A stretch of 64,000 nt of DNA from Escherichia phage ime, in the sequence record MN850576.1; one strand, written 5' to 3'. How positions within the stretch are numbered: position 1 is the first letter of the stretch; every line of letters starts with the position of its first letter. Shown here piece by piece: positions 1 to 64,000 of the stretch. The translations under genes and the position numbers were made by a program. Below the pieces are notes generated by a model. That model searched no databases, was not told the origin of the DNA, and worked only from the letters and a program-made list of their open reading frames with translations.

Positions 1-264
1 GCTAAATAGCTCCACCACCCCTCTTCAGATTGGTAGTCGAATCCCATACTCTCCAACCATGAAGCATATACGCCTGCACCCTCAAGCCAGTGAGTATTTT
101 CATCCAGAAACTTGTTAATAGACATGTGAGCTTCTAAGCATTTATCCAGCTCTTTTCCGTTAACCAGCCACGCACTGACCGTGGCGCATCCAAAGTCTAC
201 AGATTGAGTTGACAGGTTGTATTGGTCATAGTTCTCAGGTTTAACAATGATATCTTCTAATGTC
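1..264 (-). CDS. hypothetical protein, partial (3' end lies beyond window start)
   Basis: Minus-strand ATG at 262-264 with AAGGAG about 9 nt upstream; frame stays open to position 1. Absent from ORF track because it is truncated. Confidence 0.4.
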
Positions 265-283
265 ATTTTTCAGATCTCCTTAT

Positions 284-313
284 ACAAAAATGCCCCACCC
301 TTTCGGGCAGGGC
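284..313 (-). terminator. rho-independent terminator (minus strand)
   Basis: Minus-strand RNA GCCCUGCCC-GAAA-GGGUGGGGC (9-bp stem with two G.U pairs, GNRA loop) followed by UUUUU; lies just downstream of the SSB-like gene stop. Confidence 0.6.
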
Positions 314-328
314 TATGTTAACTAGATG

Positions 329-1555
329 TTAGAATGGGATGTCATCATCAAAGGCGTACTGTGCTGGATTCTGATCCATCGGGTCATCTTCCTCGTCATT
401 TACAGGAGGAGCGTCTACAGTATTTTGCTGTGAAGCAGCTTCCTGTTTGGCAGCTTGAGGTTCTTGATGGTCAGTGGACCCAGCACCGTTCTTGATCCAA
501 TCGTACAACGGCTCAGCCAGATTAGTCAAGACATCTTTTGCTTCTGCAGTAATTGCCGCTGCAAAATCATCAACTTTCGTTTTCTTGTCAATACGGCGAC
601 AAGCGTTCAACACCGCATTACCGACACTGGCACCTACTTCATCTTCAGTTCGGTTGGTGGCTTGAGCATACTCTTTCTTAAGCTCAATAGTGACTACGTG
701 CAGTGTTTTAGCCACACCTAGTGGGTCGTCTACCTTAAACCCGCGATCCAGGATGATTTGCAACGCATTGATGCTATGTCCCGTCTCCACACCAATAGGG
801 TCGTAAGAGGATTTACGCTTGCCACCAGAGCCTTGAGTGCCGTTCTCTGCCTTAGGTGGATAGGCTTTGAAACCACTGATAATGTTTCCGGTGTCTTTGT
901 CAACAATGGCTGCAACACGACCACCTACCACCAGGTCTTTAAGCTGCTCATCAGTAACAACCATGGCACCTTCGCCAATCTTGTGGTCATTAACAGTAAC
1001 CACGTTGCCAACAATCTGAGTCACATCGCCATAGATGCGTAAAACGTCCTGATTGGCATTCTGCTGAGGTTTCTGCTTCTGGCCTTGTGATTGTGCACCT
1101 TGTTGCTGTTTTTGCTGCTGAGTCGCTGCTGGAGCCTCTCCTGCACCCAGCTTGACCATCTTAGCCAGTGAGCCTTTGTAATAGGTCTTACCGTTATGCT
1201 CGTTTGCCTTCAAAGGGATATTTACGATCCATCCCGGCGTTACGGTTTCCCACTTGTCATCAATCTTAACAGAGACAGAGTCTTGATGACCAGGTTTAAG
1301 CAGCTTATCACCCATACTGATCCAAACTTCTTCACCACCTTGAAGCAGGTTATCAGAGGAATCCAGTTCAGAAATCAGTAAAGAGATGGTGTGGCTGGAT
1401 TCAATTTTCTTACCTTGCCACACAGTGGTTTTAATACCTGTTGTAGGATCAGCACCTTTGATAGGTTTGATGCTGACACGTTTAATCATGCCGTGAGCCA
1501 GTAAAACAGTTTCACGCGGATTCATCGGGTTAGCGAATTGTTGAATAACGCTCAT
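329..1555 (-). CDS. single-stranded DNA-binding protein-like, acidic C-terminal tail ending DDDIPF
   Basis: 408-aa ORF with Q/G-rich linker; the last residues ...AFDDDIPF match the C-terminal tip of bacterial SSB. Location in a replication module with primase-helicase and polymerase. Confidence 0.55.
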   Translation of the reverse strand: MSVIQQFANPMNPRETVLLAHGMIKRVSIKPIKGADPTTGIKTTVWQGKKIESSHTISLLISELDSSDNLLQGGEEVWISMGDKLLKPGHQDSVSVKIDDKWETVTPGWIVNIPLKANEHNGKTYYKGSLAKMVKLGAGEAPAATQQQKQQQGAQSQGQKQKPQQNANQDVLRIYGDVTQIVGNVVTVNDHKIGEGAMVVTDEQLKDLVVGGRVAAIVDKDTGNIISGFKAYPPKAENGTQGSGGKRKSSYDPIGVETGHSINALQIILDRGFKVDDPLGVAKTLHVVTIELKKEYAQATNRTEDEVGASVGNAVLNACRRIDKKTKVDDFAAAITAEAKDVLTNLAEPLYDWIKNGAGSTDHQEPQAAKQEAASQQNTVDAPPVNDEEDDPMDQNPAQYAFDDDIPF

Positions 1556-1920
1556 TATTTGTCTCCTTGTTCTTCGTTAGTGTTTGCCGTGTGTGCAAAC
1601 CCTGCTTGAATTAATTTGTCCTGAACTTGAGCCAACAGGCCCATTGCAAAACTTGTGGTCCCAGAGAGGGCCATCAACATATCTCGTTGTTGAGCTACCC
1701 AACCTAAGGCATAGTCCAAACGACGATATTTTTCTTCTTCACGCAGAGCCTGAAATAATTGTTCAGCCTCCGGTTGTTGTGTGAGCTCCTGAAGTCTTCC
1801 CATGAAAGAAGAAAGCACTAGCAAAAGAGACACTTGATCTTTACTTAACCCTAAGAAAAATTCTTGAGGTTGTTCTTGCTCGTTCATCGCAACCGACGCT
1901 TGATCGTTCATTTGTTCCAT
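1555..1920 (-). CDS. hypothetical protein
   Basis: 121-aa ORF, same strand as neighbours, stop overlaps downstream start. Confidence 0.5.
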   Translation of the reverse strand: MEQMNDQASVAMNEQEQPQEFFLGLSKDQVSLLLVLSSFMGRLQELTQQPEAEQLFQALREEEKYRRLDYALGWVAQQRDMLMALSGTTSFAMGLLAQVQDKLIQAGFAHTANTNEEQGDK

Positions 1921-2003
1921 TATGGAATCTCCGATTTTATTTGAACAACATAGAAGGAGACACTATTTTAGCATCCCCTTCTGTAAATTACAATAGATAT
2001 TTG

Positions 2004-2249
2004 TTAGCCAATCACTTCAAAAGTTCCCCAATTCCCGTCCAGCAGGCAGGTGATCGGATCCCCATCGTCGTCAAAGATTTCAAAGTTTTCAGCATCCAGG
2101 ATGTGGCCCTCGAACACAATACTTTCGTCGCCACCACCAGAAATAACAGCGTATTCCTTACCTTGAGTCAAGTTTTGACACCCTTTGCCACCAAAACCTA
2201 CTTCAACACAACGTACTTTCTGTCCTGCGCGAGCAACTACTCCAGTCAT
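2004..2249 (-). CDS. hypothetical protein
   Basis: 81-aa ORF in co-directional early gene string. Confidence 0.4.
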   Translation of the reverse strand: MTGVVARAGQKVRCVEVGFGGKGCQNLTQGKEYAVISGGGDESIVFEGHILDAENFEIFDDDGDPITCLLDGNWGTFEVIG

Positions 2250-2266
2250 CTTAAGGTCTCCTGATA

Positions 2267-2587
2267 TTAATCGTCAAGTTCAAAATAGATTTTAACAGCT
2301 TCATCAAAGATTGGAATCCCGATGTTGTTGATAAGCTGCCAAACTACCATATCTTTACCTGGGTCTGGGAGAATGTCAACCTTTCTCCATGCGCTGTATA
2401 TCCAGTTCGGACCACCTTCTGCACTAACTGGCAGATTTTCACCAGCCTCCTGCAGATACTTATACAGCAAAAGATATTCTGGATACTCTAGAACACTGTC
2501 CTCTGTAGTATATAGCAGTTCACGGTATACTTTTAAGAACCCTGCGGGGGTGATGTTTTCAGTCTTCATTTGCTGCTTCTCCTGCAT
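2267..2587 (-). CDS. hypothetical protein
   Basis: 106-aa ORF, tightly packed with flanking minus-strand genes. Confidence 0.5.
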   Translation of the reverse strand: MQEKQQMKTENITPAGFLKVYRELLYTTEDSVLEYPEYLLLYKYLQEAGENLPVSAEGGPNWIYSAWRKVDILPDPGKDMVVWQLINNIGIPIFDEAVKIYFELDD

Positions 2588-2948
2588 TCATCAGATCTGC
2601 CATAGCGTCACCCACGAAGAGAACAACCACATCGTTGATCGCGTCAGCATCATCTTTGTTGACGTTGCTGAATTTAGGACACACAGCAATGATCATATAG
2701 ACACCGTTACCAACCTGGACTGTCCGTGTGGTGCACATCATGGCGGTATTTGTGCCTTCTTTGAAGGCGAAGCCTTGAAGACGCTCCTCTAAAGTGTTAC
2801 CGGTAGATTTCAGAAGCGCCAGCTCGTCCAAGGCATAGATGATATCTCCGGAAGTTAGTGTTGCCTTGCCATCAGACACCATAATCACTCCATCAGCACC
2901 GTCAAGCTTAGAGGCTTCAAAGATATCAATATCCCAAATATTTTTCAT
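2559..2948 (-). CDS. hypothetical protein
   Basis: 129-aa ORF; start overlaps stop of upstream gene. Confidence 0.5.
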   Translation of the reverse strand: MKNIWDIDIFEASKLDGADGVIMVSDGKATLTSGDIIYALDELALLKSTGNTLEERLQGFAFKEGTNTAMMCTTRTVQVGNGVYMIIAVCPKFSNVNKDDADAINDVVVLFVGDAMADLMNAGEAANED

Positions 2949-3280
2949 TACGCTTCCTCGTCGTCTAAGTAATCATCAAGAGAGGTGAAGATTTCACCGA
3001 AGTATTCTAAGATTTCTAGCTCACGTGTGGTGCAGCAAACATAATCGCCTTGGTCGTCCTTAATAGTGGCCTCTTTACCCAGAACATGCACTTCAAATTC
3101 ATCGTTCAGCAGGACGGCCCCTGTGTAAACTTTGTCAGCTGTGCAGTCCCGAAAAGCAGAGTCCTTTTCCAGATAGTCTGGCTTAACCTTGGCTTTAATT
3201 CGTTGATATTGTTTGGTCATTGCTGTGGTCCCCTTTCGTTTTGATAGGGCCATTATATTAGGCCCTATCACTGTTGTCAA
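2948..3280 (-). CDS. hypothetical protein (paralog of 3284..3538)
   Basis: 110-aa ORF; shares motif RAF[KR]DCT...Y...KDD[QE]GD.V.CT with adjacent ORF. Confidence 0.5.
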   Translation of the reverse strand: MTTVIGPNIMALSKRKGTTAMTKQYQRIKAKVKPDYLEKDSAFRDCTADKVYTGAVLLNDEFEVHVLGKEATIKDDQGDYVCCTTRELEILEYFGEIFTSLDDYLDDEEA

Positions 3281-3283
3281 GTA

Positions 3284-3538
3284 TTAATGTTCAGGTTTTA
3301 CAAAAACTACTTCATTAACAGTGCACCAGACAGAGTCTCCTTCGTCATCTTTAAAGGTAAGGCACTGTGCTGAGTTTTCCAGCTCATCAATCTCTTCTTG
3401 TGATAAAGGGGCCCCTTCTTCCAGAAGGGCTTTTACCAGAGGGTTCTCACAAAACTCTGCTTCATAAATTGCACCGACTGTGCAATCTTTAAAAGCTCGG
3501 TCATTTGCAACGCATTCTGGCTTCAAAGTAATTTTCAT
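3284..3538 (-). CDS. hypothetical protein (paralog of 2948..3280)
   Basis: 84-aa ORF; shares the same motif as its neighbour. Confidence 0.5.
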   Translation of the reverse strand: MKITLKPECVANDRAFKDCTVGAIYEAEFCENPLVKALLEEGAPLSQEEIDELENSAQCLTFKDDEGDSVWCTVNEVVFVKPEH

Positions 3539-3614
3539 CTTGGCAGTCTCCTTAGTTATTTAAAAATCAACGCTCTGTTTGTGTGAAGCATCTTATATCT
3601 AATCTTACTTCTTG

Positions 3615-4013
3615 TCAATGGCTATTTTCAATCATCCACACAGGGTCGAGGTAAATTTGTTGACGTCTTGCCCAATGACAAACTTCATTGTACATCTGAA
3701 TCTCTTTGTCTGTCAATTCACGAATAGGCTCATCTATACCCTCATTTTTGTGGTAATCCCATTCTGCGTCTATCTCCCACAGCCATGACTTGTTGTCACC
3801 ACGCTTACGCACACAGAAGTCACCAGGGCGGCCTGCCAATGCATTTAAGAACTCGTTCTCCGCTCGCTCCTGGAGAATACTAAGGAGCAAAACGTTGGAA
3901 CATGACCGTAAAATATGCTTCAGCTCGCAGTCATCGATCTCAACTTCGATACGTTGTTTGACTGTGTGAGTACCTTTTACTAACATTCTACCTCCTCTAT
4001 ACAAACTCTGCAA
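3615..4013 (-). CDS. hypothetical protein
   Basis: 132-aa ORF in early gene string. Confidence 0.5.
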   Translation of the reverse strand: MQSLYRGGRMLVKGTHTVKQRIEVEIDDCELKHILRSCSNVLLLSILQERAENEFLNALAGRPGDFCVRKRGDNKSWLWEIDAEWDYHKNEGIDEPIRELTDKEIQMYNEVCHWARRQQIYLDPVWMIENSH

Positions 4014-4191
4014 GGGTTGTGTCGCTCATTGCACTGTGATAAATAGAATACCCTAACCCGTTAGAGTGCAAAAACCATGGCGTGCCGAAATTATCTTTCA
4101 CGTAGACATCGCCGTTGCTTGTAAATGGCCAATATTCTTCACCAAGGGTGAAATACCTACTCATACCCTCAGCCAGATACTTTACTTTCAT
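3997..4191 (-). CDS. hypothetical protein
   Basis: 64-aa ORF, overlapping stop/start with neighbours. Confidence 0.4.
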   Translation of the reverse strand: MKVKYLAEGMSRYFTLGEEYWPFTSNGDVYVKDNFGTPWFLHSNGLGYSIYHSAMSDTTLAEFV

Positions 4192-4415
4192 AGGTCCTCT
4201 TCAACAGCTACAAACTTGGCAAGCAGGGTGGTTCCGTAGATATGATACTCACCGTTTGCCAGATGGGAGATAAACCAGGCAACCCCTTCCTCGTCTTTAA
4301 TCATTTTATTTGCACGAGCTTTATCGTAATAAACCTCGTAGGTCTTTCCTTCTTTAAAGAATGACAGGTCTGTCATCTTTTCTTCTACAAAGGTAGCTTT
4401 AACCAAAGTCGTCAT
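4188..4415 (-). CDS. hypothetical protein
   Basis: 75-aa ORF, ATGA-type overlap with neighbours. Confidence 0.45.
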   Translation of the reverse strand: MTTLVKATFVEEKMTDLSFFKEGKTYEVYYDKARANKMIKDEEGVAWFISHLANGEYHIYGTTLLAKFVAVEEDL

Positions 4416-4786
4416 TGATCAGTCTCCTTCTTGTTAAGTCTGAATACTGCAATAATAGCATTCCCAAGGTGCAGTGTCAAATCATTTCCAAGATACCACA
4501 GCATCCCACGGTCATCTTTAATGAAAGGGTAACAATCTGGTGCCTTCCAGACATTGTACACTTTGCCAACCTGAAAGAAATCAGGCCCTGTCGGGATTTT
4601 GGTGCCAGGCCACACTTGAGATACCTGAACACACTCCACCTGCATAATAACAGGAATAGTCATGGATGTAAATGTTTTTGTTGGTTCTACTACCATAAAA
4701 GTCTCCTCTTTGCTCAACAACACTTCCATGTGTTGATAGTTTACATTAGTGACAATCACCCCAATTACGACCACACAAGTATTCAC
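4412..4786 (-). CDS. hypothetical protein
   Basis: 124-aa ORF; first 13 codons overlap polymerase exon 2, so the true start may be the internal Met (MEVLL..., about 4729). Confidence 0.45.
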   Translation of the reverse strand: MNTCVVVIGVIVTNVNYQHMEVLLSKEETFMVVEPTKTFTSMTIPVIMQVECVQVSQVWPGTKIPTGPDFFQVGKVYNVWKAPDCYPFIKDDRGMLWYLGNDLTLHLGNAIIAVFRLNKKETDQ

Positions 4787-5099
4787 CTGTGATCTGGAAC
4801 GGGACTCCCATCATTTTAGAAGCTTGCCAGAAGCAATGCACCACCATTTCACCCACAGGGCTCCAGATAAGTTCAAGCTTTCCGTCATCGTTCAGGATAG
4901 GATCGTACACCGTGTTTCCGTCTCTGTCAACCACTTCGTTTCCGTTTTCATCCTTGCGTGCCTTTTTGTACTTATGACCGTCAAACACATGAAGTTTGGC
5001 CTCCTGCTCTGCCTTAAATGCTTCCAATTCTTCAATTGTGTCGAAGGTGTACACAGTCTTATACTTAGGCGTGTCAGGGACCTGAAGTTGGTACTCATC
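4746..5099 (-). CDS. DNA polymerase family A, C-terminal segment (putative exon 2)
   Basis: Frame is open from an upstream TAG and begins DEYQLQV...; ends ...GRNWGDCH, resembling family A polymerase C-termini as recalled. No ATG or RBS of its own; the ORF track starts it at TTG 5102. Confidence 0.65.
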   Translation of the reverse strand, partial: DEYQLQVPDTPKYKTVYTFDTIEELEAFKAEQEAKLHVFDGHKYKKARKDENGNEVVDRDGNTVYDPILNDDGKLELIWSPVGEMVVHCFWQASKMMGVPFQITGEYLCGRNWGDCH

Positions 5100-5941
5100 C
5101 AATAGTTCAGGTAGGTCGTTAAGCTACCCCGCACCATTACGTGCACAGCCATACGGTTTCCTGTATGGATCGGACTATCTCACTACCTTGTTACCAAGGC
5201 ACCTCTCATTTCGACCGCACTTGCTGGCCTACTCTACTCGCTTCTTCACACCAAACTATGTTGGAGCTATGCTTTCGATAGTCTCTGAACGTTACTACCA
5301 GGTGTAGTTTTTAGAGATATGTTTCCACTGTCTTCTTTGCTTTATGGCTCTGACCGTCTCATAAGGATACCCAAGATCCCTAATCTCACATTGTCGTAGA
5401 CCACTCTGCAACAGTTCACAAATCTCCATTACCTCATCCTCGGTCAGCACAGCGTTGGCATTATACTCACCGACTGGCCTTACTCTGAGCTCATTATCGT
5501 AGGCGTGTTTGATATTTTCACCGGGGGTAGTCCATTCCAGGTTCCAGTATGCATTGTTGTACTTATTTCCATCCTTATGGTTCACCCATGTGAGCTTTTC
5601 AGGATCAGGGTTCGGTACAAAGCATTCAGCAACCAAGTGGTGGACACCTTTTGTGCACTGCCTTCCATCGATGAGCATGGTTACGCAAAGGTAACCTCTA
5701 CCATTATCAAAACAAAACATTGTTGTATGATCACGTTTCGATAAAGGTATTGTTCCATCATCAAACACGATATACCCGTGATAATCAGCTGATCTAGCCA
5801 TTTTAACTACACCCCTTTAGTCTTCGCTGCGGATTAGCATATTGAGTTTTTACCATGTTTAGGTGTAAAAGTCAACTTAGCCTTCCCGTCAATTAAAGAG
5901 GTTTTCGACGTGCATCACTGCACGAAGCCACAATGTTATTT
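5100..5941 (-). mobile_element. putative group I intron carrying an HNH homing endonuclease ORF, inserted in the DNA polymerase gene
   Basis: Interrupts the polymerase after the His codon of motif C; exon 1 ends in U, element ends in G; possible P1 pairing of exon CCAU with GUGG 11-14 nt into the element; about 335 nt of non-coding sequence flank a 507-nt HNH ORF. Confidence 0.55.
5295..5801 (-). CDS. HNH homing endonuclease (I-HmuI-like, HNH_3 type with C-terminal helix-turn-helix)
   Basis: 168 aa; motif ...WVNHKDGNKYNNAYWNLEWTTPGEN... is typical of HNH_3 endonucleases; C-terminal ...LTEDEVMEICELL...WKHI resembles their DNA-binding tail; own RBS upstream. Confidence 0.8.
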   Translation of the reverse strand: MARSADYHGYIVFDDGTIPLSKRDHTTMFCFDNGRGYLCVTMLIDGRQCTKGVHHLVAECFVPNPDPEKLTWVNHKDGNKYNNAYWNLEWTTPGENIKHAYDNELRVRPVGEYNANAVLTEDEVMEICELLQSGLRQCEIRDLGYPYETVRAIKQRRQWKHISKNYTW

Positions 5942-8365
5942 ATGGTAATAAATAATACGACGAACACCTTCATCGTACCACCCACGCTTCACCATTTGGT
6001 GGTGCATGAGTATCCCAACTAAGTCACACAACGATGCACCACCATTTTGTTGGTATGCATTAAGTAAAGAGTGTTTAGATCGGGTCCAGATAGCATGACC
6101 ATCAAAAGAGTAGATAAACTTCTTACCCGTTGCTTCCCAGAATTTCTCCAGATCCTCTTTACGCCCTTTAAGACCAGGGTTGGCATCCCAAAGCGCATCG
6201 ATTACCCTTTGCCCCAACTCTGGGGAGATATCCAGCATGTCTGCAACTTTATCTTTTTGTGCCCCATACATAACCCCGTACGTGATAGGTTTACCGTCGT
6301 TACGAGACACCTCTCTACCTGCTACTTTCGTATATGCCTCAGCATTGTTTTGGTGGGCATCCCCGTTACTTACAACATCGTAATACAGGCCGTTGTCGAA
6401 CTCAAAGGCACCCCAAGCCCCGATAAGCTGCTCTAAGTTGGACCCGTCAATACCGATCTCAAAGTATCCTGGAGGAACACCCCACAGACTGCGCATCTCT
6501 TTACCCATAACCACTTTAGGAGATGGTTTAGGCATGTTTGCACAAATACTGTGTTTCTGTCGGGAAGTGTTTGTTAATCCAGAGCTTTTAGCAGGAAGCT
6601 TATGGTCAATCTTCAAACGTGGGTGATTAAGAAGACCAGTATCAACCTTATCCTCCTTGATTGGATCAAGGACCGATCTGCGGTTTCGCAATGATAACCA
6701 CAAGACGATATCTTTAGCCATCTCTCCGTTCAATTTTTCAAGATTCGGACATAGGTGTCCAAACGTATCTTTCAGTTGCGGAGAAGTAATAAGTGCCCTG
6801 GCTTTTCTGCGTATTTTCCCGAACACTTCCTTTTTAATCCTTTCGGAGTTAGGAAAGCTTCGGAACTTGTGCACTGTTGTCTGAAACTTAGCATCAGTTT
6901 TGTTCCAGAAGTTGATAATTAGGTCACAATACTCTGACTCTAAAAGCTCGTCCATGTATGCATATACTCGTGCATCAACATCTGCATCAGGTAGAGCTTT
7001 CTTCTTGCTGTCCTTAGTTACATCCTTAGTTCTCCACATTGTCGGAAGCCAACCAGCACTGATCAGGTATCGCTTAATGTCGTCCTGGTTGCTGATTTTC
7101 ATAGGTATCTTGCAGTCAGGCATTCGCTTCTGCTGCAGATCACTTATTGCCTGATCCATCAGCTCTTTAGGTAAAGGTTGTGGTGTGGAGGTGCCCTTAA
7201 TATAACCTCTCAAGAAATCAGCCATCTTGTCGGGGTCTTTGCAGCCCATCTCTTCGCACCATTTTATCCCCATCTTGCTGACATCTCCTGTGGAGGTAAA
7301 TGCTCGCTTAGGCGGGGCTTTGAATTCTAAAGCGCTCATGTCTACAGGATAGCCAAGCTTATCTTTTAACCATTTCCAACCATTATTGGAGATTGTCCCA
7401 TCTTGGTTAAACGGCTTTTCAGGGAACTTGGGCCGCTGAGACATTGACAACTCTTTTAAAGGAAGTTGAGGTTCAACACGATCAGCGATCTCTTTCATCC
7501 ACGCATCGCAACGGTCACGTAAAGCAATAGCTCCATCTATGTCGAAGTATACACCCTGACGGGCCTGCAGCTCCATCAGGAAGTGCTGCAGCATGCCTCG
7601 ACGTAATGCGTTCTTCCAGGTGATCTTCTTGAACCCTTTCGGCTTCTCTTTGGCTGGATCGTACATAAAGTTCTGCATGTCAGATTTGCCGTAGAATACA
7701 CCTTTTGATTCCGCTACCAGCTCTTTCCAGAGCAGCTCCTGGATGATAACGTCCTCGAATACACGATCCACATACTTCCACAACGGAAGATCGCGCCAGT
7801 CATCAATTTGAACTTTCTGGTTACCAAGGGCGTAGCCCCATGCCATAAGGCCGTGAGGACCAACAGGCTGCATTTTCTTAGTAACCGGGTTGAATACAGA
7901 GTCCGGACAACCTTTTGGTAAAGGGCGATCAGGCCACAAGATTCTGCTCATCGCCAACGTATCAAACAGGTTAACCTGGTGGTCGTTGATAGTCCCCATG
8001 CATTTAGGATCACGGAACATATCAAAATGAATACCGGATAATCTTTCCATCAGCATAAAGTCATAACTGTAGCAGTTATGGCAGTTCAAAGCTGTTGGTG
8101 ACCAGTCGGAATTGCCTGTAAGCCAACCTTCCAACTCCGAAAAATCTGCTATGCGAACTTCAAAATCTTTATGAAGAGTTTTCTTTGCCAGAATAAAGTT
8201 CTTAGCCTTCTCTATATCCTCTTCGGAGTAGTGTGTGCGGTCATTTAGAGGAAGGAACAGCATAAAACGGTTCTTATTCAGCTCTTTAAACAGGCCGCAG
8301 TGATAATAAAGATCTGGATCTTCCAGCAAACCGGATGACTCAAAGTCGAACGACCACATGCTCAT
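5942..8365 (-). CDS. DNA polymerase family A with 3'-5' exonuclease domain (putative exon 1; ORF track extends to 5936)
   Basis: N-terminal FDFESSGL matches the Exo I motif; GIDGSNLE...FDNG...NGDAH and K...YGVMYGA align with polymerase motifs A and B as I recall them from T7 gp5; ORF stops two codons after the motif C His. Confidence 0.8.
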
Positions 8366-8423
8366 ATACAGTTCTCCTTAAAGGGGAGGCGGTTGTACTA
8401 CCCCTCCCACTCTTTGTTAAACA

Positions 8424-10502
8424 TTAAAAAGGTGTTTCATCATCCTCAAAACCAGGGACCGGATCAGAGGATGGATCATCGTATTGGAGGTCTTCCTGCG
8501 TGTCAATAGGCTTGACAGTGGGTGTTACAACCTTATCAGCCACAACCTTGCCCATAGGTGTTTCTACAACTGCATGCTCCTGATCCTCAAACATAGCCTG
8601 AGGTCTCCAAACAACCTCCCCACCTTCTCCGTCTGTAAACATCTGCATTTCTTTGTCCCAGTACCAATTACTGGCATCATGGAACTTACCTGTATGCGGA
8701 TCCATAACTAAAGTGTCAGCAATACCTAAAGTTTTTGCTGGACGGTTTTTAAGACCTACCAGACGGACACGTCCACGAGAACGATCCACCATTTCTTCGG
8801 CCTCGACACCTATGACTACCCAACTCAACTGTTCAAGCCCAGCCGATCCTCGCAAATTCTCTTTTCGCACAGGATACCAGAAAGGTAATGGGTTACCATC
8901 CTTGTCCTTAGGGGGCACAATCTCTGTACGTTTGAGGTGAGCGATCACCAAGATAAACACGTTAAACTGCTTACAAAACGCAGCCAGTTGGGTCATAGCC
9001 ATGTCCAGTTCTTTTCGCTCATCCTTAACATTAAGCCCTGAAATTACCATGGACAGGTGATCCAGCACAATATAACGACAATGGTACAGGCAAACCATTT
9101 GCTTAAGCTTGGTAATCAACTCGTCCACTGGAATAGACCCGAAATGTTTGAACACTTTGATTTTTCCAGCTTTTGCCCATGATTGGTGAATCTCTGCGTG
9201 TTCTTGATCAGTTAAAAACTGGCTAGGATCTTCAACAAACTCTTTAACATCAAACCCTAACTGGTTTGCATACAAGGAGTTAATTGCTTCCTCTGGGTCC
9301 TCCTCAAGATGGATCATACATAGACGATCATCCTCTTCATAGTCATCAGCCTTCGGGCATGTTGGGTCCATTAGGTATCTTGCAATACAATGTTCCAGTT
9401 TTTTAGCTACGGTTGTTTTACCGCCACCTGATGGGCCTGTAAGCATTACAAGTGTCCCCTTGTGCAAGCCTTTTAACATTTTTTGCAGTTTTGGGAACTC
9501 TGCACTGATATCTACCCCGTTGGAAGTCTTTTTCCGCAAAGACTCGATAGAGAAGTCTTCTAAGTCCGACACAGCATCAGGCACGTATTTAACAGGATGC
9601 CGGAACATGTTGACAATATCTTCCAGCTTTTTAGCCTTCAGCATGTCACGGATATCTTTTACCCCGTCAGGGTCATTTACTTCACCAGGGTATTCTACGT
9701 GGTAAACGTTATCAGCCATCAAAAATGCTGCGATATTGTGCGTGGCCTCAACACCTTTAATGACGTGTTTTTGCTTCTCTACCTCGTTGGCTGCATCGTT
9801 ATCCATTGCCAGCACAACTGTTCCATAGCTACGGATAAACTTCTCATTGTTTGCAAAAGTATCTACTGCGTTTGCACATCCACAGTTAATTCCAACAAAA
9901 GGTAGGCAGGGTTTTCCTGCCAGATCACCACCGTTGATAACTGCATCGATCCCGTCCTGGACCTCTTTAGCCCACTGTTTCACCTTTGCCGGGGCTTTAG
10001 CATTGGTGAGAATCCCTTTTACTTGTATCTGATATGCAGCCTGCCATGCTGCAATAACATCGCCTTCCCCCTCACAAACGTTAATCTGCTTACGGTTGTT
10101 AGAAGATGCACACAGCTTTTGCCCAAACATTTGGGAGTTAGCCTTTACGATCCCAACCGTCGTAAAGTGCCCACGTTGCTCTTTGGGGATCGTCCAGTCA
10201 CGCTTTTTGAAACCGGACAGATTCCCGTAGCGGTCGTAATATGGGAAATATGTTGCAGTAACTGTCACACCGTCTTCTTGGGACAATGCTGATCGCACAC
10301 CAAAATATTGTGCAGCCATCAGACCGATATTTTGTTGTGGGACAGGGACAATTTTAGTATTTTCTAAAACAGTCTCTACAGTTTCAACTTCTTTTTCATC
10401 ACGATAGTCTCGTTTCACACTTCCCCCACTTTTATACTTAGTTGCTTTCGGGTTTGGCTCACCGAAACGGTTGTATGCAGATGCCATAAATTTACTTCCC
10501 AT
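8424..10502 (-). CDS. DNA primase-helicase (T7 gp4-like; TOPRIM primase plus DnaB-type helicase)
   Basis: 692 aa; TOPRIM motifs VCEGEGD and AMDNDAAN; Walker A GPSGGGKTT; acidic C-terminal tail ending ...EDDETPF. Confidence 0.8.
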   Translation of the reverse strand: MGSKFMASAYNRFGEPNPKATKYKSGGSVKRDYRDEKEVETVETVLENTKIVPVPQQNIGLMAAQYFGVRSALSQEDGVTVTATYFPYYDRYGNLSGFKKRDWTIPKEQRGHFTTVGIVKANSQMFGQKLCASSNNRKQINVCEGEGDVIAAWQAAYQIQVKGILTNAKAPAKVKQWAKEVQDGIDAVINGGDLAGKPCLPFVGINCGCANAVDTFANNEKFIRSYGTVVLAMDNDAANEVEKQKHVIKGVEATHNIAAFLMADNVYHVEYPGEVNDPDGVKDIRDMLKAKKLEDIVNMFRHPVKYVPDAVSDLEDFSIESLRKKTSNGVDISAEFPKLQKMLKGLHKGTLVMLTGPSGGGKTTVAKKLEHCIARYLMDPTCPKADDYEEDDRLCMIHLEEDPEEAINSLYANQLGFDVKEFVEDPSQFLTDQEHAEIHQSWAKAGKIKVFKHFGSIPVDELITKLKQMVCLYHCRYIVLDHLSMVISGLNVKDERKELDMAMTQLAAFCKQFNVFILVIAHLKRTEIVPPKDKDGNPLPFWYPVRKENLRGSAGLEQLSWVVIGVEAEEMVDRSRGRVRLVGLKNRPAKTLGIADTLVMDPHTGKFHDASNWYWDKEMQMFTDGEGGEVVWRPQAMFEDQEHAVVETPMGKVVADKVVTPTVKPIDTQEDLQYDDPSSDPVPGFEDDETPF

Positions 10503-11256
10503 TAATTCTGCTCCTTACTACAGGCTCGTTTGCTAAGAATACGGCTTTTGCCCAGCCACGTGGTGTGAGGCTTCGGATCATCTTCGTTCTTGCACTCTTC
10601 CCACCCAGCTTGGCGTGTTGCATGGAATACCCGCTAACCGCGTCAACTATTTGCGGGACAGGTTTTGTGGCCGGGATTATAAATCCATTACCTATCCAGC
10701 CGCAAGTTATTTTTGGATAGGCATCACGTGGAGCTATAAATTCAGGAAACCAGGGGTTTACATCATCCTCCGGTAAATACCCGCCATAGTCAGAAGGATG
10801 AAAACGGTAATCAGGTTTGCGCCACAGTGTGGACATAACACCAACAGGATTCTCTACATGCCACGGGCAATCGTAAATCTCTCCCAGCTCTTCCGCAACC
10901 CGAGCATCCTTTACAGCATTAATTTGGATCAAAGGATCCTTAGCCAGCTTTTTCTTAAAATGTGCAGCACCTGATACCGCTAAATGCGTGCACGGAGGAA
11001 ATGCAAGAATAAAGTCTGGAGCTGGATACATGCAAAAAGTTTCCTGAGGGAACCATGGGTCAATCCAATAATCCACATAGTGAATGTTAGGATGATCGGT
11101 TATCACCTCTGCATAACTGCCGTGGTCAGCACCTTCTGCATTAAAGCACAGGCACAGGTACCCAGCTTTTGCCCAGTCAATAACTGCACCACCAGACCCG
11201 TCAAATAGACTCCACACAACACCTTTGTGGTAGTGTTCTTTGTAGATGAATTTCAA
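10492..11256 (-). CDS. putative DNA (cytosine-5)-methyltransferase (short form)
   Basis: Motifs in canonical order: LFDGSGG (motif I), PPC...SGA (motif IV PC), HVENPVG (motif VI ENV). Start moved to TTG 11256, which has AGGAGA 7 nt upstream; the GTG at 11286 used by the ORF track lies inside the terminator hairpin. Confidence 0.55.
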   Translation of the reverse strand: MKFIYKEHYHKGVVWSLFDGSGGAVIDWAKAGYLCLCFNAEGADHGSYAEVITDHPNIHYVDYWIDPWFPQETFCMYPAPDFILAFPPCTHLAVSGAAHFKKKLAKDPLIQINAVKDARVAEELGEIYDCPWHVENPVGVMSTLWRKPDYRFHPSDYGGYLPEDDVNPWFPEFIAPRDAYPKITCGWIGNGFIIPATKPVPQIVDAVSGYSMQHAKLGGKSARTKMIRSLTPRGWAKAVFLANEPVVRSRINGK

Positions 11257-11274
11257 TTTGCTGTCTCCTAATGC

Positions 11275-11301
11275 AAAAAGCCCCACCCTTTCGGGCAGGG
11301 C
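11275..11301 (-). terminator. rho-independent terminator (minus strand)
   Basis: Same hairpin as at 292-313 (GCCCUGCCC-GAAA-GGGUGGGGC) followed by UUUUU on the minus strand; lies downstream of gene 11308..11790. Confidence 0.6.
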
Positions 11302-11307
11302 CTAGTG

Positions 11308-11790
11308 TTAAACCCGGATACCTATTGTATACTCGGTGGATACCAATGTCAAATCTAAATTTAAAATTTCTTGCATCTCATAATATGCGTCCAGGGTTAG
11401 ATACATTTCCCCATCCTTTTCTACATACTTGTCCAAGTGCTTGAGGCATTTCGGATAACTATCAAGTGCAGCTTTCAGGCACTCAAACTCTGTGCTGTTG
11501 ATGAATCCTTCCATCTTGGCTACCCGTTCTGGGGTAATGATAGCACTGTAGTGAGATTTAGCTTCCTGAATGCAATGGGTCCAAGCATCAACCTTCTCTT
11601 CGAAAAGTCCAAAGAACTTCTTTTTGGTGAGCTTCAGATTCTTTAAGTGCTTAAGCACTCGGTTGCCGATTACAGCCACATCACGAAACTTAAGGATCAC
11701 CTTGTCGATATCCTCGCGGCCTATTTTCACAAAGCAGGCTTCGCACATTTCAGGGGCTGCGTAACCTACTTTCCACATAAAATCTGACAT
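11308..11790 (-). CDS. hypothetical protein with N-terminal Cys motif (WKVGYAAPEMCEAC)
   Basis: 160-aa ORF; N-terminal motif is shared with ORF 30344..30544. Confidence 0.5.
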   Translation of the reverse strand: MSDFMWKVGYAAPEMCEACFVKIGREDIDKVILKFRDVAVIGNRVLKHLKNLKLTKKKFFGLFEEKVDAWTHCIQEAKSHYSAIITPERVAKMEGFINSTEFECLKAALDSYPKCLKHLDKYVEKDGEMYLTLDAYYEMQEILNLDLTLVSTEYTIGIRV

Positions 11791-11802
11791 ACCGCCTTCT
11801 CC

Positions 11803-12198
11803 TTATTCCTTAAAAGCTATGATATCATAGGAACTTGCAGATGATTCTGGTGAAGAATGACTCCAGTCCAGGTCATCAGAATAGTCAGCGTACTGTGCAC
11901 CACTACGTAGTTTATATTTTACCCACTTACCTGGTGCAGGGTTTTCACCACCTTCCCATACTTCCCAGCCTTCTGGCAGGCCGTCCTGGGGATAGTCATC
12001 CACCTCACTAATAATCTTAGGGTTTGGCACCAAGATCCCTGCAGGCTCTTCCTTCCGGATAAGTGTCCACACAACGTAGGTGTCTGAGCAGGCGCATGAT
12101 AGCAAAGTATATCCACTATTCAGAACTTCTGCAAGCTCTTTTTCAGCATCTTCCAATTTGGTTAAGTGGTATTGGATAATCTTCACACCTGTAATCAT
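11803..12198 (-). CDS. hypothetical protein
   Basis: 131-aa ORF. Confidence 0.5.
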   Translation of the reverse strand: MITGVKIIQYHLTKLEDAEKELAEVLNSGYTLLSCACSDTYVVWTLIRKEEPAGILVPNPKIISEVDDYPQDGLPEGWEVWEGGENPAPGKWVKYKLRSGAQYADYSDDLDWSHSSPESSASSYDIIAFKE

Positions 12199-12503
12199 CA
12201 GAAACCTCCCACTTCTTCAGCAAATGCAGCTGCTGTCGTCGCTGCATCCAGATAGGACTCTAGTTCACGGGCTGCACGTTTGTAAATTGAGTGGCGCATA
12301 TCGTTTGGCAGTTGGTGGAAGTCCACCTCTTCACCGTTGTGGTAAACATGCACATCGGTGATTTGTCTAAATCCGTAACAGTCAACATCAGAATCCCGGC
12401 ACTCCGGATCTGGCAACTGAACAACTGCCTGAGCTTCCACAGTAAACATATCGTCAAGTTCGAAATCGATTTCAAAAGTGTATGGTTTATAACGTTTCAT
12501 CAT
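12198..12503 (-). CDS. hypothetical protein
   Basis: 101-aa ORF, acidic. Confidence 0.5.
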   Translation of the reverse strand: MMKRYKPYTFEIDFELDDMFTVEAQAVVQLPDPECRDSDVDCYGFRQITDVHVYHNGEEVDFHQLPNDMRHSIYKRAARELESYLDAATTAAAFAEEVGGF

Positions 12504-12516
12504 TTGATTGTACTCT

Positions 12517-13842
12517 TTATTGATCAGAATTATCTTTCGTAATTAAGGTCTGGGTAAGTTTGTAATAGCGGAAGCCACCGCCACCTTGCCAGCTTGCAGA
12601 CTTAGAAATACCACCTTGATCTTCACCATCAATCACTTTTTGCAAGCGAGGGATAATATGGGTATGACAATGATCACCCAGTTCGATCAAGATCCAACGT
12701 CTTTTCATCTTGTGGGCTACAGCAGCAGTAGTTCCCGAACCGCCGAATGAATCCAATACCAAATCACCTTCTCGCGTACACATTTCGAGAATCCGCTTCA
12801 AAAGCGCTTCTGGTTTTTTTCCATTTTTGAAACTAACGCCGCCTTCATTTGCTATTCCATTCCAACTAATGTCTGTCCAAACATCAGTTATTAGTTCCGC
12901 AGGTTGCATCTCACCGTCAATTTCCAAAAGCCTGTTGGAGTAAAAGACCATTTGCCTACCATTTGCGATATAAAATCCTTCAACATCCTCATTCGGATGT
13001 GCATAAACCTTATCCCTATCTTTCTTTGACTTCTCGATAGTTTCTTTTCTCTTTATTTTAGCGCCACCACCAATTGCAACAGATTGAAATACACGTTCTG
13101 CATTATCAATTGCGAATTGTGCTAATTCATCATCGAATGTGTCAGGCAGTTTTTTCTTAGCTTCTTTTGCATCTTTATAGCCATTGGCCTTTGCAAACGC
13201 ATCGGCAATACCGCACCACGTCCAATTTTTATAATGGTCATCCGGGTTTAATAGGTATTTGTTATATCCTGTATCATACCCTTTAGGTATATAGATTTTG
13301 TTAAGCGGTTTCTGGGTGCGATCTTTTGCATATACAAGCAAAAAGTTTGCTGTGGAGAAAACTGTGGCTCCTGTTGCCTTAAATCCCGAAGGGGAATTTG
13401 TGGTCATCGATATGGTATTTAACTGATTTGCACGACCAAAAATCTCGTCCATCAAAACTTTTAAATACGCCATTTCGCAATCATCTAAGTGAACGAATAT
13501 TACCCCATCATCACTTAGAAGATTACGAATTATTTCTAACCTATCCCTCATTAAGCCCAGCCAAATGGAATGCTCAAGGCTATCATCGTAGTGCTCAAAA
13601 GCCCTTCCAGTATTGAATGGTGGGTCTATGTAAACACATTTCACTTTGCCTGCATACTCTTGCTCTAGCGCCTTCAATGCTAATAAGTTATCTCCAAAAA
13701 TCAGTTTATTATCAAAAATATCGTTTTCGGTCACTTTCTGGCTGTGGTAAGACTTGCTAGAATCTTCTAACAAAATGTGCGGCTCTAACTTTTTGCGCTC
13801 GTTTTTACCTATCCAGGTTAGTTCTAATTTGGTTTTACTCAT
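12517..13842 (-). CDS. DNA methyltransferase (N6-adenine or N4-cytosine, beta class)
   Basis: 441 aa; catalytic motif IDPPFNTG (DPPF/Y) followed later by AdoMet motif DSFGGSGTT, the order typical of beta-class amino-methyltransferases. Confidence 0.8.
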   Translation of the reverse strand: MSKTKLELTWIGKNERKKLEPHILLEDSSKSYHSQKVTENDIFDNKLIFGDNLLALKALEQEYAGKVKCVYIDPPFNTGRAFEHYDDSLEHSIWLGLMRDRLEIIRNLLSDDGVIFVHLDDCEMAYLKVLMDEIFGRANQLNTISMTTNSPSGFKATGATVFSTANFLLVYAKDRTQKPLNKIYIPKGYDTGYNKYLLNPDDHYKNWTWCGIADAFAKANGYKDAKEAKKKLPDTFDDELAQFAIDNAERVFQSVAIGGGAKIKRKETIEKSKKDRDKVYAHPNEDVEGFYIANGRQMVFYSNRLLEIDGEMQPAELITDVWTDISWNGIANEGGVSFKNGKKPEALLKRILEMCTREGDLVLDSFGGSGTTAAVAHKMKRRWILIELGDHCHTHIIPRLQKVIDGEDQGGISKSASWQGGGGFRYYKLTQTLITKDNSDQ

Positions 13843-13903
13843 CGTTTGGTGCTCTCCTTAGTTTTTGTGGGGAGGAGTGCCTCCCCTTTATACTCACATC
13901 TTA

Positions 13904-14245
13904 CTACTCAAGGTCTTCAGAGTCAAGCTCAAAAAGAATCAAACTGTGCATACCTGCAGAGAGATTAACACACCCTGCAACAATAAGGGTTTGATAGTAA
14001 GGTTCAGCACCCTCAATGTCTTCGTTAAAATCCACAACAAGGTAGTCACCTTTGTTAAAGGTGTATTTGTCCGATGTAAACGCAAAACCTGCCCAGTCCC
14101 CTACTGCAGGATCTTTATCAGTCACCTTTGTTAGCAGTAGATCTTTTTCACGAGATCTTTTAGTAAAATCGTGAATCACAACATCCTTCTCTTCAGGAGT
14201 CGGATTGCCACACACGTAGTTAACGATATTTCTCCACAAACTCAT
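13904..14245 (-). CDS. hypothetical protein
   Basis: 113-aa ORF; stop overlaps helicase gene start region. Confidence 0.5.
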   Translation of the reverse strand: MSLWRNIVNYVCGNPTPEEKDVVIHDFTKRSREKDLLLTKVTDKDPAVGDWAGFAFTSDKYTFNKGDYLVVDFNEDIEGAEPYYQTLIVAGCVNLSAGMHSLILFELDSEDLE

Positions 14246-15612
14246 ACGTCCCCCTCTTCTGCTCTGGTTTCAAAATCTTTCCTGACAATTTTGTCTAAGT
14301 CAGGGAATGTTGTATTGTAAAACTCTACTACTCGCGGGTCAACAATAATGTCAACTTCTCTTAGGGGACGCAACAAGTTTATTCCTTGTATTGTCTTAAC
14401 TCTACTCAAAGCGACATACGTCATCCCAGGAGAGAAAGCTCCGTTCTTTCCAAGGTCTAGGTTGTAACAATCTAGCGTAAGTCCTTGACTTTTATGAGAT
14501 GTTACGGCGTACCCAGATTTCAGAGGAAGTTGCTTGTATGACCCAATCACTACCCTCTCTATAAACTTCTCCATCTTCCTTTCTGCAATGTTGTATCTCT
14601 GAGAGGGCTTATACTCGTTATTCTCCCACAACCTCTGCTCTATGTCAACCTGTGTTCCATCTTCAAGCTCTACCACCACCGCCTTGTTCTTAAATTTAAC
14701 AATTGTGGCACGTGTTCCGTTAACATAATAAGGTACTTTGTGCGTCGGGTCAACATCGTTGGCGGTTATCATAACTTTCATGCCAATTTTCAACTTCATC
14801 TCCTGCTCAACTGGCAGGGTGGAGGGAAACTTACCCTTCATTTCACCAGTGTATACCTTCTCTGGGGCGTTGATGGCATCATAGAACCTTCTGTTTACTT
14901 CCTCTGCTTGTTTGTTGGTGGCGCAAATTGTGAGAGCATCTGTTGGTACACCACCTTTGTAACAGCGAGCATTAAGTTCTGCTACAACCTCTTTTATGCG
15001 ACGACCCTCACGAACACAGTTGAGCATTGTGGCAAATCGAATAGACTCCTGTCGGAACTGATCTATTAGGGCTATGTTGTGGAGGTCAAGCTCTTTCCAA
15101 GATTCGGTGTAGCAACACAGGTCCGTATGGTAGAAGTTGAAGTAGGCTTCCTTCTCCATAGAAGAGACAACAGGAGGTGCCTGGTAAAAATCGCCAAACA
15201 ATATGACCTGTATGCCTCCGAAAGGTTTGTCATTTTTTCGAAGGAAGCGGAGTTTCCTATCCATCTCTATAAACTTATCAGCACGGATCATAGAGATTTC
15301 ATCGATAATTAGGATGGTAAATGCCTTGCTTTTCAAAGGCTTTGCTGTTTTTGCCCTTATTGCGGTCCAGTCCGACTCCATGCTCACACCTGCTGCAAGA
15401 TCGAATGTTCGGTGTGCTGTTGCTCCATTAACGTTTAAAGCGGCTACCCCTGTCGGGGCAACCGTTATGCAAGAGTCTCCATACATTGACTGGATCATGT
15501 TGATGAGATACGTCTTCCCACAACCTGCAGGTCCTGAAACGAAGACATTCTCACCACTCATGATTGCAATGAGGGCAGCATCTGTGCCTACGTCATACTG
15601 CCCTTTTTCCAT
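14242..15612 (-). CDS. SF1B DNA helicase (Dda/RecD/Pif1-like)
   Basis: 456 aa; Walker A GPAGCGKTY, Walker B IIDEISM, GDFYQ motif, and C-terminal TSHKSQG characteristic of Dda/RecD-type helicases. Confidence 0.8.
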   Translation of the reverse strand: MEKGQYDVGTDAALIAIMSGENVFVSGPAGCGKTYLINMIQSMYGDSCITVAPTGVAALNVNGATAHRTFDLAAGVSMESDWTAIRAKTAKPLKSKAFTILIIDEISMIRADKFIEMDRKLRFLRKNDKPFGGIQVILFGDFYQAPPVVSSMEKEAYFNFYHTDLCCYTESWKELDLHNIALIDQFRQESIRFATMLNCVREGRRIKEVVAELNARCYKGGVPTDALTICATNKQAEEVNRRFYDAINAPEKVYTGEMKGKFPSTLPVEQEMKLKIGMKVMITANDVDPTHKVPYYVNGTRATIVKFKNKAVVVELEDGTQVDIEQRLWENNEYKPSQRYNIAERKMEKFIERVVIGSYKQLPLKSGYAVTSHKSQGLTLDCYNLDLGKNGAFSPGMTYVALSRVKTIQGINLLRPLREVDIIVDPRVVEFYNTTFPDLDKIVRKDFETRAEEGDV

Positions 15613-16817
15613 TACGCCTCCTCGTAGATAATGTCGATGATGTTACCATCACGGTCAACTACGTATTCAATCGGATCGCCATCTTTGCGTGATTCCGGTG
15701 CTGCTACGATTTCGTAGCGGCATGCACGGCACTTAGCACTGTTGTGTTGGTATGGCACACTAACCACATCCGCAGGGTCAACCATAACCATCATTATAGT
15801 GCCATAGCCCGCTGCATACTCTTTGCTGGCGCAGTGCAGGCCATAAGAACACGCAGCTTCCGGATCATCTTCTACAAAGTTACGAGGCATGGACACAAAA
15901 GCACCCTGGTATTGTGGAACTTTACCGCTGTGCCAATCCACCCACCTGCTCCCGTTAAACTGAACCCCCTTATAGCAAATGATTCGACCATCTTCTGCAA
16001 CCTGGATGTCATTAGCCTGCATGAAATCGTAGAGCATGTTCACAGATTTTGCAGACGGGTTGCGTAGCAGACGGACAAGGAATTTAACATATCGGTCGTC
16101 CAGTGTTCCATCTACATAATCTTCCTCAATTTTCTTTGCAATGGTGGATCGCATCTCTACACCGTAGTAGTAGAGCTTACCATCTTTCATGATCAGGTTG
16201 TCTGCAAGTGTGGTGAACTCATTCTTGCGTTCCAGCCAGACAAGGATTTCACCAATTGCCTCATCATATTCCTGAACAGAAATATGGTCGAAGACTTTCT
16301 GGTAAACTTCCTCACTTTCGCTGCGGCGAATTTCAAAAATGCCTTCGTTGCAGGTGATCTGGAGGAGTTCCCCGCAAATAACTACCAAAGGCTCGATGCT
16401 TCGAGACTGTTGCTGAGACACACTGCTCACCACTTCCAGCACCGGATCTTTGACTTCTACTAAAGGTTCTTCTGACTTGATTGCTACCCCAGTGACCCCC
16501 GCACCGTGAACAACACACAGTGGGTATACCACGCCCCAACGTTTAACGGAACCTTCACCTGAATCTAAGATCATGGCGTACTTACCGTTGTCTTCCAGTC
16601 CGTAGCGGAATAAACGGGCCTCTTCGCGGGTTTCAAAATCCTCACGGGTATAGCAGACACTGTCTCGGTCAGGATCAAACAGCTCTGGGGCACCTACTGC
16701 CAGTGTCCATGTTGTAGTACCTTTCTCAATAGCACATGTGAAACCCTTCTTCTCAAGTTCTGCACGGCGGTCGCGTGCTTCTTTACGAGTTTTGAAATGT
16801 TCGTAGATGAAAATCAT
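15612..16817 (-). CDS. hypothetical protein with N-terminal tandem ~40-aa repeats
   Basis: 401 aa; two repeats F[KE]TR[KE]EAR..R..LE..G at the N-terminus; Cys/His-containing C-terminal region with no family recognised; translationally coupled between the GHKL ATPase and helicase genes. Confidence 0.5.
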   Translation of the reverse strand: MIFIYEHFKTRKEARDRRAELEKKGFTCAIEKGTTTWTLAVGAPELFDPDRDSVCYTREDFETREEARLFRYGLEDNGKYAMILDSGEGSVKRWGVVYPLCVVHGAGVTGVAIKSEEPLVEVKDPVLEVVSSVSQQQSRSIEPLVVICGELLQITCNEGIFEIRRSESEEVYQKVFDHISVQEYDEAIGEILVWLERKNEFTTLADNLIMKDGKLYYYGVEMRSTIAKKIEEDYVDGTLDDRYVKFLVRLLRNPSAKSVNMLYDFMQANDIQVAEDGRIICYKGVQFNGSRWVDWHSGKVPQYQGAFVSMPRNFVEDDPEAACSYGLHCASKEYAAGYGTIMMVMVDPADVVSVPYQHNSAKCRACRYEIVAAPESRKDGDPIEYVVDRDGNIIDIIYEEA

Positions 16818-16827
16818 AGCTGTCTCC

Positions 16828-18810
16828 TTATTTGGTGTTATTCTTTGCGTCGATCAGTTCACGGTATTCAATCATAGCAGGAGTGTCCCAATATTTCAAG
16901 CCCACATGCTTCAAAAGTGGATATTTCTTTTCCAATCTTGCAATATAGGCCTTCCCGCACTTGACTCGGTTGGCGATTAAGATTTTGGCACGATGATTTA
17001 GCTCACTGTGCTTCCACGCGGTGTTACCTTCCCACTTGTGGAAATGTGGCCGATAATTTCCAAAATCTTGCATGGGGATAATTTTCCCTAATTGTCTATA
17101 CAGGCTGTCATATGAAGTTTCATTTGCTGCGCGAGTCAGTAAGAATTTCCAGGCGTCCTCTTTCAACAAATGTTCCACATTTTTCTCTGTAACATACTGG
17201 CAATCAGGATCAGTCCAAAGCAGACGAGATTCTGATACCAGGTACAGATCTTCCCCTTCAGGAATCTGGAGTGCCGCACGCACACGGTCATAATTTTGCT
17301 GGTAGATGTTACTTAGCTGTCCCAGCCAACAACTTCCACGTTGGATATCACCCTCATAAGGAATGCAGTGCTTAATCTTCTTGAACTCTGCCTTAGTAAT
17401 ACGTTCACGACGGAAGTAACCATCCTTCTCAAGCTTTTTAACCCAATAACCTGGCTCGTAATGAGTTTTTGTTTCACCTTTCTTCGCAGGTCGGCGAGGG
17501 AGCTCTGATAACAATTTGACAGTATCTGCAAAGAACGGATGGTGTGCCGCCTCTTTAAACTCTTTCACCAGATCCGTGTTCCGGCAATAGAAAACGTTGC
17601 GTCCGGTGATTTCGCTTAAGTAGTTACACTTATTTCGGTTATATTTACCATCTCCGTCGTTAAATACAAGGTATACACCTCGTAAGAACTCCGACTTTCC
17701 GTAACGAGCATAGCCTATGCGGTCTTTATTTAAGCCGCCAGCGAAAATTTCACAATCGCCTAAGTCGCCAAGCCCTGTTTCTTCCCAACGGTTCCACATA
17801 AAGTTTTTGCCGAAGATGTGTCCGAACACTCCACTATTCTTCATCATTTCACGTGCTTCTGCGGAGGTTTTTGCCGTCTCCAGTTCTGCAATAACTTCTG
17901 CCCCGCGAAGACGTATACCTTCTTTGACAAAGGCCTCCAGGCGATCCTGGAATCCACCGTCGTCATGGCCCTCTATGGTCCATTCACGCCCAGGGTTAAT
18001 ATTGCAATCCCCAATAGGAATTTCCACGCAGATTGCAGGGTAATCGGTCAATGTCTCCAGGAACTTGGAGCGGTAAGGTTGGTGACCCATCACAACACGG
18101 CTCTCATCAGAACTGGTATAACCTTTCAGGATGGTCATTTTCCAGCCATCCTTCTCGTAATGATACTGTGCCTCAACCTTGTCACCTTCTAACATCTTAC
18201 TGGTCATAGGATCGGTGACGATGAACGGAAACTTCGCATAGCGTAAGCACGATGCAATAGCAGTGCGATATTTCAGGACATGCTCTTTCTTAACATGGAA
18301 CTGAACTTTTACCCCGTTGTGCTCTTCAGTCTTCCGCTCACGGATCTTGGTAACGTTTGGGATACCCTGATCCAAGAACAATAGATATGTGCTTTCAACA
18401 CCATTGTGCACACTGATAACATCGAAAGTGTCCACCATACTGAACGGAGCCTTTGAACCAACACCTTTATTACCTACCAGAGCGTTGCTGTTGCGCTTGG
18501 TTGACTCCCCGAGATTCATGAAAGTGTTGCGGACCATCTCTTCTGACATGCCCAATCCAACGTCCTGCACAAAGAAGTATGGTTCAAGGTCTGTAGGAGA
18601 GTGAATGATGATCGGTACATCACCCCGTCCAGACTCAACATGGGAGTCCACAGCATTGAAGATTGGTTCACGGCAGCTTGCCAGCACCTTATCTTCGTAA
18701 ATCCCTTTAATGATTAGCCCAAAAGTCTCTTTGTTCAGAGAAATTGAGCCCCTGGTGACCTCCATATTTCCGGTCAGCACTGCTTTAGTTTCATTACTGT
18801 TTACAATCAT
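16828..18810 (-). CDS. GHKL-superfamily ATPase (Hsp90/MORC-like Bergerat fold) with large uncharacterised C-terminal region
   Basis: 660 aa; N-box EPIFNAVDS, G1 box VQDVGLGM, NLGESTK and G2 VGNKGVGSK in GHKL order; about 480 aa downstream with no recognisable motif. Confidence 0.6.
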   Translation of the reverse strand: MIVNSNETKAVLTGNMEVTRGSISLNKETFGLIIKGIYEDKVLASCREPIFNAVDSHVESGRGDVPIIIHSPTDLEPYFFVQDVGLGMSEEMVRNTFMNLGESTKRNSNALVGNKGVGSKAPFSMVDTFDVISVHNGVESTYLLFLDQGIPNVTKIRERKTEEHNGVKVQFHVKKEHVLKYRTAIASCLRYAKFPFIVTDPMTSKMLEGDKVEAQYHYEKDGWKMTILKGYTSSDESRVVMGHQPYRSKFLETLTDYPAICVEIPIGDCNINPGREWTIEGHDDGGFQDRLEAFVKEGIRLRGAEVIAELETAKTSAEAREMMKNSGVFGHIFGKNFMWNRWEETGLGDLGDCEIFAGGLNKDRIGYARYGKSEFLRGVYLVFNDGDGKYNRNKCNYLSEITGRNVFYCRNTDLVKEFKEAAHHPFFADTVKLLSELPRRPAKKGETKTHYEPGYWVKKLEKDGYFRRERITKAEFKKIKHCIPYEGDIQRGSCWLGQLSNIYQQNYDRVRAALQIPEGEDLYLVSESRLLWTDPDCQYVTEKNVEHLLKEDAWKFLLTRAANETSYDSLYRQLGKIIPMQDFGNYRPHFHKWEGNTAWKHSELNHRAKILIANRVKCGKAYIARLEKKYPLLKHVGLKYWDTPAMIEYRELIDAKNNTK

Positions 18811-19307
18811 TTATTGCGCTCCTTGTAGTAGATATGGCTCCCGAATTGAGCTGTCCTCTGCATCTTTTTTGCCCATTTCGGTCGTACTTTGGTTGTATGG
18901 TAGTGTGTTGCTCCACCTGTTATGTCCATAGCCATGTATGCAACATGGTTGTTATTATAGACCTTTAGAAGCATCTTTGCAAGACTTTTAGCGTGATCCC
19001 ATGAATCTTTTTCTGTCACCTTAAAAGTTTTGCCGTGGTTTGTCCACGAAAACTGGTTAGGTTGGTAGACAATCTTTCTTATAGTGTCTGGGTATTTAGG
19101 GTGGGATTTCCTGTTTAGTGTGGCAAACCCAGATGCCAGCATACCCATCGTGCCATCTCCTCTAGCTTCCCTGTAGATATTGCATGCCAGAATGTTTTCC
19201 TTAGTATCTGATGGCTTGCAAGTATGATATACTTTTTGTTTTTGTGCTGCAACAACAGGCAGCGATAAAAGTGCGCTCAAAATAATAGCAAAGATCTTAA
19301 TTTTCAC
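18807..19307 (-). CDS. secreted cell-wall hydrolase, SleB family (candidate endolysin)
   Basis: 166 aa; N-terminal signal peptide MKIKIFAIILSALLSLPVVAA; motifs NIYREARGDG ... TLNR ... QF typical of SleB-type hydrolases. Confidence 0.65.
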   Translation of the reverse strand: MKIKIFAIILSALLSLPVVAAQKQKVYHTCKPSDTKENILACNIYREARGDGTMGMLASGFATLNRKSHPKYPDTIRKIVYQPNQFSWTNHGKTFKVTEKDSWDHAKSLAKMLLKVYNNNHVAYMAMDITGGATHYHTTKVRPKWAKKMQRTAQFGSHIYYKERNK

Positions 19308-19317
19308 AATGACTCCA

Positions 19318-19343
19318 AATAGAAAATCCCCGCCGAAGCGGGG
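19318..19343 (-). terminator. rho-independent terminator (minus strand)
   Basis: Minus-strand hairpin CCCCGC-UUCG-GCGGGG followed by AUUUUCU; between gene 19357..19785 and the SleB-like gene. Confidence 0.55.
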
Positions 19344-19356
19344 GAGGTCTTAGAAA

Positions 19357-19785
19357 TTAATCGTAGTGTGCCAAAATCTCTCCATCGTTGCAAGTTCCCT
19401 CTACAAAGTTATGAAGATTCATGCACTCATCTTGATAGAAGAATTTACCGCTTTTCAGCCGTAGGCCAAACAACTCCGCATCTCCACGATGGCAAGCCTC
19501 TACAAGTTCATAGATTTCATACGGCAACTCTCCGTCGTCATGGAAGAATCCAGCCTTATCGTTGACATAAATGAAGAAATAATCACTGCTATCGCAAGCG
19601 TCCAATATTTTAAACCAGACTTCATCTACATCTTTTTCTCGGATATCGATCACGCAAGTGGAGCTGCATTCGTACTCCTTCTCCGGCTCCTCGGTCAATA
19701 CCACCAGGTAGTTTCCCCGCTTACCTACTTTAGCCATACAACCCCCCTTAAGCTTTAGCCAAAATGGCGCTAAACTCTTCACCAA
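19357..19785 (-). CDS. hypothetical protein
   Basis: 142-aa ORF. Confidence 0.5.
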   Translation of the reverse strand: MVKSLAPFWLKLKGGCMAKVGKRGNYLVVLTEEPEKEYECSSTCVIDIREKDVDEVWFKILDACDSSDYFFIYVNDKAGFFHDDGELPYEIYELVEACHRGDAELFGLRLKSGKFFYQDECMNLHNFVEGTCNDGEILAHYD

Positions 19786-20932
19786 ACTCTTTTACAATCT
19801 TCATCAGGTTTGGGTATGCTTTGATCAGCTGAGCAACAATCTTGTCACGCCCTTTACCGATAAGCAAGGCATTTCCTAAGGCATTAGGTTTCATCATCGC
19901 CATAAAGACTGAGAATACAAAATCTCGGTTCTCGTCCTTGAAGTTTTCCCAAAGGAAATCGAGGAAGTTTGCCACGCAGCTGACAAGATCTTCGTCTGAG
20001 ATACTTGCATTTTCCATCATATTGCGAATAGCGATACAACCTTCAGATCCAAGAATCCACAAAATGTCTGGCTGCTTAGGACCTACGTATTCTTTGCAGC
20101 CACCTGCCATAATCCGACCGATTTCCGGTAAATTACGTTTCTTGGTGTGGTAAGTCCAGATCTCTACCGCTGCAGTGTGACCAATAGCACCTTGTAGAAG
20201 AACACGGGCCATAGCGTCAGAAATAATACCGCTGTCAAAATCGTGCAAGATGTCAGATGCAGCAACCCAAGATCGTGGTGTGGCAAAAGATGGACAATTA
20301 ATCTCAGCCATAGCCTCATAATTATCAATAGCTGATGGAACTCTTTTCAGATACCCAATTACAGAGGAGTGAACCCCGTTGAGGAATGCGTAGTCCTCAA
20401 TAAACACCTCTGCATTGCTTGTAACCTCTACAATGATAAAACGGTTAGCCAGAGGGGCTTCGAGCGCCGAAAGAACCGCACCATCTGTAGAACGGTTACC
20501 CGCAGCCACAAAAACAGAACCCTTAGGGAATGCATAGGTGCCGCACTTGTGGTCAAGCATAATTTGCATTGCAACCTTTTGCAGGTAGTTATCTGCATGA
20601 GTGAGCTCATCCAGAAAGATAATTCCGCTCCAGTCAGGATCCGCAGGCCAAAATTCTGGAATTGCAAACACTGTACGTGTAGTTCCATCCGCTTCTACAG
20701 GGATAGGTAGCCCAGATAAGTCGGCAGGATCTTTATCTGACAGTCGCACGTCAACAAGGTTGTCATCTCGCTCACCGAACATATTATCAGCGATCTGCTT
20801 CATCACCTGGCTTTTACCCACACCCATTGGTCCCAAAATTAGGACAGATCGGCTATGACGTTGGGCAAACTGAATAATAGCTGGCAACTCACGGACAGTG
20901 ATTTGACCACTTTCGAATACGTTTCTTGACAT
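19748..20932 (-). CDS. AAA+ ATPase (MoxR/AAA_5-like)
   Basis: 394 aa; Walker A GPMGVGKSQ, Walker B IIFLDELTHA, sensor-like AAGNRS. Confidence 0.7.
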   Translation of the reverse strand: MSRNVFESGQITVRELPAIIQFAQRHSRSVLILGPMGVGKSQVMKQIADNMFGERDDNLVDVRLSDKDPADLSGLPIPVEADGTTRTVFAIPEFWPADPDWSGIIFLDELTHADNYLQKVAMQIMLDHKCGTYAFPKGSVFVAAGNRSTDGAVLSALEAPLANRFIIVEVTSNAEVFIEDYAFLNGVHSSVIGYLKRVPSAIDNYEAMAEINCPSFATPRSWVAASDILHDFDSGIISDAMARVLLQGAIGHTAAVEIWTYHTKKRNLPEIGRIMAGGCKEYVGPKQPDILWILGSEGCIAIRNMMENASISDEDLVSCVANFLDFLWENFKDENRDFVFSVFMAMMKPNALGNALLIGKGRDKIVAQLIKAYPNLMKIVKEFGEEFSAILAKA

Positions 20933-21201
20933 TAGTAAAAGTCCTCTACTTGTGTGTAAGTGTTTTCAAAGTTTTCCAAAACAGATATCACATCGAATCT
21001 GTCAATATCATACGTGACTCTCCAGTTGTACGCAACCCTTTCTGCTGTTGCCTCTTCTGGCGCTAGTCGTCTGCTGGCATAAAAGAGTGTTGGAGTACAC
21101 TTTCTTGCTTGCCCTCTAACTTTCCCATAATAATATCTGTGAATATCTTTGTCAAAATTTAACTCTTTTTCTGCACGAAGTTCATATTGCTGGTATAACA
21201 T
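20932..21201 (-). CDS. hypothetical protein
   Basis: 89-aa ORF. Confidence 0.45.
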   Translation of the reverse strand: MLYQQYELRAEKELNFDKDIHRYYYGKVRGQARKCTPTLFYASRRLAPEEATAERVAYNWRVTYDIDRFDVISVLENFENTYTQVEDFY

Positions 21202-21245
21202 CTCTACTACTCCTTAAGCAGCATCCTTGCCGCCATTCCTGCCCA

Positions 21246-21626
21246 CTAAAATGCAGTCCGAATCCAGACAAGGTTCTTATCTGCCCAATCATAGAGGCAA
21301 GTCATTGCACTATTGAATTGCTCACACGGAGGATAATCTTCTTCCATCTGGCGCATAGCAGAGCCTTGTGGGTAAAGCTCCCGTGCTGCAAACCACGCGT
21401 CGTAGTCATCAACGGTGTCGAAGTAGTATACAACATCCTCTAACTCAGGATCGAACTTTGAACTATCAGGATCCAGTTGTTCAGGGAACTTGGAGCGTAA
21501 CTTGCCAGCCACAATACTTGCCAACTCGCTAACATGCTTATTGTCCCACTCCACTAGCTTCCCGTCTTCAGTGATGCGTCCTAACCACTGATCATGAAGG
21601 TCAACTGTTGTCTTCCACTGAGCCAT
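21246..21626 (-). CDS. hypothetical protein
   Basis: 126-aa ORF. Confidence 0.5.
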   Translation of the reverse strand: MAQWKTTVDLHDQWLGRITEDGKLVEWDNKHVSELASIVAGKLRSKFPEQLDPDSSKFDPELEDVVYYFDTVDDYDAWFAARELYPQGSAMRQMEEDYPPCEQFNSAMTCLYDWADKNLVWIRTAF

Positions 21627-21628
21627 TA

Positions 21629-21889
21629 TCAGTCCACCTCTTCTTCTCGTTGTAGTTCAAGATACCCGTAGGTCTGGACATCTTGAAGGGTGTGGAACTC
21701 CCCCCCCTCTGCCGCTAAGGCACGAACAACTTGGCACAAAACCTTATGAGGAACTTCATCCAAACCTAGATTCAGTGCAGGAAACACCTTATCTAAGTCA
21801 ACAAAATAAACGAACTGTAGCTCACCAGCTTCAAAAGGTGTATCTTCAATAAACATCTTCTCGGCATTAGTCAAGATCTGCACTTTCAT
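21629..21889 (-). CDS. hypothetical protein
   Basis: 86-aa ORF. Confidence 0.45.
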   Translation of the reverse strand: MKVQILTNAEKMFIEDTPFEAGELQFVYFVDLDKVFPALNLGLDEVPHKVLCQVVRALAAEGGEFHTLQDVQTYGYLELQREEEVD

Positions 21890-22245
21890 TATTCTACCTC
21901 CTCTTCTTTTTCTTCGGCATTAGTTTCATGGCTACCCCACTCGGGAGTTTCCACCTCGATAGTAAACTCACGCACTACACGGTAATTGCCCATGAAGCGC
22001 TCTACTTCGTCAAGGCTTATGGAGAGGCCATTGGCAACCAGGTCTGCAGCACCCTCTTCTACCAGGTAGTCCAGATTGGCTTCCAGAGCCTCAGGTTCAA
22101 ACCCTGTCAATGCAATCAGATAACCTTCCCCTTCATCAGGGAGGACAATACAGCCCAATTGATTTTCTTTAAAAAGGCAGTGACCATCATTATTGATTGG
22201 GTGTTCATTGCAGTAAATAGCTGCACGATAAGTAACTTTAGACAT
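21889..22245 (-). CDS. hypothetical protein (N-terminus MSKVTYRA shared with internal segment of 23510..24553)
   Basis: ATG at 22245 has AAGGAG 9 nt upstream; the ORF track instead starts at TTG 22266. Start region lies in a 29-bp inverted repeat. Confidence 0.5.
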   Translation of the reverse strand: MSKVTYRAAIYCNEHPINNDGHCLFKENQLGCIVLPDEGEGYLIALTGFEPEALEANLDYLVEEGAADLVANGLSISLDEVERFMGNYRVVREFTIEVETPEWGSHETNAEEKEEEVE

Positions 22246-22250
22246 CGGTA
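22222..22250. repeat. 29-bp perfect inverted repeat copy A (partner at 24084..24112)
   Basis: Sequence tgcacgataagtaactttagacatcggta is the exact reverse complement of 24084-24112. Confidence 0.85.
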
Positions 22251-22258
22251 AGGTCTCC

Positions 22259-22537
22259 TTAGGCAATTGTCGTTTTACATTCTTGAAATTTTAACACAAG
22301 ACGGTGATTGTGTCTAGTGTCTAAAAAGATTTTTTCAACCATCAGGCACACGGTATAACCGTCAATCTTGTTGACAACAAAATCTCCAGGATGAGGGAGG
22401 ATGTCTCCCGGATTGGGGAAACATAGTCCACTCAGAAAGGCATCGTCAGTGGTGGACTTAATAGATTTCCACACACTGTCTGCCTGAACATGTTCACCGA
22501 CGTAATATACATTACCACATGCCTTCATCATAGTCAA
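22259..22537 (-). CDS. hypothetical protein
   Basis: 92-aa ORF. Confidence 0.45.
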   Translation of the reverse strand: MTMMKACGNVYYVGEHVQADSVWKSIKSTTDDAFLSGLCFPNPGDILPHPGDFVVNKIDGYTVCLMVEKIFLDTRHNHRLVLKFQECKTTIA

Positions 22538-23433
22538 ACCCTCGCATAAATTAAACTTGTATCAGTATACTTCTTTAATGGGTAAATATCCTGTCCATAG
22601 ATGCAATCATTAAACACCTCATCTACCCAAAGGCTACACTTATATCCCATCATTTCTAAAACACCCATCTCTTCTTCGGTAAACTTATCACCGCTCTTGC
22701 AAGATGTCAATACCTCATTCTGAACTCTTGCTACCTCGAAGCGGTTATTGGCAATATCGCTATTGGCGATCAAATACTCACCTAGAGGGTGTGCGGCATT
22801 AAAGATGCACAGTGGACGGCTGACGTAATAGTCTCCAGGTGTATAAAAATTGTTGAGGTCTTTCACTAGAACATTCTTATCAGTCACTTCATTTATAACA
22901 TCATGCATATCGCACATCTTTATATGTTTGAGGATTCCATCCCCCATCACAAAATAAAAACTTGCTGAGACACTTTCGGCATAGATCTTACTAGATCCGT
23001 TGTAGTTGTATTTTACTCGGATGCTAACGGGGGTTTTTCCTGTCGCGTTAGCCATCATCCAAAGAAATGGCAGCTCATACTTCTCCTCTGAGGAAACAAA
23101 AGGTGAGGTAGCCAGAGATCGAAAACCTCCAGAGAAGTTGAAAGTTACAGAACCGCTCCGGCGGTATGATACCGCGTATTCTACTTTTATATCGACATAC
23201 CCATTGGAATAGGTGTGTCCTTCATTATCTAAATATGTCCACTTATCAGACCCAGATACCAATCTACGCTCAATAACCTTCATCACTATAGGAATTAATG
23301 GGTTGGTACAAACCGCTTTTGAAGTAGCTTTATCATCTAAAGCCTCGTAAATTGCAGAAAGGATGTCCCCAGCTGAAAGATTGGTTGTTATGTCCTGTTT
23401 CCACCGCGTACTAAAACTGTTAAGATTTGCCAT
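22534..23433 (-). CDS. hypothetical protein (first gene of leftward operon)
   Basis: 299-aa ORF; AGGAG RBS upstream of ATG 23433; sits downstream of the leftward sigma70-like promoter. Confidence 0.55.
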   Translation of the reverse strand: MANLNSFSTRWKQDITTNLSAGDILSAIYEALDDKATSKAVCTNPLIPIVMKVIERRLVSGSDKWTYLDNEGHTYSNGYVDIKVEYAVSYRRSGSVTFNFSGGFRSLATSPFVSSEEKYELPFLWMMANATGKTPVSIRVKYNYNGSSKIYAESVSASFYFVMGDGILKHIKMCDMHDVINEVTDKNVLVKDLNNFYTPGDYYVSRPLCIFNAAHPLGEYLIANSDIANNRFEVARVQNEVLTSCKSGDKFTEEEMGVLEMMGYKCSLWVDEVFNDCIYGQDIYPLKKYTDTSLIYARV

Positions 23434-23473
23434 AAGTAAGTGCTCCTATGTTAGTTTTCTTTCGAATGGGTGC

Positions 23474-23502
23474 ACTATATTGTGGAGTTAGAGTAAAGTC
23501 AA
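23474..23502 (-). promoter_or_regulatory. sigma70-like promoter, leftward (-35 TTGACT, 17-nt spacer, -10 TATAGT)
   Basis: On the minus strand: TTGACT-N17-TATAGT, about 40 nt upstream of the gene start at 23433. Confidence 0.55.
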
Positions 23503-23509
23503 CACGTTT

Positions 23510-24553
23510 TTGATGTTGACATCTGTTGAGACAATTGATACGATTTCTTCACTTACAGAGCACGAGAGACGACTCATGAATCTTGAAAAATATTATACAC
23601 CAGAAGAGTTAGAGCGCTTGCTCAAAAAATATAGACGCAAACAGAATAACGCACGGAAACGAGATATAGAGTTCGACCTGTCATGGGAAGAATACCTCCT
23701 ATTTGGTAAAAAACTTTTAGGAGATGGAGTATGCGACTATACCCTTATACCTTTTGACATGCACACAGATGAAAACGGGCTGGGGAATCCTTTCTACCCA
23801 TCTCTGGAGCGGATAGATGATGAAGGTCCTTATGCGGTTGATAACTGTTGTGTGGTGGGATTGAGATGCAACTCTCTAAAGGACTGTCTGGTAGATAAAA
23901 AGACTGCAGTCTTGATTAAAGACGAAACTGATCGAAAAATTGTCCAGCAGATGATGCTCCACCTGAGCGAAGAGCGTATGGAGAAATTGAAAGGTGATTA
24001 TACTTTTGAAGATTTCATCTTGCAATATGGAACGGAAGAGGATAAACTAGCACTCTTTGACGAAGAAGAGGAGGAAGATATGCTACCGATGTCTAAAGTT
24101 ACTTATCGTGCACCCAAGAAGCACATTTCCGACATTGTAAACGAGCCTATCACAGAAGAGATTGAAGAAATGACGCAACAGGTGCATGAAGAGGAAAAAG
24201 AGACTCAGGAGGTCGAAGAGGAGCTTACAGAAGAGGTTCCTGCACTACCTGATGATGTTGAGATTGCCAAAGCTTACACTTTCTATTGTCAAACGTTCTA
24301 CGATGTAGGTATGAAAGTTGATCTGTCGTTCAGCCAATTTAAGAGTTCGTATATTCGCAAATGCTGTGCTTTAACTGGTGAACGTCTTGGAGCTGGACTT
24401 AAACCCCTGTTGGTGACCGACTGGAATAAAGGTTTCACTAAAGGAAACTTTATGGTAGTATCTCCAATTATGGAGAAAGCTATGACAGATCTTATGAAGA
24501 CCACCCGCATGACAATGACCGAGTTGGCAGGTATTTTCAAACACGTTAAATAA
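23510..24553 (+). CDS. hypothetical protein with two degenerate HNH (His-Me finger)-like domains
   Basis: 347-aa ORF; two halves share the pattern [FV]DLS...C..TG...[RW]...G[YF]...N..VV...K; the catalytic His appears replaced in both. Start may be ATG 23576 if the promoter at 23516-23544 is used. Confidence 0.5.
   Translation: MMLTSVETIDTISSLTEHERRLMNLEKYYTPEELERLLKKYRRKQNNARKRDIEFDLSWEEYLLFGKKLLGDGVCDYTLIPFDMHTDENGLGNPFYPSLERIDDEGPYAVDNCCVVGLRCNSLKDCLVDKKTAVLIKDETDRKIVQQMMLHLSEERMEKLKGDYTFEDFILQYGTEEDKLALFDEEEEEDMLPMSKVTYRAPKKHISDIVNEPITEEIEEMTQQVHEEEKETQEVEEELTEEVPALPDDVEIAKAYTFYCQTFYDVGMKVDLSFSQFKSSYIRKCCALTGERLGAGLKPLLVTDWNKGFTKGNFMVVSPIMEKAMTDLMKTTRMTMTELAGIFKHVK
23516..23544 (+). promoter_or_regulatory. 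sigma70-like promoter, rightward (-35 TTGACA, 17-nt spacer, -10 TACGAT)
   Basis: TTGACA at 23516-23521, 17-nt spacer, TACGAT at 23539-23544; divergent from the leftward promoter. Confidence 0.5.
24084..24112. repeat. 29-bp perfect inverted repeat copy B (partner at 22222..22250)
   Basis: taccgatgtctaaagttacttatcgtgca; encodes LPMSKVTYRA in the interdomain linker of ORF 23510..24553 and follows a GAGGAGGA and ATG. Confidence 0.85.
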
Positions 24554-24565
24554 TGACAGGGGCCA

Positions 24566-26047
24566 ATGGCCCCTTCTGGAGTTTTAATGGATAGTAGAAG
24601 TTCAGAAATCATTGCCTCGCAGAAAGATGATGCCCTGAGAATGTTGCAGGCTGCACGTATGTATCTCCTTGAAAAGCTGCCGTTTTATGGCACACTACTG
24701 TCAGGGTTGCAGTTCGTAGAAAACCACACATGGTGCTCCACCATGGCAACCGACCATAAACGCATCTATTACAGTCCTGAGTTCATTATGGGATTGGCTG
24801 ATGAACGCAAGGCTATTCTTAAGGCTTCTCTAACTGACGAGCAGTTTGAGATGGCTGAAGTTTTCTATTCCCCAAAATCTGTGAAAGAGGTGGCCTTCCT
24901 TCTGTCACATGAGGTGGGGCATATTATCTGTGATCACCTAGTCCGTGGTAAAAGCTTTGAGCCGGAACTGTTCAATATTGCTTGTGATCACGTTATCAAC
25001 ACAGGCCTTGTGGTTGACTTTAGCAAACCTCCTTGTGTTTTCTTCCCGAAGGGGAAAAGCACTACGTTCATGAAAGGTAAGCCTTTTGGCTTCTTAGCCA
25101 GCTGCTACTGCGACATGAAGTTTCATGGATGGATTGCTGAGAACGTTTATGCAGTTCTTGATAAGCAAAGAGATCAGAATAACGGTAAAAGTAAGAACGG
25201 TAAAGGTGAGAACTCTCAAAGTGATAAGCGACAAACCGATGATCACATGAGTGGGAACGGTGGCACCAGTGATAATCTTGGAAAGGCTATGAGGTATGAT
25301 CAGCCACAACCTGTAATCAGCCAATCTGATAAAGATCAGGCCATGCAGGACTCTGGTGATATGCTGGAGGCAGCAATGCAAGCGTCCGGAGGCCGTTGCC
25401 CTGAGGCGGTGCGTGAGTTTGTCAAGAACAGAGGTAAGCCTGTAATCAACTATATAGACATCATTAAGCAACGTATGTTGTCTAAAAGAAAGGCCGAACT
25501 GACCTACAGAAAACCTGGTCGCCGATCTGGGTCTTTGACCAGCACAATGCGAAAAGTTGGGGCTATAAACAAGAACCAGCACGTTATTGTTCCTGGTCGT
25601 AATCCGGAAAACACTATAGATATTGTGGTGGCTTTAGACGTTTCTGGCTCGATCTCTCAAAGAACTTTAAAGAAAATGTTCAATGAAATCACCGGATTGT
25701 GCAATCTGTATAAAGAGTTTAAGGTTACAATGTTCTGTTGGTCAACTGAGGTTGGAGAGGTTAAAGTATACACTCGCGGCAACATAGACGAGATGGTCAA
25801 CTATGAGGTCCACTCAACATGGGGCACAACAGCTGCTTGCGTGTTCGAGTATCTGGATGCCAACATACCTAATGCAAAAGATGTCATCGTCCTGACCGAC
25901 CTATACTTTGAGCATAACTTTGAACAAAAGGTTGTTGACAACAAGTGGAAAAAGTACGATACTCTATGGGTCCTCACTGAGGGGTATAATAAAAATTATA
26001 TCCCGAGCTTTGGGAAAACTGTGGAATTAATCGAGTACGCTAAGTAA
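24566..26047 (+). CDS. putative metallopeptidase plus VWA domain protein
   Basis: 493 aa; HExxH motif (LSHEVGHIICDH) in the N-terminal half; MIDAS-like VVALDVSGSIS in the C-terminal half. Alternative start ATG 24587 has a GGAG RBS. Confidence 0.65.
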   Translation: MAPSGVLMDSRSSEIIASQKDDALRMLQAARMYLLEKLPFYGTLLSGLQFVENHTWCSTMATDHKRIYYSPEFIMGLADERKAILKASLTDEQFEMAEVFYSPKSVKEVAFLLSHEVGHIICDHLVRGKSFEPELFNIACDHVINTGLVVDFSKPPCVFFPKGKSTTFMKGKPFGFLASCYCDMKFHGWIAENVYAVLDKQRDQNNGKSKNGKGENSQSDKRQTDDHMSGNGGTSDNLGKAMRYDQPQPVISQSDKDQAMQDSGDMLEAAMQASGGRCPEAVREFVKNRGKPVINYIDIIKQRMLSKRKAELTYRKPGRRSGSLTSTMRKVGAINKNQHVIVPGRNPENTIDIVVALDVSGSISQRTLKKMFNEITGLCNLYKEFKVTMFCWSTEVGEVKVYTRGNIDEMVNYEVHSTWGTTAACVFEYLDANIPNAKDVIVLTDLYFEHNFEQKVVDNKWKKYDTLWVLTEGYNKNYIPSFGKTVELIEYAK

Positions 26048-26062
26048 GAGAGGAGGTTATTT

Positions 26063-26326
26063 ATGGCAACAGAGTTAAAATTTGCATCAAACCGTAAAAC
26101 TAAGAAGTATCTGTCCTCAGTAGCTCCAGGCACTGTGGTGATGTTTGTTGATGAACTTGGGGATGTGAATACAGCACTTGTTGTAAAATCACATCCTGCA
26201 AACATATATGTTGGGGTATTTGACCTGTTCAGAAAGGTGTTTGTAGAACTGCCTCACAGTTTGGTTGTTACAGAAATGGATGCCTGCATAGAAATTCTTG
26301 GCGAAGTTATGGTGGAGGAACAATAA
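26063..26326 (+). CDS. small paralog family protein, copy 1
   Basis: 87 aa; GGAGG RBS; shares the core pattern (GTVV / CG.VV, conserved Val/Asp positions) with the next three ORFs. Confidence 0.55.
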   Translation: MATELKFASNRKTKKYLSSVAPGTVVMFVDELGDVNTALVVKSHPANIYVGVFDLFRKVFVELPHSLVVTEMDACIEILGEVMVEEQ

Positions 26327-26589
26327 TGGCTACCAGCATTGTATTCAATTCTAAGGTGAAGAACAAAAAGCGTGCAGACAGTTTTCCGTGTGGGACCGTG
26401 GTAAGTTGCGACGGAGACGGCATTCAAAACATAGTTATGATTGTCAAAACAGGAGAACATTGTGTGTGGGGGTTCGATTTAGAAAATAATGAGTTGTACG
26501 ATCTGCCGCCAAACATGAAAGTTACAGAGCTTGACACCAAAATTACCATCCTTGGAGAGACAAGCTATTCAAAAGAAGGAGGAGAATAA
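26326..26589 (+). CDS. small paralog family protein, copy 2
   Basis: 87 aa, exactly 264 nt; start overlaps previous stop (ATAATGG). Confidence 0.55.
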   Translation: MATSIVFNSKVKNKKRADSFPCGTVVSCDGDGIQNIVMIVKTGEHCVWGFDLENNELYDLPPNMKVTELDTKITILGETSYSKEGGE

Positions 26590-26852
26590 TGACCACAAAA
26601 ATCACTATCGCAGAACCGAAAGCTAACACTCAGCCTATCGAAAAGTTTAAGTGCGGTGAGGTGGTAACATTCACACCAGATAATGAAGATGCTAAGATTT
26701 TCGCAATGGTCACAGCTGAGTGGATGTGTGACAACACCACACAGGTTCTGCGTTTTGACACCTATCTTACCGATGAAATCAGGAACGACAAGATTGTGAC
26801 TGGTGTGGATACTGAGATTGTTTTCTACAAGAGCTTTTTAGAGGGTTTCTGA
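26589..26852 (+). CDS. small paralog family protein, copy 3
   Basis: 87 aa, exactly 264 nt; start overlaps previous stop. Confidence 0.55.
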   Translation: MTTKITIAEPKANTQPIEKFKCGEVVTFTPDNEDAKIFAMVTAEWMCDNTTQVLRFDTYLTDEIRNDKIVTGVDTEIVFYKSFLEGF

Positions 26853-26853
26853 T

Positions 26854-27087
26854 ATGGCAAAAATTAGAAAATTATCTAGCAATCAGGTTGTGAAAGACTT
26901 CGAATCTGGAGAGATTCTTTATGTTCGTGATGCAGATGACGAAGGTGAAGATCTCGTTATGTTGGTGGGGCACGCTGAGGACGGATGCATCCAAGCTGTT
27001 TTTCTTGAAACAGCTATGGTGCACTGGATAGAGCTGGACCTGAAAGCACGAAAACCTAAAGCAGAAATCCTGATTTACGAAGATTAA
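26854..27087 (+). CDS. small paralog family protein, copy 4 (more diverged)
   Basis: 77 aa; same size class and acidic character, immediately downstream of copy 3. Confidence 0.5.
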   Translation: MAKIRKLSSNQVVKDFESGEILYVRDADDEGEDLVMLVGHAEDGCIQAVFLETAMVHWIELDLKARKPKAEILIYED

Positions 27088-27103
27088 CAAAAAGGAGATA
27101 GCC

Positions 27104-27553
27104 GTGTTGAGCAAACGTGAATGCGACAGCATTAGCCTGAATTCTTATAAGAAACAATGGTTTGGGGTGGAAGTTTGCCGACTGCGGCTAGGCTCCTACC
27201 TGAACTTCGTTTATTATGAGAGTGACAGTCGTATCGTTTCTTATGAAGTGTTCTACACTAAGAACACATTCGAACTGCGCCGTAAAGTAGATGGCGGGAG
27301 AACTACCACCCAGAATAATTGGGAAACTATTCTGCCTCCAGATGTTATAGGAAGTCCCCTGAATGTATCTGAAGATGAAAATCTTATGGTTCATGCTATG
27401 ATGGGACTTGACAGCTTAGAGCTGGCAATCTATGATATGTCCATCGAAGCAGTTAAGCTGGACTACATCGAAAACACTTTAGAGGAAGGTATCAAGAAGT
27501 TTCTCAGTGAGAAATTAAAAGACCACTTTCATAAGGAGCTATATCTGTTATGA
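27104..27553 (+). CDS. hypothetical protein
   Basis: 149-aa ORF; GTG start with AAAGGAGA 7 nt upstream. Confidence 0.55.
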   Translation: MLSKRECDSISLNSYKKQWFGVEVCRLRLGSYLNFVYYESDSRIVSYEVFYTKNTFELRRKVDGGRTTTQNNWETILPPDVIGSPLNVSEDENLMVHAMMGLDSLELAIYDMSIEAVKLDYIENTLEEGIKKFLSEKLKDHFHKELYLL

Positions 27554-27795
27554 AGACCCGTAAAGAACGTAACAAAATTTTACCTGGAGCTCTCGAACAC
27601 CTGATGAAGTGCAGATCTATTTGGCACTCTGCCAAGGAAGGGCAGAAGGTGGTTGTGGTTAGTGACAATACCAACCCGTTTGGAGATTATACCACCATGA
27701 TGGCTCCATATGTCCGTGATGGCGTTGTAGAAGTGGTCCCTTACAACGGTTTGCATGAACGGCACTTTGAAAGCACTTTGCTAGTGGAGCTATAG
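27550..27795 (+). CDS. hypothetical protein
   Basis: 81-aa ORF; start overlaps upstream stop. Confidence 0.5.
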   Translation: MKTRKERNKILPGALEHLMKCRSIWHSAKEGQKVVVVSDNTNPFGDYTTMMAPYVRDGVVEVVPYNGLHERHFESTLLVEL

Positions 27796-27797
27796 TC

Positions 27798-28364
27798 ATG
27801 GCGGTCAATGTGGCTTACAACACAGGAAAGCTTGACAGAGACATTGGGTGTCTTGTCCTTTCAGATACAGAAGAGTATTGGGGTTATGGGTTGCTGTCAG
27901 ACCCACACCCGAGCAACCTTGTATCAACAGTGCTATACCGCTACGACCCTGTGCCAACGGTACACGACAGAGACATTCACGACCTTCGGATCAAGTGTCT
28001 GGAAGATCTGCTGAACAATGGTTGCAACGATCTGCGGGTAGCCAAGGAGAAGCTTACAAACATTCACAAAGAGGAAGTGATGAGTACCCTCAGTAAAAGA
28101 TCAGTGCACAAAAAGATGATGCTGAACTTTGCAATGGGTATCTACATGGATGGGTATAAGGGAGGGGATCCGATCCTCAAGCTTCGCTGCCCGACACTGT
28201 GGGAAAGAGTGGTTGACAGTAAGGACGGTACTGCCCTGCTCGAACTCCACACTGCAGGTTGGATTTGGCGGTATGTAGACGGATACCCTCTGTGGGCATG
28301 TGGACCTGGGGAATTTGTTGACAGACCTAGCGCGGTGGTGGACTTACTATTGCAGTTTGAATAA
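27798..28364 (+). CDS. hypothetical protein
   Basis: 188-aa ORF. Confidence 0.5.
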   Translation: MAVNVAYNTGKLDRDIGCLVLSDTEEYWGYGLLSDPHPSNLVSTVLYRYDPVPTVHDRDIHDLRIKCLEDLLNNGCNDLRVAKEKLTNIHKEEVMSTLSKRSVHKKMMLNFAMGIYMDGYKGGDPILKLRCPTLWERVVDSKDGTALLELHTAGWIWRYVDGYPLWACGPGEFVDRPSAVVDLLLQFE

Positions 28365-28421
28365 AAAGGTGAGTTATAAGGTATTCATACACCTACCAAC
28401 AATACAACAGGAGAGACTAAG

Positions 28422-28697
28422 ATGACGAAAGAAGAGGCCGACGTATTAGATTTTGCACTAGAGGCTACGCAGGAGGCTTTGGTGTTAGCTTGGAAAATGA
28501 ACCAGCGTGCTGCAGAATGCAACCGCCGCATCAATGAGATCTTGGGCATGTCTATGTATGATTTCACCATGCATGCCGGAGAGATTCCTGAATTAACTGC
28601 CGAGATGAATGATCTTGACGATAAAATTAATATCATTCTGAAGACAGCAGAAACAACTCACCAAACCGCCCGTAAATTTATCAACGAGAAGGTGTGA
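28422..28697 (+). CDS. hypothetical protein
   Basis: 91-aa ORF; AGGAGAG RBS region upstream. Confidence 0.5.
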   Translation: MTKEEADVLDFALEATQEALVLAWKMNQRAAECNRRINEILGMSMYDFTMHAGEIPELTAEMNDLDDKINIILKTAETTHQTARKFINEKV

Positions 28698-29164
28698 ATA
28701 TGGACTACAGCTACTGCGGGGAAGAAGTCCCTTTTAATTACAGCAATCTTACCACGAGCAATCCATATGAGACTCGCCACGGCACGCACATCATTGCCAT
28801 CGACTTTGATGGAACGTTTAATGCGAGCCCTTTCATCTTCTCCAGCCTGATCAGGGATCTGAAGAAGGAGGGGTGGACAGTCTACCTTGTGACTTTCCGA
28901 TTCATTACTCAAGACAATGTAGACATTGAGTATTGGCGCAAGGAGCTCGATGTTGGTGTGTTCTACACAGGTGGTGTTCAGAAGGCAGCCTACCTGGCGC
29001 AGTTTGATATCTACCCAGATATCTGGATTGATGATTCTCCGGCATGTATTCCGGCTAAGAATCAGTTAGAGTTTGCAATGAAGGAGATTGAGTATAAGTC
29101 TGAGGCTAAGCGGAACGGATGGCCCTTTATTATTGAAGATTACCCAGATCCTGAACCGGAGTAA
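28694..29164 (+). CDS. HAD-superfamily hydrolase-like (possible nucleotidase/phosphatase)
   Basis: 156 aa; HAD motif I HIIAIDFDGTF (DxDGT) and a C-terminal IWIDDSP acidic motif. Confidence 0.5.
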   Translation: MNMDYSYCGEEVPFNYSNLTTSNPYETRHGTHIIAIDFDGTFNASPFIFSSLIRDLKKEGWTVYLVTFRFITQDNVDIEYWRKELDVGVFYTGGVQKAAYLAQFDIYPDIWIDDSPACIPAKNQLEFAMKEIEYKSEAKRNGWPFIIEDYPDPEPE

Positions 29165-29169
29165 GAGCC

Positions 29170-29340
29170 ATGAGGCGAAGATATCATTACCTGATGTGGA
29201 AGTTATATCAAAATGCTGCCAAAGCCTATCATATCATGTTTGGCAATGACGATCACTACATCATGTTACATCTCACCGCTATTGAGCATCACAATGAGTG
29301 GATTCATGCAATCGTGGCAGGTGATAAAGACTTTAAGTAA
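29170..29340 (+). CDS. hypothetical small protein (56 aa)
   Basis: ATG at 29170 with GGAG upstream; His-rich; below the ORF-track size cut-off. Confidence 0.3.
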   Translation: MRRRYHYLMWKLYQNAAKAYHIMFGNDDHYIMLHLTAIEHHNEWIHAIVAGDKDFK

Positions 29341-29390
29341 AGTATACCTCAAAAACGTATAGTGCGGCTTTCTAGACGGAGACTGATTAA

Positions 29391-29771
29391 ATGTGCAAGT
29401 GTAAATCCTATAATTGGAAAGTGAAAGGTGCCAAGCATCCAAATGTTATCGTTGATGTGCCTAAAAATCTTCGTGACGGCAAAAAACGTGTGTGCCTTGA
29501 TAAGTGTATGGCTAAGCCTATCATGAGTTTGTGGGCAGCAGGTTTGAAAACGCTAAACTGCTGCTGTGGTCATAACAAAGATATTCCAAGCATCATTATC
29601 CCAGAAGATGCAGATCCTAAAGCTTATGCCAAAATACTGACCCGCTATCCCAGCACCTTCCTGATCGGAAAATGGTGTCACGATGAACTCCAATGGTGGA
29701 TAGCCTATGGTAGTATAGGCACTACTTTTGGCTTCCCAGCTTTGTCAGAGCGCTATGTCAAAGTGCCATAA
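29391..29771 (+). CDS. hypothetical Cys-rich protein (possible zinc-binding)
   Basis: 126 aa; MCKCKSY...CLDKC...NCCCGH cysteine clusters. Confidence 0.5.
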   Translation: MCKCKSYNWKVKGAKHPNVIVDVPKNLRDGKKRVCLDKCMAKPIMSLWAAGLKTLNCCCGHNKDIPSIIIPEDADPKAYAKILTRYPSTFLIGKWCHDELQWWIAYGSIGTTFGFPALSERYVKVP

Positions 29772-29875
29772 TAGAATTTAAGGCCTCAAACGAGGCCTGT
29801 GCCTTCATAAATTTCTCCACCCTGTGCGATTGCCTTCCTGAATAAAATACCCTCTCAGATCTCTTAAAATTAAGC

Positions 29876-29904
29876 TTGACACCACCACCAGATCTATATA
29901 TAAT
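29876..29904 (+). promoter_or_regulatory. consensus sigma70 promoter (TTGACA, 17-nt spacer, TATAAT)
   Basis: TTGACA at 29876-29881, exactly 17 nt, TATAAT at 29899-29904; GAGGAG RBS at 29921-29926 and ATG at 29933. Confidence 0.7.
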
Positions 29905-29932
29905 TCTCACCAACCAAACAGAGGAGATCGTC

Positions 29933-30340
29933 ATGGATAATCTTGCAGATGTAAATGTCGAAATTGTTAAACTAAAGTTCTTGGGCTTTCGAGACCCTTA
30001 TTCTTTAACAGCCATACTAATGGATACTCACTTCACACCAGGTAAAGAGTACACTGCCTTCCGTTATATTTGCGGAGATCACGAATCAGCTTACAGTGTG
30101 AATACAAACCTCGGCGAGGGATATTTCATCAGAGATATCACAGATCACTTGTGGGGTATGTGGGAGTTGGTGGAGGAAGAGAATAAATCCCTTCCTAAAG
30201 AGATTTGGGTGCACACCTTCCACACAGGTAAGTTTGGAGGTACGGAACATAAGTCTATCCACTATGATGAAGAAAGTGCCATCAAACAACAAGCTGTGCT
30301 TGGTGGATCTATAGAAAAATTTGTTAAATGCGAGGACTGA
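29933..30340 (+). CDS. hypothetical protein
   Basis: 136 aa from ATG 29933 with GAGGAG 6 nt upstream; the ORF-track start (TTG 29876) coincides with the promoter -35 box. Confidence 0.55.
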   Translation: MDNLADVNVEIVKLKFLGFRDPYSLTAILMDTHFTPGKEYTAFRYICGDHESAYSVNTNLGEGYFIRDITDHLWGMWELVEEENKSLPKEIWVHTFHTGKFGGTEHKSIHYDEESAIKQQAVLGGSIEKFVKCED

Positions 30341-30343
30341 GAA

Positions 30344-30544
30344 ATGGCTGATTTTTGTAAAGATTGCTCTGAAGAGTTGTTTGGCTTTGACTGCAAAGAT
30401 TTGGAAGGTCTGATCACTGAGGATCAGTGGAAGGAAGGCTATGCAGCACCTGTTATTTGTGAAGGTTGTGGCTATACCTATGTTGACCATAAAGGTAAGC
30501 GCGTCAAGCCGTCTGAAGATGGGGCATGTTGGGAGTATTACTAA
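30344..30544 (+). CDS. hypothetical small Cys-motif protein
   Basis: 66 aa; CKDC...WKEGYAAPVICEGCGY, shares motif with ORF 11308..11790. Confidence 0.45.
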   Translation: MADFCKDCSEELFGFDCKDLEGLITEDQWKEGYAAPVICEGCGYTYVDHKGKRVKPSEDGACWEYY

Positions 30545-30554
30545 CTATAAAAAG

Positions 30555-30583
30555 AAAGGGGCCGTTTGGCCCCTTTTTATTTA
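30555..30583. terminator. bidirectional rho-independent terminator at convergent junction
   Basis: Perfect hairpin AAAGGGGCC-GUUU-GGCCCCUUU flanked by T-runs on both strands; lies between the end of the plus cassette (30544) and the end of the minus late module (30592). Confidence 0.7.
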
Positions 30584-30591
30584 CCACCTTG

Positions 30592-33030
30592 TTAACGAGA
30601 AAAGGTTGCGTAGGCTTCTAGACGATACTGCTGGTCACCAGGGAACATAACACCTATAGAGGCTGTCCCTAGAATCCTGCCTTCCTTTCCAGACTCCATT
30701 CTGAACCCTACCCATCCTGAACTCCTTGCAGCCTCGATGTTGTCGCTATACCCGAAAGTGGCAAGATCGTCAACACCAGCCCCAAACAGCAACTGAAGCT
30801 GACTTCTCGGAAGCCCTATAATTTCAGGAATATACGCACCAAAGTACACCATCTGCCCTACCTTAGGACCGCTGCCGTACTCCATCGGTTTGCTTGTAGA
30901 GAAAGTCTTCATACCAGAAGTACCTGCCGGATTAGGGTATGCCCCGTTTGTTGCTGTACCTATCCACATTCTCCACTGTGGTGCCATCTGTTTGACAGTA
31001 AAAGATGTTGAAGACGTTTTGCGCCCTGCATCATCTGTAACTACAAACTTTATGGTGACATTCCCAGTAGCTTTAAATGTTACCAGTCCTGTGGTGGCAT
31101 CCACTGTTGCAATGTTGGTATTACTACTTTCCCAAGTCTTTCTAATCCCGGATACGTTGGAAGGGGTAATAGAAGGTTCCTGCATCTGCAGTTTACCACC
31201 CACAATCCCTATGCCGTTGCCCGGATTATACAGCACACCAACCTCGTCTATAATGTTCCCTGCTTTGAGACTATACTTCCTTGAGAAGTTGTAGGTTCCG
31301 TTATAAGTGTGTGTCCCTGAGAAGGTGACATCTGCCTTCCCGTAAGAGATGCAAACCAAAGCATACTTCCTGTCAGGCAACGTTTCTCCAGTCTCTGGGT
31401 GAGTTTTACCTACCTGGAACACACTCGGGTCAGTAGAGTCGTGACTATCACTAACGGAGCTTGGACCGCCCATCAACTGTGACAAACAATTCCTTACCCA
31501 TGTCCAGTTATTATCGCTGGAGAAGTCCACAGTCAAATCAAACACAACCCACTCATTTGGCTTCCACACAGGTGTTGTAATGGACTTGCCTACACCACCT
31601 CCTTGGAGTGTTGCCGACTGTTCGGTGATCAGGGCCGTATAGGCCAGAGTTCCTAAACTCAGAGTCTGGCTTGCTGTCCTCACTACCTTAGAATCAGCAT
31701 CTGTGAAGTTGTTGATGATTTGGAATGTGCCATAAGTGTTTTTACAGGTAATTCTGGCGTTCAGCGTGTCAATCTTCCTCACATCTGCCATAGCAGTGTT
31801 AGACACAGAGAAGTCAGAAGCTTTAGCTGAGTTTGCCGCAACAGCAGGATCAACGTTAAGAGTTGCGTTGAACTGACAGGCAGGGGTAACCAGCAGCTTG
31901 TTATCACCTATTTGCTTCCATGAAATACTTTGGACAGGTAGATTCCATTTAATACCTGAGAAAACTTTAGCAACCCTTGGCCCCAAAGCTCCAGTCCTGT
32001 TGTCTTTACAGCACATAGACATGGTGATCGTTGACGGAGTTGCCTGACCAAATAATTGCTGTGCTTTTGCAGAGGACATAGTGTAGAAATTGTCCTTAAC
32101 AAACTCATCAGCAGCTAAAGATCCATCAGCTCTCCACCACTGAACCTGGTACCCTGTTTTGTCCCAACCACCGACCTGCTTCAAGTCCTCCCAGGAGATT
32201 TCTAGATCCCCAGTGGTAGGGTTGATTGCAGCAGTTCCCGGTGTTCCGGGTGACCACAATGGAATATCGAACCACGCTGGTTTAACCGACTGCACTGCGC
32301 TGGGACCTATTGCGGCAGCAAGTTGCTGGCCCATCAATACGCGAGCATCTTTCACCAGACCCCACTCGATCATAGACCCAGAGTAACCTTCTTTCTTGTA
32401 GGCTGAGGATCCGTTCAAATGGATGAGTCGGCTTGTGCCAAAGTTATGTGCTCCACCACCGTTGTCGTCTGCAAAATTGGTTATGATTCTATCCCTGATA
32501 TTTTTCCATGCCCTGCCCCCAATCTCATAGTCATGGTCATAACATCTTTGCAGTGTTGTCCAGCAAATGATCGCCATCCTTCTACCATCGCTGAATCCAA
32601 AGGCCTGATCGTTAAGCTCTCTCCACAAGTAGCAGTTAGTGGTCCACATGGCCCTATGAATGTTAAACCAGTTTATAGATTTGGCTGAGTTGTCCCACTG
32701 AGTCCCAGGTAATTCAGGCCATACTGCATTAACCAGCATGTCTTCTGTTCCTGCATCAACCAAGAACCCTCTTACCTTCTTACCCATGCCTACCCTATCT
32801 TTTGCAATCCAGCTGCCAAACAATCTCAGTTTTGGACCGTAGACAACATCTTCCGGATGCTCAAAAGAAACATATTTTAGGTATATTGTAGGGTCACCAT
32901 AGGTGCCATCACAAACAGCTTTGTGCATGTTCTCGCCAAGGTCTAGACGAAGTCCTGTTACAACTTTAGACGTGTCGGTGAATTTGTCTGTTAAATCAAA
33001 CTCATACCACCACCAACCTGCACCCAACAA
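30592..33030 (-). CDS. putative tail fibre / receptor-binding protein with Big_2 (bacterial Ig-like) domain
   Basis: Large beta-rich ORF; segment NIATVDATTGLVTFKATGNVTIKFVVTDDAG fits a Big_2 fold. The ORF-track start (33150) overlaps the upstream gene by 91 nt; TTG at 33030 or ATG at 32931 are more plausible starts. Confidence 0.5.
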   Translation of the reverse strand: MLGAGWWWYEFDLTDKFTDTSKVVTGLRLDLGENMHKAVCDGTYGDPTIYLKYVSFEHPEDVVYGPKLRLFGSWIAKDRVGMGKKVRGFLVDAGTEDMLVNAVWPELPGTQWDNSAKSINWFNIHRAMWTTNCYLWRELNDQAFGFSDGRRMAIICWTTLQRCYDHDYEIGGRAWKNIRDRIITNFADDNGGGAHNFGTSRLIHLNGSSAYKKEGYSGSMIEWGLVKDARVLMGQQLAAAIGPSAVQSVKPAWFDIPLWSPGTPGTAAINPTTGDLEISWEDLKQVGGWDKTGYQVQWWRADGSLAADEFVKDNFYTMSSAKAQQLFGQATPSTITMSMCCKDNRTGALGPRVAKVFSGIKWNLPVQSISWKQIGDNKLLVTPACQFNATLNVDPAVAANSAKASDFSVSNTAMADVRKIDTLNARITCKNTYGTFQIINNFTDADSKVVRTASQTLSLGTLAYTALITEQSATLQGGGVGKSITTPVWKPNEWVVFDLTVDFSSDNNWTWVRNCLSQLMGGPSSVSDSHDSTDPSVFQVGKTHPETGETLPDRKYALVCISYGKADVTFSGTHTYNGTYNFSRKYSLKAGNIIDEVGVLYNPGNGIGIVGGKLQMQEPSITPSNVSGIRKTWESSNTNIATVDATTGLVTFKATGNVTIKFVVTDDAGRKTSSTSFTVKQMAPQWRMWIGTATNGAYPNPAGTSGMKTFSTSKPMEYGSGPKVGQMVYFGAYIPEIIGLPRSQLQLLFGAGVDDLATFGYSDNIEAARSSGWVGFRMESGKEGRILGTASIGVMFPGDQQYRLEAYATFSR

Positions 33031-33058
33031 TACTTTCTTACAACGCTGTGCGTCTGTA

Positions 33059-36000
33059 TCAGATATTCTCTTCCCCTGCAAAAGGTGAGTCAGCAAACTG
33101 ATAGTGCAGAGCGATCTCAAAAGGATGTGTGGATGTCCCGTTTTCTGCAAGAACTTGTTTACCTATCAGGTCGCACTTAATGATCATCACAACACGTTTG
33201 TATCCGTTTGTTACCGGAATTTGCATGGACATGGATGTCCCATCCATGTTTGATCTCAGTGCAGTCATGATGATATAAGGGTCAACTGCATTGCCCAAAG
33301 TCTCAGGACCGGGGATTATCTTATACTTCTTGACCTGCCCCATGATGTAGTCACTTGCGTAAGTTGCCTCATTCAAGCAAGATCCCCCACCAGGTAACTC
33401 ACCAGGTCCCCAGAAAAATGCGCCGTAACAGTTGTAGAACCACTTGTTAGGATCGTATTTATTCTTGAAGGTCTGAACCTCGTTGGCCTGTTTTGTCAAG
33501 AAAACCTGCGTGTCTGTGAAGATTGCAGGGTTTACTCTCGCCTGTCTTGGAGGGTAACCTGTAGTTTGGTTAAACCACAAATTACAAGAGTAATCCCTCA
33601 TATAGTCATAATCAGAGTATTTGTTTACATCTTCGTTCCAACACATGTTTAGGTTGGTACCGCCCATGCATACAATATATTCTGCGACATACTTATCACT
33701 TCTGGTAGGAATACCTATGAACCATCTGTTAACAGGCTCATCCCAAGCTGTGCGCTCATCTTTAACGCAGATAGCAATCCAGTCATGTGTTCCTGTTTTC
33801 TTGCACACATCTCGCTTCATGCCATAGTAGAACTCTTTAGTATTCGGCTCAGGTGCATTTATCAGGTAACTCCATGCCTGATTTGCATAAGTTCCATTGG
33901 TGCGTGGATCATGATCAAAGGCATACATGATGATCCTTTCCCCACCAAGATGTTCGCCAAGAGTAACTTTGACATTCACATCGCCGTAACCATTGCGAAC
34001 AACATCCATATTATCAATAGAGATACCTCTGGGCGTGTAGGCAATTTTCAGCGAGTTATCTTCACTAGTGCCGCCAAGTGTAATCCCTATGTTGTTTGTT
34101 GTCCCGTCGACATATCTTACTGTAGCTTCCCAGCGTATTCCGAAATATCCTGCATCATGGCTGACAATTTTCAGTGTACGAGCTCCCGGGTGAGGTTTTC
34201 CAGGATCAGGCCAAGGGTCTGGGTGTTCGTGAACAGTCAACGACGTTCCGTTCTGCTCATTAACCTGCAACATTTTACCACCCTTGCCATTAGGATTGAA
34301 CTCCCACAAGGCTTGTGTTTTCACAATATTGTCATACGTGGCGCGTCTTTGATCGTAGATCTCTTGGGTCACATCATAAGTGACTGATCCAGCATCCATT
34401 CTGTGGAGTCTGACCATATACGATGTATCCCCTTCTACTGCAGGTTGGGTCCCATTCAGCCCAAAGTATACAGTATCGTTAACATGGAACTGCTTGTTTC
34501 TACCAACGGTATGCCACTTGCCGTTGGACGGATACGCAGGAACTATGGTGTTCCAGTTCAAAGTCCTTGTCGTGTGAGTTCTGCCTGTGCCATGCTTGTC
34601 ATGATAGGTTATTTTTACAGAGTACAGGCCACGTCTGTTAACATTTCTGTTATACTGGGTAACAACAACTTCGTTGGCCCCGCCGTGGTTCCAGTTGGTG
34701 GAGAATTGGTAATTTGCATCTGTAACAACCGTACCTGCAGCATTCACCAGTTCAATCTTGTCAATGATGAACGTAGCTCCCTCTGGCTGAGGCTTCAATT
34801 TCATCTTGACCGTGTCACCAATGTAGATATTGCTAACACTACTAACACCATTAACGTCGAAAATATCATCAACGCCCCAACTGTCTACTGGGACATTTTT
34901 ATACCAATTCTCAGGAACCTCTGTGAACCCCTGACTATTAAGTCTGCCGCCAAACAGGTTATTAGAGCCTGCAAAACTTCCCCTTGGGATGCCTGACCAC
35001 CAAAGTTTGCCATTAACAACAGTAAAGGTCCCTAAGAAACCTTCTCTGTGGATACCCTGGAAATAAACACTTTCTGTCCAGCTTACTGGCATCCGTTGCT
35101 CGACGTATTTAGCCGTAGCCAGAGCCTGATAGTGAATAAAATTAGCCCTAGGACTGTTGTTTGCAGATTGTGCACCAATATCATTGCACAGATTGCGAGA
35201 GAAGCCACGATACTGTTTGGTGCCATTATTGAAGAAAATGCCACTTGTGCCGTATCCACGAGCCATTATCACCTCATGGGTGTAGGTGATATTTAAGGAA
35301 CGCCATGTGTCATCTCCCCAGACGTCTTGCCCGTAGAATACGTTAACAAGCTGTTGGTCATCAGGTTTGTGCATCCTTTCTGTGGCTATAATTGCACCAT
35401 TAGGTCCACACATGAACCCTTTCCATGTCTCGCCCACCGGGATGCCTTTAAACTGGTCAAGAGTCACATGCTCGGCTGGATAAACTAGTGTGTTTTTGCT
35501 GTTATTTCTTAAGAAATCGTAACCTGCAATCCAGAATCCGTTAGGACCACCAAAAATAACCGAGTTGTCATGCACCTCGCAGTTGATGCTTGGGTTTTTC
35601 CAAGGGCCTGTTTCAGGATTTTCCGATGTCTCGCCGATCTTTACGGGAGTTGCATGCTGATTTTTATCTACATGCAAAGATCCGTAGGTGTTGTTACCAG
35701 ACCCATACAGGTTCAGTATGCCAGTGCCTTCTGCCTCTGCAATAACCCAGACAGTGTTGTTAATACCACCCATCACCTCAACAAGGCGTTCTGGGTGGGT
35801 GTCAAGGTGCAATCCTTTAACAATCTGCTCTGGGAGTGGTGTCCACTCGTTTACGCAAACATCATTACCGCCTGCCGCAGTGGATCCGATAAGACCTGCA
35901 GTGCAGCCGATGTAGAAAAACTGGTTATCAAAAGTCCGGATCACAAACGCGCGGTCTGCTCTCCACACATGATCAACATTCCAGGCTGTTTCGCTCGGAT

Positions 36001-36226
36001 AGTTTATAGGGCTACGATCCCCAGTGCGGCACTCTCCGAACTTGTTATAGCCAGTAATATTAAGCTGACCATCATCAAAAAGTATAGCTAAGCTATTTAC
36101 ATAGGATACTGTGTTGCTTGTACCATCACTGTTGTCTATTGGGTATGACAGAACAGCAAGTTCCTTAATTCCACCCCTCTTATCGAGGAAATGACGACCA
36201 AGTTTTAGCAAAGGGATTGGAAGCAT
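33059..36226 (-). CDS. putative tail fibre / host-recognition protein (1055 aa)
   Basis: Very large G/N/T/W-rich ORF in the fibre cluster; no enzymatic motif recognised. Confidence 0.5.
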   Translation of the reverse strand: MLPIPLLKLGRHFLDKRGGIKELAVLSYPIDNSDGTSNTVSYVNSLAILFDDGQLNITGYNKFGECRTGDRSPINYPSETAWNVDHVWRADRAFVIRTFDNQFFYIGCTAGLIGSTAAGGNDVCVNEWTPLPEQIVKGLHLDTHPERLVEVMGGINNTVWVIAEAEGTGILNLYGSGNNTYGSLHVDKNQHATPVKIGETSENPETGPWKNPSINCEVHDNSVIFGGPNGFWIAGYDFLRNNSKNTLVYPAEHVTLDQFKGIPVGETWKGFMCGPNGAIIATERMHKPDDQQLVNVFYGQDVWGDDTWRSLNITYTHEVIMARGYGTSGIFFNNGTKQYRGFSRNLCNDIGAQSANNSPRANFIHYQALATAKYVEQRMPVSWTESVYFQGIHREGFLGTFTVVNGKLWWSGIPRGSFAGSNNLFGGRLNSQGFTEVPENWYKNVPVDSWGVDDIFDVNGVSSVSNIYIGDTVKMKLKPQPEGATFIIDKIELVNAAGTVVTDANYQFSTNWNHGGANEVVVTQYNRNVNRRGLYSVKITYHDKHGTGRTHTTRTLNWNTIVPAYPSNGKWHTVGRNKQFHVNDTVYFGLNGTQPAVEGDTSYMVRLHRMDAGSVTYDVTQEIYDQRRATYDNIVKTQALWEFNPNGKGGKMLQVNEQNGTSLTVHEHPDPWPDPGKPHPGARTLKIVSHDAGYFGIRWEATVRYVDGTTNNIGITLGGTSEDNSLKIAYTPRGISIDNMDVVRNGYGDVNVKVTLGEHLGGERIIMYAFDHDPRTNGTYANQAWSYLINAPEPNTKEFYYGMKRDVCKKTGTHDWIAICVKDERTAWDEPVNRWFIGIPTRSDKYVAEYIVCMGGTNLNMCWNEDVNKYSDYDYMRDYSCNLWFNQTTGYPPRQARVNPAIFTDTQVFLTKQANEVQTFKNKYDPNKWFYNCYGAFFWGPGELPGGGSCLNEATYASDYIMGQVKKYKIIPGPETLGNAVDPYIIMTALRSNMDGTSMSMQIPVTNGYKRVVMIIKCDLIGKQVLAENGTSTHPFEIALHYQFADSPFAGEENI

Positions 36227-36240
36227 TGTGTTCTCCAGAT

Positions 36241-36267
36241 AAGAAAACCGCCCCGTCAGGAGCGGTT
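36241..36267 (-). terminator. putative rho-independent terminator (minus strand)
   Basis: Hairpin AACCGC...GCGGUU followed by UUUUCUU on the minus strand, between the 581-aa and 1055-aa genes. Confidence 0.4.
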
Positions 36268-36274
36268 AGATATA

Positions 36275-38020
36275 TTAACGTTGTGCAATTACTACGTCTA
36301 CGATATCACCAACACCACAATACGTTAATTGCAGCAAGGTAACACTGTTAGCCTTGTTGTTAATAACAGGTGTTGCCGACAGGATAGCATACTTATCGTG
36401 CAAAGTCACGTTGTGACCTACAGCATCCTGAATTACATAGATAACCGCAGTGAATGGATAAGGTTTATCTTCCGCTGATGTCCCAGGCCACTGTCCTATT
36501 GTAAAATCCCCTTTCGCGTGAACAACATACATACTGGCCTGCCCGTTAGGTGTCCATGTCCCACTGGACGCGTCAACCTCCTCTAAATCAAAATCTACCT
36601 TTCCTGCGTGGAAAGTAGGGGCAGTAATGGTTTTACCCGCCTCAATTTCTTGAGAGGTGGTTATCTTGCCACTGGAGTTAATGCCATTACAGACAAAGTT
36701 GACATTAGAGAAGTCAGGCAACCACCCAGTCACCGTGCCGGATATTTCAAGGTTGTGAACAGAGGTGGTGCCAGTCCCTGCTGCGTTTAAACTGACATCT
36801 CCATTTACCTGCAAGTTGCGGGTAACGTTGCAGTTTTCAGAGTTTGCAGTTGTTGCAGTTAAAGTGGTTGTTGTCAGCTCGGTAATTACACCTTTGTTGG
36901 CTGTAAGCCCTTCTCCTTCAAAAGTTGCACGCTCATTGACTCTTAAGGTATTCAGAGCTATGTTTTGGATAGAGGCCGTACCTCGAATAACTACAGACCC
37001 GCCAACCTCCAAATCGCCATTTATCAATGCATCACCAGTGCTTTCAATATAGCTAGGGTAGATCATGGTGCCATCGACAGAGTATGTTATCCCTGTAACG
37101 GTACCTGTCACCTCAAGGTTCTTAACCCTGGTGGTCCCATCTACCTGCAATGTCGGTTCGGTTGCTGCCTTCATGGCATTACCACGAATGTACACGTAGT
37201 CAAAAAAGTTATTACCCAGACCATCAAAATGCACATCGTTATTATTAGCCACTGGTTTCCCAGAAGTTATAGTGTCAGCTATAACCCTGTGGGTGGACAC
37301 TTCATGAGGTTGCAGCTCTGTACTTCTCCAGTCTGCATGCTTAGGATCGCTCCACGCAAAAGTAAGTGTAGAAGTATTTGCCGTGAGGATTAGATTCCTA
37401 AAGCGTGCAGTAGAATCTGCCCCATTAACAGGTCCATGTAAGGTAAGGGTGCCACCAACTATAGTGTTAGCGAGTTCTGTAAGACCTTTTACCACCAAAG
37501 ACCCTACAGTAACTTTCATCCCCTCCATGGCTTTAAATATGCTATCAACATAGTCAACAACAAACTCTGTGTTTGCTATGGACTCTGACTTATCGTCCAT
37601 TGGAGGTGTAGGTACTCGTGGGTCACCTTCGAACCTCGGGCTGTTAAGTTTTGCGTAGTATTTTGCCATTACTGCAGAGTCGGTATATAATCTCCAGTTT
37701 GGAGATTGTGAAGGATCTGCTGGCATTCTAACCGGGTTAGATTTTGATGCTGCGGGAGCGTACCACCACTGAGGGCCTGTGTCCCCTTTAAACTCGTACA
37801 GCTGGTTAAAAACTGTTGTGGATGCACCATACGCCCAAGGGATCGGTGGCGTTTTAAAATAAAGGGTGTCAAGCATGGCTTTTCGTACCGTAGGGATGGT
37901 GGTCCCATCCTCTACGACAACTTCATCCACAGCGTTACCGTTGACAACCAAGTGCAAACGTTCAGAATCAACAATTACTTGATCTACCGCCTGCTCAAAG
38001 CTTGTCATGTCTTGCGCCAT
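36275..38020 (-). CDS. tail fibre protein (581 aa)
   Basis: Beta-rich repetitive sequence (GxxTGT-type repeats, LTATTANSENCNVT); lies in the tail-fibre cluster. Confidence 0.55.
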   Translation of the reverse strand: MAQDMTSFEQAVDQVIVDSERLHLVVNGNAVDEVVVEDGTTIPTVRKAMLDTLYFKTPPIPWAYGASTTVFNQLYEFKGDTGPQWWYAPAASKSNPVRMPADPSQSPNWRLYTDSAVMAKYYAKLNSPRFEGDPRVPTPPMDDKSESIANTEFVVDYVDSIFKAMEGMKVTVGSLVVKGLTELANTIVGGTLTLHGPVNGADSTARFRNLILTANTSTLTFAWSDPKHADWRSTELQPHEVSTHRVIADTITSGKPVANNNDVHFDGLGNNFFDYVYIRGNAMKAATEPTLQVDGTTRVKNLEVTGTVTGITYSVDGTMIYPSYIESTGDALINGDLEVGGSVVIRGTASIQNIALNTLRVNERATFEGEGLTANKGVITELTTTTLTATTANSENCNVTRNLQVNGDVSLNAAGTGTTSVHNLEISGTVTGWLPDFSNVNFVCNGINSSGKITTSQEIEAGKTITAPTFHAGKVDFDLEEVDASSGTWTPNGQASMYVVHAKGDFTIGQWPGTSAEDKPYPFTAVIYVIQDAVGHNVTLHDKYAILSATPVINNKANSVTLLQLTYCGVGDIVDVVIAQR

Positions 38021-38029
38021 GATTTCTCC

Positions 38030-38296
38030 TTAAGCTTTTTGCTCTTCGTTTTTAACGTGGTCAGGGTGCTGGCAACCCCACCGGAGCGAGATGAATTTGC
38101 TAATAAGCTGGGGGCAAGCTACTGAAGGCGCGTATATCCACGCATACCATTCAGGAAGCGTATCATTATACCCCATATGAATAAACACCCCAGTCATCAC
38201 CGCCATGCCTATGTTCGACCATAGCTTAGATTGGGATACTTTCGTAGGGTCATCAGATGCCGCAACCAGTCCCCATAAAAACTGAGTTAGTTTCAT
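38030..38296 (-). CDS. small membrane protein (holin-like candidate)
   Basis: 88 aa; two or three hydrophobic segments and a charged C-terminus (KNEEQKA). Confidence 0.35.
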   Translation of the reverse strand: MKLTQFLWGLVAASDDPTKVSQSKLWSNIGMAVMTGVFIHMGYNDTLPEWYAWIYAPSVACPQLISKFISLRWGCQHPDHVKNEEQKA

Positions 38297-38307
38297 TTAC
38301 CCTCTTT

Positions 38308-39354
38308 TTAAGCATAAGATATAGTGATCCATTGACCGTTTACAAGTTTTTGGATAGCACCTGTCCAGTAATCACCTTGATAAGGGTGTTTATAAGCGTA
38401 GTTACCAGAGCACATCACATGTCCAGGGTAGACTCTTGACTCTCTGTAGGTGGTTTTGAAACGGTTCGCTATCCTTACATCGTCAACCCCTCTACTGGGC
38501 ATAGGGACAGTAAGGTTACCACTACCGTCTGCGCTGTTACCGTTTACCCTGCGGACCACGTTTCTTCCACCAACGGTTGCATATTGGCCTCTAACGGTTT
38601 CATCGTTACAATCAACTCTTCCACCTATTTGAGCGCTTCCGCAGGATTGTTGTCCGTTAACAGTGGCTCTTGGTATCGTGACCGCATTGGCATTTGCAGA
38701 GGAACTTTTTGCATCGTTGCATTCAAGATTTCCTTGGATAGCCAGTCTTGCACGGTTGGCAGTTATAGCATTGAGCTTCATAGCCGAAAACACAGGCTGC
38801 CCACCAGAAGGTTGAAATCTCCAACGGAACCCGTCTATTTGGTGAGAAGGATCATCAAGGTCTGTGCCGTCAGCACCACCGATGTTGTCCATAATCCAGA
38901 AGTCCATCGTCGTCTTGTCTGGAGTTATGGTGGTATATATTGCCGCATTGTCTGTTGACGCAGATGCAAACTCGATTCTTTGAAGGCCTAAAGTTTGAGT
39001 CTGAGTCATTATGTCTCCAGACTTGTCAACATACAGATCGTCCATTTCTTCAGGCGAGTATACATTGAGAACTTGACGTGCAGCAGCTTTGTCTGGAACG
39101 TCTGCTAGATTATTAGTGACCCTTAAGAATCTATTATCCCATCCTGGGACAACATCTTCTGTTAAATGCTTTAACCACGCAGAAAGCATGTGAAGTTCAA
39201 AGTTAACAACTTCACATGCCACTCTTTGTGTCATATCCCAACCTTTCAATCTCTCTTCTTTTTTTGGTTGAGACTTATTCAACTCTCCCGTATTTTCAAG
39301 CACAACATCCTGATTGGCCCAAATATCAAGAGGGATAACTGGTTTAGTCATCAC
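38308..39354 (-). CDS. tail fibre protein, paralog B
   Basis: 348 aa; paralogous to 40366..41406, with identical C-terminal motif QKLVNGQWIT and shared PLDIWA / GDxMTG / LGLQRI motifs. Confidence 0.65.
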   Translation of the reverse strand: MMTKPVIPLDIWANQDVVLENTGELNKSQPKKEERLKGWDMTQRVACEVVNFELHMLSAWLKHLTEDVVPGWDNRFLRVTNNLADVPDKAAARQVLNVYSPEEMDDLYVDKSGDIMTQTQTLGLQRIEFASASTDNAAIYTTITPDKTTMDFWIMDNIGGADGTDLDDPSHQIDGFRWRFQPSGGQPVFSAMKLNAITANRARLAIQGNLECNDAKSSSANANAVTIPRATVNGQQSCGSAQIGGRVDCNDETVRGQYATVGGRNVVRRVNGNSADGSGNLTVPMPSRGVDDVRIANRFKTTYRESRVYPGHVMCSGNYAYKHPYQGDYWTGAIQKLVNGQWITISYA

Positions 39355-39400
39355 GTTCTCCTGAGAAAATTCCTTAGGACTATTTTAACACTTTAGGGAA

Positions 39401-39430
39401 CAAAATGCAAGAACGGAGTCCTTTCCGTTC
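39401..39430 (-). terminator. possible terminator (weak)
   Basis: Hairpin GAACGG...CCGUUC with an interrupted U-run on the minus strand, downstream of the 104-aa gene. Confidence 0.3.
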
Positions 39431-39440
39431 TGACCTTTGT

Positions 39441-39755
39441 TTACCTTTTACTATGCTCTACGAGCATGTGCAAAATCTTTTGTACATCGGCTCTGATGCC
39501 TGAGACATCTGTCCTGACATCCTGCTTAAGGTCGTTAATATCGGCCTCTAGCTTGCTTAACCGGGTCTCTATAACGGAATCAAGTTTATCTTTTGTAACC
39601 ATACTGTTTTTCACTAAGATGAGGTCTTTCTCCAGCTCATCCAACCTCTTGGAAATGCCTTTCCATTTGGTGTGCCACTGGTTGAAAGCCCATACACAGA
39701 TCGGGACAACGGTGCCCATGCAGATACCGTACAATGCCGCCAAATCCAACTCCAC
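39441..39755 (-). CDS. membrane-anchored coiled-coil protein (i-spanin-like or fibre-associated candidate)
   Basis: 104 aa; N-terminal transmembrane helix LAALYGICMGTVVPICVWAF followed by heptad-like coiled coil. Confidence 0.35.
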   Translation of the reverse strand: MELDLAALYGICMGTVVPICVWAFNQWHTKWKGISKRLDELEKDLILVKNSMVTKDKLDSVIETRLSKLEADINDLKQDVRTDVSGIRADVQKILHMLVEHSKR

Positions 39756-39766
39756 AACACCTCCTC

Positions 39767-40351
39767 TTAGAGGGTAGGTCGCTCCGGGAAGAAAATGTCA
39801 GGGGCTTTAGATGTATCTATTTCAAGAAGTTTTACCCTGTACATTTTCAAATCTCTGATGTTACGTTTCTGGTCATCAGTAAGATCATATTCAAGGTCAA
39901 TCATGTCTTGATAGGCACCAATTCTAGCAGTAGCCCAAGCAAGTTCTGTCTCTATGACACCCTCTGCCTGTTGAACAAAGAATTCATTGTCTGTGACAAA
40001 TTCATCACCAACTAAACGCAAAGCGTCGTGGTGAAGCATAATGTTTTCTGGTACCTCTTCTTTTTTGGCGATAACCACACGAAGACCTGGAGCAGGCCAT
40101 AAGGCATCAGGTTCTTCTGTAGATGTCTTAAGAATTCCCTTCTCGTCAACAAGTAGGAAGATACACCCTGGATTTTCTTGTCGTAATGTTCGTGACTGCA
40201 CATACCAATCACCATCATCATTACGTAAAAAATACCCAGTGTATGCGGTGTAATCCTCGACCTCTTGAGGGGTCAGCTCCTTGGTTTCCTTGTTGGAGTG
40301 GTATTCGCCAGATCCCGGTTGGTAAAGTTTAAACTCTTGAAGTATTTTCAT
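39767..40351 (-). CDS. tail fibre assembly chaperone (Tfa-like)
   Basis: 194 aa; C-terminal ...LKMYRVKLLEIDTSKAPDIFFPERP resembles the conserved Tfa C-terminus as I recall it; located between two fibre paralogs. Confidence 0.55.
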   Translation of the reverse strand: MKILQEFKLYQPGSGEYHSNKETKELTPQEVEDYTAYTGYFLRNDDGDWYVQSRTLRQENPGCIFLLVDEKGILKTSTEEPDALWPAPGLRVVIAKKEEVPENIMLHHDALRLVGDEFVTDNEFFVQQAEGVIETELAWATARIGAYQDMIDLEYDLTDDQKRNIRDLKMYRVKLLEIDTSKAPDIFFPERPTL

Positions 40352-40365
40352 GCTAGTCCTCCGAT

Positions 40366-41406
40366 CTATGCATAATTAACAGTGATCCATTGACCATTTA
40401 CAAGTTTTTGTAAAGGTCCTGCCCAGTAGGTTGAACCACGCATCTCTTTTTTGTCACCGAAATGCCAGCCTGTGACAACGTATCCGTTGCGGATTGGAGA
40501 TTCAGAAACGCCGTCCACAAGTCTTGCACCGATTCTGATGTCTTGCACACCTGTCTGCGGGATAGTGATCGTTACATCACCGTTACCGTTAGCCGTCACT
40601 CCATTCACGGAGCGCACCACATTTCTGTTACCGACAACACAGTGCTGGCTTCTTACAACCATACTGTCACAACTTGCACCACCATTGACATATACTGACC
40701 CAGCCGTCAACTGACTGGCCACATTACAGTTGGTGAATGTTGCTGTATTGCTGATAGTAAGGTTATTGCACCTCATGTTATCGACAACTTCAACATTGCC
40801 TACCACTTTCAACAGCGCACGATTAGCCGTGATCGCGTTAAGGTACATCAAAGTGAACTCTGGATTAATATCCGGCTGAGTTGGCTGGAATCTCCAACGA
40901 AACGCATCTACTGTAGATGTACCACCATCATCAAACGACCCGGTATTATCACTTAACCCAAAGTCGAGGGTTGTCTTATCTGGGCCAATAGTTGTCTCTA
41001 TCCAAGCCTTATCTGTCTCGGCAGCTTTAAAGTTGATACGTTGCAACCCCAAGGGGCCTGTCATTGTATCACCTGTAACTTTTACATACCTGGCGTCTGC
41101 CTCTTCCTTAGTGATAATCCCAAGGTTTCTACGGGCAACAGGAATGTTCAAAAGATCGCTCAAGTTATTATCACGTACCAGATAACGGCCTTCTTGAGCT
41201 GGGATCTGCTCGTCAGCAATGTATTTTGCCCAAGTCCCGAGCATATTGAAAATATAGTTAAGTTCTTCACATGAGGGCTTTTGACCAAGATCCCAACCTT
41301 TTCTCCACAAATCATCAATCGGGCGTAGCCTGTTCTGTCTGTGGGTGTTAGGCAGAACCTGATCCTCCTCTGCCCAAATCTCTAATGGAAAACTAGGTTT
41401 TGACAT
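40366..41406 (-). CDS. tail fibre protein, paralog A
   Basis: 346 aa; paralog of 38308..39354. Confidence 0.65.
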   Translation of the reverse strand: MSKPSFPLEIWAEEDQVLPNTHRQNRLRPIDDLWRKGWDLGQKPSCEELNYIFNMLGTWAKYIADEQIPAQEGRYLVRDNNLSDLLNIPVARRNLGIITKEEADARYVKVTGDTMTGPLGLQRINFKAAETDKAWIETTIGPDKTTLDFGLSDNTGSFDDGGTSTVDAFRWRFQPTQPDINPEFTLMYLNAITANRALLKVVGNVEVVDNMRCNNLTISNTATFTNCNVASQLTAGSVYVNGGASCDSMVVRSQHCVVGNRNVVRSVNGVTANGNGDVTITIPQTGVQDIRIGARLVDGVSESPIRNGYVVTGWHFGDKKEMRGSTYWAGPLQKLVNGQWITVNYA

Positions 41407-41418
41407 TTTATCTCCTGA

Positions 41419-43491
41419 TTATGAGAAGTCTGGCGGGACAACATCTTCTACATACCCTTTCAGAGCAACCTGCCCCATATGAAGCACGGTAGAATCTCTA
41501 GCGGTAACAGTGATGCTGTCAGACATTACTTGCGGGTATGCCCACACATACTGTTTTACCTCAGGATATCTATACTCTATAGTTGCCATGTTTCCGCAAA
41601 TACATCTCCATAAAAATTCTTGGTAATTCCTGGTTGGGTCGTAACCATATACCGGAGCAAGCTCTTTACTAGGAACGAACCCTGCAAGGTATTGTATTTC
41701 AGACGGTTGCCAACCTAACTTAACGATAGGTATGTTTACAGACTCTTTTGCCTTTTCAATACCTCCCTGCATCACCCAATCGTAGCACTCGGTGCAGAAG
41801 AAATCAAGAGCACCTGCTTCCTTTTTATATTGGTCAGCAAGGTTAAGCTTTTGCGTAAGCTCGGTTTCCATAATGGTTGGGAAAAACAGCAGAGCTGTCA
41901 TCTGAGCTGATGCAGCGTGTGCCTTTATTGCCTTTGAAATAGCCGCAATACGAGCGCCAAGCTTACCACGACAAAATGCTACATACTTATCGTAAACACC
42001 GCCAGTTTTAGGATCGTCAATAGTCCCAATATCTAATGCATACTCGCCTGTCTCATCATAAAACGCCTGTTTTGTAGGGTAATCATAAATACAAGGTCTA
42101 CGAGTATCGGTATTGTACCACCACCACGGTTCACCAACCTGCATAATCACTGGCAGGTTGTTTCTCATAGCGGCTGATGCAAAATTCTTAAATACTGCAG
42201 TAAGGAAATTCATACCCTCTTCAATGGTTGGAGACAGGAGGTAGCTACAAGGTGTATACCCTGTTTTAGCGTAGTTATCGTTCCAGTCTCTTTGGGTCCA
42301 TTCCAACGGGCAGGCATCGCTGAAAAGCTCAAAACTTACAGATTGCATAACGTCGAAGTTATGTCGTTTGGCATTGTACATAAAATCATCATGCCATTTA
42401 TAAGCTGCAGCGTTTAGCGCTCCTGTTCTGTTTATAGACCATTGGGTTCCTGACCATGTGTAGTCATAATAATGACTCATACCAACATAATGGTTTATGG
42501 TTCCGGTATAGCCCAGACGCTTGATATTGTTCAACACCCTTAAAGGAGACACGTTCCACATATCATCATATGCGGTGCAGATCCCAACATCGTGCTCTCT
42601 CACCTGGATATTGTTAAGTTGCATCATTTTCCAGCCTGTGTCTGGCTGAAGCAGATCTAGGCGCAACTCACACTCTACATTTTCCGTTCTCGGGTCTGTG
42701 CTATTACTTACCCAGTCTTTAGGCATAAGCGGTATTAAAATCCTTCTCACCTGCCGAGGATCAACACCCATCATGCTGTTGTTCTGGTCCATCCCGACGC
42801 AGTCCTCAAAATCAATATGAATTTCTGCAACATTCTTATCCTCTGAGATGCTGACAGCATATTGAGCTAAAGGAACATAGATGATTGTGCCATCAACAAG
42901 GTCTACAGTCATAATCATCTTTTCAGGAGTGGAGAAGTTGCTGGCGTTGGTTATTGACATTCTGAACCAGAGCTTGGTGTTTCTCATCTCATAATGATCA
43001 TCAAACCCAATGCCGAAATGGTCATACTTGTCAACTGTTTCCCAAATGCACCCAGCCATACCTCCATATGTTCTTGACACTAAACGGTTAATACAACAGT
43101 TGTTATCTGCAACAATACAGGTACTTTCAGTCTGCTGAGTAGTTGTAACCCAATATCTTGGGTGGAACATTCTCTCCTCAACAGTATCCCAAGATATCCT
43201 GTCGAGATTCTCATCTGAAACTATTGTACATTTCGCCCTTTGTGTTCCAATCATTACCCCTTGGGATTTTGATGAAAACTCCATAAAGAAGCTTCTTGGT
43301 AACCTGTTGGGTAATTTGTCAACAATTTCCACGGGGATCTCAACACTGGTTGCCCCAATTGGGATAGTTACATCGCCCTCAACATGATTATAATCTCTAC
43401 CAGGAACGGCAGTATCCTGAACTGTTCGGTAATGAAACTGTGCAGCCATTGTAGAGTAATCACGGTAAGGTTTAAAAACAGCTGTTGCCAT
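41419..43491 (-). CDS. structural protein with N-terminal Calx-beta-like domain
   Basis: 690 aa; DYNHVEGDVTIPIGATSVEIPVEIVD fits the Calx-beta signature. Confidence 0.45.
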   Translation of the reverse strand: MATAVFKPYRDYSTMAAQFHYRTVQDTAVPGRDYNHVEGDVTIPIGATSVEIPVEIVDKLPNRLPRSFFMEFSSKSQGVMIGTQRAKCTIVSDENLDRISWDTVEERMFHPRYWVTTTQQTESTCIVADNNCCINRLVSRTYGGMAGCIWETVDKYDHFGIGFDDHYEMRNTKLWFRMSITNASNFSTPEKMIMTVDLVDGTIIYVPLAQYAVSISEDKNVAEIHIDFEDCVGMDQNNSMMGVDPRQVRRILIPLMPKDWVSNSTDPRTENVECELRLDLLQPDTGWKMMQLNNIQVREHDVGICTAYDDMWNVSPLRVLNNIKRLGYTGTINHYVGMSHYYDYTWSGTQWSINRTGALNAAAYKWHDDFMYNAKRHNFDVMQSVSFELFSDACPLEWTQRDWNDNYAKTGYTPCSYLLSPTIEEGMNFLTAVFKNFASAAMRNNLPVIMQVGEPWWWYNTDTRRPCIYDYPTKQAFYDETGEYALDIGTIDDPKTGGVYDKYVAFCRGKLGARIAAISKAIKAHAASAQMTALLFFPTIMETELTQKLNLADQYKKEAGALDFFCTECYDWVMQGGIEKAKESVNIPIVKLGWQPSEIQYLAGFVPSKELAPVYGYDPTRNYQEFLWRCICGNMATIEYRYPEVKQYVWAYPQVMSDSITVTARDSTVLHMGQVALKGYVEDVVPPDFS

Positions 43492-44177
43492 TAACCCTCC
43501 TGTCTAGTTGCGTTTACTGTAATACTTTCACAATAAATGGTTGTGGTGTCCCAATCAGGTCTTACGTCAGGAACATATAGCAAAGTAGCCAGCCCACCAA
43601 CTCCGAATTGGTTTTCTTCCCATACTGATCCGAAGCCAAGAGCTGTAGAGTCCCCTTCAAAACCAAAAGCTTGCCCTTGCGATTCTGTAAGACGCAAATG
43701 ACAAGGCAATGGTAGCATATCTAAGATCTGATCGATAGACTGCAATATGTCAAAGCAAGTTTTTCTAATATTTATGTCAAACCTGAAGTTGTCTCCTTTC
43801 CACGTATCGAAATTGTCTCTTCCGAACAATTGTCGCAAGGTGGAGATGACATCTTCGCGAGTCCCGCCCCTTGATGCTGCGGCCTGCTGAATAATTAGTG
43901 TGGCACGAAAATCAGCATCTGAAAGTCCATTCCTAAGAATACCAAGTTGATTACCAACTTCGTCAAGGTATCTTCCGCTGGCATTGTTAAGCAATCTTCC
44001 TTCAGCCAAACCTACCAGCATCTTATCAACATCCTCCAACCTTTTAAGGTATACGGTTAAGAATGTGACTAAATTAACCTTCTCAGCCAGAAAATCTCCA
44101 GGCAGGTAGTCAAGACCTCCCTGAACAAAATCTGGCAGAGTGTGGATGTGGTTAACATCCGACTTAATCTCTGCCAT
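43491..44177 (-). CDS. putative baseplate protein (gpI-like)
   Basis: 228 aa; immediately downstream of the baseplate J-like gene with start/stop overlap; no diagnostic motif beyond position and size. Confidence 0.4.
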   Translation of the reverse strand: MAEIKSDVNHIHTLPDFVQGGLDYLPGDFLAEKVNLVTFLTVYLKRLEDVDKMLVGLAEGRLLNNASGRYLDEVGNQLGILRNGLSDADFRATLIIQQAAASRGGTREDVISTLRQLFGRDNFDTWKGDNFRFDINIRKTCFDILQSIDQILDMLPLPCHLRLTESQGQAFGFEGDSTALGFGSVWEENQFGVGGLATLLYVPDVRPDWDTTTIYCESITVNATRQEG

Positions 44178-44188
44178 ATCTCGCCGCC

Positions 44189-45679
44189 TTAAATAGTTTG
44201 TTGGAAAGTTATATTACTTTCGTCGAGGTCAAACACCTCAGTCATGTTCGCAACAATATCGTTTGTAGTGTAAGCTTCATCAGAAGCTCCTACGGATTTA
44301 ACTTGAATTACCAGTCTATTAAATCTGCCTATTGACACAGCAGCAGATGCAGCACCTACCAATTGGATATTATACAACGTATCTGCAACATCCAGTCCGT
44401 TAACAACCTGCAAAAGAGCCTCTATAATGGCATCTTTTTCGGTTGTGGAAAGCGCAGCACCGGAGTAGGTAATTCTCATATCCAGGCGGTAGGTATTTGC
44501 CTTGGAGTAATAAATTCTTTCAGTCTGACCGTCAGATGTAGTGACATCGTAGAAAATATTACCATAAGTCCTGTTCGTACAGGCTATAGTTTGGTAAAGT
44601 GCCTGGCAGATATCCTCTGTTGCACCACCAAACACCACCACTTGAAACTTATAAGGTGGTATACCTTTCGCATCCGTTTTATCGGTGTTGTTAGAGAACA
44701 CTCTTACTTTCTCAACACCTTTCACCTCGCTTACAGCGCTAAGGATTGCAGGACGGGTAGCCTTAGATGTTAACTGTTTTGTGCTGGAAGCTCTTAAGCG
44801 ATACTCTGAGTCTTTCTCAACATCCCTGCCCTCATTGAATCTTTCTCTGTTGGTAAGCTTGATAAATCCACTGGGAGTAGGTGACATTGTTGTCACGGTT
44901 TCTGCTTCTCTTGACAGCTCACCAGCCTCGTTAGCGATAACATCCAGTGTGATAGTTCTTTCCCCTACAATCGGGGATACTCTGAAATCTACCCTACTGT
45001 TAAGTCCAACTTGATCAAGATTCGAATTGTACCCTATCCACAACGTTCCTGTCAACATATCGATCTGAATCAAATCGTCGTTCAACAGGGTTGTATTATC
45101 GACAATGAATTGCTTAATCTCTCCGTAAAAGCTTGGCAAATCAGAAGAGTCCAGAGATTTATCTGTTAAAACCAGGCTTTTTGTTTTGATACTTCCATCT
45201 GTCTGGTTGGTAATTTGGAAGTTGTATTTCCCAATCCTTAGGTCTGGAGCATTTATTCTGTGAGCAATAAGATTCCCTGCTACTTGCACATCGTTGCTAA
45301 GAACAAAGTTGCCACTGTCCAGCGTATAAGTTTTGGAATCATAAATCATATTGTACGGCACAGTTGTGTTGATTGTCAACTGGCAGGTACCTGATGATTT
45401 AGAACGGCCTCTTCGGTAAATACCCTGTCTTCCAAGAAGCTCATCTAGGTAGATACCTTCTGCCCCATACAGCGTCTGTGATGCGTATACAGATGCTGCC
45501 ATAAGAATAAGTTGATACTCTCGCTCGTTGAAGATAGTGGTCAGCTTATCTGCAACGGAGTTACTCTGTACGTTGAAGTTTTCGCCAAAAGCACGGATCA
45601 GGCTTTGCTTAGTTTCAACGATTAGGTCATTTAGGGTTGGTATAACGAAACCAGCCTCTGTCAATCCATACTTAGCCAC
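44189..45679 (-). CDS. putative baseplate J-like wedge protein
   Basis: 496 aa; N-terminus MAKYGLTEAGFVIPTL and overall architecture resemble baseplate J-family proteins. Confidence 0.45.
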   Translation of the reverse strand: MAKYGLTEAGFVIPTLNDLIVETKQSLIRAFGENFNVQSNSVADKLTTIFNEREYQLILMAASVYASQTLYGAEGIYLDELLGRQGIYRRGRSKSSGTCQLTINTTVPYNMIYDSKTYTLDSGNFVLSNDVQVAGNLIAHRINAPDLRIGKYNFQITNQTDGSIKTKSLVLTDKSLDSSDLPSFYGEIKQFIVDNTTLLNDDLIQIDMLTGTLWIGYNSNLDQVGLNSRVDFRVSPIVGERTITLDVIANEAGELSREAETVTTMSPTPSGFIKLTNRERFNEGRDVEKDSEYRLRASSTKQLTSKATRPAILSAVSEVKGVEKVRVFSNNTDKTDAKGIPPYKFQVVVFGGATEDICQALYQTIACTNRTYGNIFYDVTTSDGQTERIYYSKANTYRLDMRITYSGAALSTTEKDAIIEALLQVVNGLDVADTLYNIQLVGAASAAVSIGRFNRLVIQVKSVGASDEAYTTNDIVANMTEVFDLDESNITFQQTI

Positions 45680-45750
45680 GTCACTCCTCCGGTATGAAAA
45701 TCTCTACAAGGTATTTTACCAAATTTTGTAACAATAGTCAATCTGAGCAT

Positions 45751-45775
45751 AAAAATAAACCCCGCCGAAGCGGGG
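45751..45775 (-). terminator. rho-independent terminator (minus strand)
   Basis: Minus-strand CCCCGC-UUCG-GCGGGG followed by UUUAUUUUU, just downstream of the J-like gene stop (45785). Confidence 0.55.
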
Positions 45776-45784
45776 CTTTAAAGG

Positions 45785-48700
45785 TTAGTCGTGAGACTCG
45801 TTCCAAGGTCCCTGGAAGCTTGAGTTAGAACGACTAACGATCACAGTGGGACAGGAGATTGTGACACCTGTCACGCTAGACGTTGACCACGGTGTGTAAA
45901 TCTCGACAATAATGTCTATAGTTTGTTCACCTAGACCAGTTATCCCTACCGCACACATGCCGTTGTTGTCGTTTCCGTACTTCTTACCTGCAAGGATTTG
46001 ATGTCCGGCTATCCAAACGTTAAGCTGGGAGCCAGACAATGTCCCGTTTAGTTTAAAGAAGAATGTTACGTTCTTACCTTGTCCTGAAACGTTGTCCACA
46101 TATCTCCACCTCCAACGGCAAACCCTCTGCTGCGAGTTGTATACTGGAGGACAGTCACCGTAGGTTCTGTGTGCAACTATTGCACCTTCGAACTGGTTAG
46201 CACGGATAACAGAAGCTTCTACACGCCCACGGAAGGTACCTCCAGTTGCATCTATGGTACCCCTAAAGTTACCATTATTGGCATAAACATCTCCACGGAA
46301 GGTACCACTGGTGGCGTTAACTGCCCCTGTGAAGTTACCAGAACTGGCGTTGATGTTGCCTTTCACCCACACATCCATAAATTGGGCGTGCCCGTTCTTG
46401 TTAATGTACCAACCGTATTTATGGTACCCGTTGCCATCGTAGTTGTTTGACGAAATTTCTTGTGCGATCTTGGCAGAGGAGATCGTGCCATTCTCTATAA
46501 AAGCGTCTTTCAAGAACGCTTGGTTGTTCTTGATTGCGAAAGCAAGGGTTGCTGTTCCATTTCCAGGGTTGTATACCGCAAAATTGTTTGCACTAACCAT
46601 GAAGTAGGATTGAACTTGTCCTCCAGACCCCTCCATGCCTAGCTGGATACCTGCAACATACTTATTCCCTGCAGAGTCTACCTGAATCTTAGCTCCCCAC
46701 TGAGCATTTATTTTACCCTCAAGTGTTGTTACAGCTTTAGAGGTATTAGATACTGTAGCCCTGAGCTCATCAATATTACCCATTTCGTCAACAATTTCTT
46801 GTTTTGCAGAGGTAAGTTCTTGACGGATCGCTGTGGCTGTATTATTAACAAGATCAACTGTTGTACTATTAGTTTCTTGAATAGATGCTTGCAGATTGGC
46901 AACCTCTTTCTGCACATCATCTTCCAGCTTGGTGATCTTCCCTGTAGCTGCCACCAGATCCTGCTTAATAGCTTCCGTTGTCTTATTTAGCAGATCTGTT
47001 GTTGCCTTGTTGGTTTCTTGAATAGAGGAGTTAAGTTTACTCTCAGTGTTCTTCAACTCTTCCCGCAGAGTACCTTGAGTTGCAGTTATTTGCTCACTCA
47101 ATGCTTGAGTTTTACGATTAACAAGATCAACGGTTGATCTATTTGTTGTCTCGATTAGTGACCCAAGCCTACCAGACTCTGCTGCAAGTTTATCGTCAAA
47201 TGATTGCTGAGCTGCTACCAGCTTACTGTTAAGGGCAGAAATTTCTCCATTAACCCCTGTAAATTTTTCTGTCGTCTCTCTGACAACACCCTCTATTGTA
47301 TCCCCAAGCTCTTCAAAAATGCTAGTAACACGGTCATTGACTGCACCAACATTTTTATCCATTTCCTTGACTGCATTATCAAGATTGGCGGTAAGCTCTT
47401 TATAAGTCTCTGTCTTTTTGAACTCAGCATCAATCTGTGGCATAAGATCTTCTATGGATGTGTAACAGTGGGCTGCACACTCCACAAAAGCAGATGAACC
47501 AAAAGCATTTGTTGTCCTGATATACCAGTAATAAATCTTATCGTTCTGCAGACCTTCAGATGTCCAAGTTGAACCAACACCCATACGAGTGGCTTTTGAA
47601 GTAACGGTTGCATCACTGGTATCTGGCAATCTTGTCATCCCAGATGTCCAAAAGTCGTACTGGGTGCTTACACTAGCCAAGTCTCTGCTGTGCGGGATCA
47701 GGGTAATAGCAAAGTATCCCTGTTTAACTTCTACAGAAACCGGAGCCTCAGGTGCCTGAATGTTAAACTCACAGTATGCTTCTGGAGATACACCACCTTT
47801 ATAAGATGTTGCAACAACAGTGGCTGTGTAGGAACCTTTAGTCAGACCTTCAACACGGACAAACTGCTCAACTGTCTGCGCTGTCCAGACAATCTCTCCG
47901 TTTTTCCTGACCTGCACAATGTTTTGAGCATAAGTCCCAACGTTGTCCCAAGCCAAAACACCGTGAGTTACTTCTCCAGCTTGGAGAACGGAATATCTGA
48001 AGTTTTGCGGTTGAGCTACACCAGATGGAGATATCGGAATATCTACATCGCCAGAATCCGGAAGTTGCCCTGTGGCATCATTCCACTCTTTAGCATCTTG
48101 ACGAAGTTTTACCTTGACACCCCCCTTTTTGGTAAACTCCCATTCAAGAACTCTCATTTCTTGGCCCACTATACCAATACTTGGGAGGTCCATTGTAACG
48201 TAACGACCAGGTTTAAATTTGAAACCTCGCATATTGCAGGTGACTTCAATAATCCTGCCAGCTCTGGCACGTCTTAGGAAGATTGCAGAAACACGCTGAG
48301 CTTGATAAGGACTGGTAACAAAGCGATAGTCTATATCGATTATCTTTCTTTCTCCATCCTTCTCTATCCACTCTGGGACAAACACTGATGGAAAATCTGT
48401 TTCAGAATACCCTTTGGTAGGACTGGTGAATCTGCCAGTTATTGTGTTGGATCTTTTGTCAAATGAGGCTTCCGGATAGATCTTGACCTCACCACAGACA
48501 CAATCCTCACTCAGTGTCATTGTTGCCGGGCCATAGTATGCACCAACCAGCAAACCATACTTACCAGCTACATAGCTGAGATCTGCACCACAAGCTTTCA
48601 GCATTTCTGCCATAATGCTTGCTGGGGCCTCATCCATGTCAAACTCACCGTTAATGGTGTAACGTCGCTCACTGGTTCCGTCAGCGTTTTTTACCGCCTC

Positions 48701-49384
48701 GTCGCATATGTTGGCAGCCTCCTTGAAGGACTCCCAGTTAATGGTTTCGTCAGGACATTTAAGGTACGTTCTTAAATAGTCTAGGATCACCAAGGCCGCG
48801 TTATTGGTATACACCTCTTTACTGATACGAGGATCATAGCATTTTTTACCAACCTTGACAAGTGTAACGTTTGGCAACCCAAAAGGAAACTTGTTAGGGT
48901 CAAACCTGAAGCTGGCACGTAGCCAACTGATCCCTCTACCTATCATGTCGGGTGACCATGATGGGCAGTGTGTACCCATGAAAGGATCAGATGTTTTTCT
49001 GTCGTTATGTAGCTCCCACGATACCAGATCTCCATACGAGGAAATAGGATTACCGTCGATAAGTATATCTTCTATACCTTCCAGAGGGTGATTGGCAAGA
49101 ACAATAGCACAATGGAGGGTTCTGTCGCTATCCTGCTCCAAAAACGCAAGCAATCCGGATGTGCGTGTCTTCCCATACACTACAGAGCAGGGTGCAGCAG
49201 AAGATCTGAGAAGCTTTTGTCTATCTTGCTGACTTCTGTAAGATTTGTTGCCCTCAAAAATCTTATCCAGAGTTCTGGTGGTAACAGTGTTCAGGCTGTC
49301 AGCCAGAGCTGCCTTGGATGCGTTCCAGTCATAACTTGAAGATCTTGCAGAAGCAACGATGTTATCAATCATTGCAATTGGCAT
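45785..49384 (-). CDS. central tail fibre / host specificity protein (lambda J-like)
   Basis: 1199 aa; segments ...APEAPVSVEVKQGYFAITLIPH...YDFW...YYWYIRTTNAFGSSAFVE... and ...KYVAGIQLGMEGSGG...YFMVSANNFAVYNPGNG... resemble the central and C-terminal regions of lambda J as I recall them; long coiled-coil segment. Confidence 0.65.
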   Translation of the reverse strand: MPIAMIDNIVASARSSSYDWNASKAALADSLNTVTTRTLDKIFEGNKSYRSQQDRQKLLRSSAAPCSVVYGKTRTSGLLAFLEQDSDRTLHCAIVLANHPLEGIEDILIDGNPISSYGDLVSWELHNDRKTSDPFMGTHCPSWSPDMIGRGISWLRASFRFDPNKFPFGLPNVTLVKVGKKCYDPRISKEVYTNNAALVILDYLRTYLKCPDETINWESFKEAANICDEAVKNADGTSERRYTINGEFDMDEAPASIMAEMLKACGADLSYVAGKYGLLVGAYYGPATMTLSEDCVCGEVKIYPEASFDKRSNTITGRFTSPTKGYSETDFPSVFVPEWIEKDGERKIIDIDYRFVTSPYQAQRVSAIFLRRARAGRIIEVTCNMRGFKFKPGRYVTMDLPSIGIVGQEMRVLEWEFTKKGGVKVKLRQDAKEWNDATGQLPDSGDVDIPISPSGVAQPQNFRYSVLQAGEVTHGVLAWDNVGTYAQNIVQVRKNGEIVWTAQTVEQFVRVEGLTKGSYTATVVATSYKGGVSPEAYCEFNIQAPEAPVSVEVKQGYFAITLIPHSRDLASVSTQYDFWTSGMTRLPDTSDATVTSKATRMGVGSTWTSEGLQNDKIYYWYIRTTNAFGSSAFVECAAHCYTSIEDLMPQIDAEFKKTETYKELTANLDNAVKEMDKNVGAVNDRVTSIFEELGDTIEGVVRETTEKFTGVNGEISALNSKLVAAQQSFDDKLAAESGRLGSLIETTNRSTVDLVNRKTQALSEQITATQGTLREELKNTESKLNSSIQETNKATTDLLNKTTEAIKQDLVAATGKITKLEDDVQKEVANLQASIQETNSTTVDLVNNTATAIRQELTSAKQEIVDEMGNIDELRATVSNTSKAVTTLEGKINAQWGAKIQVDSAGNKYVAGIQLGMEGSGGQVQSYFMVSANNFAVYNPGNGTATLAFAIKNNQAFLKDAFIENGTISSAKIAQEISSNNYDGNGYHKYGWYINKNGHAQFMDVWVKGNINASSGNFTGAVNATSGTFRGDVYANNGNFRGTIDATGGTFRGRVEASVIRANQFEGAIVAHRTYGDCPPVYNSQQRVCRWRWRYVDNVSGQGKNVTFFFKLNGTLSGSQLNVWIAGHQILAGKKYGNDNNGMCAVGITGLGEQTIDIIVEIYTPWSTSSVTGVTISCPTVIVSRSNSSFQGPWNESHD

Positions 49385-49821
49385 TAATACCTCCAGACAT
49401 CAACAACTATAGAATCTTTCATGTCGAACATAAAGACCCCTTTATCACCTTTCGCCCAAAGCTGGTTGTTCCAGAACACACCAGCGGTGAGCCCGTTCAG
49501 ACCTTCGAAGATAACAATATCGCCACGCTGAACCTGTTTAGGAGTATCTAGTCGAGTCATAAAGAGATCAAAAATAGTAGGCAGGTGTGTGGTTTTGAAA
49601 CGGAGCATGCACCATCTTTTGCTTTCCAACTCTGTTTTATACGTTCCTTCGAAGTTAGAAAGAAAATCTGTTCCGTATTGGGCATCAACACACTTAGCTG
49701 CAAAGGTGCAGCAATCGTGGAATCCCCATTCAAAAGGTATGGTGGCCTCTTCGTCAAACACTTTCCACAATCTTTCTTGCCAATCCACTAAACGAGGGTG
49801 TGTGCTCATTAAACCTCCCAA
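49384..49821 (-). CDS. putative tail assembly protein (Cys/His motif WGFHDCC; possible NlpC/P60-like)
   Basis: 145 aa immediately upstream of the J-like gene, in the position of lambda K. Confidence 0.4.
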   Translation of the reverse strand: MGGLMSTHPRLVDWQERLWKVFDEEATIPFEWGFHDCCTFAAKCVDAQYGTDFLSNFEGTYKTELESKRWCMLRFKTTHLPTIFDLFMTRLDTPKQVQRGDIVIFEGLNGLTAGVFWNNQLWAKGDKGVFMFDMKDSIVVDVWRY

Positions 49822-50375
49822 ATGATCGGGCGGCTCGCCACCTGATCCACATATTTAAAAAATCTGTCATTATCGTTTCTTGAGCTGTGGCTTTCCTCCG
49901 TGTACCGATAAGGAAAACCTCTTAACCAACTGTTGAAGATGGAAGAAATGGATATGGACAAAGCACTATTCTCACCCGTCTGAATAGCCATATCTGTTAT
50001 AAGGCCGTCAAACAAGCCATTGGTTGTAACAGGCAGACCATTCTCCATAGCGGTAATGTACAACGTGGCACGACACCCAGAATACTCCGTCTTCAGCAGA
50101 TCACCCACATACTTAGGATCAAACCCGTTCAATGTCGCTACCACAGATCCGAAGTTGGTGGCATCTTTCTCAGACACAGCAGTTAATGTTGCTGATCCAC
50201 CTATCCCTATAAAATGTTGCCCCTCAATTACTACAACACCAGTGCCTGAGCACACCCTGACAGTTCCTGTGGGTAGCTCCAGCTTTGCAGCAATTAAGAT
50301 CTCAACACCATCAAGCTCCAGCTTTTCAAGAAATAAATTATCTAACGGCGCTCTGATCATCTTAGAAATCCTCAA
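49809..50375 (-). CDS. putative minor tail protein
   Basis: 188 aa; overlapping start/stop within the tip-complex gene string. Confidence 0.4.
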   Translation of the reverse strand: MRISKMIRAPLDNLFLEKLELDGVEILIAAKLELPTGTVRVCSGTGVVVIEGQHFIGIGGSATLTAVSEKDATNFGSVVATLNGFDPKYVGDLLKTEYSGCRATLYITAMENGLPVTTNGLFDGLITDMAIQTGENSALSISISSIFNSWLRGFPYRYTEESHSSRNDNDRFFKYVDQVASRPIIWEV

Positions 50376-50952
50376 AGAAGTTGATAACTATATTATCACC
50401 TTTTTGCATAGCATCGACTTTTTGCTTAATTTTATAAATATCTCTGATATGAAACCTACCCTTCGGGGATTGAGTTATTATCTTCATAGTGTCCCCTGCG
50501 GCAATAGGTTTTCTAAGTCTTGGAGATATGCCTATAACAGCAGACCCAACACCATCGCTACGCACTGGAGCTGTTACCACTTTCAATTCATCATTGACAG
50601 ATATTTTATCCCCAGCTCTGGCTATGTCTCTGTTCGGCTCCCACCCAACCGTCTTCAAAAAATCGTCGTTACCAGTAGGCCCAAGGGCGATTGGCTCATT
50701 AGCTGTTACTGAGTGACCGTAAGTTTTAATGAGAAAGATGTTCCCATCTTTATACACCTGATCAACAAAGCTCTTAAGCTCTAGCAACTGTGACTCGCTG
50801 ATATTGGAAACCGTCAAAGTGCCTTTCCAGTTAGGTGTGGCATAGGTTACTTTTTGCGTTTTACCTGTAAACGGACTTTTAAACGTAACAATATCTGCCA
50901 GCAGCTCCAATCTAATATCTGGAAGGTATCTAGGCCTTTCCCATAAAAACAT
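50362..50952 (-). CDS. putative minor tail protein
   Basis: 196 aa; in the position analogous to lambda L/M. Confidence 0.4.
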   Translation of the reverse strand: MFLWERPRYLPDIRLELLADIVTFKSPFTGKTQKVTYATPNWKGTLTVSNISESQLLELKSFVDQVYKDGNIFLIKTYGHSVTANEPIALGPTGNDDFLKTVGWEPNRDIARAGDKISVNDELKVVTAPVRSDGVGSAVIGISPRLRKPIAAGDTMKIITQSPKGRFHIRDIYKIKQKVDAMQKGDNIVINFFEDF

Positions 50953-51016
50953 TGTGCCTCCAGGTTAAACAATCATGATAGTTATTTTACCAGATTTTGA
51001 GTTAATACGCAATACA

Positions 51017-51044
51017 AACAAAAAGCCCCCGCCGAAGCGAGGGC
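51017..51044 (-). terminator. rho-independent terminator (minus strand)
   Basis: Minus-strand GCCCUCGC-UUCG-GCGGGGGC followed by UUUUUGUUUG, downstream of the 110-aa gene. Confidence 0.5.
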
Positions 51045-51050
51045 AATACT

Positions 51051-51383
51051 TTAAAGTGCTTCCAAGGTGGATACTGATGGGTCGAACATGTTCAACCTTA
51101 TCGAATCTACAACTTTTCCGCTTTTAGAGATGATGTTTTCTGCATCCTCGTCCAGAGCCAGAACGTTAACATAAAACAATTCACTTTTCTCGCAAACTGG
51201 GTAGACAACCATGTTGCCAAATTCATCTTCGGCCTCATAAGTGTCTCCAGTCTCTGTGTAAATGAACCCGACAACCTCTACAAGAAGGGTGTTTTGCAAC
51301 ACCTCATTCTCGTAAAAGCCGATTTCGTCCATGAAACCGTTAAAATCCTCCCTGTCAGTAAATCCAAGGGTAAAAGTATTCAT
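51051..51383 (-). CDS. hypothetical tail-associated protein
   Basis: 110-aa acidic ORF. Confidence 0.45.
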   Translation of the reverse strand: MNTFTLGFTDREDFNGFMDEIGFYENEVLQNTLLVEVVGFIYTETGDTYEAEDEFGNMVVYPVCEKSELFYVNVLALDEDAENIISKSGKVVDSIRLNMFDPSVSTLEAL

Positions 51384-54300
51384 TATTCAACACTCTCCAT
51401 CATAAGCTGGGTGTCTGTCAGTGCAGAGTTCCAAACTCTTATGTCCTTAATATGACCAAATAAGTGTCTTTCACCTGTCGCCGTTTGACCACCAATGCGG
51501 ATGAAAGCACCTCCTGCCAGGAATTCCCAAGAAGACTGCGTTTCTGAGCTCACCAGTCCGTTAGCAAAAGAGCAGGTTTTACCGTCATCTTTTATCCTGA
51601 ACCCAACTTTCAATTTACGAACTTTAGCCATCTCGTAAACACGTCTGTTTGACCCTCCAATATCACAGTATGGATAACCATCATCCGCAATATTTGTTGC
51701 AGAGCCAAATCCCATGATAAATGCAGCACCGGATTGATGACCCTCTGTATCGATAACCCTAGGAGCTGCGTTAGGAGCTTTACCCCAACCTCTCCAGTTG
51801 GCATCCACCGTAGCAGCGATAGTGAATGGTCTAGGCGCTAAGTTATCCGTCATTGGGAATTTACAAAGATCTGCCGCCCTGGTTACAGGTGAAGATCCTG
51901 TAGGGATAAACGAGGACTCACAAGATCCTAACTCAAACTGAGGTATTGCAACGTCAACCCAATCCCCTACGGCATGTTGAGAACTCTCCGGCGGGGCAAT
52001 CTGAAACTGGCACCCGATCTTTCTGTCAGAGGCCACTGCCTCAAACGTAGCAACAACCCTTGTCCAAGCAGGTCCGGCTGTTTGCCATCTCTCAGCTTTT
52101 ACTTTAATTCTCCCCGCTGCACCCCCTGTTGTTTTCACTTCAAGTGTTGACAGGTTAACATAAGCATCACCTTGATATGTTGTGGTGGATCCGTCGTACA
52201 TGTCGAATCTTATACGCAGTCTCTGGTGAGCTTTACCGCCTCTTGCAATGATAGACCCAGTACAGAATTTCTCATCACCTGTTACATCGGCACCTCTGGT
52301 GGCTGGAACTACAGCCAAGTTTAACGCCGTTGTTTCTACACCGGACGTGGTGTTTACTGTAAATCTTGCACCTTTTGTGCCGTTGGTGTTTGTTACAGTG
52401 CTACCGACAGTAATCGCCTGCTGTGCACCCCATTTACTCGGGTCTTCACTGTTAAGCATTAGGTTTGTCCTTTGCCCTTCAATAAGCAGACCATCTCTTT
52501 CAAACCGAGGCTGATCGTTCTGAGCAGTAACCATCACACCGCGTTTAGAAAAGTATGTTGCTGTAGAAGGTCTGGAAAATACCATCTCTCCCTCACCAAG
52601 TGCAGGTTTTAAGTTGGAGGTCAAAGGTAACCAAAGATCAGGCATAACTGGGGCTGTTGTGCTTTCAGGGAAGCTTGTCCTCTTCCAAGGACTCCAAGCC
52701 ATTCCACTACCAGTGTTATTATAATACCTTTCCCATGTTCCACCAAGGTACATCTTATAGATCTGAATACAGCCCGTGCCTTCGTTAGCAGAGTTTCTAA
52801 GAACAATCAGCGTACCAGCCATCTGCTGTCCAGGCGGGTAATGTCTTTCAGCTGTAGCATTAGCATTCGCCTCTTGATGGTAGATACCTTCACGATCTGC
52901 TTTATAATCGTTAAGGTCGCTATTCCCCAGTCCTTGACCACGGTGCTGAATAACCTTGTTCCACGCTCTGTGATTTCCCTGCTCTATGGAACGAGTATAC
53001 AGCTGATCTAAGCGACCTGCTATCTGGAAAGCATAGTTCCCAGAGAATGCCACAGACAACCCGCCAACAACCATCGAACCTTCAGGTCCGTTGACGTTAC
53101 CAGCCATTATTTTAGAAGGGTTGTTATTCCCGAACTGGTTGTTCCAGTCTGCACCTGTGTGGCATACAAAACCACCAGGGGCTGAGAAAGTGCCATCTTT
53201 GTTGAAGTTGTAGAATCTGTGAGCAGAACCTACAACATCACGAACAATAACTTGACCAGCCTCTGGAGTAGATCTGAACTCTGCCTGGCCTTTGAGACCA
53301 GCACCATTACCGCATTTAGAGGTAAACGTACCGTTAGTCAGATCCTCTGTCCCATCTGATGCACACTGGAAGCCTGCATTAGAGAATAACGCCTTTCTAG
53401 GACTGCCGTAGCACAAATAGTCAAGACCGTCTGCCCATAACTCGACTTTTGGCATATTCATTTTGCTCATCACAGCATAGCGTTCAGCAGTACCTATATA
53501 GTGCCACTGTGTGCCGCCACCAGTGTAGAACCCTGAAGTCCCTTTGAAGTCAACAATAGGTCTGGTGTTGGTATTATTATCTCCAAGAACAGCAAGATTC
53601 AAATCTGCTGACTGGAGAGGTGCAACGAACTTAACACCGTCCTGATTGTCTGTTACAGAGCCAACCTGGTAATCTTGCTCCCTGGTAAACACCTCGACAA
53701 CATTTCTACTTGCGTATATGCTGACAGGGAAAGCACGCGCCTCCGCATAGAAAGCAACATATTCTTGTTTACCCCTTGTTGGAGCAACCATCCCAAGAAT
53801 TGCTTTTTCATTCTGGTAGAAATTTACTACCCCGTAGAAAGAGTCTCCTCTGTCTGTCCAACCACCAGTTCTATAGTGACACTGTAAGGTCGCACAGTTC
53901 ATAGGGTCACCGCCGGATGACGATCTGGTAACTATGGTAATATCAGTGCCAGTTGCTGGAGCATAGTACGGATCTGTTCTAACGATAATTGGGTAGTATT
54001 TCCCATCTTCCATCCCTGCGGTTCTTGGCAGTGTTAAGAAGTCTTTTACACCTGCTGCTATAGGAACTTTGAACAGATTCTGAGCATCTGCTAAAGTTGT
54101 AGCCCCAGTGCCACCTGCGGCTTGAGGTAGAGGTTCCCACTTGGCCTTCCGGTTGTTATAAACACCCCATTCCAGAGCGCCGTTACCGGATTCGTCCATC
54201 CCACCATCCCAGATAACCATCTTGGCGGCTTTCTTGGACCCCCAGAAGCCTCTTTCTGCTCCTGAACTACGAATCCATTCTCCAAGACCCCAGTTTGTCA

Positions 54301-55822
54301 GCTGACCAGTAAGATCCCCAACCTGCATATATTTAGGGCAGTCTAATACGCCGTCTTCGCGGAAACCTAAATATTTATGAGTTTCAGATCCTTTTGCACC
54401 TTTGTGCAGGTGGATTGTCAGCCAAGCCTTATTGTCGTTTCTTACCTCAGAGTAGATCCTATATCCATGCTCAAGAACACCATCGGTGTTATATTTATCT
54501 CCATGGAGAATACCTGAGGCCGATTTAACATCTCCAGAGTATTGAGCTAAGTAAAGGTGCCCGAAGGCTGGCGAGTTGTTTTTACCAAGGCCAATATGAG
54601 ATCTAAAGGTATCATCGTTACGAGGTCTGACCATCGGCTGCCATGCAGTCCACTGATTTGTGTTGGCCTGATAGGTTCTCAAATACCAAACATCTACGTT
54701 AGAGAATGGATAGTATTCCTGACGACAACCTGTACCTCCGTTAGCATTGTTCTGCCAAACAATCAAGTGACCAGCACCAGAACCTGCAGGGTAACCATTT
54801 GCCTCAGTTGCATAAGCAGTCATTGGCTGGTAGTATACACCATCCTGATTACCAGTCAAGTTATTGATATTGAAATTTGGCTCAAGGGCTGCACGTTGCT
54901 TATAGAAAGCACCGATATTGATACGGACTCCAGCGGCATCTCTAGCCCCTGTGCCGCCTTGCTCTATAGCAAGAGGTTGCCACGAAGCTGTTTGTTGGTT
55001 CCACATACCCCAACGGCCTGTTGCATCAAGCTGCAAGTACCCTGCCGTATTTAAATCATCTCCAGCACGGATAACTGTTCTTGTTGGGTTGTTTGCCTCT
55101 AGGCGTTTAAATTCATCACGAAGTGCTATTCTTTTCGTTGTTGCTACACCGTTGGTTACTGCAATGGTGTACATGGCTCCGGTGGTAGCGCCACGGAAAA
55201 TACCATCAACAGTTGTAGTATCACGACGAGACACCACACCGTTCAGAAATTTTTCACCAGCTGCTACAGAAGGGTAGTTGGTAGTTCTTCCCTCTTCAAT
55301 AACTGCAGGGCCAACAAAGTTATCAAGGTGAATAACATCGCCTACAGTGTGCACTGTACCAAAATCTACACGCTGTGCAAGTGCTTTGGCATCGTTAGCT
55401 GTCTGAACAGTAACATCCATTACATCCTGGACAGACTGCCCTTCGGCTGTCATGATCATAGATGCGCCAATGGTAGATTCCAGCTCCTCCCTTAAGGACG
55501 GGTCAGTATATACCATCCATGCAGCGTCAGTAATCCCACCATCGGAGTACGGTGAAGACAGTGCAGGAACAGTGTGTGGAAATTCGCCTTTCCAACGCAG
55601 GTAGAGGTCTTCCTCTTCGAAGTAGGCAAAATCCATTGGGCCGTTTAACTTACCACCTTCCTTAAAGGAGATTACATGAGAAACAGTCCCATCAACATGG
55701 ACAACATCGCCAATTTTTACACGACGGGTCAGGTCTGGTTGTTGAACAACCAGGTAATCATCCTCTGTCACTGAGGTAGTGGCAGGAAGAGATTCAATTC
55801 TGACAACTTTAATATCAGCCAT
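51383..55822 (-). CDS. giant tail fibre / tailspike-like protein with C-terminal ConA/LamG-like domain
   Basis: 1479 aa; N-terminal about 110 aa paralogous to ORF 58457..59125; internal repeats containing W.PL...GGTGA and GTGC.Q.Y; C-terminal ...GERHLFGHIKDIRVWNSALTDTQL resembles LamG-type lectin domains. Confidence 0.55.
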   Translation of the reverse strand: MADIKVVRIESLPATTSVTEDDYLVVQQPDLTRRVKIGDVVHVDGTVSHVISFKEGGKLNGPMDFAYFEEEDLYLRWKGEFPHTVPALSSPYSDGGITDAAWMVYTDPSLREELESTIGASMIMTAEGQSVQDVMDVTVQTANDAKALAQRVDFGTVHTVGDVIHLDNFVGPAVIEEGRTTNYPSVAAGEKFLNGVVSRRDTTTVDGIFRGATTGAMYTIAVTNGVATTKRIALRDEFKRLEANNPTRTVIRAGDDLNTAGYLQLDATGRWGMWNQQTASWQPLAIEQGGTGARDAAGVRINIGAFYKQRAALEPNFNINNLTGNQDGVYYQPMTAYATEANGYPAGSGAGHLIVWQNNANGGTGCRQEYYPFSNVDVWYLRTYQANTNQWTAWQPMVRPRNDDTFRSHIGLGKNNSPAFGHLYLAQYSGDVKSASGILHGDKYNTDGVLEHGYRIYSEVRNDNKAWLTIHLHKGAKGSETHKYLGFREDGVLDCPKYMQVGDLTGQLTNWGLGEWIRSSGAERGFWGSKKAAKMVIWDGGMDESGNGALEWGVYNNRKAKWEPLPQAAGGTGATTLADAQNLFKVPIAAGVKDFLTLPRTAGMEDGKYYPIIVRTDPYYAPATGTDITIVTRSSSGGDPMNCATLQCHYRTGGWTDRGDSFYGVVNFYQNEKAILGMVAPTRGKQEYVAFYAEARAFPVSIYASRNVVEVFTREQDYQVGSVTDNQDGVKFVAPLQSADLNLAVLGDNNTNTRPIVDFKGTSGFYTGGGTQWHYIGTAERYAVMSKMNMPKVELWADGLDYLCYGSPRKALFSNAGFQCASDGTEDLTNGTFTSKCGNGAGLKGQAEFRSTPEAGQVIVRDVVGSAHRFYNFNKDGTFSAPGGFVCHTGADWNNQFGNNNPSKIMAGNVNGPEGSMVVGGLSVAFSGNYAFQIAGRLDQLYTRSIEQGNHRAWNKVIQHRGQGLGNSDLNDYKADREGIYHQEANANATAERHYPPGQQMAGTLIVLRNSANEGTGCIQIYKMYLGGTWERYYNNTGSGMAWSPWKRTSFPESTTAPVMPDLWLPLTSNLKPALGEGEMVFSRPSTATYFSKRGVMVTAQNDQPRFERDGLLIEGQRTNLMLNSEDPSKWGAQQAITVGSTVTNTNGTKGARFTVNTTSGVETTALNLAVVPATRGADVTGDEKFCTGSIIARGGKAHQRLRIRFDMYDGSTTTYQGDAYVNLSTLEVKTTGGAAGRIKVKAERWQTAGPAWTRVVATFEAVASDRKIGCQFQIAPPESSQHAVGDWVDVAIPQFELGSCESSFIPTGSSPVTRAADLCKFPMTDNLAPRPFTIAATVDANWRGWGKAPNAAPRVIDTEGHQSGAAFIMGFGSATNIADDGYPYCDIGGSNRRVYEMAKVRKLKVGFRIKDDGKTCSFANGLVSSETQSSWEFLAGGAFIRIGGQTATGERHLFGHIKDIRVWNSALTDTQLMMESVE

Positions 55823-55857
55823 TCTTTCTCCTGAAAGGGGGCAAACAGCCCCCTATG

Positions 55858-58455
55858 TTAAAGGTACAATCCACGGTATTGAGCATAGAGGCCCAGACCG
55901 CGAAGGATTTCGCCAGAGTGATAGCCTACCGGATCAGAAACTGCCCAGCAGCCGTTTAAAACATTATCCCCATTAATGAAGTGGTGCTTTTGCAGTAGCT
56001 TCACACAGGCCTCTACAACAATATCTATTTGAGGTATTGTCTCTGAATACCCGCACAGACCTAGCCAGCAGCAACCTGCAAGCCATTCACCTACCACCCA
56101 CATCCTGTCCCCTCTGTCTTGATAAGAATATCCCCCAGAGGTGTTAAAGTCTGTAGGCAGATTTCCTGAATGAGATGACTGGAATCTGTTGAGGAACCAT
56201 GCCCATTTCTGGCAGAACAGGAACAGTCTTTCATCAACAGGTTCTTTATGTTTCTTGAGCTCATATATTGTGCGGCACGCAGCAACAAAAGATCTTGACT
56301 GGAGCTTAGAGTTATCTACCATCTCCCACCAACCAGTCAACCCTTCATTACCTCTCTGCCATACATAACGTGAGGCAACTGGACCCTCTGTCTTAAATGT
56401 ATTATTATACCAGACTTGAGCGTCATACAGAAAGCCTATTGTATTTGACAATCTATGGCGATCTATGTTTTCTGCACCCATGCAGTAGACTGCTGGGTAT
56501 TGCATGCCTGGGTAGGGCCAATTTGGCCTTTCCTCTAAGAGATAGTTTTCCTTATCTATCACCTTTCCGGCAGGGAACACACCTGGTGTGTGCCTGTATG
56601 CACCTTGCTTGTAGTTTCTAACATAGCAATCACCAACCTTAGCGGTTGATTCTGTCTTGCTTGCCATCCATACGCTAAACCAGATTAGATAAGCATCCCT
56701 ATCTGCAATATAGAATTGCGGCAGTGTGTTGACGCAATATAGATCAAACAAGCCATTACCTATCTGCCTGTCGCTTAGGGTGAAATCTACAGAGGTGAGT
56801 CCCTTAGGATTAGCAAAGAAAGGTTTAATCTCTTCTTCAGTGTGATGAGGTTGTGTCGGATCTAGTTTGAAATCTCCTAGAGTAAGAGTTTCTGTTATCC
56901 ATTGTCCATTAGTGGCATATAGATCAGCATACCATAACCACCTGTCTTTGTCAAGAAATTTGACCCTTACCATCTCATCATCTGATCGATAAGTTACTGA
57001 GTTTAAAGAAATCTCTCTTCCAAAATTGAAAGTTACTTTGCCTCTTGCTATATTACAACGGGTGAAGTTGTCAGAGTGGTTGTAAATGTCAGTAGCGTAC
57101 TGCATACTAACACTGGCACCACCGCTCACGGCAATATTTTCCTCTTTAGGTAAAAGGTACGGATTACCGTCTTTACCAACTACCTCTACGAAATCAGTAA
57201 CCTTGGCAACTATTTCTGTTACCTCTGCCCCTCCAAAAGGAACCCCTATCCTGTACTGTTTTTTGTTATTGTTGCCATCATTAAGGATGAAATGTGGCTG
57301 GAACAGAACCCCTTCTCCTCCGAAATTCATAACAATTTCAGCATCTCTGCCTATTTTGTATGTAGTCCCTTTTTGAATTATTTCGCAAGGCTGGCGTGCG
57401 TTCATTCTAAAGTTGATATACCCGTCACTGTCTCTGCTCATGACAGGAACTGTTCCTGCAACAAGACAAGTACCGTCTGTAAACGGTGCCTTAATCAACG
57501 TGGTCTTTCTAAACAGCTTGTCGTAGGCGTTTATATCACTGAAATTAAGCAACTTGTTGTAAGACTGTTTAAATGCGGTGTAATACTTTTCCTCACCTGT
57601 CAAGGTGTAGAGTTGATAACAAGCGTCACACCACATTTCTTCCCCGTCCAACTCTGGGGCCTGATTATCTGCAACCACGTTTATAGGATTTACAATTACA
57701 GGGGATCCAGCAGGTATCACCGATCCGCCCTGCTCTTGAGGTAATCTTACACAATAGGTCACCTTGTGGCTGCCTGTAACACCCTTATCTTGTAATTGGA
57801 TTGTGCCGAACTCTACAGACGTATGACCACTGTCGGCTATGCTACCGTTAGCCCAATAGCGGTTACCATCCCATGCTATGTACCACTCAACCCACCAACT
57901 TAATCCGGATGTTGTCCAATCTGGGTTAGCATCTGTGCCACCGTAAACATCAGAGTCTACAGTGTTTCTTCCTAACACACCGTTATACGCTTGGAATGCC
58001 TTGTCCAGGTATTCCCCCCATGTCGGAGATCCAGCTGGGATTTTTCCTCTACCGTTGGTAAAAGACACCACCACATCTTTAAACCCACCGTGTGATGGAA
58101 CCCCATCTGTGGATAGAGGGTAGTGGGACAATCTTTGCATTTTACTTTCTACGGCATATGCACCCAGAAGATGACTATTGTAAGCTTCCCAAGCATCTTT
58201 TGCCCTATCCAGATAGAAATCGCTTTTCGATGCCCTATATGCTTCAATGTATCCCAGAATCAACACAGCTTGGGACTCATGCATTGCCCAATCATTATTT
58301 ATCTTATTACCTGCCCACCCTGCAGCTATAAGACCATCAGGGTTTACTAGCTTATTTTGTGTAGGGGTGTTGGTAATACCTGTGTTGTTATCGAGGCACT
58401 TCCTGTGCCCCTCAATCATCTGAAATACGTTATCAATGTTGTGTTGAATACGCAT
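55858..58455 (-). CDS. putative polysaccharide-degrading tailspike (alpha/alpha-toroid glycoside hydrolase-like)
   Basis: 865 aa; aromatic-rich W/Y repeats at both ends suggest an (alpha/alpha)6-type hydrolase fold with a beta-rich insertion; AGGAG RBS inside the end of the upstream gene. Confidence 0.4.
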   Translation of the reverse strand: MRIQHNIDNVFQMIEGHRKCLDNNTGITNTPTQNKLVNPDGLIAAGWAGNKINNDWAMHESQAVLILGYIEAYRASKSDFYLDRAKDAWEAYNSHLLGAYAVESKMQRLSHYPLSTDGVPSHGGFKDVVVSFTNGRGKIPAGSPTWGEYLDKAFQAYNGVLGRNTVDSDVYGGTDANPDWTTSGLSWWVEWYIAWDGNRYWANGSIADSGHTSVEFGTIQLQDKGVTGSHKVTYCVRLPQEQGGSVIPAGSPVIVNPINVVADNQAPELDGEEMWCDACYQLYTLTGEEKYYTAFKQSYNKLLNFSDINAYDKLFRKTTLIKAPFTDGTCLVAGTVPVMSRDSDGYINFRMNARQPCEIIQKGTTYKIGRDAEIVMNFGGEGVLFQPHFILNDGNNNKKQYRIGVPFGGAEVTEIVAKVTDFVEVVGKDGNPYLLPKEENIAVSGGASVSMQYATDIYNHSDNFTRCNIARGKVTFNFGREISLNSVTYRSDDEMVRVKFLDKDRWLWYADLYATNGQWITETLTLGDFKLDPTQPHHTEEEIKPFFANPKGLTSVDFTLSDRQIGNGLFDLYCVNTLPQFYIADRDAYLIWFSVWMASKTESTAKVGDCYVRNYKQGAYRHTPGVFPAGKVIDKENYLLEERPNWPYPGMQYPAVYCMGAENIDRHRLSNTIGFLYDAQVWYNNTFKTEGPVASRYVWQRGNEGLTGWWEMVDNSKLQSRSFVAACRTIYELKKHKEPVDERLFLFCQKWAWFLNRFQSSHSGNLPTDFNTSGGYSYQDRGDRMWVVGEWLAGCCWLGLCGYSETIPQIDIVVEACVKLLQKHHFINGDNVLNGCWAVSDPVGYHSGEILRGLGLYAQYRGLYL

Positions 58456-58456
58456 C

Positions 58457-59125
58457 TTAGATAGCTCCTGCGATAATCAGTGCCCCGTACCAAGTTAACC
58501 CGTTGTCGTAGGTTTCCAACTTGAAAATGTCTGTTGCACCAGCTGTAAATGTTAGGATAGGATCTCTTCCGTAGGACCATTTAACATTACCAGGCCAATA
58601 GACTTTGTTGCCGCCAGAGGTCTGAGTAATGCATACGGTTATAGTTCTCGCCACCCCTTCAAGACCTTCTGTTTGATTTTCAAAAGAGATTGTGGTATTT
58701 GAAGTTAGTCGAACCTTAAAGGTATCCGCAACTTCAAGATCCATATCAAGCTGACCACCGATAGATCCGTAATCAACTATTCTGCCAGAAGAAGTTGCAG
58801 CAAGCTCACCAAAAACAGACCAGGCATTTGCAGACACACCCCCAGCACCCTCTACAGTGGAGTCTGGGAGGATTATTTTAGGATAATCCCCGTTCCACGT
58901 GTAGTAGCGCTTAGTTTCTGGATCATAAGCAAAGTCCTTCTTGCTCTTAAGATAACCACCCTCTGTGAAATAGACTATTTTAGTAATGCTGAGATCGTTG
59001 ACAACATCATCAATCTTAGCCTTTCTTGTCCCATCAGTCTGGTTGACAACCAAGAAGTCATCACTCAGGACTGTTTCTGCATCTTCAAGATCTGGAATTG
59101 GTATTGTAGGATAAGCTACAGCCAT
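58457..59125 (-). CDS. fibre/spike anchor-domain protein (N-terminal domain paralogous to 1479-aa fibre)
   Basis: 222 aa; shares LP...DD[FY]LVV.Q.D.TR..KI.DVV...FAY...Y.W.G[DE][YF]P with the N-terminus of the 1479-aa protein. Confidence 0.5.
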   Translation of the reverse strand: MAVAYPTIPIPDLEDAETVLSDDFLVVNQTDGTRKAKIDDVVNDLSITKIVYFTEGGYLKSKKDFAYDPETKRYYTWNGDYPKIILPDSTVEGAGGVSANAWSVFGELAATSSGRIVDYGSIGGQLDMDLEVADTFKVRLTSNTTISFENQTEGLEGVARTITVCITQTSGGNKVYWPGNVKWSYGRDPILTFTAGATDIFKLETYDNGLTWYGALIIAGAI

Positions 59126-59134
59126 GATTTCTCC

Positions 59135-59851
59135 TTAGTTAACATCGATAGCACGACCAGACTGGTTGGCAATAGCCTCATCATTGGAGGTAGCAATAAC
59201 ACCAGAGTATTCGCGCTCATCTGGAGCAAGCGTCCAGGTATTGCGGTTAATGGTTTGTTCTGCCTCAGTCATCAGCAGATCTTTATCCTGAGTCAACAGA
59301 GAGCCTACAGGGATCGGGTTTTCCATCTCAGGACCAGCATACTGGTTCCACCATGTGGCATCTCCGGTTCTAGGCAATCTGAAGTTGATCAGGTAGTACA
59401 GTTTATTAGCCCACTTAATCCAACCTTCATCATCACAGAGAGAGGTTGTCCCAGAATCAGGCTGTGGGTAGGTAAACTGATCAAGACCTACAAAAGCCAG
59501 CCTTACAATCTCGTTCTCTTTGGTAACAACCTCAAAGAACGCTTGGTATGTTCTCGATCTTCGATCCATGGTAGACTGGAAGTTTACGATGTTTAGCACA
59601 TCCGGCTCTTGTCTTGCCACTTCCATAATCTTGTTATCAAGAACAGTCTTCATGACCTTCTTACTGAGAAAGTCCATATAAGGGAAGCCAAACAACTCGT
59701 CAAAGTACCAGCTCCCCTTCCACGTATTAAACCTCATCCACAAGCGCTGGCGTAGACTTACCTGGTTTGAATCTATCAACTCAAGACCTTTGTCTATCGC
59801 CAAATCGCCTGTCTGTGGGTCCATCAATATATCACTATAAAGCGTAGCCAT
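59135..59851 (-). CDS. putative baseplate wedge protein (gp25/gpW-like)
   Basis: 238 aa; N-terminal ...DPQTGDLAIDKGLELIDSNQVSLRQRLWMRFNTWKGSWYFDELFGFPY resembles the gp25/gpW signature; C-terminal extension. Confidence 0.4.
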   Translation of the reverse strand: MATLYSDILMDPQTGDLAIDKGLELIDSNQVSLRQRLWMRFNTWKGSWYFDELFGFPYMDFLSKKVMKTVLDNKIMEVARQEPDVLNIVNFQSTMDRRSRTYQAFFEVVTKENEIVRLAFVGLDQFTYPQPDSGTTSLCDDEGWIKWANKLYYLINFRLPRTGDATWWNQYAGPEMENPIPVGSLLTQDKDLLMTEAEQTINRNTWTLAPDEREYSGVIATSNDEAIANQSGRAIDVN

Positions 59852-59863
59852 GAAAGCCCTCTA

Positions 59864-60541
59864 TTAGTGCGGTCCACTTGTCTCGCCATCAGGGCAAGAG
59901 TGGGTATGACCTTTATATTCTGCATAGAATGAATCCAAATCCACGCCAGCAGCAGTTATAATTCTACCAGATGGGTCTATTGTAGCACCATTCATTCTGA
60001 TATTCCCATCCACAGCAGCTCGCAAATTGGCAGCCCCGTTAGTGAAAGAAAACTCCCCGCTGCTGTCGCACCGTAATGTCCCACCAGGTGTTTGAAGCTC
60101 AAAATCGCCAGAAGGTGTCAGTTTAAAATAAACCCTATCATTCCATAACTCTACGTTATCAGGATCGATCTGTAAGGAGTTTGAGTCTGAATGAACAGAG
60201 GTGATTGCCCACCCTGGAAACAGGCCGTGAGTTTGTTGATCGTCGTTATTGTTTTCATTTCTCTCTGAAAACTGCAATCCTACAACATCTCCAGCCTTAA
60301 TAGGGAGTGTTAACCTTGCCTTTCCGCTGTTTGCAGACATCACCTGAATTGGAACGTCATAGATAAGAGGGTATCTCTCCACATCTCCGTCATCAAACGT
60401 AGTTTCAGCTATTGGCTGCACGGCTGCAGAAGGTATACTGTAGTCTACACTGACAACTCTGGCCCTGATACTGGTGTGGTAGTCCCTCATTATTTTTTCT
60501 ATAAAAGATCTTACAGCAGCATCTTTCCTATTTATTGCCAT
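59864..60541 (-). CDS. putative baseplate central spike (gpV-like)
   Basis: 225 aa; C-terminal ...YKGHTHSCPDGETSGPH resembles the H.H...G..T..P tip of P2 gpV-type spikes as I recall it. Confidence 0.5.
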   Translation of the reverse strand: MAINRKDAAVRSFIEKIMRDYHTSIRARVVSVDYSIPSAAVQPIAETTFDDGDVERYPLIYDVPIQVMSANSGKARLTLPIKAGDVVGLQFSERNENNNDDQQTHGLFPGWAITSVHSDSNSLQIDPDNVELWNDRVYFKLTPSGDFELQTPGGTLRCDSSGEFSFTNGAANLRAAVDGNIRMNGATIDPSGRIITAAGVDLDSFYAEYKGHTHSCPDGETSGPH

Positions 60542-61545
60542 TATACCTCCTCAGTTTTGTCAACAACTCCACCCACTGTTTCCCCAAGGCCAAGCTCTGT
60601 AGTGTAATCACCACCTTCTATGGTGCCCTTATGATGCACCGTGATCACCTTATAGAAGCCTGTATATTGCTTGCTTTTAAGATAAATAGTGGACTCTGGG
60701 AGGATAGCTCCGTTAAGGCATGTGGTTACAGTAAGGCCAACATCCTCTCTCGGGTTTTTCTTTTTCTTTTTAGATGTCGAACCACCTTTGGCAGCAGCTT
60801 TAGCTTTTCGTTTTTTAGCAGGTTCTGGGTTTTTAGGGGTAGGAGATCCGTGCATCCCAGACTCTGCACTTATTTCAAACACAGAGTCTTTGAACCTTTT
60901 TCCAACCTTGGTCCAATACAAAGCCCCATCCTGAACGCTAAATGTTGAGTTGGTCAGCCTTGCAAACCTGCGGAGGTTCTCTGCAGTGTTTCCAGAGAAA
61001 GCCATAGAGTATTGCAAAGTCTGGTTTCCAAAACCAACAACCCTACCTTTTGGCAAGTTCATATCCTTCAGTAGGTCATTAAGCACAGAGTTCAGAGGTG
61101 TGCCTTTCTGATAAGATCTTGTGCTTTGGCACTTAATGATGTTCTCAGTGCCATCCCCAAAGATGAACTTAGTTTTTCTGGTAGGACCTTCCCATCTGTC
61201 TTCAACAAACTCCACAGTTCCGGAGAATATCAACTGGTTCTCATTATCATAGCCAGCTTCAAACATAACTGCAAGGGCATCAGCCTGATGCATATCCAAG
61301 TAGTTAACTGTATCGTCAGACAGGTTGTAAACTGTCACATAACCTTTGTTTGGCTCTTTGGTATTGTCCTTTTGTATGTCAAACTCTATATTGGCGGCAC
61401 CAGTGTCCGAGCTAACTTCATAAACTCCGGAATCACTCTCCCCTTTCTTTTCAACAGATTTTGGGATATTGGTTTTTGATTTGCCGCCATGTTCTACAGG
61501 ACGACCAAACAATAATCGCCATGTTCTACGTCTGTACTCTGCCAT
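60541..61545 (-). CDS. putative baseplate hub protein (gpD-like)
   Basis: 334 aa; position upstream of the gpV-like gene and size fit a gpD/Mu gp44-type hub; contains a K-rich stretch. Confidence 0.35.
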   Translation of the reverse strand: MAEYRRRTWRLLFGRPVEHGGKSKTNIPKSVEKKGESDSGVYEVSSDTGAANIEFDIQKDNTKEPNKGYVTVYNLSDDTVNYLDMHQADALAVMFEAGYDNENQLIFSGTVEFVEDRWEGPTRKTKFIFGDGTENIIKCQSTRSYQKGTPLNSVLNDLLKDMNLPKGRVVGFGNQTLQYSMAFSGNTAENLRRFARLTNSTFSVQDGALYWTKVGKRFKDSVFEISAESGMHGSPTPKNPEPAKKRKAKAAAKGGSTSKKKKKNPREDVGLTVTTCLNGAILPESTIYLKSKQYTGFYKVITVHHKGTIEGGDYTTELGLGETVGGVVDKTEEV

Positions 61546-61925
61546 TATTCTAACCCTTGCTGTTCCTTGTAAAGATCAACCGGGGTGCCGTATACAAGTT
61601 GTAGCTCAGATCTCGCCCCAAGGTTATATCTTCCAACCCTGCCCCAATATTGATCGTCTTTAAACGACAGCGCCATCAGTCTACCTTTCGGTAAATCATC
61701 TCTGTAATGCAGTCCGTCTAAAATATCTTGACAAGCTGTTACTTTTCTGGTTACTAAAGGGCTGTCACCTACTGGACCAAGAGATAACCACCAGGACTCA
61801 TCCCTCTCATTCCATTGCATACGCATTTCATACGTTTCATTGTCTAAAACAACACGCATGGTTTGGTCAGGAAAGCCGTCAATGTCCCACACAAAGGTGA
61901 TTATGCACCAATCTTTAAGCTCCAT
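61545..61925 (-). CDS. hypothetical tail protein
   Basis: 126-aa ORF with start/stop overlap to neighbours. Confidence 0.45.
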   Translation of the reverse strand: MELKDWCIITFVWDIDGFPDQTMRVVLDNETYEMRMQWNERDESWWLSLGPVGDSPLVTRKVTACQDILDGLHYRDDLPKGRLMALSFKDDQYWGRVGRYNLGARSELQLVYGTPVDLYKEQQGLE

Positions 61926-61937
61926 TATACGCTCCCC

Positions 61938-62822
61938 TTATTTCCCGTTAACTTTGTTGTAGTTTCCCTGCTCAGATGGGACTATGGTAGAAGGTCTTCC
62001 ATATTCCTGATAATACCAATCCGCAGCCGATTGGGTAACACCGTTTTCATCTGTCCACATCATAGATTTGTATGGCTGCCACTCCTCTGCAGCGTTTGTG
62101 GATGCAGTGTCTGCGAATGCTCCTGTGTCCCTCTTGTTACCTACGTTACTACCATTCTTACAGTCGTTGACAGCACCTTTTTGTTGGGTCTTGCCTACTT
62201 TCTTAGGATTGCTGTATACAGTTGCATTAACAACCTTGTTCAAGTAGAATGTGCGGAACTCTGTAAGTTCTACATCAAAAACCATTGCAGCACCTTCACC
62301 AACAGACTTGTTGGCAGAAAGACTGGTTATGATGTAGTTCTCAAGAAGTCTCTCCTCGGTAACCAAAGAAACCAACTGTCGCTTATTGATAATCTCAGTC
62401 AAAGCCTCCAATGCAGCGCCTGGTCGCATAGATGCTGCAGGGTTTTTAGAGTCAGTATTCCTATCAATGTAGTTTTGCTCATAAATTATATGTGGGGATG
62501 TATTTACCCTACCAGTAAAAGAAAATACACCATCTTTAATTACAGCGTGGTCTGACATGGTAGATTTATCTTCCACTGCAAAACCAGTTTTATCAACAGA
62601 ATGTTTGAAAGAATAGTTCTCAACCTGGTCGAAGATAATGGCAAGATCGTTAGTAAAGTTTTTACCCTTCATCTCCGTATTGCGACCACCATAGTTAAGA
62701 CCGCTGACAAACATAGTATACTTTACATCGCTTTCAGTTTGCTGCTCTGCCTTTTCAGCCTTTGGAGATTTAACCTCTTGAGGCTTGTACAGGTCTTTTT
62801 CATCAACTATATTGCTTGGCAT
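61938..62822 (-). CDS. hypothetical tail protein (first gene after tape-measure-like gene)
   Basis: 294-aa ORF. Confidence 0.45.
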   Translation of the reverse strand: MPSNIVDEKDLYKPQEVKSPKAEKAEQQTESDVKYTMFVSGLNYGGRNTEMKGKNFTNDLAIIFDQVENYSFKHSVDKTGFAVEDKSTMSDHAVIKDGVFSFTGRVNTSPHIIYEQNYIDRNTDSKNPAASMRPGAALEALTEIINKRQLVSLVTEERLLENYIITSLSANKSVGEGAAMVFDVELTEFRTFYLNKVVNATVYSNPKKVGKTQQKGAVNDCKNGSNVGNKRDTGAFADTASTNAAEEWQPYKSMMWTDENGVTQSAADWYYQEYGRPSTIVPSEQGNYNKVNGK

Positions 62823-62888
62823 AACCTCTCCAGGACACTCCTATACCATCTAGATATTGTATCATAAAATAGCTGTTTTTACAACACC

Positions 62889-62916
62889 GATAAAATAAAG
62901 GGGGCCGGAGCCCCCT
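62889..62916 (-). terminator. rho-independent terminator or attenuator (minus strand)
   Basis: Hairpin AGGGGGC-UCCG-GCCCCCU followed by UUUAUUUUAU on the minus strand, downstream of the tape-measure-like gene. Confidence 0.5.
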
Positions 62917-62926
62917 TCACAGTTTA

Positions 62927-64000
62927 TTACCAAAGGTCGGTAGACATGAAGTTGATATCTTTATTGTTCTCCCACTCAAGTTTTGCATCAAATATTTTGT
63001 TAAACTCACCCTCATCTATTGAAATCGTGATTTTCCCATCACTGATCTCTAAAGGTAGCATTTCCATAGTTCTTAATTGAGAAGCAAAACCAGGGCCACC
63101 CGGCAACGGAAGAGTCCCGCCAGGTAAGGTGTCCAAAGGATTAACAAACCCGTTACCTCCCGATATGATATCTTTGCGAATCATATCGCTGATAGTATCC
63201 AGCTGCTGATTTCTTTCACTTAGTGGGTTGTAACGGTCATTAAATAATTCCCCGGCGCTTAGTATTGTACCGATAATGCCCAGCTTACCGAGCAGACCAA
63301 CTTTGCCACCAGGTGTCTTGAGGCCACCCCCACCTTTTCCTGCCGGAGCTCCACCACCAGATCCTTCTGTAGTAGCGGCACCCGCTGCTCCAGCTGCACC
63401 CCTTAGAGAGTTAAGGAATTTAAAGGTTTTTACAAGCATGGATGCCATGACAAAACCTTTTGTTAGGGCGTTGACTACCAGCATGATGGCAGCAGCAAAC
63501 CCTGCCCATTTAGCATAGCTAAAGGTGTCATGAAGCTCTTCAGAATATTCCTTCGTCTTAGCTGTTATGAATCCCCATTTAATCCCCCATTCAAGGAAAA
63601 ACATGCGGATCTTGACTATAGTGTTGTTTAGTTCACCAACTGCCCAGTTAAGGCCTCTCACAAACCCGCTAACAAAATCACCAGAGGCATCCCACACAAA
63701 TTGCAGAGTCTCACCAGTGCGGATTAGTGTATAATAGAACTCTGTTAGTTCGTCAGACCAACGGGTGAACAGTTTCTGACGAGTCAGTTCGATGAAGGTT
63801 TTCAGTCTGTTTTCTGCCAGCACGTTAGACTTCTGCATTCTTTCATAACCAGCTGCAGATGCCTCGTTCATGTACTTAGCCACATACTTCATGATCTTGG
63901 CTGTTTTAACCTCACCTTTCTTCATCATGTCCATGAACTGATCCATGGAGAGTTCAGAAAGACCAAAAGCCTCTTTGGTGGCCTTGATAAAAGGTTCGTA
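62927..64000 (-). CDS. putative tape measure protein, C-terminal part (5' end beyond window)
   Basis: Frame stays open through the window edge, so the ORF-track start at 63946 is an internal Met; hydrophobic segment followed by a Gly-rich region is typical of tape-measure C-termini. Confidence 0.45.
   Translation of the reverse strand, partial: YEPFIKATKEAFGLSELSMDQFMDMMKKGEVKTAKIMKYVAKYMNEASAAGYERMQKSNVLAENRLKTFIELTRQKLFTRWSDELTEFYYTLIRTGETLQFVWDASGDFVSGFVRGLNWAVGELNNTIVKIRMFFLEWGIKWGFITAKTKEYSEELHDTFSYAKWAGFAAAIMLVVNALTKGFVMASMLVKTFKFLNSLRGAAGAAGAATTEGSGGGAPAGKGGGGLKTPGGKVGLLGKLGIIGTILSAGELFNDRYNPLSERNQQLDTISDMIRKDIISGGNGFVNPLDTLPGGTLPLPGGPGFASQLRTMEMLPLEISDGKITISIDEGEFNKIFDAKLEWENNKDINFMSTDLW

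Follow-up and report, generated by a model that had tools for sequence, protein, structure and literature searches.

The RcGTA baseplate is encoded by g12 (Dit), g13 (hub), g14 (peptidase) and g15 (megatron). Contractile baseplates have been solved for phages phiTE and phi92, and in the phi92 paper Fe is coordinated by HxH motifs of the spike. The window analyzed here is a 64,000-nucleotide stretch of Escherichia phage ime (MN850576.1). The phage belongs to Vequintavirus, the rV5-like myophages of E. coli, and it is 99.5% identical to vB_Eco_Alma over 100% of the region (megablast). A contractile tail has been seen for rV5 by electron microscopy (PMC3606486).

The locus and its contractile baseplate genes

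The region from 43491 to 61545, which coincides exactly with gene boundaries and carries all of its genes on the minus strand, is the cluster in which this rV5-like Vequintavirus has its baseplate and receptor-binding genes. A sequence-only reading of the window had described it as a mosaic of myophage-type baseplate genes and a block with a lambda J-like protein. That this mosaic arose as a chimera during assembly, from a myophage and a siphophage, has a negligible probability: no point in its favor was found, the arrangement recurs as single collinear matches in 112 independently sequenced genomes, and GC is even across the region (0.43–0.47). At least 80% of the locus is covered in 112 phage records at 90–99.5% identity (megablast), which rules out an assembly artefact. 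The mosaic locus itself is already known, and the finding is not new, because the locus has been sequenced and annotated in more than 100 genomes; the GenBank labels ‘tip attachment protein J’ and ‘distal tail protein’ are already present in the genus. The co-occurrence of the two protein types, which had been called unusual, is so among myophages, but within the genus it is constant, much sequenced and already annotated. The genes of the contractile tail are listed below.

62927–64000, minus strand: tail tape measure protein, C-terminal part, the gene extending past the window edge (phrog_5255 tape measure, E 4.5e-123; homologous CarlMeissner CDS annotated as tape measure)
61938–62822, minus strand: tube initiator, 294 aa, the tail’s own Dit-like ring (Pfam Dit_like, E 2.4e-22; phiTE 9cuy_K ‘Tube initiator’ in the PDB, E 4.5e-43; also phi92 gp135)
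61545–61925, minus strand: baseplate plug/spacer, 126 aa (Pfam Pam3_gp18, E 2.9e-18; 9mjn_df / 9cuy_N ‘Spacer protein’, E about 4e-24; also phi92 gp136)
60541–61545, minus strand: baseplate hub, 334 aa, gpD / Mu gp44 type (phrog_196 baseplate hub, E 2.3e-83; 9cuy_X ‘Hub protein’, E 5e-108; phi92 gp137, E 1.4e-49)
59864–60541, minus strand: central spike, 225 aa, with C-terminal HxH apex motif (Pfam PF18352 N-terminal spike domain, E 1.4e-9; 9cuy_Y, E 1e-58; 3pqi ‘gene product 138’ of phi92, E 1.5e-17)
59135–59851, minus strand: sheath initiator, 238 aa, gp25/W-like (9mjn_d6 ‘Sheath initiator protein’, E 3e-59; also phi92 gp139; phrog_120, E 6e-21)
44189–45679, minus strand: baseplate wedge 2, 496 aa, Baseplate_J / gp6-like (Pfam Baseplate_J, E 4e-9; 9cuy_T ‘Wedge 2 protein’, E 6e-157; phi92 gp145, E 7e-55)
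43491–44177, minus strand: baseplate wedge 1, 228 aa, gpI / gp7-like partner (9mjn_dh ‘Wedge 1 protein’, E 4e-65; phi92 gp146, E 6e-22; phrog_4056 baseplate protein)

These matches show that the window encodes a full simple contractile baseplate of the kind solved for phiTE and phi92, consisting of a tube initiator, a plug, a hub, an Fe-binding spike, a sheath initiator and the two wedge proteins. The C-terminal end of the spike reads ...GHTHSCPDGETSGPH and contains the HxH motif, here HTH. The gene order proposed earlier (gpD-like hub, gpV-like spike, gp25/W-like protein, eight genes, Baseplate J-like and gpI-like proteins) is borne out by the coordinates. The assignments of these five proteins also hold: hub, spike, sheath initiator and both wedges match chains of phiTE 9cuy/9mjn at E 6e-157 to 1e-58, and the same five myophage-type proteins match phi92 (21vq) chains. 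The earlier list named these genes but lacked the tube initiator and the plug, which lie between the tape measure and the hub. Sheath and tube genes are found just upstream of the tape measure gene in CarlMeissner, which is 97.5% identical.

Fibre genes and the four-gene tail-tip cassette

The sheath initiator gene is separated from the wedge genes by eight genes, of 222, 865, 1479, 110, 196, 188, 145 and 1199 aa (45785–59125). These eight had been taken for a single inserted block; all are present, but they are better described as fibre genes at a hot spot plus one apparently captured cassette. The first four are as follows.

58457–59125, minus strand: fibre adaptor, 222 aa, with TSP1/gp66-type N-terminal domain (Pfam Tail_spike_N, E 2e-10; phrog_7760 tail fibre protein; 41% identical to PVP-SE1 gp050)
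55858–58455, minus strand: lateral fibre/tail protein, 865 aa, common to PVP-SE1 and phi92-like phages (phrog_2871; 34–35% identity, full length, to same-site fibre genes of PVP-SE1 and PaulScherrer)
51383–55822, minus strand: chimeric fibre, 1479 aa, with TSP1-type N-terminal anchor (Pfam Tail_spike_N, residues 46–103) and siphophage-like distal part (residues 1060–1478 44% identical to the lateral tail fibre of Seuratvirus VogelGryff; residues 1113–1317 matching NCBIfam GTA_spike_fiber)
51051–51383, minus strand: fibre-accompanying protein, 110 aa, no assigned function (phrog_1361; 30% identical to the small ORF after the VogelGryff lateral fibre gene)

A comparison of gene maps from phiTE, UPEC06, PVP-SE1, KPP-1, PaulScherrer and ESCO9 shows that the sheath-initiator/wedge junction is a hot spot, where related genera carry from 0 to 6 fibre genes. 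phiTE and UPEC06 have no gene there, and PVP-SE1, KPP-1 and phi92-like phages have three to six fibre genes. The last four of the eight genes here are shown to be a tail-tip cassette for Dit-like, gpL-like hub, DUF6950 and J proteins.

50983–51044, minus strand: cassette-opening unit, terminator hairpin (51025–51044) and late promoter (50983–50998)
50362–50952, minus strand: cassette gene 1, Dit-like protein, 196 aa (phrog_1302 ‘distal tail protein’, E 5e-50; 31% identical to the VogelGryff gene directly after the tape measure)
49809–50375, minus strand: cassette gene 2, predicted gpL-like tube-fold hub protein, 188 aa (AF2 model, pLDDT 90.9; 38% identical to the neighboring VogelGryff gene)
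49384–49821, minus strand: cassette gene 3, DUF6950 protein, 145 aa, at the lambda gpK position (Pfam DUF6950, E 4e-33; 45% identical to a VogelGryff ‘putative minor tail protein’)
45785–49384, minus strand: cassette gene 4, J-like tail-tip/central-fibre protein, 1199 aa (Pfam Ig_J, Ig_J_second and Phage_Tail_Tip; residues 48–717 54% identical to the VogelGryff (Seuratvirus) J-like tail-tip protein)
45712–45778, minus strand: cassette-closing unit, terminator hairpin (45757–45778) and late promoter (45712–45727), which drives the wedge genes

With a terminator-plus-late-promoter unit at each border, the cassette is a self-contained late transcription unit. The opening unit, a terminator-like hairpin with a TGGTAAAATA box, is terminator t041 and late promoter P040 of rV5 Table S4, where the promoter of the closing unit is P036. 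The same closing unit also precedes wedge 2 in PVP-SE1, KPP-1 and phiTE.

Profile searches upheld both the myophage and the siphophage halves of the sequence-only reading. Its lambda J-like assignment is supported by the Pfam domains and by a match to lambda J 8iyk_J (E 3e-27, PDB sequence search); NCBIfam lambda_TipJ is matched at E 4e-45, under the family cutoff. In Foldseek the N-terminal 660 aa of J match lambda gpJ (E 2e-23) and also the T5, DT57C, T1, JBD30 and Chi tips; this model is of low confidence (pLDDT 60, fold matches at TM about 0.27), and the match therefore leans on local 3Di similarity. The ‘small tip-assembly-like proteins’ of that reading turn out to be the three genes that precede J in siphophages. 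The label Dit for the 196-aa protein is a putative one, taken from its PHROG name and gene position; its family is the cassette’s first gene in 77 of 82 loci, and searches of Pfam, the PDB and with hhalign gave no support for a Dit identity. The 188-aa protein is predicted to have the gpL/pb3/GTA-hub fold, as its model matches the T5 pb3 N-terminus (E 1e-6, TM 0.60), lambda gpL 8iyk_L (TM 0.59), the GTA hub 6tba_7A (TM 0.56) and also the JBD30, T1 and Chi tail tips in Foldseek. Three of 35 members of this family match PF09931 baseplate hub. The family has no conserved cysteine, and an Fe-S cluster is therefore not expected. The DUF6950 protein has invariant WG..DCC and RGD motifs, and hhalign matches it only weakly to lambda gpK (E 0.011).

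The cassette is shown to be a tail-tip module that is placed after the tape-measure gene in siphophages and prophages. It matches, with order kept and at 31–57% identity, the module in this position in Seuratvirus-type siphophages; in VogelGryff, TMP is followed by proteins of 194, 194 and 144 aa and then by J, which are 31, 38, 45 and 54% identical to their counterparts here. The closest versions are carried by E. coli Seuratvirus/Nonagvirus phages. Gene order is kept in 77 of 82 loci, with a median upstream ORF of 983 aa. Genes upstream of cassettes elsewhere include lambda-type tube proteins, assembly chaperones and terminators, and no sheath family is among the families listed there (n=25). 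Among the lineages checked, the cassette occurs in Vequintavirus only. Cassette proteins were not found at E<1e-3 by local tblastn in phiTE, UPEC06, PVP-SE1, KPP-1 and PaulScherrer, where the same method recovers every core baseplate protein; the ESCO9 locus was assessed by gene map alone.

Position and role of the cassette products

The J protein of the cassette is shown to be present in virions: its orthologue rV5 gp37 was detected by mass spectrometry (MS) with four peptides, one of which (GYSETDFPSVFVPEWIEK) belongs to the hub region. This low-sensitivity MS of rV5 virions detected 19 proteins, and the three small cassette proteins are missing from that set.

The explanation we favor, with some reserve, is a baseplate with a siphophage cassette captured at the fibre hot spot, which now serves as a peripheral, tail-tip-like accessory adhesin. 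The cassette would have been taken from a siphophage on the Vequintavirus stem, and its products would build a small tail-tip-like complex of a Dit-like ring and gpL-like and J trimers, with no tape measure or tube. This complex would sit on the baseplate periphery or on another fibre as an extra adhesin. It would no longer open a DNA channel, a job that hub, spike and contractile tube would keep.

Signs of a changed role are seen in the proteins themselves. The first 48 residues of J contain 10 charged residues, as compared to 1–3 in 20 siphophage homologues, and their maximum 19-residue hydropathy is 0.31, as compared to 1.45–2.54. At matched J divergence (50–62%), the Dit-like protein is 32% identical versus a siphophage-siphophage median of 50%, and the gpL-like protein is 35% identical versus 51% and under the siphophage-pair minimum of 43.5%, in pairs that lack phylogenetic independence. 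That J has lost the hydrophobic segment at its N-terminus, and that the ring and hub proteins have diverged in excess, is consistent with a change of partners. Together, the hydrophilic N-terminus and this divergence point to a probable accessory adhesion device, not a DNA conduit. Published K-12 screens found dependence on the ECA/NGR glycan and the LPS core; they do not name an outer-membrane protein as receptor, which fits an accessory role. In cryo-EM of Bas49 and Bas54, no more than three fibres were resolved close to the baseplate, and this counts against the proposal.

Alternatively, only J would be structural, as an ordinary trimeric side fibre anchored by its N-terminal domain, and the 196-, 188- and 145-aa proteins would be assembly factors outside the virion, with no tail-tip-like complex. 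We regard this as rather unlikely. Lambda gpK, at the position of the DUF6950 protein, is not known to be part of the mature tail. The rV5 MS agrees with this alternative in detecting gp37 and not gp38-40, and the RBPseg authors regard the J-like protein simply as an elongated fibre. However, the MS saw only 19 proteins, and small low-copy proteins would therefore be missed. In addition, the predicted fold of the 188-aa protein is that of stable structural parts of solved tips (lambda gpL, T5 pb3 N-terminus, GTA hub), and all four genes are conserved throughout the genus at 92–100% identity, under a single promoter and a single terminator.

J-family proteins lie on the axis in every solved siphophage, and the rV5 paper reported hub-like HHpred matches for gp37. 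Both would suit a hybrid central tip, with an axial J-like complex in or around the central hub-spike assembly. Such a placement is very improbable: the window encodes the full axial set (tube initiator, hub, spike) homologous to those of phiTE and phi92, where these proteins fill the axis with the spike tip exposed, and which function without a J homologue. The cassette also comes without an associated tape-measure gene. It is just as hard to regard the cassette as a passenger, an evolutionary relic roleless in virion or infection. K-12 host-factor work does name only the glycan receptor and LPS core, but the ORFs are intact, the proteins are 92–100% identical in more than 110 genomes, the promoter is a dedicated late one and J peptides occur in virions.

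Comparison with known baseplates and tail tips

In rV5, vB_Eco_Alma, CarlMeissner/Bas48, FFH2 and LL12 the locus corresponds gene for gene (96–99.5% nucleotide identity), and these Vequintavirus genomes differ from the window by allelic differences only. The genes here have rV5 gp35-gp49 as counterparts. J corresponds to rV5 gp37, labeled ‘tip attachment protein J’ or ‘central tail fiber J’, and is shorter here than in rV5 (1199 versus 1279 aa); the 1479-aa fibre and its CarlMeissner counterpart share 96% identity.

phiTE (9CUY/9MJN) and phi92 (21VQ) have the same seven core baseplate proteins with order kept, and the core proteins are 25–71% identical in the related genomes compared. The HxH Fe site of the spike is common to the window phage and the solved phiTE/phi92-type baseplate. 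In contrast, phiTE has nothing between sheath initiator and wedge 2, and phi92-like phages have fibre genes at the hot spot without Dit-like, gpL-like, DUF6950 or J genes.

Queuovirinae siphophages (Seuratvirus VogelGryff bas25_0017-0020) share the four genes in the same order and with similar lengths, and their J shares the layout of hub, Ig/FN3, coiled coil and tail-tip fibre. The siphophage cassette comes directly behind the tape measure and closes off a tube that is non-contractile, whereas the Vequintavirus cassette follows fibre genes and has its own promoter. Compared to siphophage J, the J here has a hydrophilic N-terminus, a longer coiled coil and an extra C-terminal domain of ~160 aa; divergence is also unusually high in the Dit-like and gpL-like proteins.

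With the lambda tail tip (gpM, gpL, gpK, gpI, gpJ; 8IYK/8K35), J shares Ig-like and central-fibre domains by sequence, the 188-aa protein shares the gpL fold in its model, and the gene logic of small proteins followed by J is common to both. The small cassette proteins have no sequence-level similarity to lambda gpM, gpL or gpI; the cassette is without a gpI equivalent, and the receptor-binding end differs. The relation to the RcGTA baseplate (PDB 6TBA) is distant. The GTA particle is non-contractile, and the other members are without detected sequence similarity. The two nonetheless share a four-gene logic of Dit, hub, small peptidase-like and large J-like proteins, the 188-aa model matches the GTA hub chain, and some members of its family match PF09931.

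A contractile baseplate in a known genus

The genes for the baseplate and tail fibres lie entirely on the minus strand, and the coordinates assigned from the sequence alone coincide with gene boundaries.

43491-61545, minus strand: baseplate and fibre genes, about 18 kb
45785-50952, minus strand: genes for Dit-like (196 aa), gpL-like (188 aa), DUF6950 (145 aa) and J (1199 aa) proteins, here called the cassette

Five baseplate genes lie 3' of the tape measure gene, followed by eight genes (222, 865, 1479, 110, 196, 188, 145 and 1199 aa) and the two wedge genes. The order proposed in the sequence-only reading stood, except that it passed over the tube initiator and the plug. The seven core proteins were concatenated as one query and searched against PDB sequences, and each matched its own chain of the phiTE baseplate (9CUY/9MJN), identified via PMC11972413.

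Table. Core baseplate proteins in gene order, with matching phiTE chain and E-value.
Tube initiator, 294 aa: 9cuy_K, 4.5e-43
Plug/spacer, 126 aa: 9cuy_N/9mjn_df, 4e-24
Hub, 334 aa: 9cuy_X, 5e-108
Spike, 225 aa: 9cuy_Y, 1e-58
Sheath initiator (gp25-like), 238 aa: 9mjn_d6, 3e-59
Wedge 2, 496 aa: 9cuy_T, 6e-157
Wedge 1, 228 aa: 9mjn_dh, 4e-65

The same query also matched phi92 gp135-139, gp145 and gp146 (21VQ) and the crystal structure of the phi92 spike (3PQI). Pfam domains Dit_like, Pam3_gp18, PF18352 (the spike N-terminal domain) and Baseplate_J were found in the core genes, as were the PHROG annotations 'baseplate hub' and 'baseplate wedge subunit'. Together, the PDB, Pfam and PHROG matches confirm the assignments of gpD, gpV, W, J and I made without database searches. 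The spike ends in GHTHSCPDGETSGPH; such HxH motifs coordinate Fe in the phi92 structure (PMC13450770).

Sheath and tube genes had been suggested as something to look for upstream. Both are present in CarlMeissner (Bas48; 97.5% identical), directly 5' of the tape measure gene, a stretch that falls past the end of the window in the present genome. The tail of rV5 is contractile by electron microscopy (PMC3606486). The phage vB_Eco_Alma is 99.5% identical across 100% of the 18-kb region. A single match covered at least 80% of the region in 112 phage records, nearly all of them E. coli rV5-like phages, and 103 records were at least 95% identical to it. CarlMeissner is classified in Vequintavirinae; Vequintavirus, and identity and collinearity with the type genomes place the phage in this genus. 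Because of the match to vB_Eco_Alma, the CarlMeissner sheath and tube genes and the contractile rV5 tail, the window belongs to a known myophage and not to a novel entity. GC content is even throughout the region, and no tRNA genes were found in the 64-kb window. About 18-22 records named 'Campylobacter phage' (GenBank MG0656xx) are 97-98% identical to the E. coli rV5-like locus, which suggests mislabelled or contaminant genomes. Phages of the rV5 type are among the most frequently isolated E. coli phages and are candidates for therapy and biocontrol owing to their broad host recognition.

The sheath initiator-wedge junction and its fibre genes

The site between the sheath initiator and wedge 2 genes was compared across related lineages. 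Every core baseplate protein was found by local tblastn in phiTE, UPEC06, PVP-SE1, KPP-1 and PaulScherrer (25-71% identity); ESCO9 lay outside this set and was judged from its gene map only.

Table. Gene content of the junction.
phiTE (Certrevirus): wedge 2 directly after the sheath initiator
UPEC06: wedge 2 directly after the sheath initiator
PVP-SE1 (Seunavirus): three fibre genes
KPP-1 (Mydovirus): five genes
PaulScherrer (phi92-like): six annotated genes
ESCO9 (phi92-like): five annotated genes

The junction is a hot spot. Homologues of the 222-aa adaptor and the 865-aa fibre were found in PVP-SE1 and PaulScherrer, and no homologues of the 196-, 188-, 145- and 1199-aa proteins were found at E<1e-3 in the five loci searched by tblastn. 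With fibres common to relatives and the four-gene unit absent there, the eight-gene block therefore consists of two parts: hot-spot fibre genes, and a four-gene unit that is restricted to Vequintavirus among the lineages checked.

Several observations concern the fibre genes in and near the locus.

51051-55822, minus strand: the 1479-aa fibre, a chimera that also carries a GTA head-spike fibre domain, and the 110-aa ORF
41419-43491, minus strand: a 690-aa protein with Pfam domains NCTSP_N and TIM-barrel_NCTSP, of the N4 gp65 'non-contractile sheath' family
38308-41406, minus strand: two paralogues of a short tail fibre gene (348 and 346 aa; phrog_4465 in both cases) on either side of a 104-aa ORF and a 194-aa gene for tail fibre assembly of the lambda gpK family (Pfam Caudo_TAP)
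30592-36226, minus strand: a 2-bp deletion near 33071, relative to CarlMeissner

The 1479-aa fibre has a TSP1/gp66-type anchor at its N-terminus, as in the 222-aa adaptor. Its residues 1060-1478 are 44% identical to the lateral tail fibre of VogelGryff, a Seuratvirus siphophage, and the 110-aa ORF shares 30% identity with the small ORF after the VogelGryff lateral fibre gene. From these alignments, Vequintavirus seems to have acquired not only the central but also the lateral adhesins of a Seuratvirus-like phage. The 690-aa protein, proposed as the ECA/NGR glycan-binding fibre, is encoded after wedge 1 here, and its phi92-like homologue (42% identity) lies inside the sheath initiator-wedge hot spot. 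Through the deletion near 33071, the 1878-aa 'lateral tail fibre with intimin domain' gene (rV5 gp27) is read as two overlapping ORFs (1055 and 852 aa); either the gene is truly truncated or the sequence contains an error.

Sizeable intergenic gaps, each of about 100 nt, occur at only two places in the region. They flank the cassette and contain the two strongest minus-strand terminator-like hairpins of the region, each followed by the 16-nt AAAATNTGGTAAAATA, which occurs at only these two sites in the 64-kb window. In Table S4 for rV5, the flanking elements are terminator t041 and late promoters P040 and P036. A duplication created by the insertion was considered as the source of the two units and was dropped, as TGGTAAAATA is listed in the same table as the general late-promoter box of the phage (8 sites); the two cassette-flanking promoters are still the most alike. 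The safer reading is a cassette with its own late promoter and terminator. Because the same terminator/promoter unit precedes wedge 2 in PVP-SE1, KPP-1 and phiTE, the wedge promoter is ancestral, and the cassette, a late transcription unit, was inserted directly in front of it. The hairpin core is present a third time, as an exact copy, far from the tail genes.

19328-19340, minus strand: terminator hairpin core CGCTTCGGCGGGG

The cassette proteins and their siphophage counterparts

The 145-aa (DUF6950) and 196-aa proteins were searched by tblastn against phage genomes. The matches fell into two sets, one of at least 90% identity in Vequintavirus and one below 60% elsewhere; sampled rows of the latter were 39-85 kb genomes, Seuratvirus and Nonagvirus foremost. 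In VogelGryff, the tape measure gene (1038 aa) is followed by genes of 194, 194 and 144 aa and by one for an 879-aa 'J-like tail tip protein'. In gene order, the window proteins are 31%, 38%, 45% and 54% identical to these, and the J alignment spans residues 48-717, with the whole N-terminal region included.

A DUF6950 alignment was used to scan IMG/VR and gave 80 loci; VogelGryff and Vibrio phage K381 bring the set to 82. Of these, 77 keep the order Dit-like, gpL-like, DUF6950, J. The ORF immediately 5' of the cassette has a median length of 983 aa, the size of a tape measure, and the ORF upstream of the Dit-like gene reaches at least 500 aa in 63 of the 77 loci in which one was called. In 21 diverse loci, genes further upstream matched lambda-type tail tube proteins, tail assembly chaperones, terminators and gpZ, and the 25 families listed include no sheath family. 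In the window, the cassette comes after fibre genes and a terminator/promoter unit, not the tape measure gene. The latter is at a distance of 11 kb, and the next gene after it is that of the myophage tube initiator. Judged by these gene neighbourhoods, the usual home of the cassette is a non-contractile tail, and for this reason the transfer would have run from siphophage to myophage. We regard this origin and the identity of the phage as nearly certain.

The resemblance of the 1199-aa protein to lambda J, noted from the sequence alone, was borne out. Pfam matches were Ig_J (below its curated cut-off), Ig_J_second (E 3e-30) and Phage_Tail_Tip (E 3e-38), and the protein aligned to the central fibre and to residues 666-831 of lambda J (E 3e-27). 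The coiled coil is enlarged (approximately residues 660-870). The C-terminal domain of about 160 aa is 92-100% conserved in the genus; with the end of J from siphophage JenK1 it shares about 30% identity. The hub domain Phage-tail_3 was absent at E<0.1 in window J, and it is borderline in the siphophage homologues scanned (21.7-24.5 bits, cut-off 23). Foldseek with an AlphaFold2 model of residues 1-660 gave full-length matches led by lambda gpJ (E 2e-23), DT57C and T5 pb3, and tail-tip proteins of T1, JBD30 and Chi; E-values for lambda gpJ and T5 pb3 ran from 2e-23 to 8e-20. These fold matches are only supportive because the model is poor (pLDDT 60, TM about 0.27), and a gp27-like hub fold in the N-terminus of J is likely, not proven. 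J is 1279-1283 aa long in rV5 and two IMG/VR contigs, and the difference from 1199 aa probably lies in diverged coiled-coil repeats of about 40 aa; at the DNA level, Tandem Repeats Finder gave no repeats for this part of the gene.

The 188-aa protein gave a confident model (pLDDT 90.9) from an alignment of 104 sequences from a representative search. Foldseek matched it to the N-terminal hub domain of T5 pb3 (TM 0.60), lambda gpL (8iyk_L, TM 0.59) and the RcGTA hub (6tba_7A, TM 0.56), also to a JBD30 baseplate chain and T1 and Chi tip chains, and more weakly to myophage hubs, including that of phiTE. The protein is thus predicted from its model to be a gpL-type tube-fold hub protein. A Pfam scan of 35 family members gave only three weak PF09931 matches. 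Lambda gpL carries iron-sulfur cluster cysteines. The 188-aa protein has two cysteines, and no conserved cysteine column was found in the family alignments, so it is not expected to carry the gpL cluster.

The 196-aa protein matched phrog_1302 'distal tail protein' (E 5e-50), its rV5 orthologue has the same RefSeq annotation, and its family sits at the Dit position, directly after the tape measure gene, in siphophage loci. By PHROG name, RefSeq annotation and gene position it is considered Dit-like. No link to a known Dit was found by Pfam (36 members scanned), PDB or hhalign searches, hhalign against the window's own tube initiator gave nothing, and a homologue search returned only seven near-identical proteins. 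The 145-aa protein belongs to Pfam DUF6950 (E 4e-33) and has invariant WG..DCC and RGD motifs. It matched the C40 peptidase gpK weakly around the WG..DC motif (hhalign E 0.011); no conserved histidine was found after RGD in the family and no relative in the PDB. For all three small families, hhalign against lambda gpM, gpL, gpK and gpI gave nothing significant, PDB profile searches were empty and NCBIfam gave no matches.

A possible change of role

Two differences set the window proteins apart from their siphophage counterparts. In 20 of 20 siphophage J homologues (50-60% identical), the first 45 or so residues form an Ala/Gly/Ile-rich hydrophobic segment in which charged residues number 1-3 and the Kyte-Doolittle value over 19 residues peaks at 1.45-2.54. 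The proteins start alike (MPIAMI in the window, MPPAII in siphophages), and the N-terminal stretch of window J contains 10 charged residues and peaks at 0.31. The second difference is an indication only, since the pairs are not independent: among 461 siphophage pairs with J hubs 50-62% identical, median identity was 50% for the Dit-like and 51% for the gpL-like protein (minimum for the latter 43.5%), and in 19 window-to-siphophage pairs of the same J divergence it was 32% and 35%, and no value exceeded 39.6%. DUF6950 shows this effect less strongly. Both changes are consistent with a complex that has ceased to dock to a siphophage tube and tape measure, and with a putative membrane-active element that is no longer needed.

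In the proposed mechanism, DNA delivery would fall to the contractile tube with its hub and spike, as it does in phiTE and phi92. A small tail-tip-like complex bearing the long J fibre would form from the cassette products and be attached peripherally as an additional adhesin. On balance we lean towards the overall account of a captured cassette and accessory adhesin, and give the peripheral J complex about an even chance. A more detailed version is tentative: a Dit-like ring, gpL-like trimer and J trimer may assemble without tape measure or tube as a side appendage of the contractile baseplate, with the putative membrane-active N-terminal segment lost. If so, a DNA-delivery organelle was turned into a receptor-binding fibre, and such an appendage could explain the unassigned cryo-EM density at the end of a Vequintavirus fibre.

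The J orthologue of rV5, gp37, was detected in purified virions by four peptides, of which one falls in the hub region. The 19 proteins detected did not include gp38-40. In cryo-EM of Bas49 and Bas54, no more than three fibres were placed, with unassigned density on the head of one. Because published K-12 work on Vequintavirus implicates only the ECA/NGR glycan (via the N4 gp65-like fibre) and the LPS core, the J fibre is probably accessory on K-12. The locus, the J-like annotation and the hub-like gp37 N-terminus are already public (GenBank annotations; PMC3606486; PMC12143355), and the observation is a real but ordinary feature of a known genus. Our literature search found no paper placing a J-like protein on the Vequintavirus virion, describing the four genes as a captured tail-tip cassette or their Vequintavirus-only distribution, or reporting the loss of the J hydrophobic N-terminus. 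As a self-contained captured unit, the four genes can be modelled concretely for fitting into cryo-EM maps that already exist, and form a clean unit for deletion or swapping in host-range engineering. The cassette is also a clear example of a multi-protein structural module crossing tail morphotypes, probably with a change of job, and bears on the modularity of phage tail evolution.

Compared with a lambda-type tail-tip module, the cassette has a predicted gpL-type hub protein encoded before J and a J with Ig-like/FN3 and tail-tip fibre domains. It has neither the combination of gpK-type C40 peptidase and gpI, a gpI-like gene being absent, nor the position directly after the tape measure gene from which such a module closes a non-contractile tube, and its J lacks the hydrophobic N-terminal segment of the Queuovirinae type. 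The baseplate around it is a simple contractile one of the Mu/P2/phiTE/phi92 type, with tube initiator, plug, trimeric hub, central spike, gp25-like sheath initiator and a two-protein wedge of Baseplate_J and its partner.

Follow-up and report, generated by a model that had tools for sequence, protein, structure and literature searches.

A Vequintavirus lateral tail fibre with a putative exchangeable lectin-type head and a co-inherited small ORF

We analysed a 64,000-nt window of Escherichia phage ime (MN850576.1), here called the window, and conclude with a probability of roughly 70% that its 1479-aa fibre protein is an rV5-like lateral tail fibre that consists of an N-terminal anchor, a knobbed shaft and an exchangeable glycan-binding head of a CBM-like and a LamG-type domain, accompanied by a 110-aa helper. 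This conclusion starts from what was observed directly, i.e., the ORF, its domains and homologies, the swapping of alleles and the linkage of the head to a small downstream gene.

Results

The fibre gene and its locus

The window is part of a Vequintavirus (rV5-like myovirus) genome, with 99.8% nucleotide identity to phages Alma and phita32. The ORF listing gave the fibre gene as a single ORF (Table 1) with an ATG start and the Shine-Dalgarno sequence AGGAGA 4 nt 5' of it, in agreement with the original prediction of a 1479-aa fibre. In a nucleotide comparison, 34 phage records covered at least 80% of the gene, and many Vequintavirus genomes matched it at 93-99.8% identity. The profile phrog_6578 ('tail fiber protein') matched aa 1-1164 with 1521.7 bits, showing full-length homology of anchor and shaft, and the orthologue bas48_0026 of phage CarlMeissner is annotated as 'lateral tail fiber protein'. 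The order of genes is the same as in CarlMeissner from bas48_0024 to bas48_0031: a 222-aa anchor-domain protein and an 865-aa 'glycosidase-domain' fibre protein are encoded upstream of the fibre gene, and a 196-aa tail fibre protein, a baseplate protein, a cell wall hydrolase and a J-like fibre downstream. The gene is therefore already known as the Vequintavirus lateral tail fibre gene (bas48_0026/phrog_6578), from which it does not differ in anything essential, and its family is well populated.

Table 1 Features of the fibre gene and its downstream region (positions in the window)
Feature	Position	Strand	Basis or remark
Lateral tail fibre gene	51383..55822	-	ORF, 1479 aa, 161 kDa; orthologue of BASEL bas48_0026
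N-terminal anchor, aa 1-145	55388..55822	-	Pfam Tail_spike_N core aa 46-103
Junction repeat copy 1 ('W.PL..GGTGA' motif), aa ~268-331	54830..55021	-	match to copy 2
Knob-like module copy 1, aa ~315-400	54623..54880	-	repeat statistics; pyocin knob profile match
Junction repeat copy 2, aa ~551-610	53993..54172	-	match to copy 1
Knob-like module copy 2, aa ~966-1048	52679..52927	-	last module common to other fibre alleles
Putative exchangeable receptor-binding head, aa 1051-1479, 46 kDa	51386..52672	-	phrog_1419, E 6e-122
CBM-like beta-sandwich ('GTA head spike fibre' domain), aa 1113-1317	51872..52486	-	NF048003
LamG/ConA-type jelly-roll domain, aa ~1318-1479	51386..51871	-	predicted structure and homologues
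Co-inherited small ORF, 110 aa, pI 4.05 (phrog_1361)	51051..51383	-	candidate head-specific chaperone or tip accessory
Intrinsic-terminator-like hairpin	51025..51044	-	8-bp stem, 7 G-C pairs, then TTTTTGTTTG

Anchor and shaft

The N-terminus had been proposed to be a virion-attachment domain. Indeed, PF18668 (Tail_spike_N) was found in Pfam with 40.4 bits against a gathering threshold of 25, and the anchor matched the N-termini of phage tail spikes and fibres among the PDB sequences (9occ_G, 9d84_A, 9lna_A, 4qnl_A and 4oj5_A). The 222-aa protein encoded nearby (58457..59125) begins with a paralogue of this anchor (38% identity over 99 aa, E 2e-20).

Self-BLAST of the entire fibre protein returned the identity match only; the repeats of the shaft emerged from segment-versus-segment comparison. 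The two knob-like modules, within which the two peptides quoted in the original prediction begin (at aa 343 and aa 996), are 39% identical over 85 aa (BLASTP E 4e-12), and their Smith-Waterman score of 135 compares with 30.7 ± 6.2 (maximum 58) in 500 shuffles, so the similarity is far beyond chance and at least two copies of an internal module are present, as had been suggested. A profile built from 12 knob segments matched the fibre knobs of R2/R1 pyocins in the PDB (6ct8, E 4.3e-7; 6cl6, E 1.6e-6; 6cl5, E 3e-6). At this profile level, the modules are pyocin-type knob domains, and knob-like domains have been reported from saccharide-binding fibres (PMC6116203).

A second internal repeat, which the original prediction did not list, lies at the 'GGTGA' junctions: the segments aa ~270-331 and ~551-610 are 35% identical over 63 aa (E 3e-8). 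Shortened natural variants of the fibre with 827 aa and 1198 aa exist, and copy 1 of this repeat is a recombination point in the 1198-aa deletion variants.

The C-terminal head

Orthologues with different tips align to the fibre only up to aa ~1048-1049, and aa 1-1049 are kept in other Vequintaviruses. In the alternative tip alleles, a Peptidase_S74 or a Collar domain comes last, and the length of the shaft varies as well; PF13884 (Peptidase_S74) was found by Pfam in orthologues with other tips and not in the present fibre. Since the phages retain the shaft and exchange the tip, we regard the tip as the probable receptor-binding end. Judged from these alignments, the head is a horizontally exchangeable unit of two parts, with the break after aa ~1049. 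At 29-50% identity, it recurs in the side fibres encoded by lambdoid prophages and by T1-, T5- and 9g-like phages, and its homologues also occur as stand-alone proteins of ~416 aa.

The first of these parts is a CBM-like domain that follows knob 2 and precedes the LamG domain, an element missing from the original prediction. NF048003 (GTA_spike_fiber) covered it with 77.1 bits against a cut-off of 36, over the profile in full (1-182; NCBIfam), and CBM-type matches dominate its structural matches.

For the last domain, the score of the sequence itself and the predicted fold have to be distinguished. PF13385 (Laminin_G_3) remained below its gathering threshold of 27.6 both with the full protein (16.8 bits) and with the head alone (19.3 bits), whereas the threshold was passed by the homologues P0262 (37.3 bits), the SP15 fibre (31.3 bits), P0255 (31.1 bits) and P0265 (30.2 bits). 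A profile of the last domain run against the PDB sequences gave spurious matches only, to the glucan-binding repeats of glucosyltransferases, which we rejected. An earlier AF2 model, based on an alignment of 40 sequences with relatives ~48% identical, placed aa 1305-1479 at a pLDDT of 30-45; when SP15-type relatives were added to the alignment, the LamG part was modelled confidently, and the resulting head model (a monomer prediction) had a pLDDT of 88.3 and a pTM of 0.86. In this model the head has a ConA/LamG-type beta-jelly roll, and LamG, pentraxin and BoNT Hc domains are among its structural matches.

Thus, the C-terminal LamG/ConA-type domain that had been claimed stands as a fold, through the confident model and the homologues, and fails on the Pfam score of its own sequence. 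The proposed plan of anchor, two modules and lectin-like C-terminus is correct and too simple, as the CBM-like domain and the linked small ORF come in addition. Reading the head as lectin-like is supported.

The small downstream ORF

The ATG of the small ORF overlaps the TAA stop of the fibre gene (TAATG). Its product matched phrog_1361 ('unknown function') with E 1.4e-26, and the same family is found downstream of homologous heads in tonn and SP15. The small ORF accompanied the head in all 75 of 75 IMG/VR loci, with a GTG start in 21 of the small ORFs of this co-occurrence set, and is absent from AlexBoehm, a phage with an S74 allele. Between head subfamilies it diverges to 21-31% identity. 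The 110-aa sequence matched neither a chaperone nor any other family in Pfam and NCBIfam, and a profile search gave no relative in the PDB; phmmer against 1.84 billion representatives returned 22 clusters, several of which are long repetitive proteins and probably spurious. The terminator-like hairpin that follows would close the unit of fibre gene and small ORF. From synteny alone, we infer that the acidic 110-aa protein is a dedicated folding or assembly helper of the head, i.e., a putative chaperone.

Discussion

Role in receptor recognition

The fibre had been put forward as the primary receptor-recognition protein, a role that published genetics do not support. On K-12, Vequintavirinae use the ECA/NGR glycan as primary receptor, for which they have another, conserved deacetylase fibre; their terminal receptor is the glucose of the LPS core (PMC8594841; bioRxiv 10.64898/2026.04.02.716166). 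On K-12 glycan mutants, BASEL phages that have the present head do not differ from those that lack it (PMC8594841), so the head is dispensable there. The bas48_0026-type gene belongs to a set of three lateral-fibre genes that vary strongly (BASEL, PMC8594841), and for this reason an accessory, host-range-extending glycan binder is a better reading of the fibre than a primary receptor protein. Which Vequintavirus fibre binds which target is an open question (PMC8594841; PMC13450770). The 2026 receptor-prediction preprint (bioRxiv 10.64898/2026.04.02.716166) does not treat the present fibre gene; in the 2025 BASEL extension, which mentions Vequintavirinae in passing only, we found nothing on rV5, LamG, lectins or a lateral-fibre chaperone.

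Comparison with known systems

The CBM-like domain is homologous to that of the RcGTA head spike fibre Rcc01080 (aa 1080-1322 here, 43-277 there), which binds capsular polysaccharide (PMC7296036; PMC10218006). Unlike the present fibre, Rcc01080 is a 325-aa single-chain decoration of the capsid pentons that has neither a long shaft nor a terminal LamG domain; its experimentally resolved residues are 2-10 only (PMC7296036). The R-type pyocin fibres (6CL5, 6CL6 and 6CT8), whose knobs are homologous to ours at the profile level, share the same plan of anchor, two-knob shaft, lectin-like C-terminus and downstream helper gene, which is putative here and is the chaperone gene pa0621 in the R-type pyocin (PMC6116203). 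However, their knobs stand in tandem, whereas those of the present fibre are ~650 aa apart, and they end in a trimeric beta-sandwich of only ~95 aa rather than in a 430-aa two-domain head.

Shaft segments of the T5-type L-shaped or lateral fibres (pb1, DT57C LtfA/LtfB) are 30-35% identical to those of the present fibre, but the N-terminal anchors differ, and the T5-type fibres end in an autocleaved Peptidase_S74 chaperone where the present allele has a separate small ORF. They serve in accessory O-antigen binding and are dispensable on rough strains (PMC4728585). DT57C LtfA/LtfB were considered as characterised bearers of the present head and rejected, as their tips are of the S74 type (PMC4728585). 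Lambdoid prophages and T1-like phages have side fibres that end in the same head (C-termini annotated 'head spike fiber / LamG-like jellyroll') and whose genes are followed by the same phrog_1361 ORF. These fibres have other N-termini (Pfam phage_tail_N and CarboxypepD_reg) and much shorter shafts of ~650-730 aa, and they sit on siphovirus particles, whereas the present fibre comes from a myovirus.

Proposed function and alternatives

According to our proposal, the Tail_spike_N-type anchor would dock the fibre to the baseplate or the fibre network, and a shaft of ~900 aa with two pyocin-type knobs and two 'GGTGA' junction repeats would carry the head, formed by the last ~430 aa as a CBM-like beta-sandwich (the RcGTA head spike fibre domain) and a LamG/ConA-type jelly roll. 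The head would attach reversibly, without cleavage, to some variable polysaccharide of the cell surface such as O-antigen or capsule. This binding would promote initial adsorption and widen the host range; the LPS core and the conserved NGR/ECA glycan would be left to other fibres. The acidic 110-aa protein, encoded just downstream and probably coupled translationally to the fibre gene, may substitute for the intramolecular Peptidase_S74 chaperone of the alternative alleles.

If the head were instead enzymatic (a glycanase or lyase of ConA-like fold), the fibre would be a depolymerase that cuts O-antigen or capsule. We set this reading aside as very unlikely because no GH16 or PL7 catalytic motifs were found in the head, and Pfam and NCBIfam searches gave no enzyme-family matches. 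A protein, or a mixed protein/lipid, could be the target rather than a polysaccharide, given that LamG, pentraxin and BoNT Hc domains, which are among the structural matches of the head, bind proteins in other systems. This is nevertheless quite improbable: the GTA spike fibre, a relative in sequence, binds capsule (PMC7296036; PMC10218006), the matches of the first head domain are mostly of the CBM type, the homologous side fibres of T5-like phages generally bind O-antigens (PMC4728585), and the allelic variability of the fibre gene fits the diversity of glycans (PMC8594841).

The small ORF, being strictly linked to the head, variable between head subfamilies and unmatched by any family of known chaperones in Pfam, NCBIfam or the PDB, might also encode a virion-borne distal adhesin or cap that touches the receptor, like gp38 in T2-type phages, with the LamG head as its dock; 'chaperone caps' retained on fibre tips have been described (PMC10579305). 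We consider this unlikely, since the tiny size and the pI of 4.05 fit a helper better than an adhesin, the ORF is missing exactly where an intramolecular chaperone exists, and the head itself has lectin-type folds in the predicted structure. It is also very unlikely that the fibre serves mainly as a scaffold for other fibre proteins (e.g., the 865-aa and 222-aa neighbours) as branches, its own tip being minor in recognition. In favour of this reading, Tail_spike_N-type anchors build branched structures elsewhere among phages, the anchor occurs in two proteins of the locus, LtfB branches from the T5-like LtfA (PMC4728585), and fibre II of phi92 is still unassigned (PMC13450770); against this, exchange of the tip with retention of the shaft is the signature of a receptor-binding end, and the head is a widespread module of the receptor-binding-protein type.

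The preferred reading of an accessory fibre with a glycan-binding head could be extended, tentatively and with some doubt, to a mobile, self-contained 'plug-in' receptor-binding cassette of an uncharacterised kind, formed by the head and the phrog_1361 ORF, with three heads per fibre, a new class of chaperone or cap and the repeats as recombination sites. Three separate heads are suggested by the single-chain RcGTA spike fibre, by analogy with which every chain of the trimeric fibre may carry at its end a two-domain lectin head that folds by itself. Natural phages may use the repeats, of both the knob and the junction type, to shorten or lengthen the fibre.

The finding leaves the understanding of phage biology unchanged. 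With their broad host range, Vequintaviruses are candidates for phage therapy and for food-safety biocontrol of E. coli, including O157:H7. A defined 430-aa lectin-type head with its obligatory small partner gene, a unit common to lambdoid, T1-, T5- and 9g-like phages, would be a swappable piece for host-range engineering and for receptor prediction.

The fibre gene and its locus

The original prediction of a 1479-aa fibre with an N-terminal virion-attachment domain was borne out. The reading frame is preceded by an AGGAGA ribosome-binding site 4 nt upstream of the ATG, and the gene is already known: it is catalogued within a large family of annotated genes. At the DNA level, it is 99.8% identical to its counterparts in the Escherichia phages vB_Eco_Alma and phita32 and 93-97% identical to those in many further rV5-like phages. 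Its orthologue in BASEL phage CarlMeissner (Bas48), bas48_0026, is annotated as 'lateral tail fiber protein' and has the same neighbour genes. In PHROGs, aa 1-1164 were assigned to phrog_6578 (tail fibre) and aa 1080-1474 to phrog_1419. The recorded host of phita32 is Klebsiella pneumoniae. Eighteen GenBank records titled 'Campylobacter phage' (host C. jejuni) also carry the gene, with ~94-95% identity in those listed, which suggests that they are mislabelled or contaminating rV5-like phages.

Features of the fibre locus
Feature	Position	Strand	Properties
Fibre ORF	51383..55822	-	1479 aa; ATG start; single uninterrupted frame
Small ORF	51051..51383	-	110 aa; acidic, pI 4.05; phrog_1361 (unknown function)
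Terminator-like hairpin, strong	51044..51025	-	Right after small ORF
G+C-rich hairpin	55837-55853	-	GGGGGC-TGTTT-GCCCCC, then TTTC; just upstream of fibre ribosome-binding site
865-aa protein	55858-58455	-	Annotated 'lateral tail fiber protein with glycosidase domains'; between 222-aa gene and fibre
222-aa protein	58457-59125	-	BASEL annotation 'sialidase domain protein'; anchor common with fibre
1199-aa protein	45785-49384	-	Lambda J-type domains (Phage_Tail_Tip, Ig_J_second) and long coiled-coil segment; myovirus context

Vequintavirinae have three sets of lateral fibres, and three large fibre genes differ between genomes (BASEL paper, PMC8594841). Judged by where it lies with respect to the tape-measure gene, the fibre gene falls within one of BASEL's two strongly variable blocks, and the same positional argument identifies the 1199-aa gene as the second strongly variable fibre gene. 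In the relative phi92, fibres I and III were assigned by cryo-EM in 2026, and fibre II could not be (PMC13450770).

The anchor (aa 1-145) matched Pfam Tail_spike_N with 40.4 bits (cut-off 25), and its PDB sequence matches were N-terminal regions of spikes and fibres from other phages. The same anchor is present in the 222-aa protein encoded two genes upstream (38% identity, E 2e-20). For the 865-aa protein, the Pfam search gave no match. These two proteins and the 1479-aa fibre may form one branched fibre. Elsewhere in the window, GC skew and AT skew flip sign over about 22-30 kb (22000-30000) and then revert, a pattern that fits a gene block read from the other strand. No tRNA gene was detected in any part of the window.

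Internal repeats of the shaft

The shaft (aa ~146-1050) had no match in Pfam. The two peptides originally quoted as copies of a module begin at aa 343 and 996, and the modules around them share 39% identity across 85 aa (E 4e-12). Since their Smith-Waterman score was 135, compared to 30.7 ± 6.2 for shuffled sequence, this repeat is real. Its profile matched the knob domain of R1/R2 pyocin fibres (E 4e-7 to 3e-6); such knobs are trimeric beta-sheet domains of saccharide-binding fibres, thought to help trimer folding and possibly to bind as well (PMC6116203). A second repeat, overlooked originally, links aa ~270-331 to aa ~551-610 (35% identity, E 3e-8) and is centred on a 'W.PL..GGTGA' motif.

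In natural shorter relatives, the deletion junctions fall exactly inside these two repeats: the 827-aa proteins P0211 and P0213 join the first knob to the second as a hybrid, and in the 1198-aa proteins P0155 and P0166 (the latter of phage S127 BCL3), both copies of the 'W.PL..GGTGA' repeat are fused into one. This suggests that the internal repeats mediate fibre length variation through recombination.

The head is a swappable module

Alignments with the fibre orthologues of other Vequintaviruses stop at aa ~1048-1049, beyond which those proteins carry other tips: Peptidase_S74 in proteins of about 1266-1272 aa, Collar in those of about 1280 aa. The same C-terminal head (29-50% identity) is the end of side fibres in lambdoid prophages and in T1-like, T5-like and 9g-like phages, and also exists as stand-alone proteins of ~416 aa. 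The head is thus a swappable module.

Residues 1113-1317 matched the NCBIfam 'phage head spike fiber domain' NF048003 with 77.1 bits (cut-off 36). The sole PDB sequence relative is RcGTA Rcc01080, which binds the Rhodobacter capsule and is resolved for its first ten residues only (PMC7296036, PMC10218006). The proposed LamG-like C-terminus was supported at the level of the predicted fold, although the match of the last ~160 aa to Laminin_G_3 (16.8-19.3 bits) lay below threshold. This match recurred in 27 of 40 homologues, and more distant relatives exceeded the threshold with 28-37 bits (profile positions 5-149). With SP15-type relatives added, the head model reached pLDDT 88.3 and pTM 0.86, and its C-terminal domain is predicted to be of the ConA/LamG jelly-roll class. 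In BFVD, the same two-domain fold was found in many phage proteins, including those of marine, Nonlabens and Delftia phages.

A small ORF accompanies the head

The small ORF is translationally coupled to the fibre gene, whose stop codon overlaps its start (TAATG). The two hairpins together bracket this unit. ORFs of the phrog_1361 family also follow the homologous heads of tonn and SP15, and in most of the annotated matches listed out of 161 matching phage records the family adjoins an annotated tail or tail-fibre gene. Among IMG/VR loci with a LamG-type head and enough downstream sequence, the small ORF was found in 75 of 75; AlexBoehm, which has an S74 intramolecular chaperone at the end of its fibre, lacks it. 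In lambdoid, T1-, T5-, 9g- and rV5-like phages alike, co-inheritance of the small ORF and the LamG-type head is strict. A search of a 1.84-billion-protein library returned only 22 clusters, and no described chaperone family was matched. The simplest reading is that it is a head-specific assembly helper; alternatively, it could be a tip cap or an adhesin.

Receptor role of the fibre

No GH16 or PL7 catalytic motifs were found in the head, and its sequence and model support a tip that would bind glycans non-enzymatically, from which any step to the actual ligand would be inferential. The domain calls of the original prediction were largely right and the finding is real, but the proposed role as the primary receptor protein is not supported by published genetics. 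In K-12, the primary receptor of these phages is the ECA/NGR glycan, recognized via a conserved deacetylase fibre, and the terminal receptor is LPS core glucose (PMC8594841; bioRxiv 10.64898/2026.04.02.716166). Therefore, the variable fibre is better regarded as an accessory binder that determines host range.

Follow-up and report, generated by a model that had tools for sequence, protein, structure and literature searches.

Phages of the rV5 and phi92 types are prized for their broad host range, and the assignment of their genes to fibres and targets is unsettled (PMC8594841; PMC13450770). The phi92 gp140/gp141, rV5 gp43/gp42, bas48_0024/0025 and bas54_0025/0026 pairs are true orthologues or homologues of the two genes analysed here, with no difference in kind. 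Mass spectrometry found both rV5 proteins, gp42 and gp43, in virions (PMC3606486). The small protein of phi92 is 157 aa long and lacks a Tail_spike_N domain, and in this phage the gp142 gene lies directly after gp141. A 2026 cryo-EM study of phi92 did not place gp141, and gp140 did not fit fibre II (PMC13450770). PMC5380687, citing Schwarzer 2012, lists gp141 as a 'glycosidase'; this label for the large protein is already present in earlier annotations and is not new here. No characterised homologue and no activity assay emerged from the literature on phage proteins with six hairpins, on Rosemountvirus or on S144.

We analysed a window of 64,000 nucleotides (the whole stretch of DNA studied, from record MN850576.1, Escherichia phage ime), which belongs to a Vequintavirus (rV5-like) and shares 99.8% identity with the published Escherichia phages nomo, naswa and CarlMeissner. 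A first-pass annotation had proposed that two adjacent minus-strand ORFs, an anchor gene and an 865-aa gene, encode a capsule or exopolysaccharide depolymerase, and what it had read from the sequence of both ORFs was correct throughout. The ORFs are real genes, since the stretch is conserved at this identity in nomo, naswa and CarlMeissner and the rV5 orthologues occur in virions. The genes and signals of this region are as follows.

58457..59125, minus strand: small fibre or adaptor gene, 222 aa, ATG start; orthologue of rV5 gp43 and Bas54 bas54_0025
58465..58469, minus strand: AGGAG ribosome-binding site of the 865-aa gene, read from the sequence, within the 3' part of the 222-aa gene, 9 nt ahead of the ATG
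55858..58455, minus strand: gene for a virion protein with a predicted six-hairpin glycosidase-like fold, 865 aa, ATG start; orthologue of rV5 gp42 and bas54_0026, homologue of phi92 gp141
51383..55822, minus strand: lateral fibre gene, 1479 aa, in one transcription unit with the 222-aa and 865-aa genes
55508-55804, minus strand: attachment module of the 1479-aa fibre, residues 7-105, common to the 222-aa protein
51025..51044, minus strand: terminator-like hairpin of 8 pairs, 7 of them G-C, followed by a T run

The hairpin probably ends a unit made up of the 222-aa, 865-aa, 1479-aa and 110-aa genes. A promoter and terminator scan between the genes of this unit, including inside the 222-aa/865-aa pair, gave no signal above shuffle background. 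At the junction of the pair, the TAA stop of the 222-aa gene (58459-58457) is followed by a single base (58456) and then by the ATG of the 865-aa gene (58455-58453), confirming both the 1-nt spacing and the placement of the ribosome-binding site inside the end of the anchor gene that had been reported. Homologous junctions overlap as TAATG in phi92 and SE-SHZ-R, and as ATGA in Vibrio D495. Judged from these junctions, overlapping or 1 nt apart, the two ORFs are translationally coupled. A programmed frameshift fusing both ORFs was considered and dropped, as the homologous junctions are ordinary overlapping stop and start codons.

The 222-aa protein has the same sequence as bas54_0025 (100% identity) and hits PHROG 7760 'tail fiber protein' (E 8e-120). 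It divides into two parts.

58811..59125, minus strand: N-terminal attachment module, residues 1-105, made up of a leader some 45 residues long and Tail_spike_N, common to the 1479-aa fibre
58460..58783, minus strand: conserved all-beta C-terminal domain, residues ~115-222, a putative docking site of the large protein

The first-pass annotation gave this protein and the 1479-aa fibre the same N-terminal attachment domain, which our searches support. Residues 8-105 of the small protein and 7-105 of the fibre are 38% identical over 99 aligned residues (BLASTP, E 2e-18), and both proteins score above the curated gathering threshold of 25 for Pfam PF18668 Tail_spike_N (41.0 bits for the 222-aa protein, where the domain spans residues 51-105, and 40.4 for the fibre). 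Among PDB sequences the module matches the N-termini of CBA120 TSP1/3/4 and of further tailspikes, and the first ~40 residues of the 1479-aa protein also occur in phi92 gp140 and gp143. The small-family profile, C-terminal beta domain included, found no match among PDB sequences, and the model of the 222-aa protein is poor (pLDDT 45), reflecting a shallow alignment. We set aside the BASEL label 'sialidase domain protein': the only Pfam match is the non-catalytic Tail_spike_N, and the remaining ~110 residues form a small beta domain. The 222-aa protein is probably a short fibre or adaptor, presumed trimeric.

The 865-aa protein is 99.1% identical to bas54_0026 and 35% identical to phi92 gp141, and matches PHROG 2871. 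Its AF2 model (pLDDT 87.3, pTM 0.82) predicts a globular six-hairpin (alpha/alpha)6 barrel, broken by a beta domain and by beta-sandwich domains.

58159..58455, minus strand: barrel segment 1, residues 1-99; helices 2-23, 59-76 and 79-96; near-invariant E60 and Q62
57652..58158, minus strand: beta-rich insertion 1, residues 100-268; model strands within 101-254
57538..57651, minus strand: barrel segment 2, residues 269-306; helices 269-286 and 289-305; near-invariant D270 and E272
56536..57537, minus strand: beta-sandwich insertion 2, residues ~307-640; strands within 329-613; PHROG 23426 matches 482-580
55861..56535, minus strand: barrel segment 3, residues 641-865; helices 663-687, 716-735, 742-761, 785-800, 809-824 and 844-863; conserved W699, R701, R721 and E849

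Near-invariant E60, Q62, D270, E272, R721 and E849, candidate catalytic residues, are placed by the model where the first helix of each successive hairpin has its N-terminal end. This is the meeting point of the long loops, and the active site of six-hairpin glycosidases lies there. Polar residues at the barrel loop face are conserved over 31 sequences of 22-56% identity. The protein was assigned no family-specific catalytic signature, examples of which are the Glu/Asp pair of GH8 and the adjacent Asp-Asp of GH76. Within insertion 2, profile positions 464-625 are present twice in the large protein of podovirus phage Philippe.

Searched against the PDB, the family profile matched six-hairpin enzymes only (E 8e-4 at full length; 4e-5 to 1e-4 for a barrel-only profile), and these matches are short hairpin-motif alignments (E 4e-5 to 1e-3). 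The segment 1 hairpin motif matches GH76, cellobiose 2-epimerase and GH88. The single 865-aa sequence found no match in the PDB, and the protein matched no Pfam, NCBIfam or CAZy family. In structure comparisons the best matches were nearly all enzymes, at sequence identities of 6-14%; six-hairpin folds are also found in epimerases, isomerases and terpene cyclases. The toroid that had been proposed from W/Y richness is seen in the AF2 model as a six-hairpin barrel, but the composition argument itself is weak, as W (3.1%) and Y (5.5%) are only mildly raised relative to neighbouring fibre proteins (W 1.8-2.8%, Y 3.6-5.7%). The predicted structure is not a beta-fibre, carries conserved residues at the active-site position and contains no right-handed parallel beta-helix. 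The protein also has no N-terminal particle-binding domain: it starts with barrel helix 2-23 and gives no Tail_spike_N match.

By tblastn, the large protein was found in 524 phage records and the small protein in 535. An exhaustive search for large-family homologues returned 92 proteins, the indexed searches 4-6 each, and the search for related loci used a narrower alignment as query. Outside Vequintavirinae the small protein is conserved in its C-terminal half only, except in Seunavirus and relatives, which match over its full length; its N-terminus differs by lineage whilst the C-domain stays. Every one of the 36 large-family loci examined, whether from myoviruses or podoviruses, encodes a small-type C-domain directly upstream of the large gene. 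This held in 25 of 25 IMG/VR loci, the others being the window, Bas54, phi92, Rosemountvirus, Vibrio, Seunavirus, SPN3US-like, Grimontviridae and Schitoviridae loci, an SU10-like contig and a Burkholderia prophage, where the C-domain is the end of a 473-aa SPRY protein. The invariant pairing in these 36 loci supports an adaptor-plus-enzyme module. The suggestion that the 865-aa protein is delivered through a separate adaptor fits this gene order, as a protein without its own anchor is always encoded after a small-type C-domain.

Roseobacter phage CRP-4 speaks against the module, its small C-domain being followed by an unrelated 661-aa protein.

Several large-family homologues carry C-terminal modules: NCTSP_N plus TIM-barrel_NCTSP, fused to the C-terminus of the large-family protein, in P0020 and P0025, Big_2 in P0037 and a Gly-rich module in P0016. 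The first of these modules also occurs elsewhere in the window.

41419..43491, minus strand: 690-aa fibre gene with NCTSP_N and TIM-barrel_NCTSP (Pfam E 4e-80); phi92 gp142 homologue

Its product shares 42% identity with phi92 gp142 and 27% with N4 gp64. We rejected the 865-aa protein as the N4 Gp64-like 'sugar deacetylase' fibre: BLAST links N4 gp64/gp65 to the 690-aa ORF, and Pfam agrees. The legend of S5C in Maffei 2021 puts that fibre 'around position 8,000' (PMC8594841). By our arithmetic this position falls on the 865-aa gene.

Among Vequintavirus records, 118 of 119 carry the 865-aa gene at full length and at least 90% identity, and the 1479-aa fibre gene is allelically variable, with only 34 of 121 records covering at least 80%. 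Transposon insertion data for Bas54 (HIDEN-SEQ) are available for the orthologues. On K-12, bas54_0025 (100% identical to the small protein) took insertions at 7 of 47 TA sites and was classed 'Essential', and bas54_0026 (99% identical to the large protein) took them at 94 of 189 and was classed 'Intermediate'. Mean counts after K-12 passage were 0.0 for bas54_0025, 3.1 for bas54_0026 and 0.2 for bas54_0027, compared with roughly 120-800 for the bulk of the non-essential genes tabulated alongside them (HIDEN-SEQ supplement). On a uropathogenic isolate the corresponding means rose to 17.8, 52.1 and 16.6, and those of bas54_0028-0031 dropped to ~0 (HIDEN-SEQ supplement). The counterpart of the 1479-aa fibre, bas54_0027, thus behaves like bas54_0025 and bas54_0026. 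As the small gene is essential on K-12 and the large gene merely intermediate, the small protein must be more than a carrier of the large one. The loss of large-gene insertions on K-12 could stem in part from polarity on the fibre gene that lies downstream.

On balance we lean, with modest confidence, towards the pair being a coupled, virion-borne host-recognition module in which the large protein docks on the small C-domain, binds a conserved non-capsular glycan and probably hydrolyses it. Residues 1-105 of the small protein would attach to the particle, and its C-domain (~115-222) would receive the large protein, a docking that we infer from gene order. Once docked, the large protein would bind the host surface glycan early in adsorption, probably cleaving it, and would act together with the 1479-aa fibre in one fibre set.

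The barrel could instead be a non-catalytic lectin or scaffold, a glycan-binding or structural appendage body that attaches reversibly or carries receptor-binding parts and cuts nothing. The varied C-terminal receptor-binding modules of P0020, P0025, P0037 and P0016 are what a shaft or body would be expected to carry, and both the large conserved beta-sandwich domains and the lack of a CAZy family match agree with it. Against it stand near-invariant acidic and basic residues at the six-hairpin active-site position down to 22% identity, and best structural matches that are nearly all enzymes; we consider it unlikely whilst giving it real weight. We find it rather improbable that the two proteins are independent virion parts, with the small one an essential baseplate socket or short fibre, the large one attached elsewhere, and the gene order a matter of co-inheritance or assembly order. 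Adjacency and coupling persist in every large-family locus examined, across lineages with unrelated baseplates and tails; the small N-terminus changes with lineage but the C-domain is kept, and the large protein lacks its own anchor.

A host-range-determining depolymerase that clears a variable capsule or exopolysaccharide, like the K1, K5 and Klebsiella tailspikes, was the role initially proposed for the locus. A glycosidase-like predicted fold and virion association would suit it, and rV5/phi92-like phages do infect encapsulated strains (PMC8594841). Speaking against it are the near-invariance of the gene and the strong depletion of insertions on capsule-free K-12, where the gene matters most, its importance being lower on the uropathogenic isolate. 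The true variable fibre genes are different ones, as the S5C legend of PMC8594841 also indicates, and the 865-aa protein is not predicted to be a trimeric beta-helix. We therefore regard this role as very improbable.

A bolder extension of the hydrolytic host-recognition module, which we hold to be speculative and doubtful, is that the 865-aa protein founds an undescribed glycoside-hydrolase family, a 'tip enzyme' cassette with its own docking domain that moves among myoviruses, podoviruses and prophages. In NGR-dependent coliphages it would process the c-di-GMP-controlled NGR glycan bound by the NCTSP 'deacetylase-like' fibre protein (41419-43491). Bacteria offer a parallel in exopolysaccharide deacetylase-plus-hydrolase pairs such as PgaB and PelA. 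The natural fusions in P0020 and P0025, the adjacency of the modules in phi92 and the K-12 fitness cost of disrupting the gene speak for the extension; against it, N4 uses NGR without the module, many carriers infect other genera and the K-12 effect is possibly polar.

The module is among the most conserved parts of the fibre apparatus and occurs in more than 500 sequenced phages of unrelated tail types. Should the large protein prove to hydrolyse a conserved envelope glycan, it would represent a new enzyme family and a portable, adaptor-delivered tool for phage engineering; should it be inactive, it would illustrate how the fold of an enzyme can come to serve as the body of a fibre. Either outcome would help to assign unplaced fibre density in rV5- and phi92-like phages.

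Compared with the enzymes that share its fold (GH8, GH76, GH88, GH105, GH48 and the N-acylglucosamine and cellobiose 2-epimerases), the predicted 865-aa barrel differs by two large beta insertions between hairpins, and these enzymes are secreted or periplasmic whereas the 865-aa protein is a virion component. In the branched tailspike complexes of CBA120 TSP1-4, G7C gp63.1/gp66 and the K1-5/SP6-like adaptors, the enzymes are trimeric beta-helix spikes with their own anchors. By contrast, the enzyme-like partner in the window is an anchorless, predicted globular barrel, and a distinct C-terminal beta domain of the small protein is proposed to serve for docking. P22 gp9, K1F endosialidase and phi92 gp143 are likewise virion-borne, glycan-directed and early in adsorption, but the 865-aa protein has neither their beta-helix nor their C-terminal chaperone domain, and it is conserved rather than serotype-variable.

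The three genes described in the first-pass annotation, encoding proteins of 222, 865 and 1479 aa, were all present:

58457-59125, minus strand: small protein (222 aa), N-terminal attachment module and C-terminal domain (C-domain)
55858-58455, minus strand: large protein (865 aa), predicted six-hairpin glycosidase-like fold
51383-55822, minus strand: neighbouring 1479-aa fibre

The TAA of the small gene (58459-58457) is followed by a single base and then the start of the large gene at 58455, whose ribosome-binding site (AGGAG, 58469-58465) lies within the upstream gene, as had been proposed. The reported common N-terminus was also confirmed, with residues 8-105 of the small protein 38% identical to residues 7-105 of the 1479-aa fibre (E 2e-18). 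Both proteins passed the Pfam threshold for Tail_spike_N (PF18668), and PDB sequence matches of the small protein were N-terminal regions of CBA120 tailspikes and of proteins like them. We found no domain evidence supporting the BASEL label of 'sialidase domain protein' for the small protein.

Over the 3.3-kb stretch, identity to Escherichia phages nomo, naswa, vB_Eco_Alma and CarlMeissner (Bas48) is 99.8%, and the stretch matches 119 phage records, nearly all from Vequintavirus, the rV5-like myoviruses. The pair is placed between baseplate hub/spike genes and a row of lateral fibre genes. Its rV5 counterparts, gp43 (222 aa) and gp42, were both detected in virions by mass spectrometry (PMC3606486). 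Genes 99-100% identical to those at 55858-59125 also occur in 18-23 GenBank records titled 'Campylobacter phage' (MG0656xx, host C. jejuni), a host label that looks doubtful. A 110-aa ORF (51051-51383, minus strand; PHROG 1361, unknown function) has a 1-nt overlap with the stop codon of the 1479-aa fibre gene and is followed by a strong terminator-like hairpin (51044-51025, minus strand); it may encode a chaperone or assembly factor for a fibre and close the operon. GC skew is negative over most of the window (1-64000) and positive at ~24-30 kb, a sign change suggesting a gene block on the opposite strand.

In tblastn searches 524 phage records contained the large protein and 535 the small protein, with much the same host distributions. 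Outside Vequintavirinae only residues ~110-222 of the small protein are conserved, except in Seunavirus and its relatives, which also gave full-length matches. In phi92, gp140 (157 aa) is 42% identical to residues 109-222 of the small protein and gp141 is 35% identical to the entire large protein; the likeness of gp140 to a spike was reported independently in the phi92 cryo-EM paper (PMC13450770). Gene order was checked directly in 36 loci encoding homologues of the large protein (the large family): 25 from IMG/VR, nine from GenBank (the window, Bas54, phi92, a Rosemountvirus, a Vibrio phage, a Seunavirus, an SPN3US-like jumbo phage, a Grimontviridae phage and the N4-like podovirus Philippe), an SU10-like podovirus contig and a Burkholderia prophage. 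The gene immediately upstream encoded a protein ending in the C-domain in all 36, a gene order that supports the separate adaptor suggested earlier. The two genes either overlapped slightly or were separated by at most a few tens of bases. The upstream proteins (156 to 473 aa) have mutually unrelated N-terminal parts, among them Tail_spike_N, a SPRY domain and apparently low-complexity Ala/Gln/Ser-rich stretches that may form coiled coil. Such varied N-termini on a constant C-domain are expected if each lineage supplies its own anchor to display the same docking domain to the large protein. In one phage, CRP-4, the C-domain is paired with an unrelated protein.

The 293-aa metagenomic protein P0065 is a chimera in which the first ~195 residues, matching the large-family N-terminus, precede the C-terminal domain of the small family; it may have arisen by natural recombination or truncation, or be an artefact of assembly. 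In the Rosemountvirus Salmonella phage SE-SHZ-R (a 53-kb myovirus), the pair (6725-10305) lies ~5 kb downstream of the terminase gene with several unannotated genes between, whereas the Vequintavirus pair adjoins hub/spike genes.

The large protein had no match in Pfam, NCBIfam or PDB sequence searches. An exhaustive HMMER search gave 92 cluster representatives, mostly of 900-1700 aa. An AlphaFold2 model built from an alignment of 31 of these was confident (pLDDT 87.3, pTM 0.82). Its hairpin-forming helices (2-23, 59-96, 269-305, 663-687, 716-761, 785-824 and 844-863) are interrupted by an inserted beta domain (100-268) and beta-sandwich domains (~329-613). With the whole model as query, Foldseek found neither a full-length match nor any solved phage protein. 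PDB matches of the family profile were exclusively six-hairpin enzymes, aligned via the repeated hairpin motif (E 8e-4 with the full profile, 4e-5 with a barrel-only profile). The fold guessed in the first-pass annotation is supported, as a predicted split six-hairpin barrel; the W/Y enrichment on which that guess drew is present but slight. The best-conserved polar residues (E60, Q62, D270, E272, R721 and E849, plus the loop residues W699 and R701) sit at the N-terminal ends of the first helices of successive hairpins, or immediately before them, on the face where long loops meet. In this fold class the active site lies on the face where the long loops converge. The large protein is not assigned to any CAZy family, and its probable catalytic role is an inference. 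In Stenotrophomonas phage Philippe (Schitoviridae), the family member at 4787-8038 carries a tandem duplication of the beta-sandwich segment (profile positions 464-625). Among homologues there is no solved structure, no known substrate and no position in a virion map.

The large protein had also been read as a candidate capsule depolymerase, which we do not favour. The large gene is near-invariant: 118 of 119 Vequintavirus records carry it at full length with at least 90% identity. By contrast, only 34 of 121 records have the 1479-aa fibre gene at full length. The BASEL authors likewise described the locus as mostly conserved, with conserved structures its probable targets (PMC8594841). Published fitness data on capsule-free E. 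coli K-12 likewise speak against a capsule target. The HIDEN-SEQ preprint reports mutagenesis of Bas54, in which the products of bas54_0025 and bas54_0026 are 100% and 99.1% identical to the small and large proteins; bas54_0027 is the fibre counterpart. Mean counts per site after passage on K-12 BW25113 were 0.0, 3.1 and 0.2 for bas54_0025, 0026 and 0027 (most non-essential genes, ~120-800), against 17.8, 52.1 and 16.6 on a uropathogenic isolate, figures from a preprint supplement in which sheet label (CFE303) and command line (311) conflict. The three genes therefore behave as one host-dependent block, important on K-12 but much less required on the clinical strain, though insertions may also exert polarity on the downstream fibre gene. 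Counts for bas54_0028-0031 on the uropathogenic isolate fell from 38-86 to ~0. The supplement shows reciprocal blocks within bas54_0024-0031 (window ~45785-59851): insertions in bas54_0024-0027 were depleted on K-12 and enriched on the uropathogenic isolate, and those in bas54_0028-0031 the reverse. Oddly, bas54_0024, which is homologous to the phi92 sheath initiator gp139, appears dispensable on that isolate.

The preprint text lists bas54_0026 with insertion-tolerant fibre genes. In its supplement bas54_0025 is 'Essential' (7/47 TA sites hit), whilst bas54_0026 (94/189) and bas54_0027 are 'Intermediate'; one site-level table has bas54_0025 insertion-free throughout and bas54_0026 with insertions from near codon 10. 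The stricter requirement for the small gene means that its product has a further role, possibly as an anchor for another component or in building the baseplate periphery.

Some large-family proteins (P0020 and P0025) are fused C-terminally to NCTSP_N and TIM-barrel_NCTSP domains, which also occur in the window:

41419-43491, minus strand: 690-aa ORF, Pfam NCTSP_N and TIM-barrel_NCTSP

By BLAST this protein is homologous to phi92 gp142 and to parts of N4 gp64 and gp65, the gp65 match being short. Its domains and homologies make it the candidate 'deacetylase' fibre that binds the N4 glycan receptor (NGR), and recent work identifies this protein as the NGR binder (bioRxiv 10.64898/2026.04.02.716166; PMC8669472). 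In the legend of Maffei 2021 S5C, however, the deacetylase fibre is located 'around position 8,000' of the alignment there, which by our arithmetic is the 865-aa gene, a placement at odds with the BLAST result. The fusions, the adjacency of the gp140, gp141 and gp142 genes in phi92 and the NGR-binder identity suggest, speculatively, that the barrel protein could serve as an appendage body bearing a distal receptor binder; perhaps barrel and NCTSP proteins act on one glycan.

Most likely, the large protein would be a globular head, conserved-glycan-binding and probably hydrolytic, held by the small protein as a short adaptor fibre. Both genes were already known, and the large one has been termed a glycosidase since the phi92 genome paper, going by its citation in PMC5380687. 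New here are the predicted split six-hairpin architecture, the strict pairing of small with large gene as a cassette in unrelated phage types and a prophage, the natural fusions of the large family to NCTSP modules and the connection to published fitness data.
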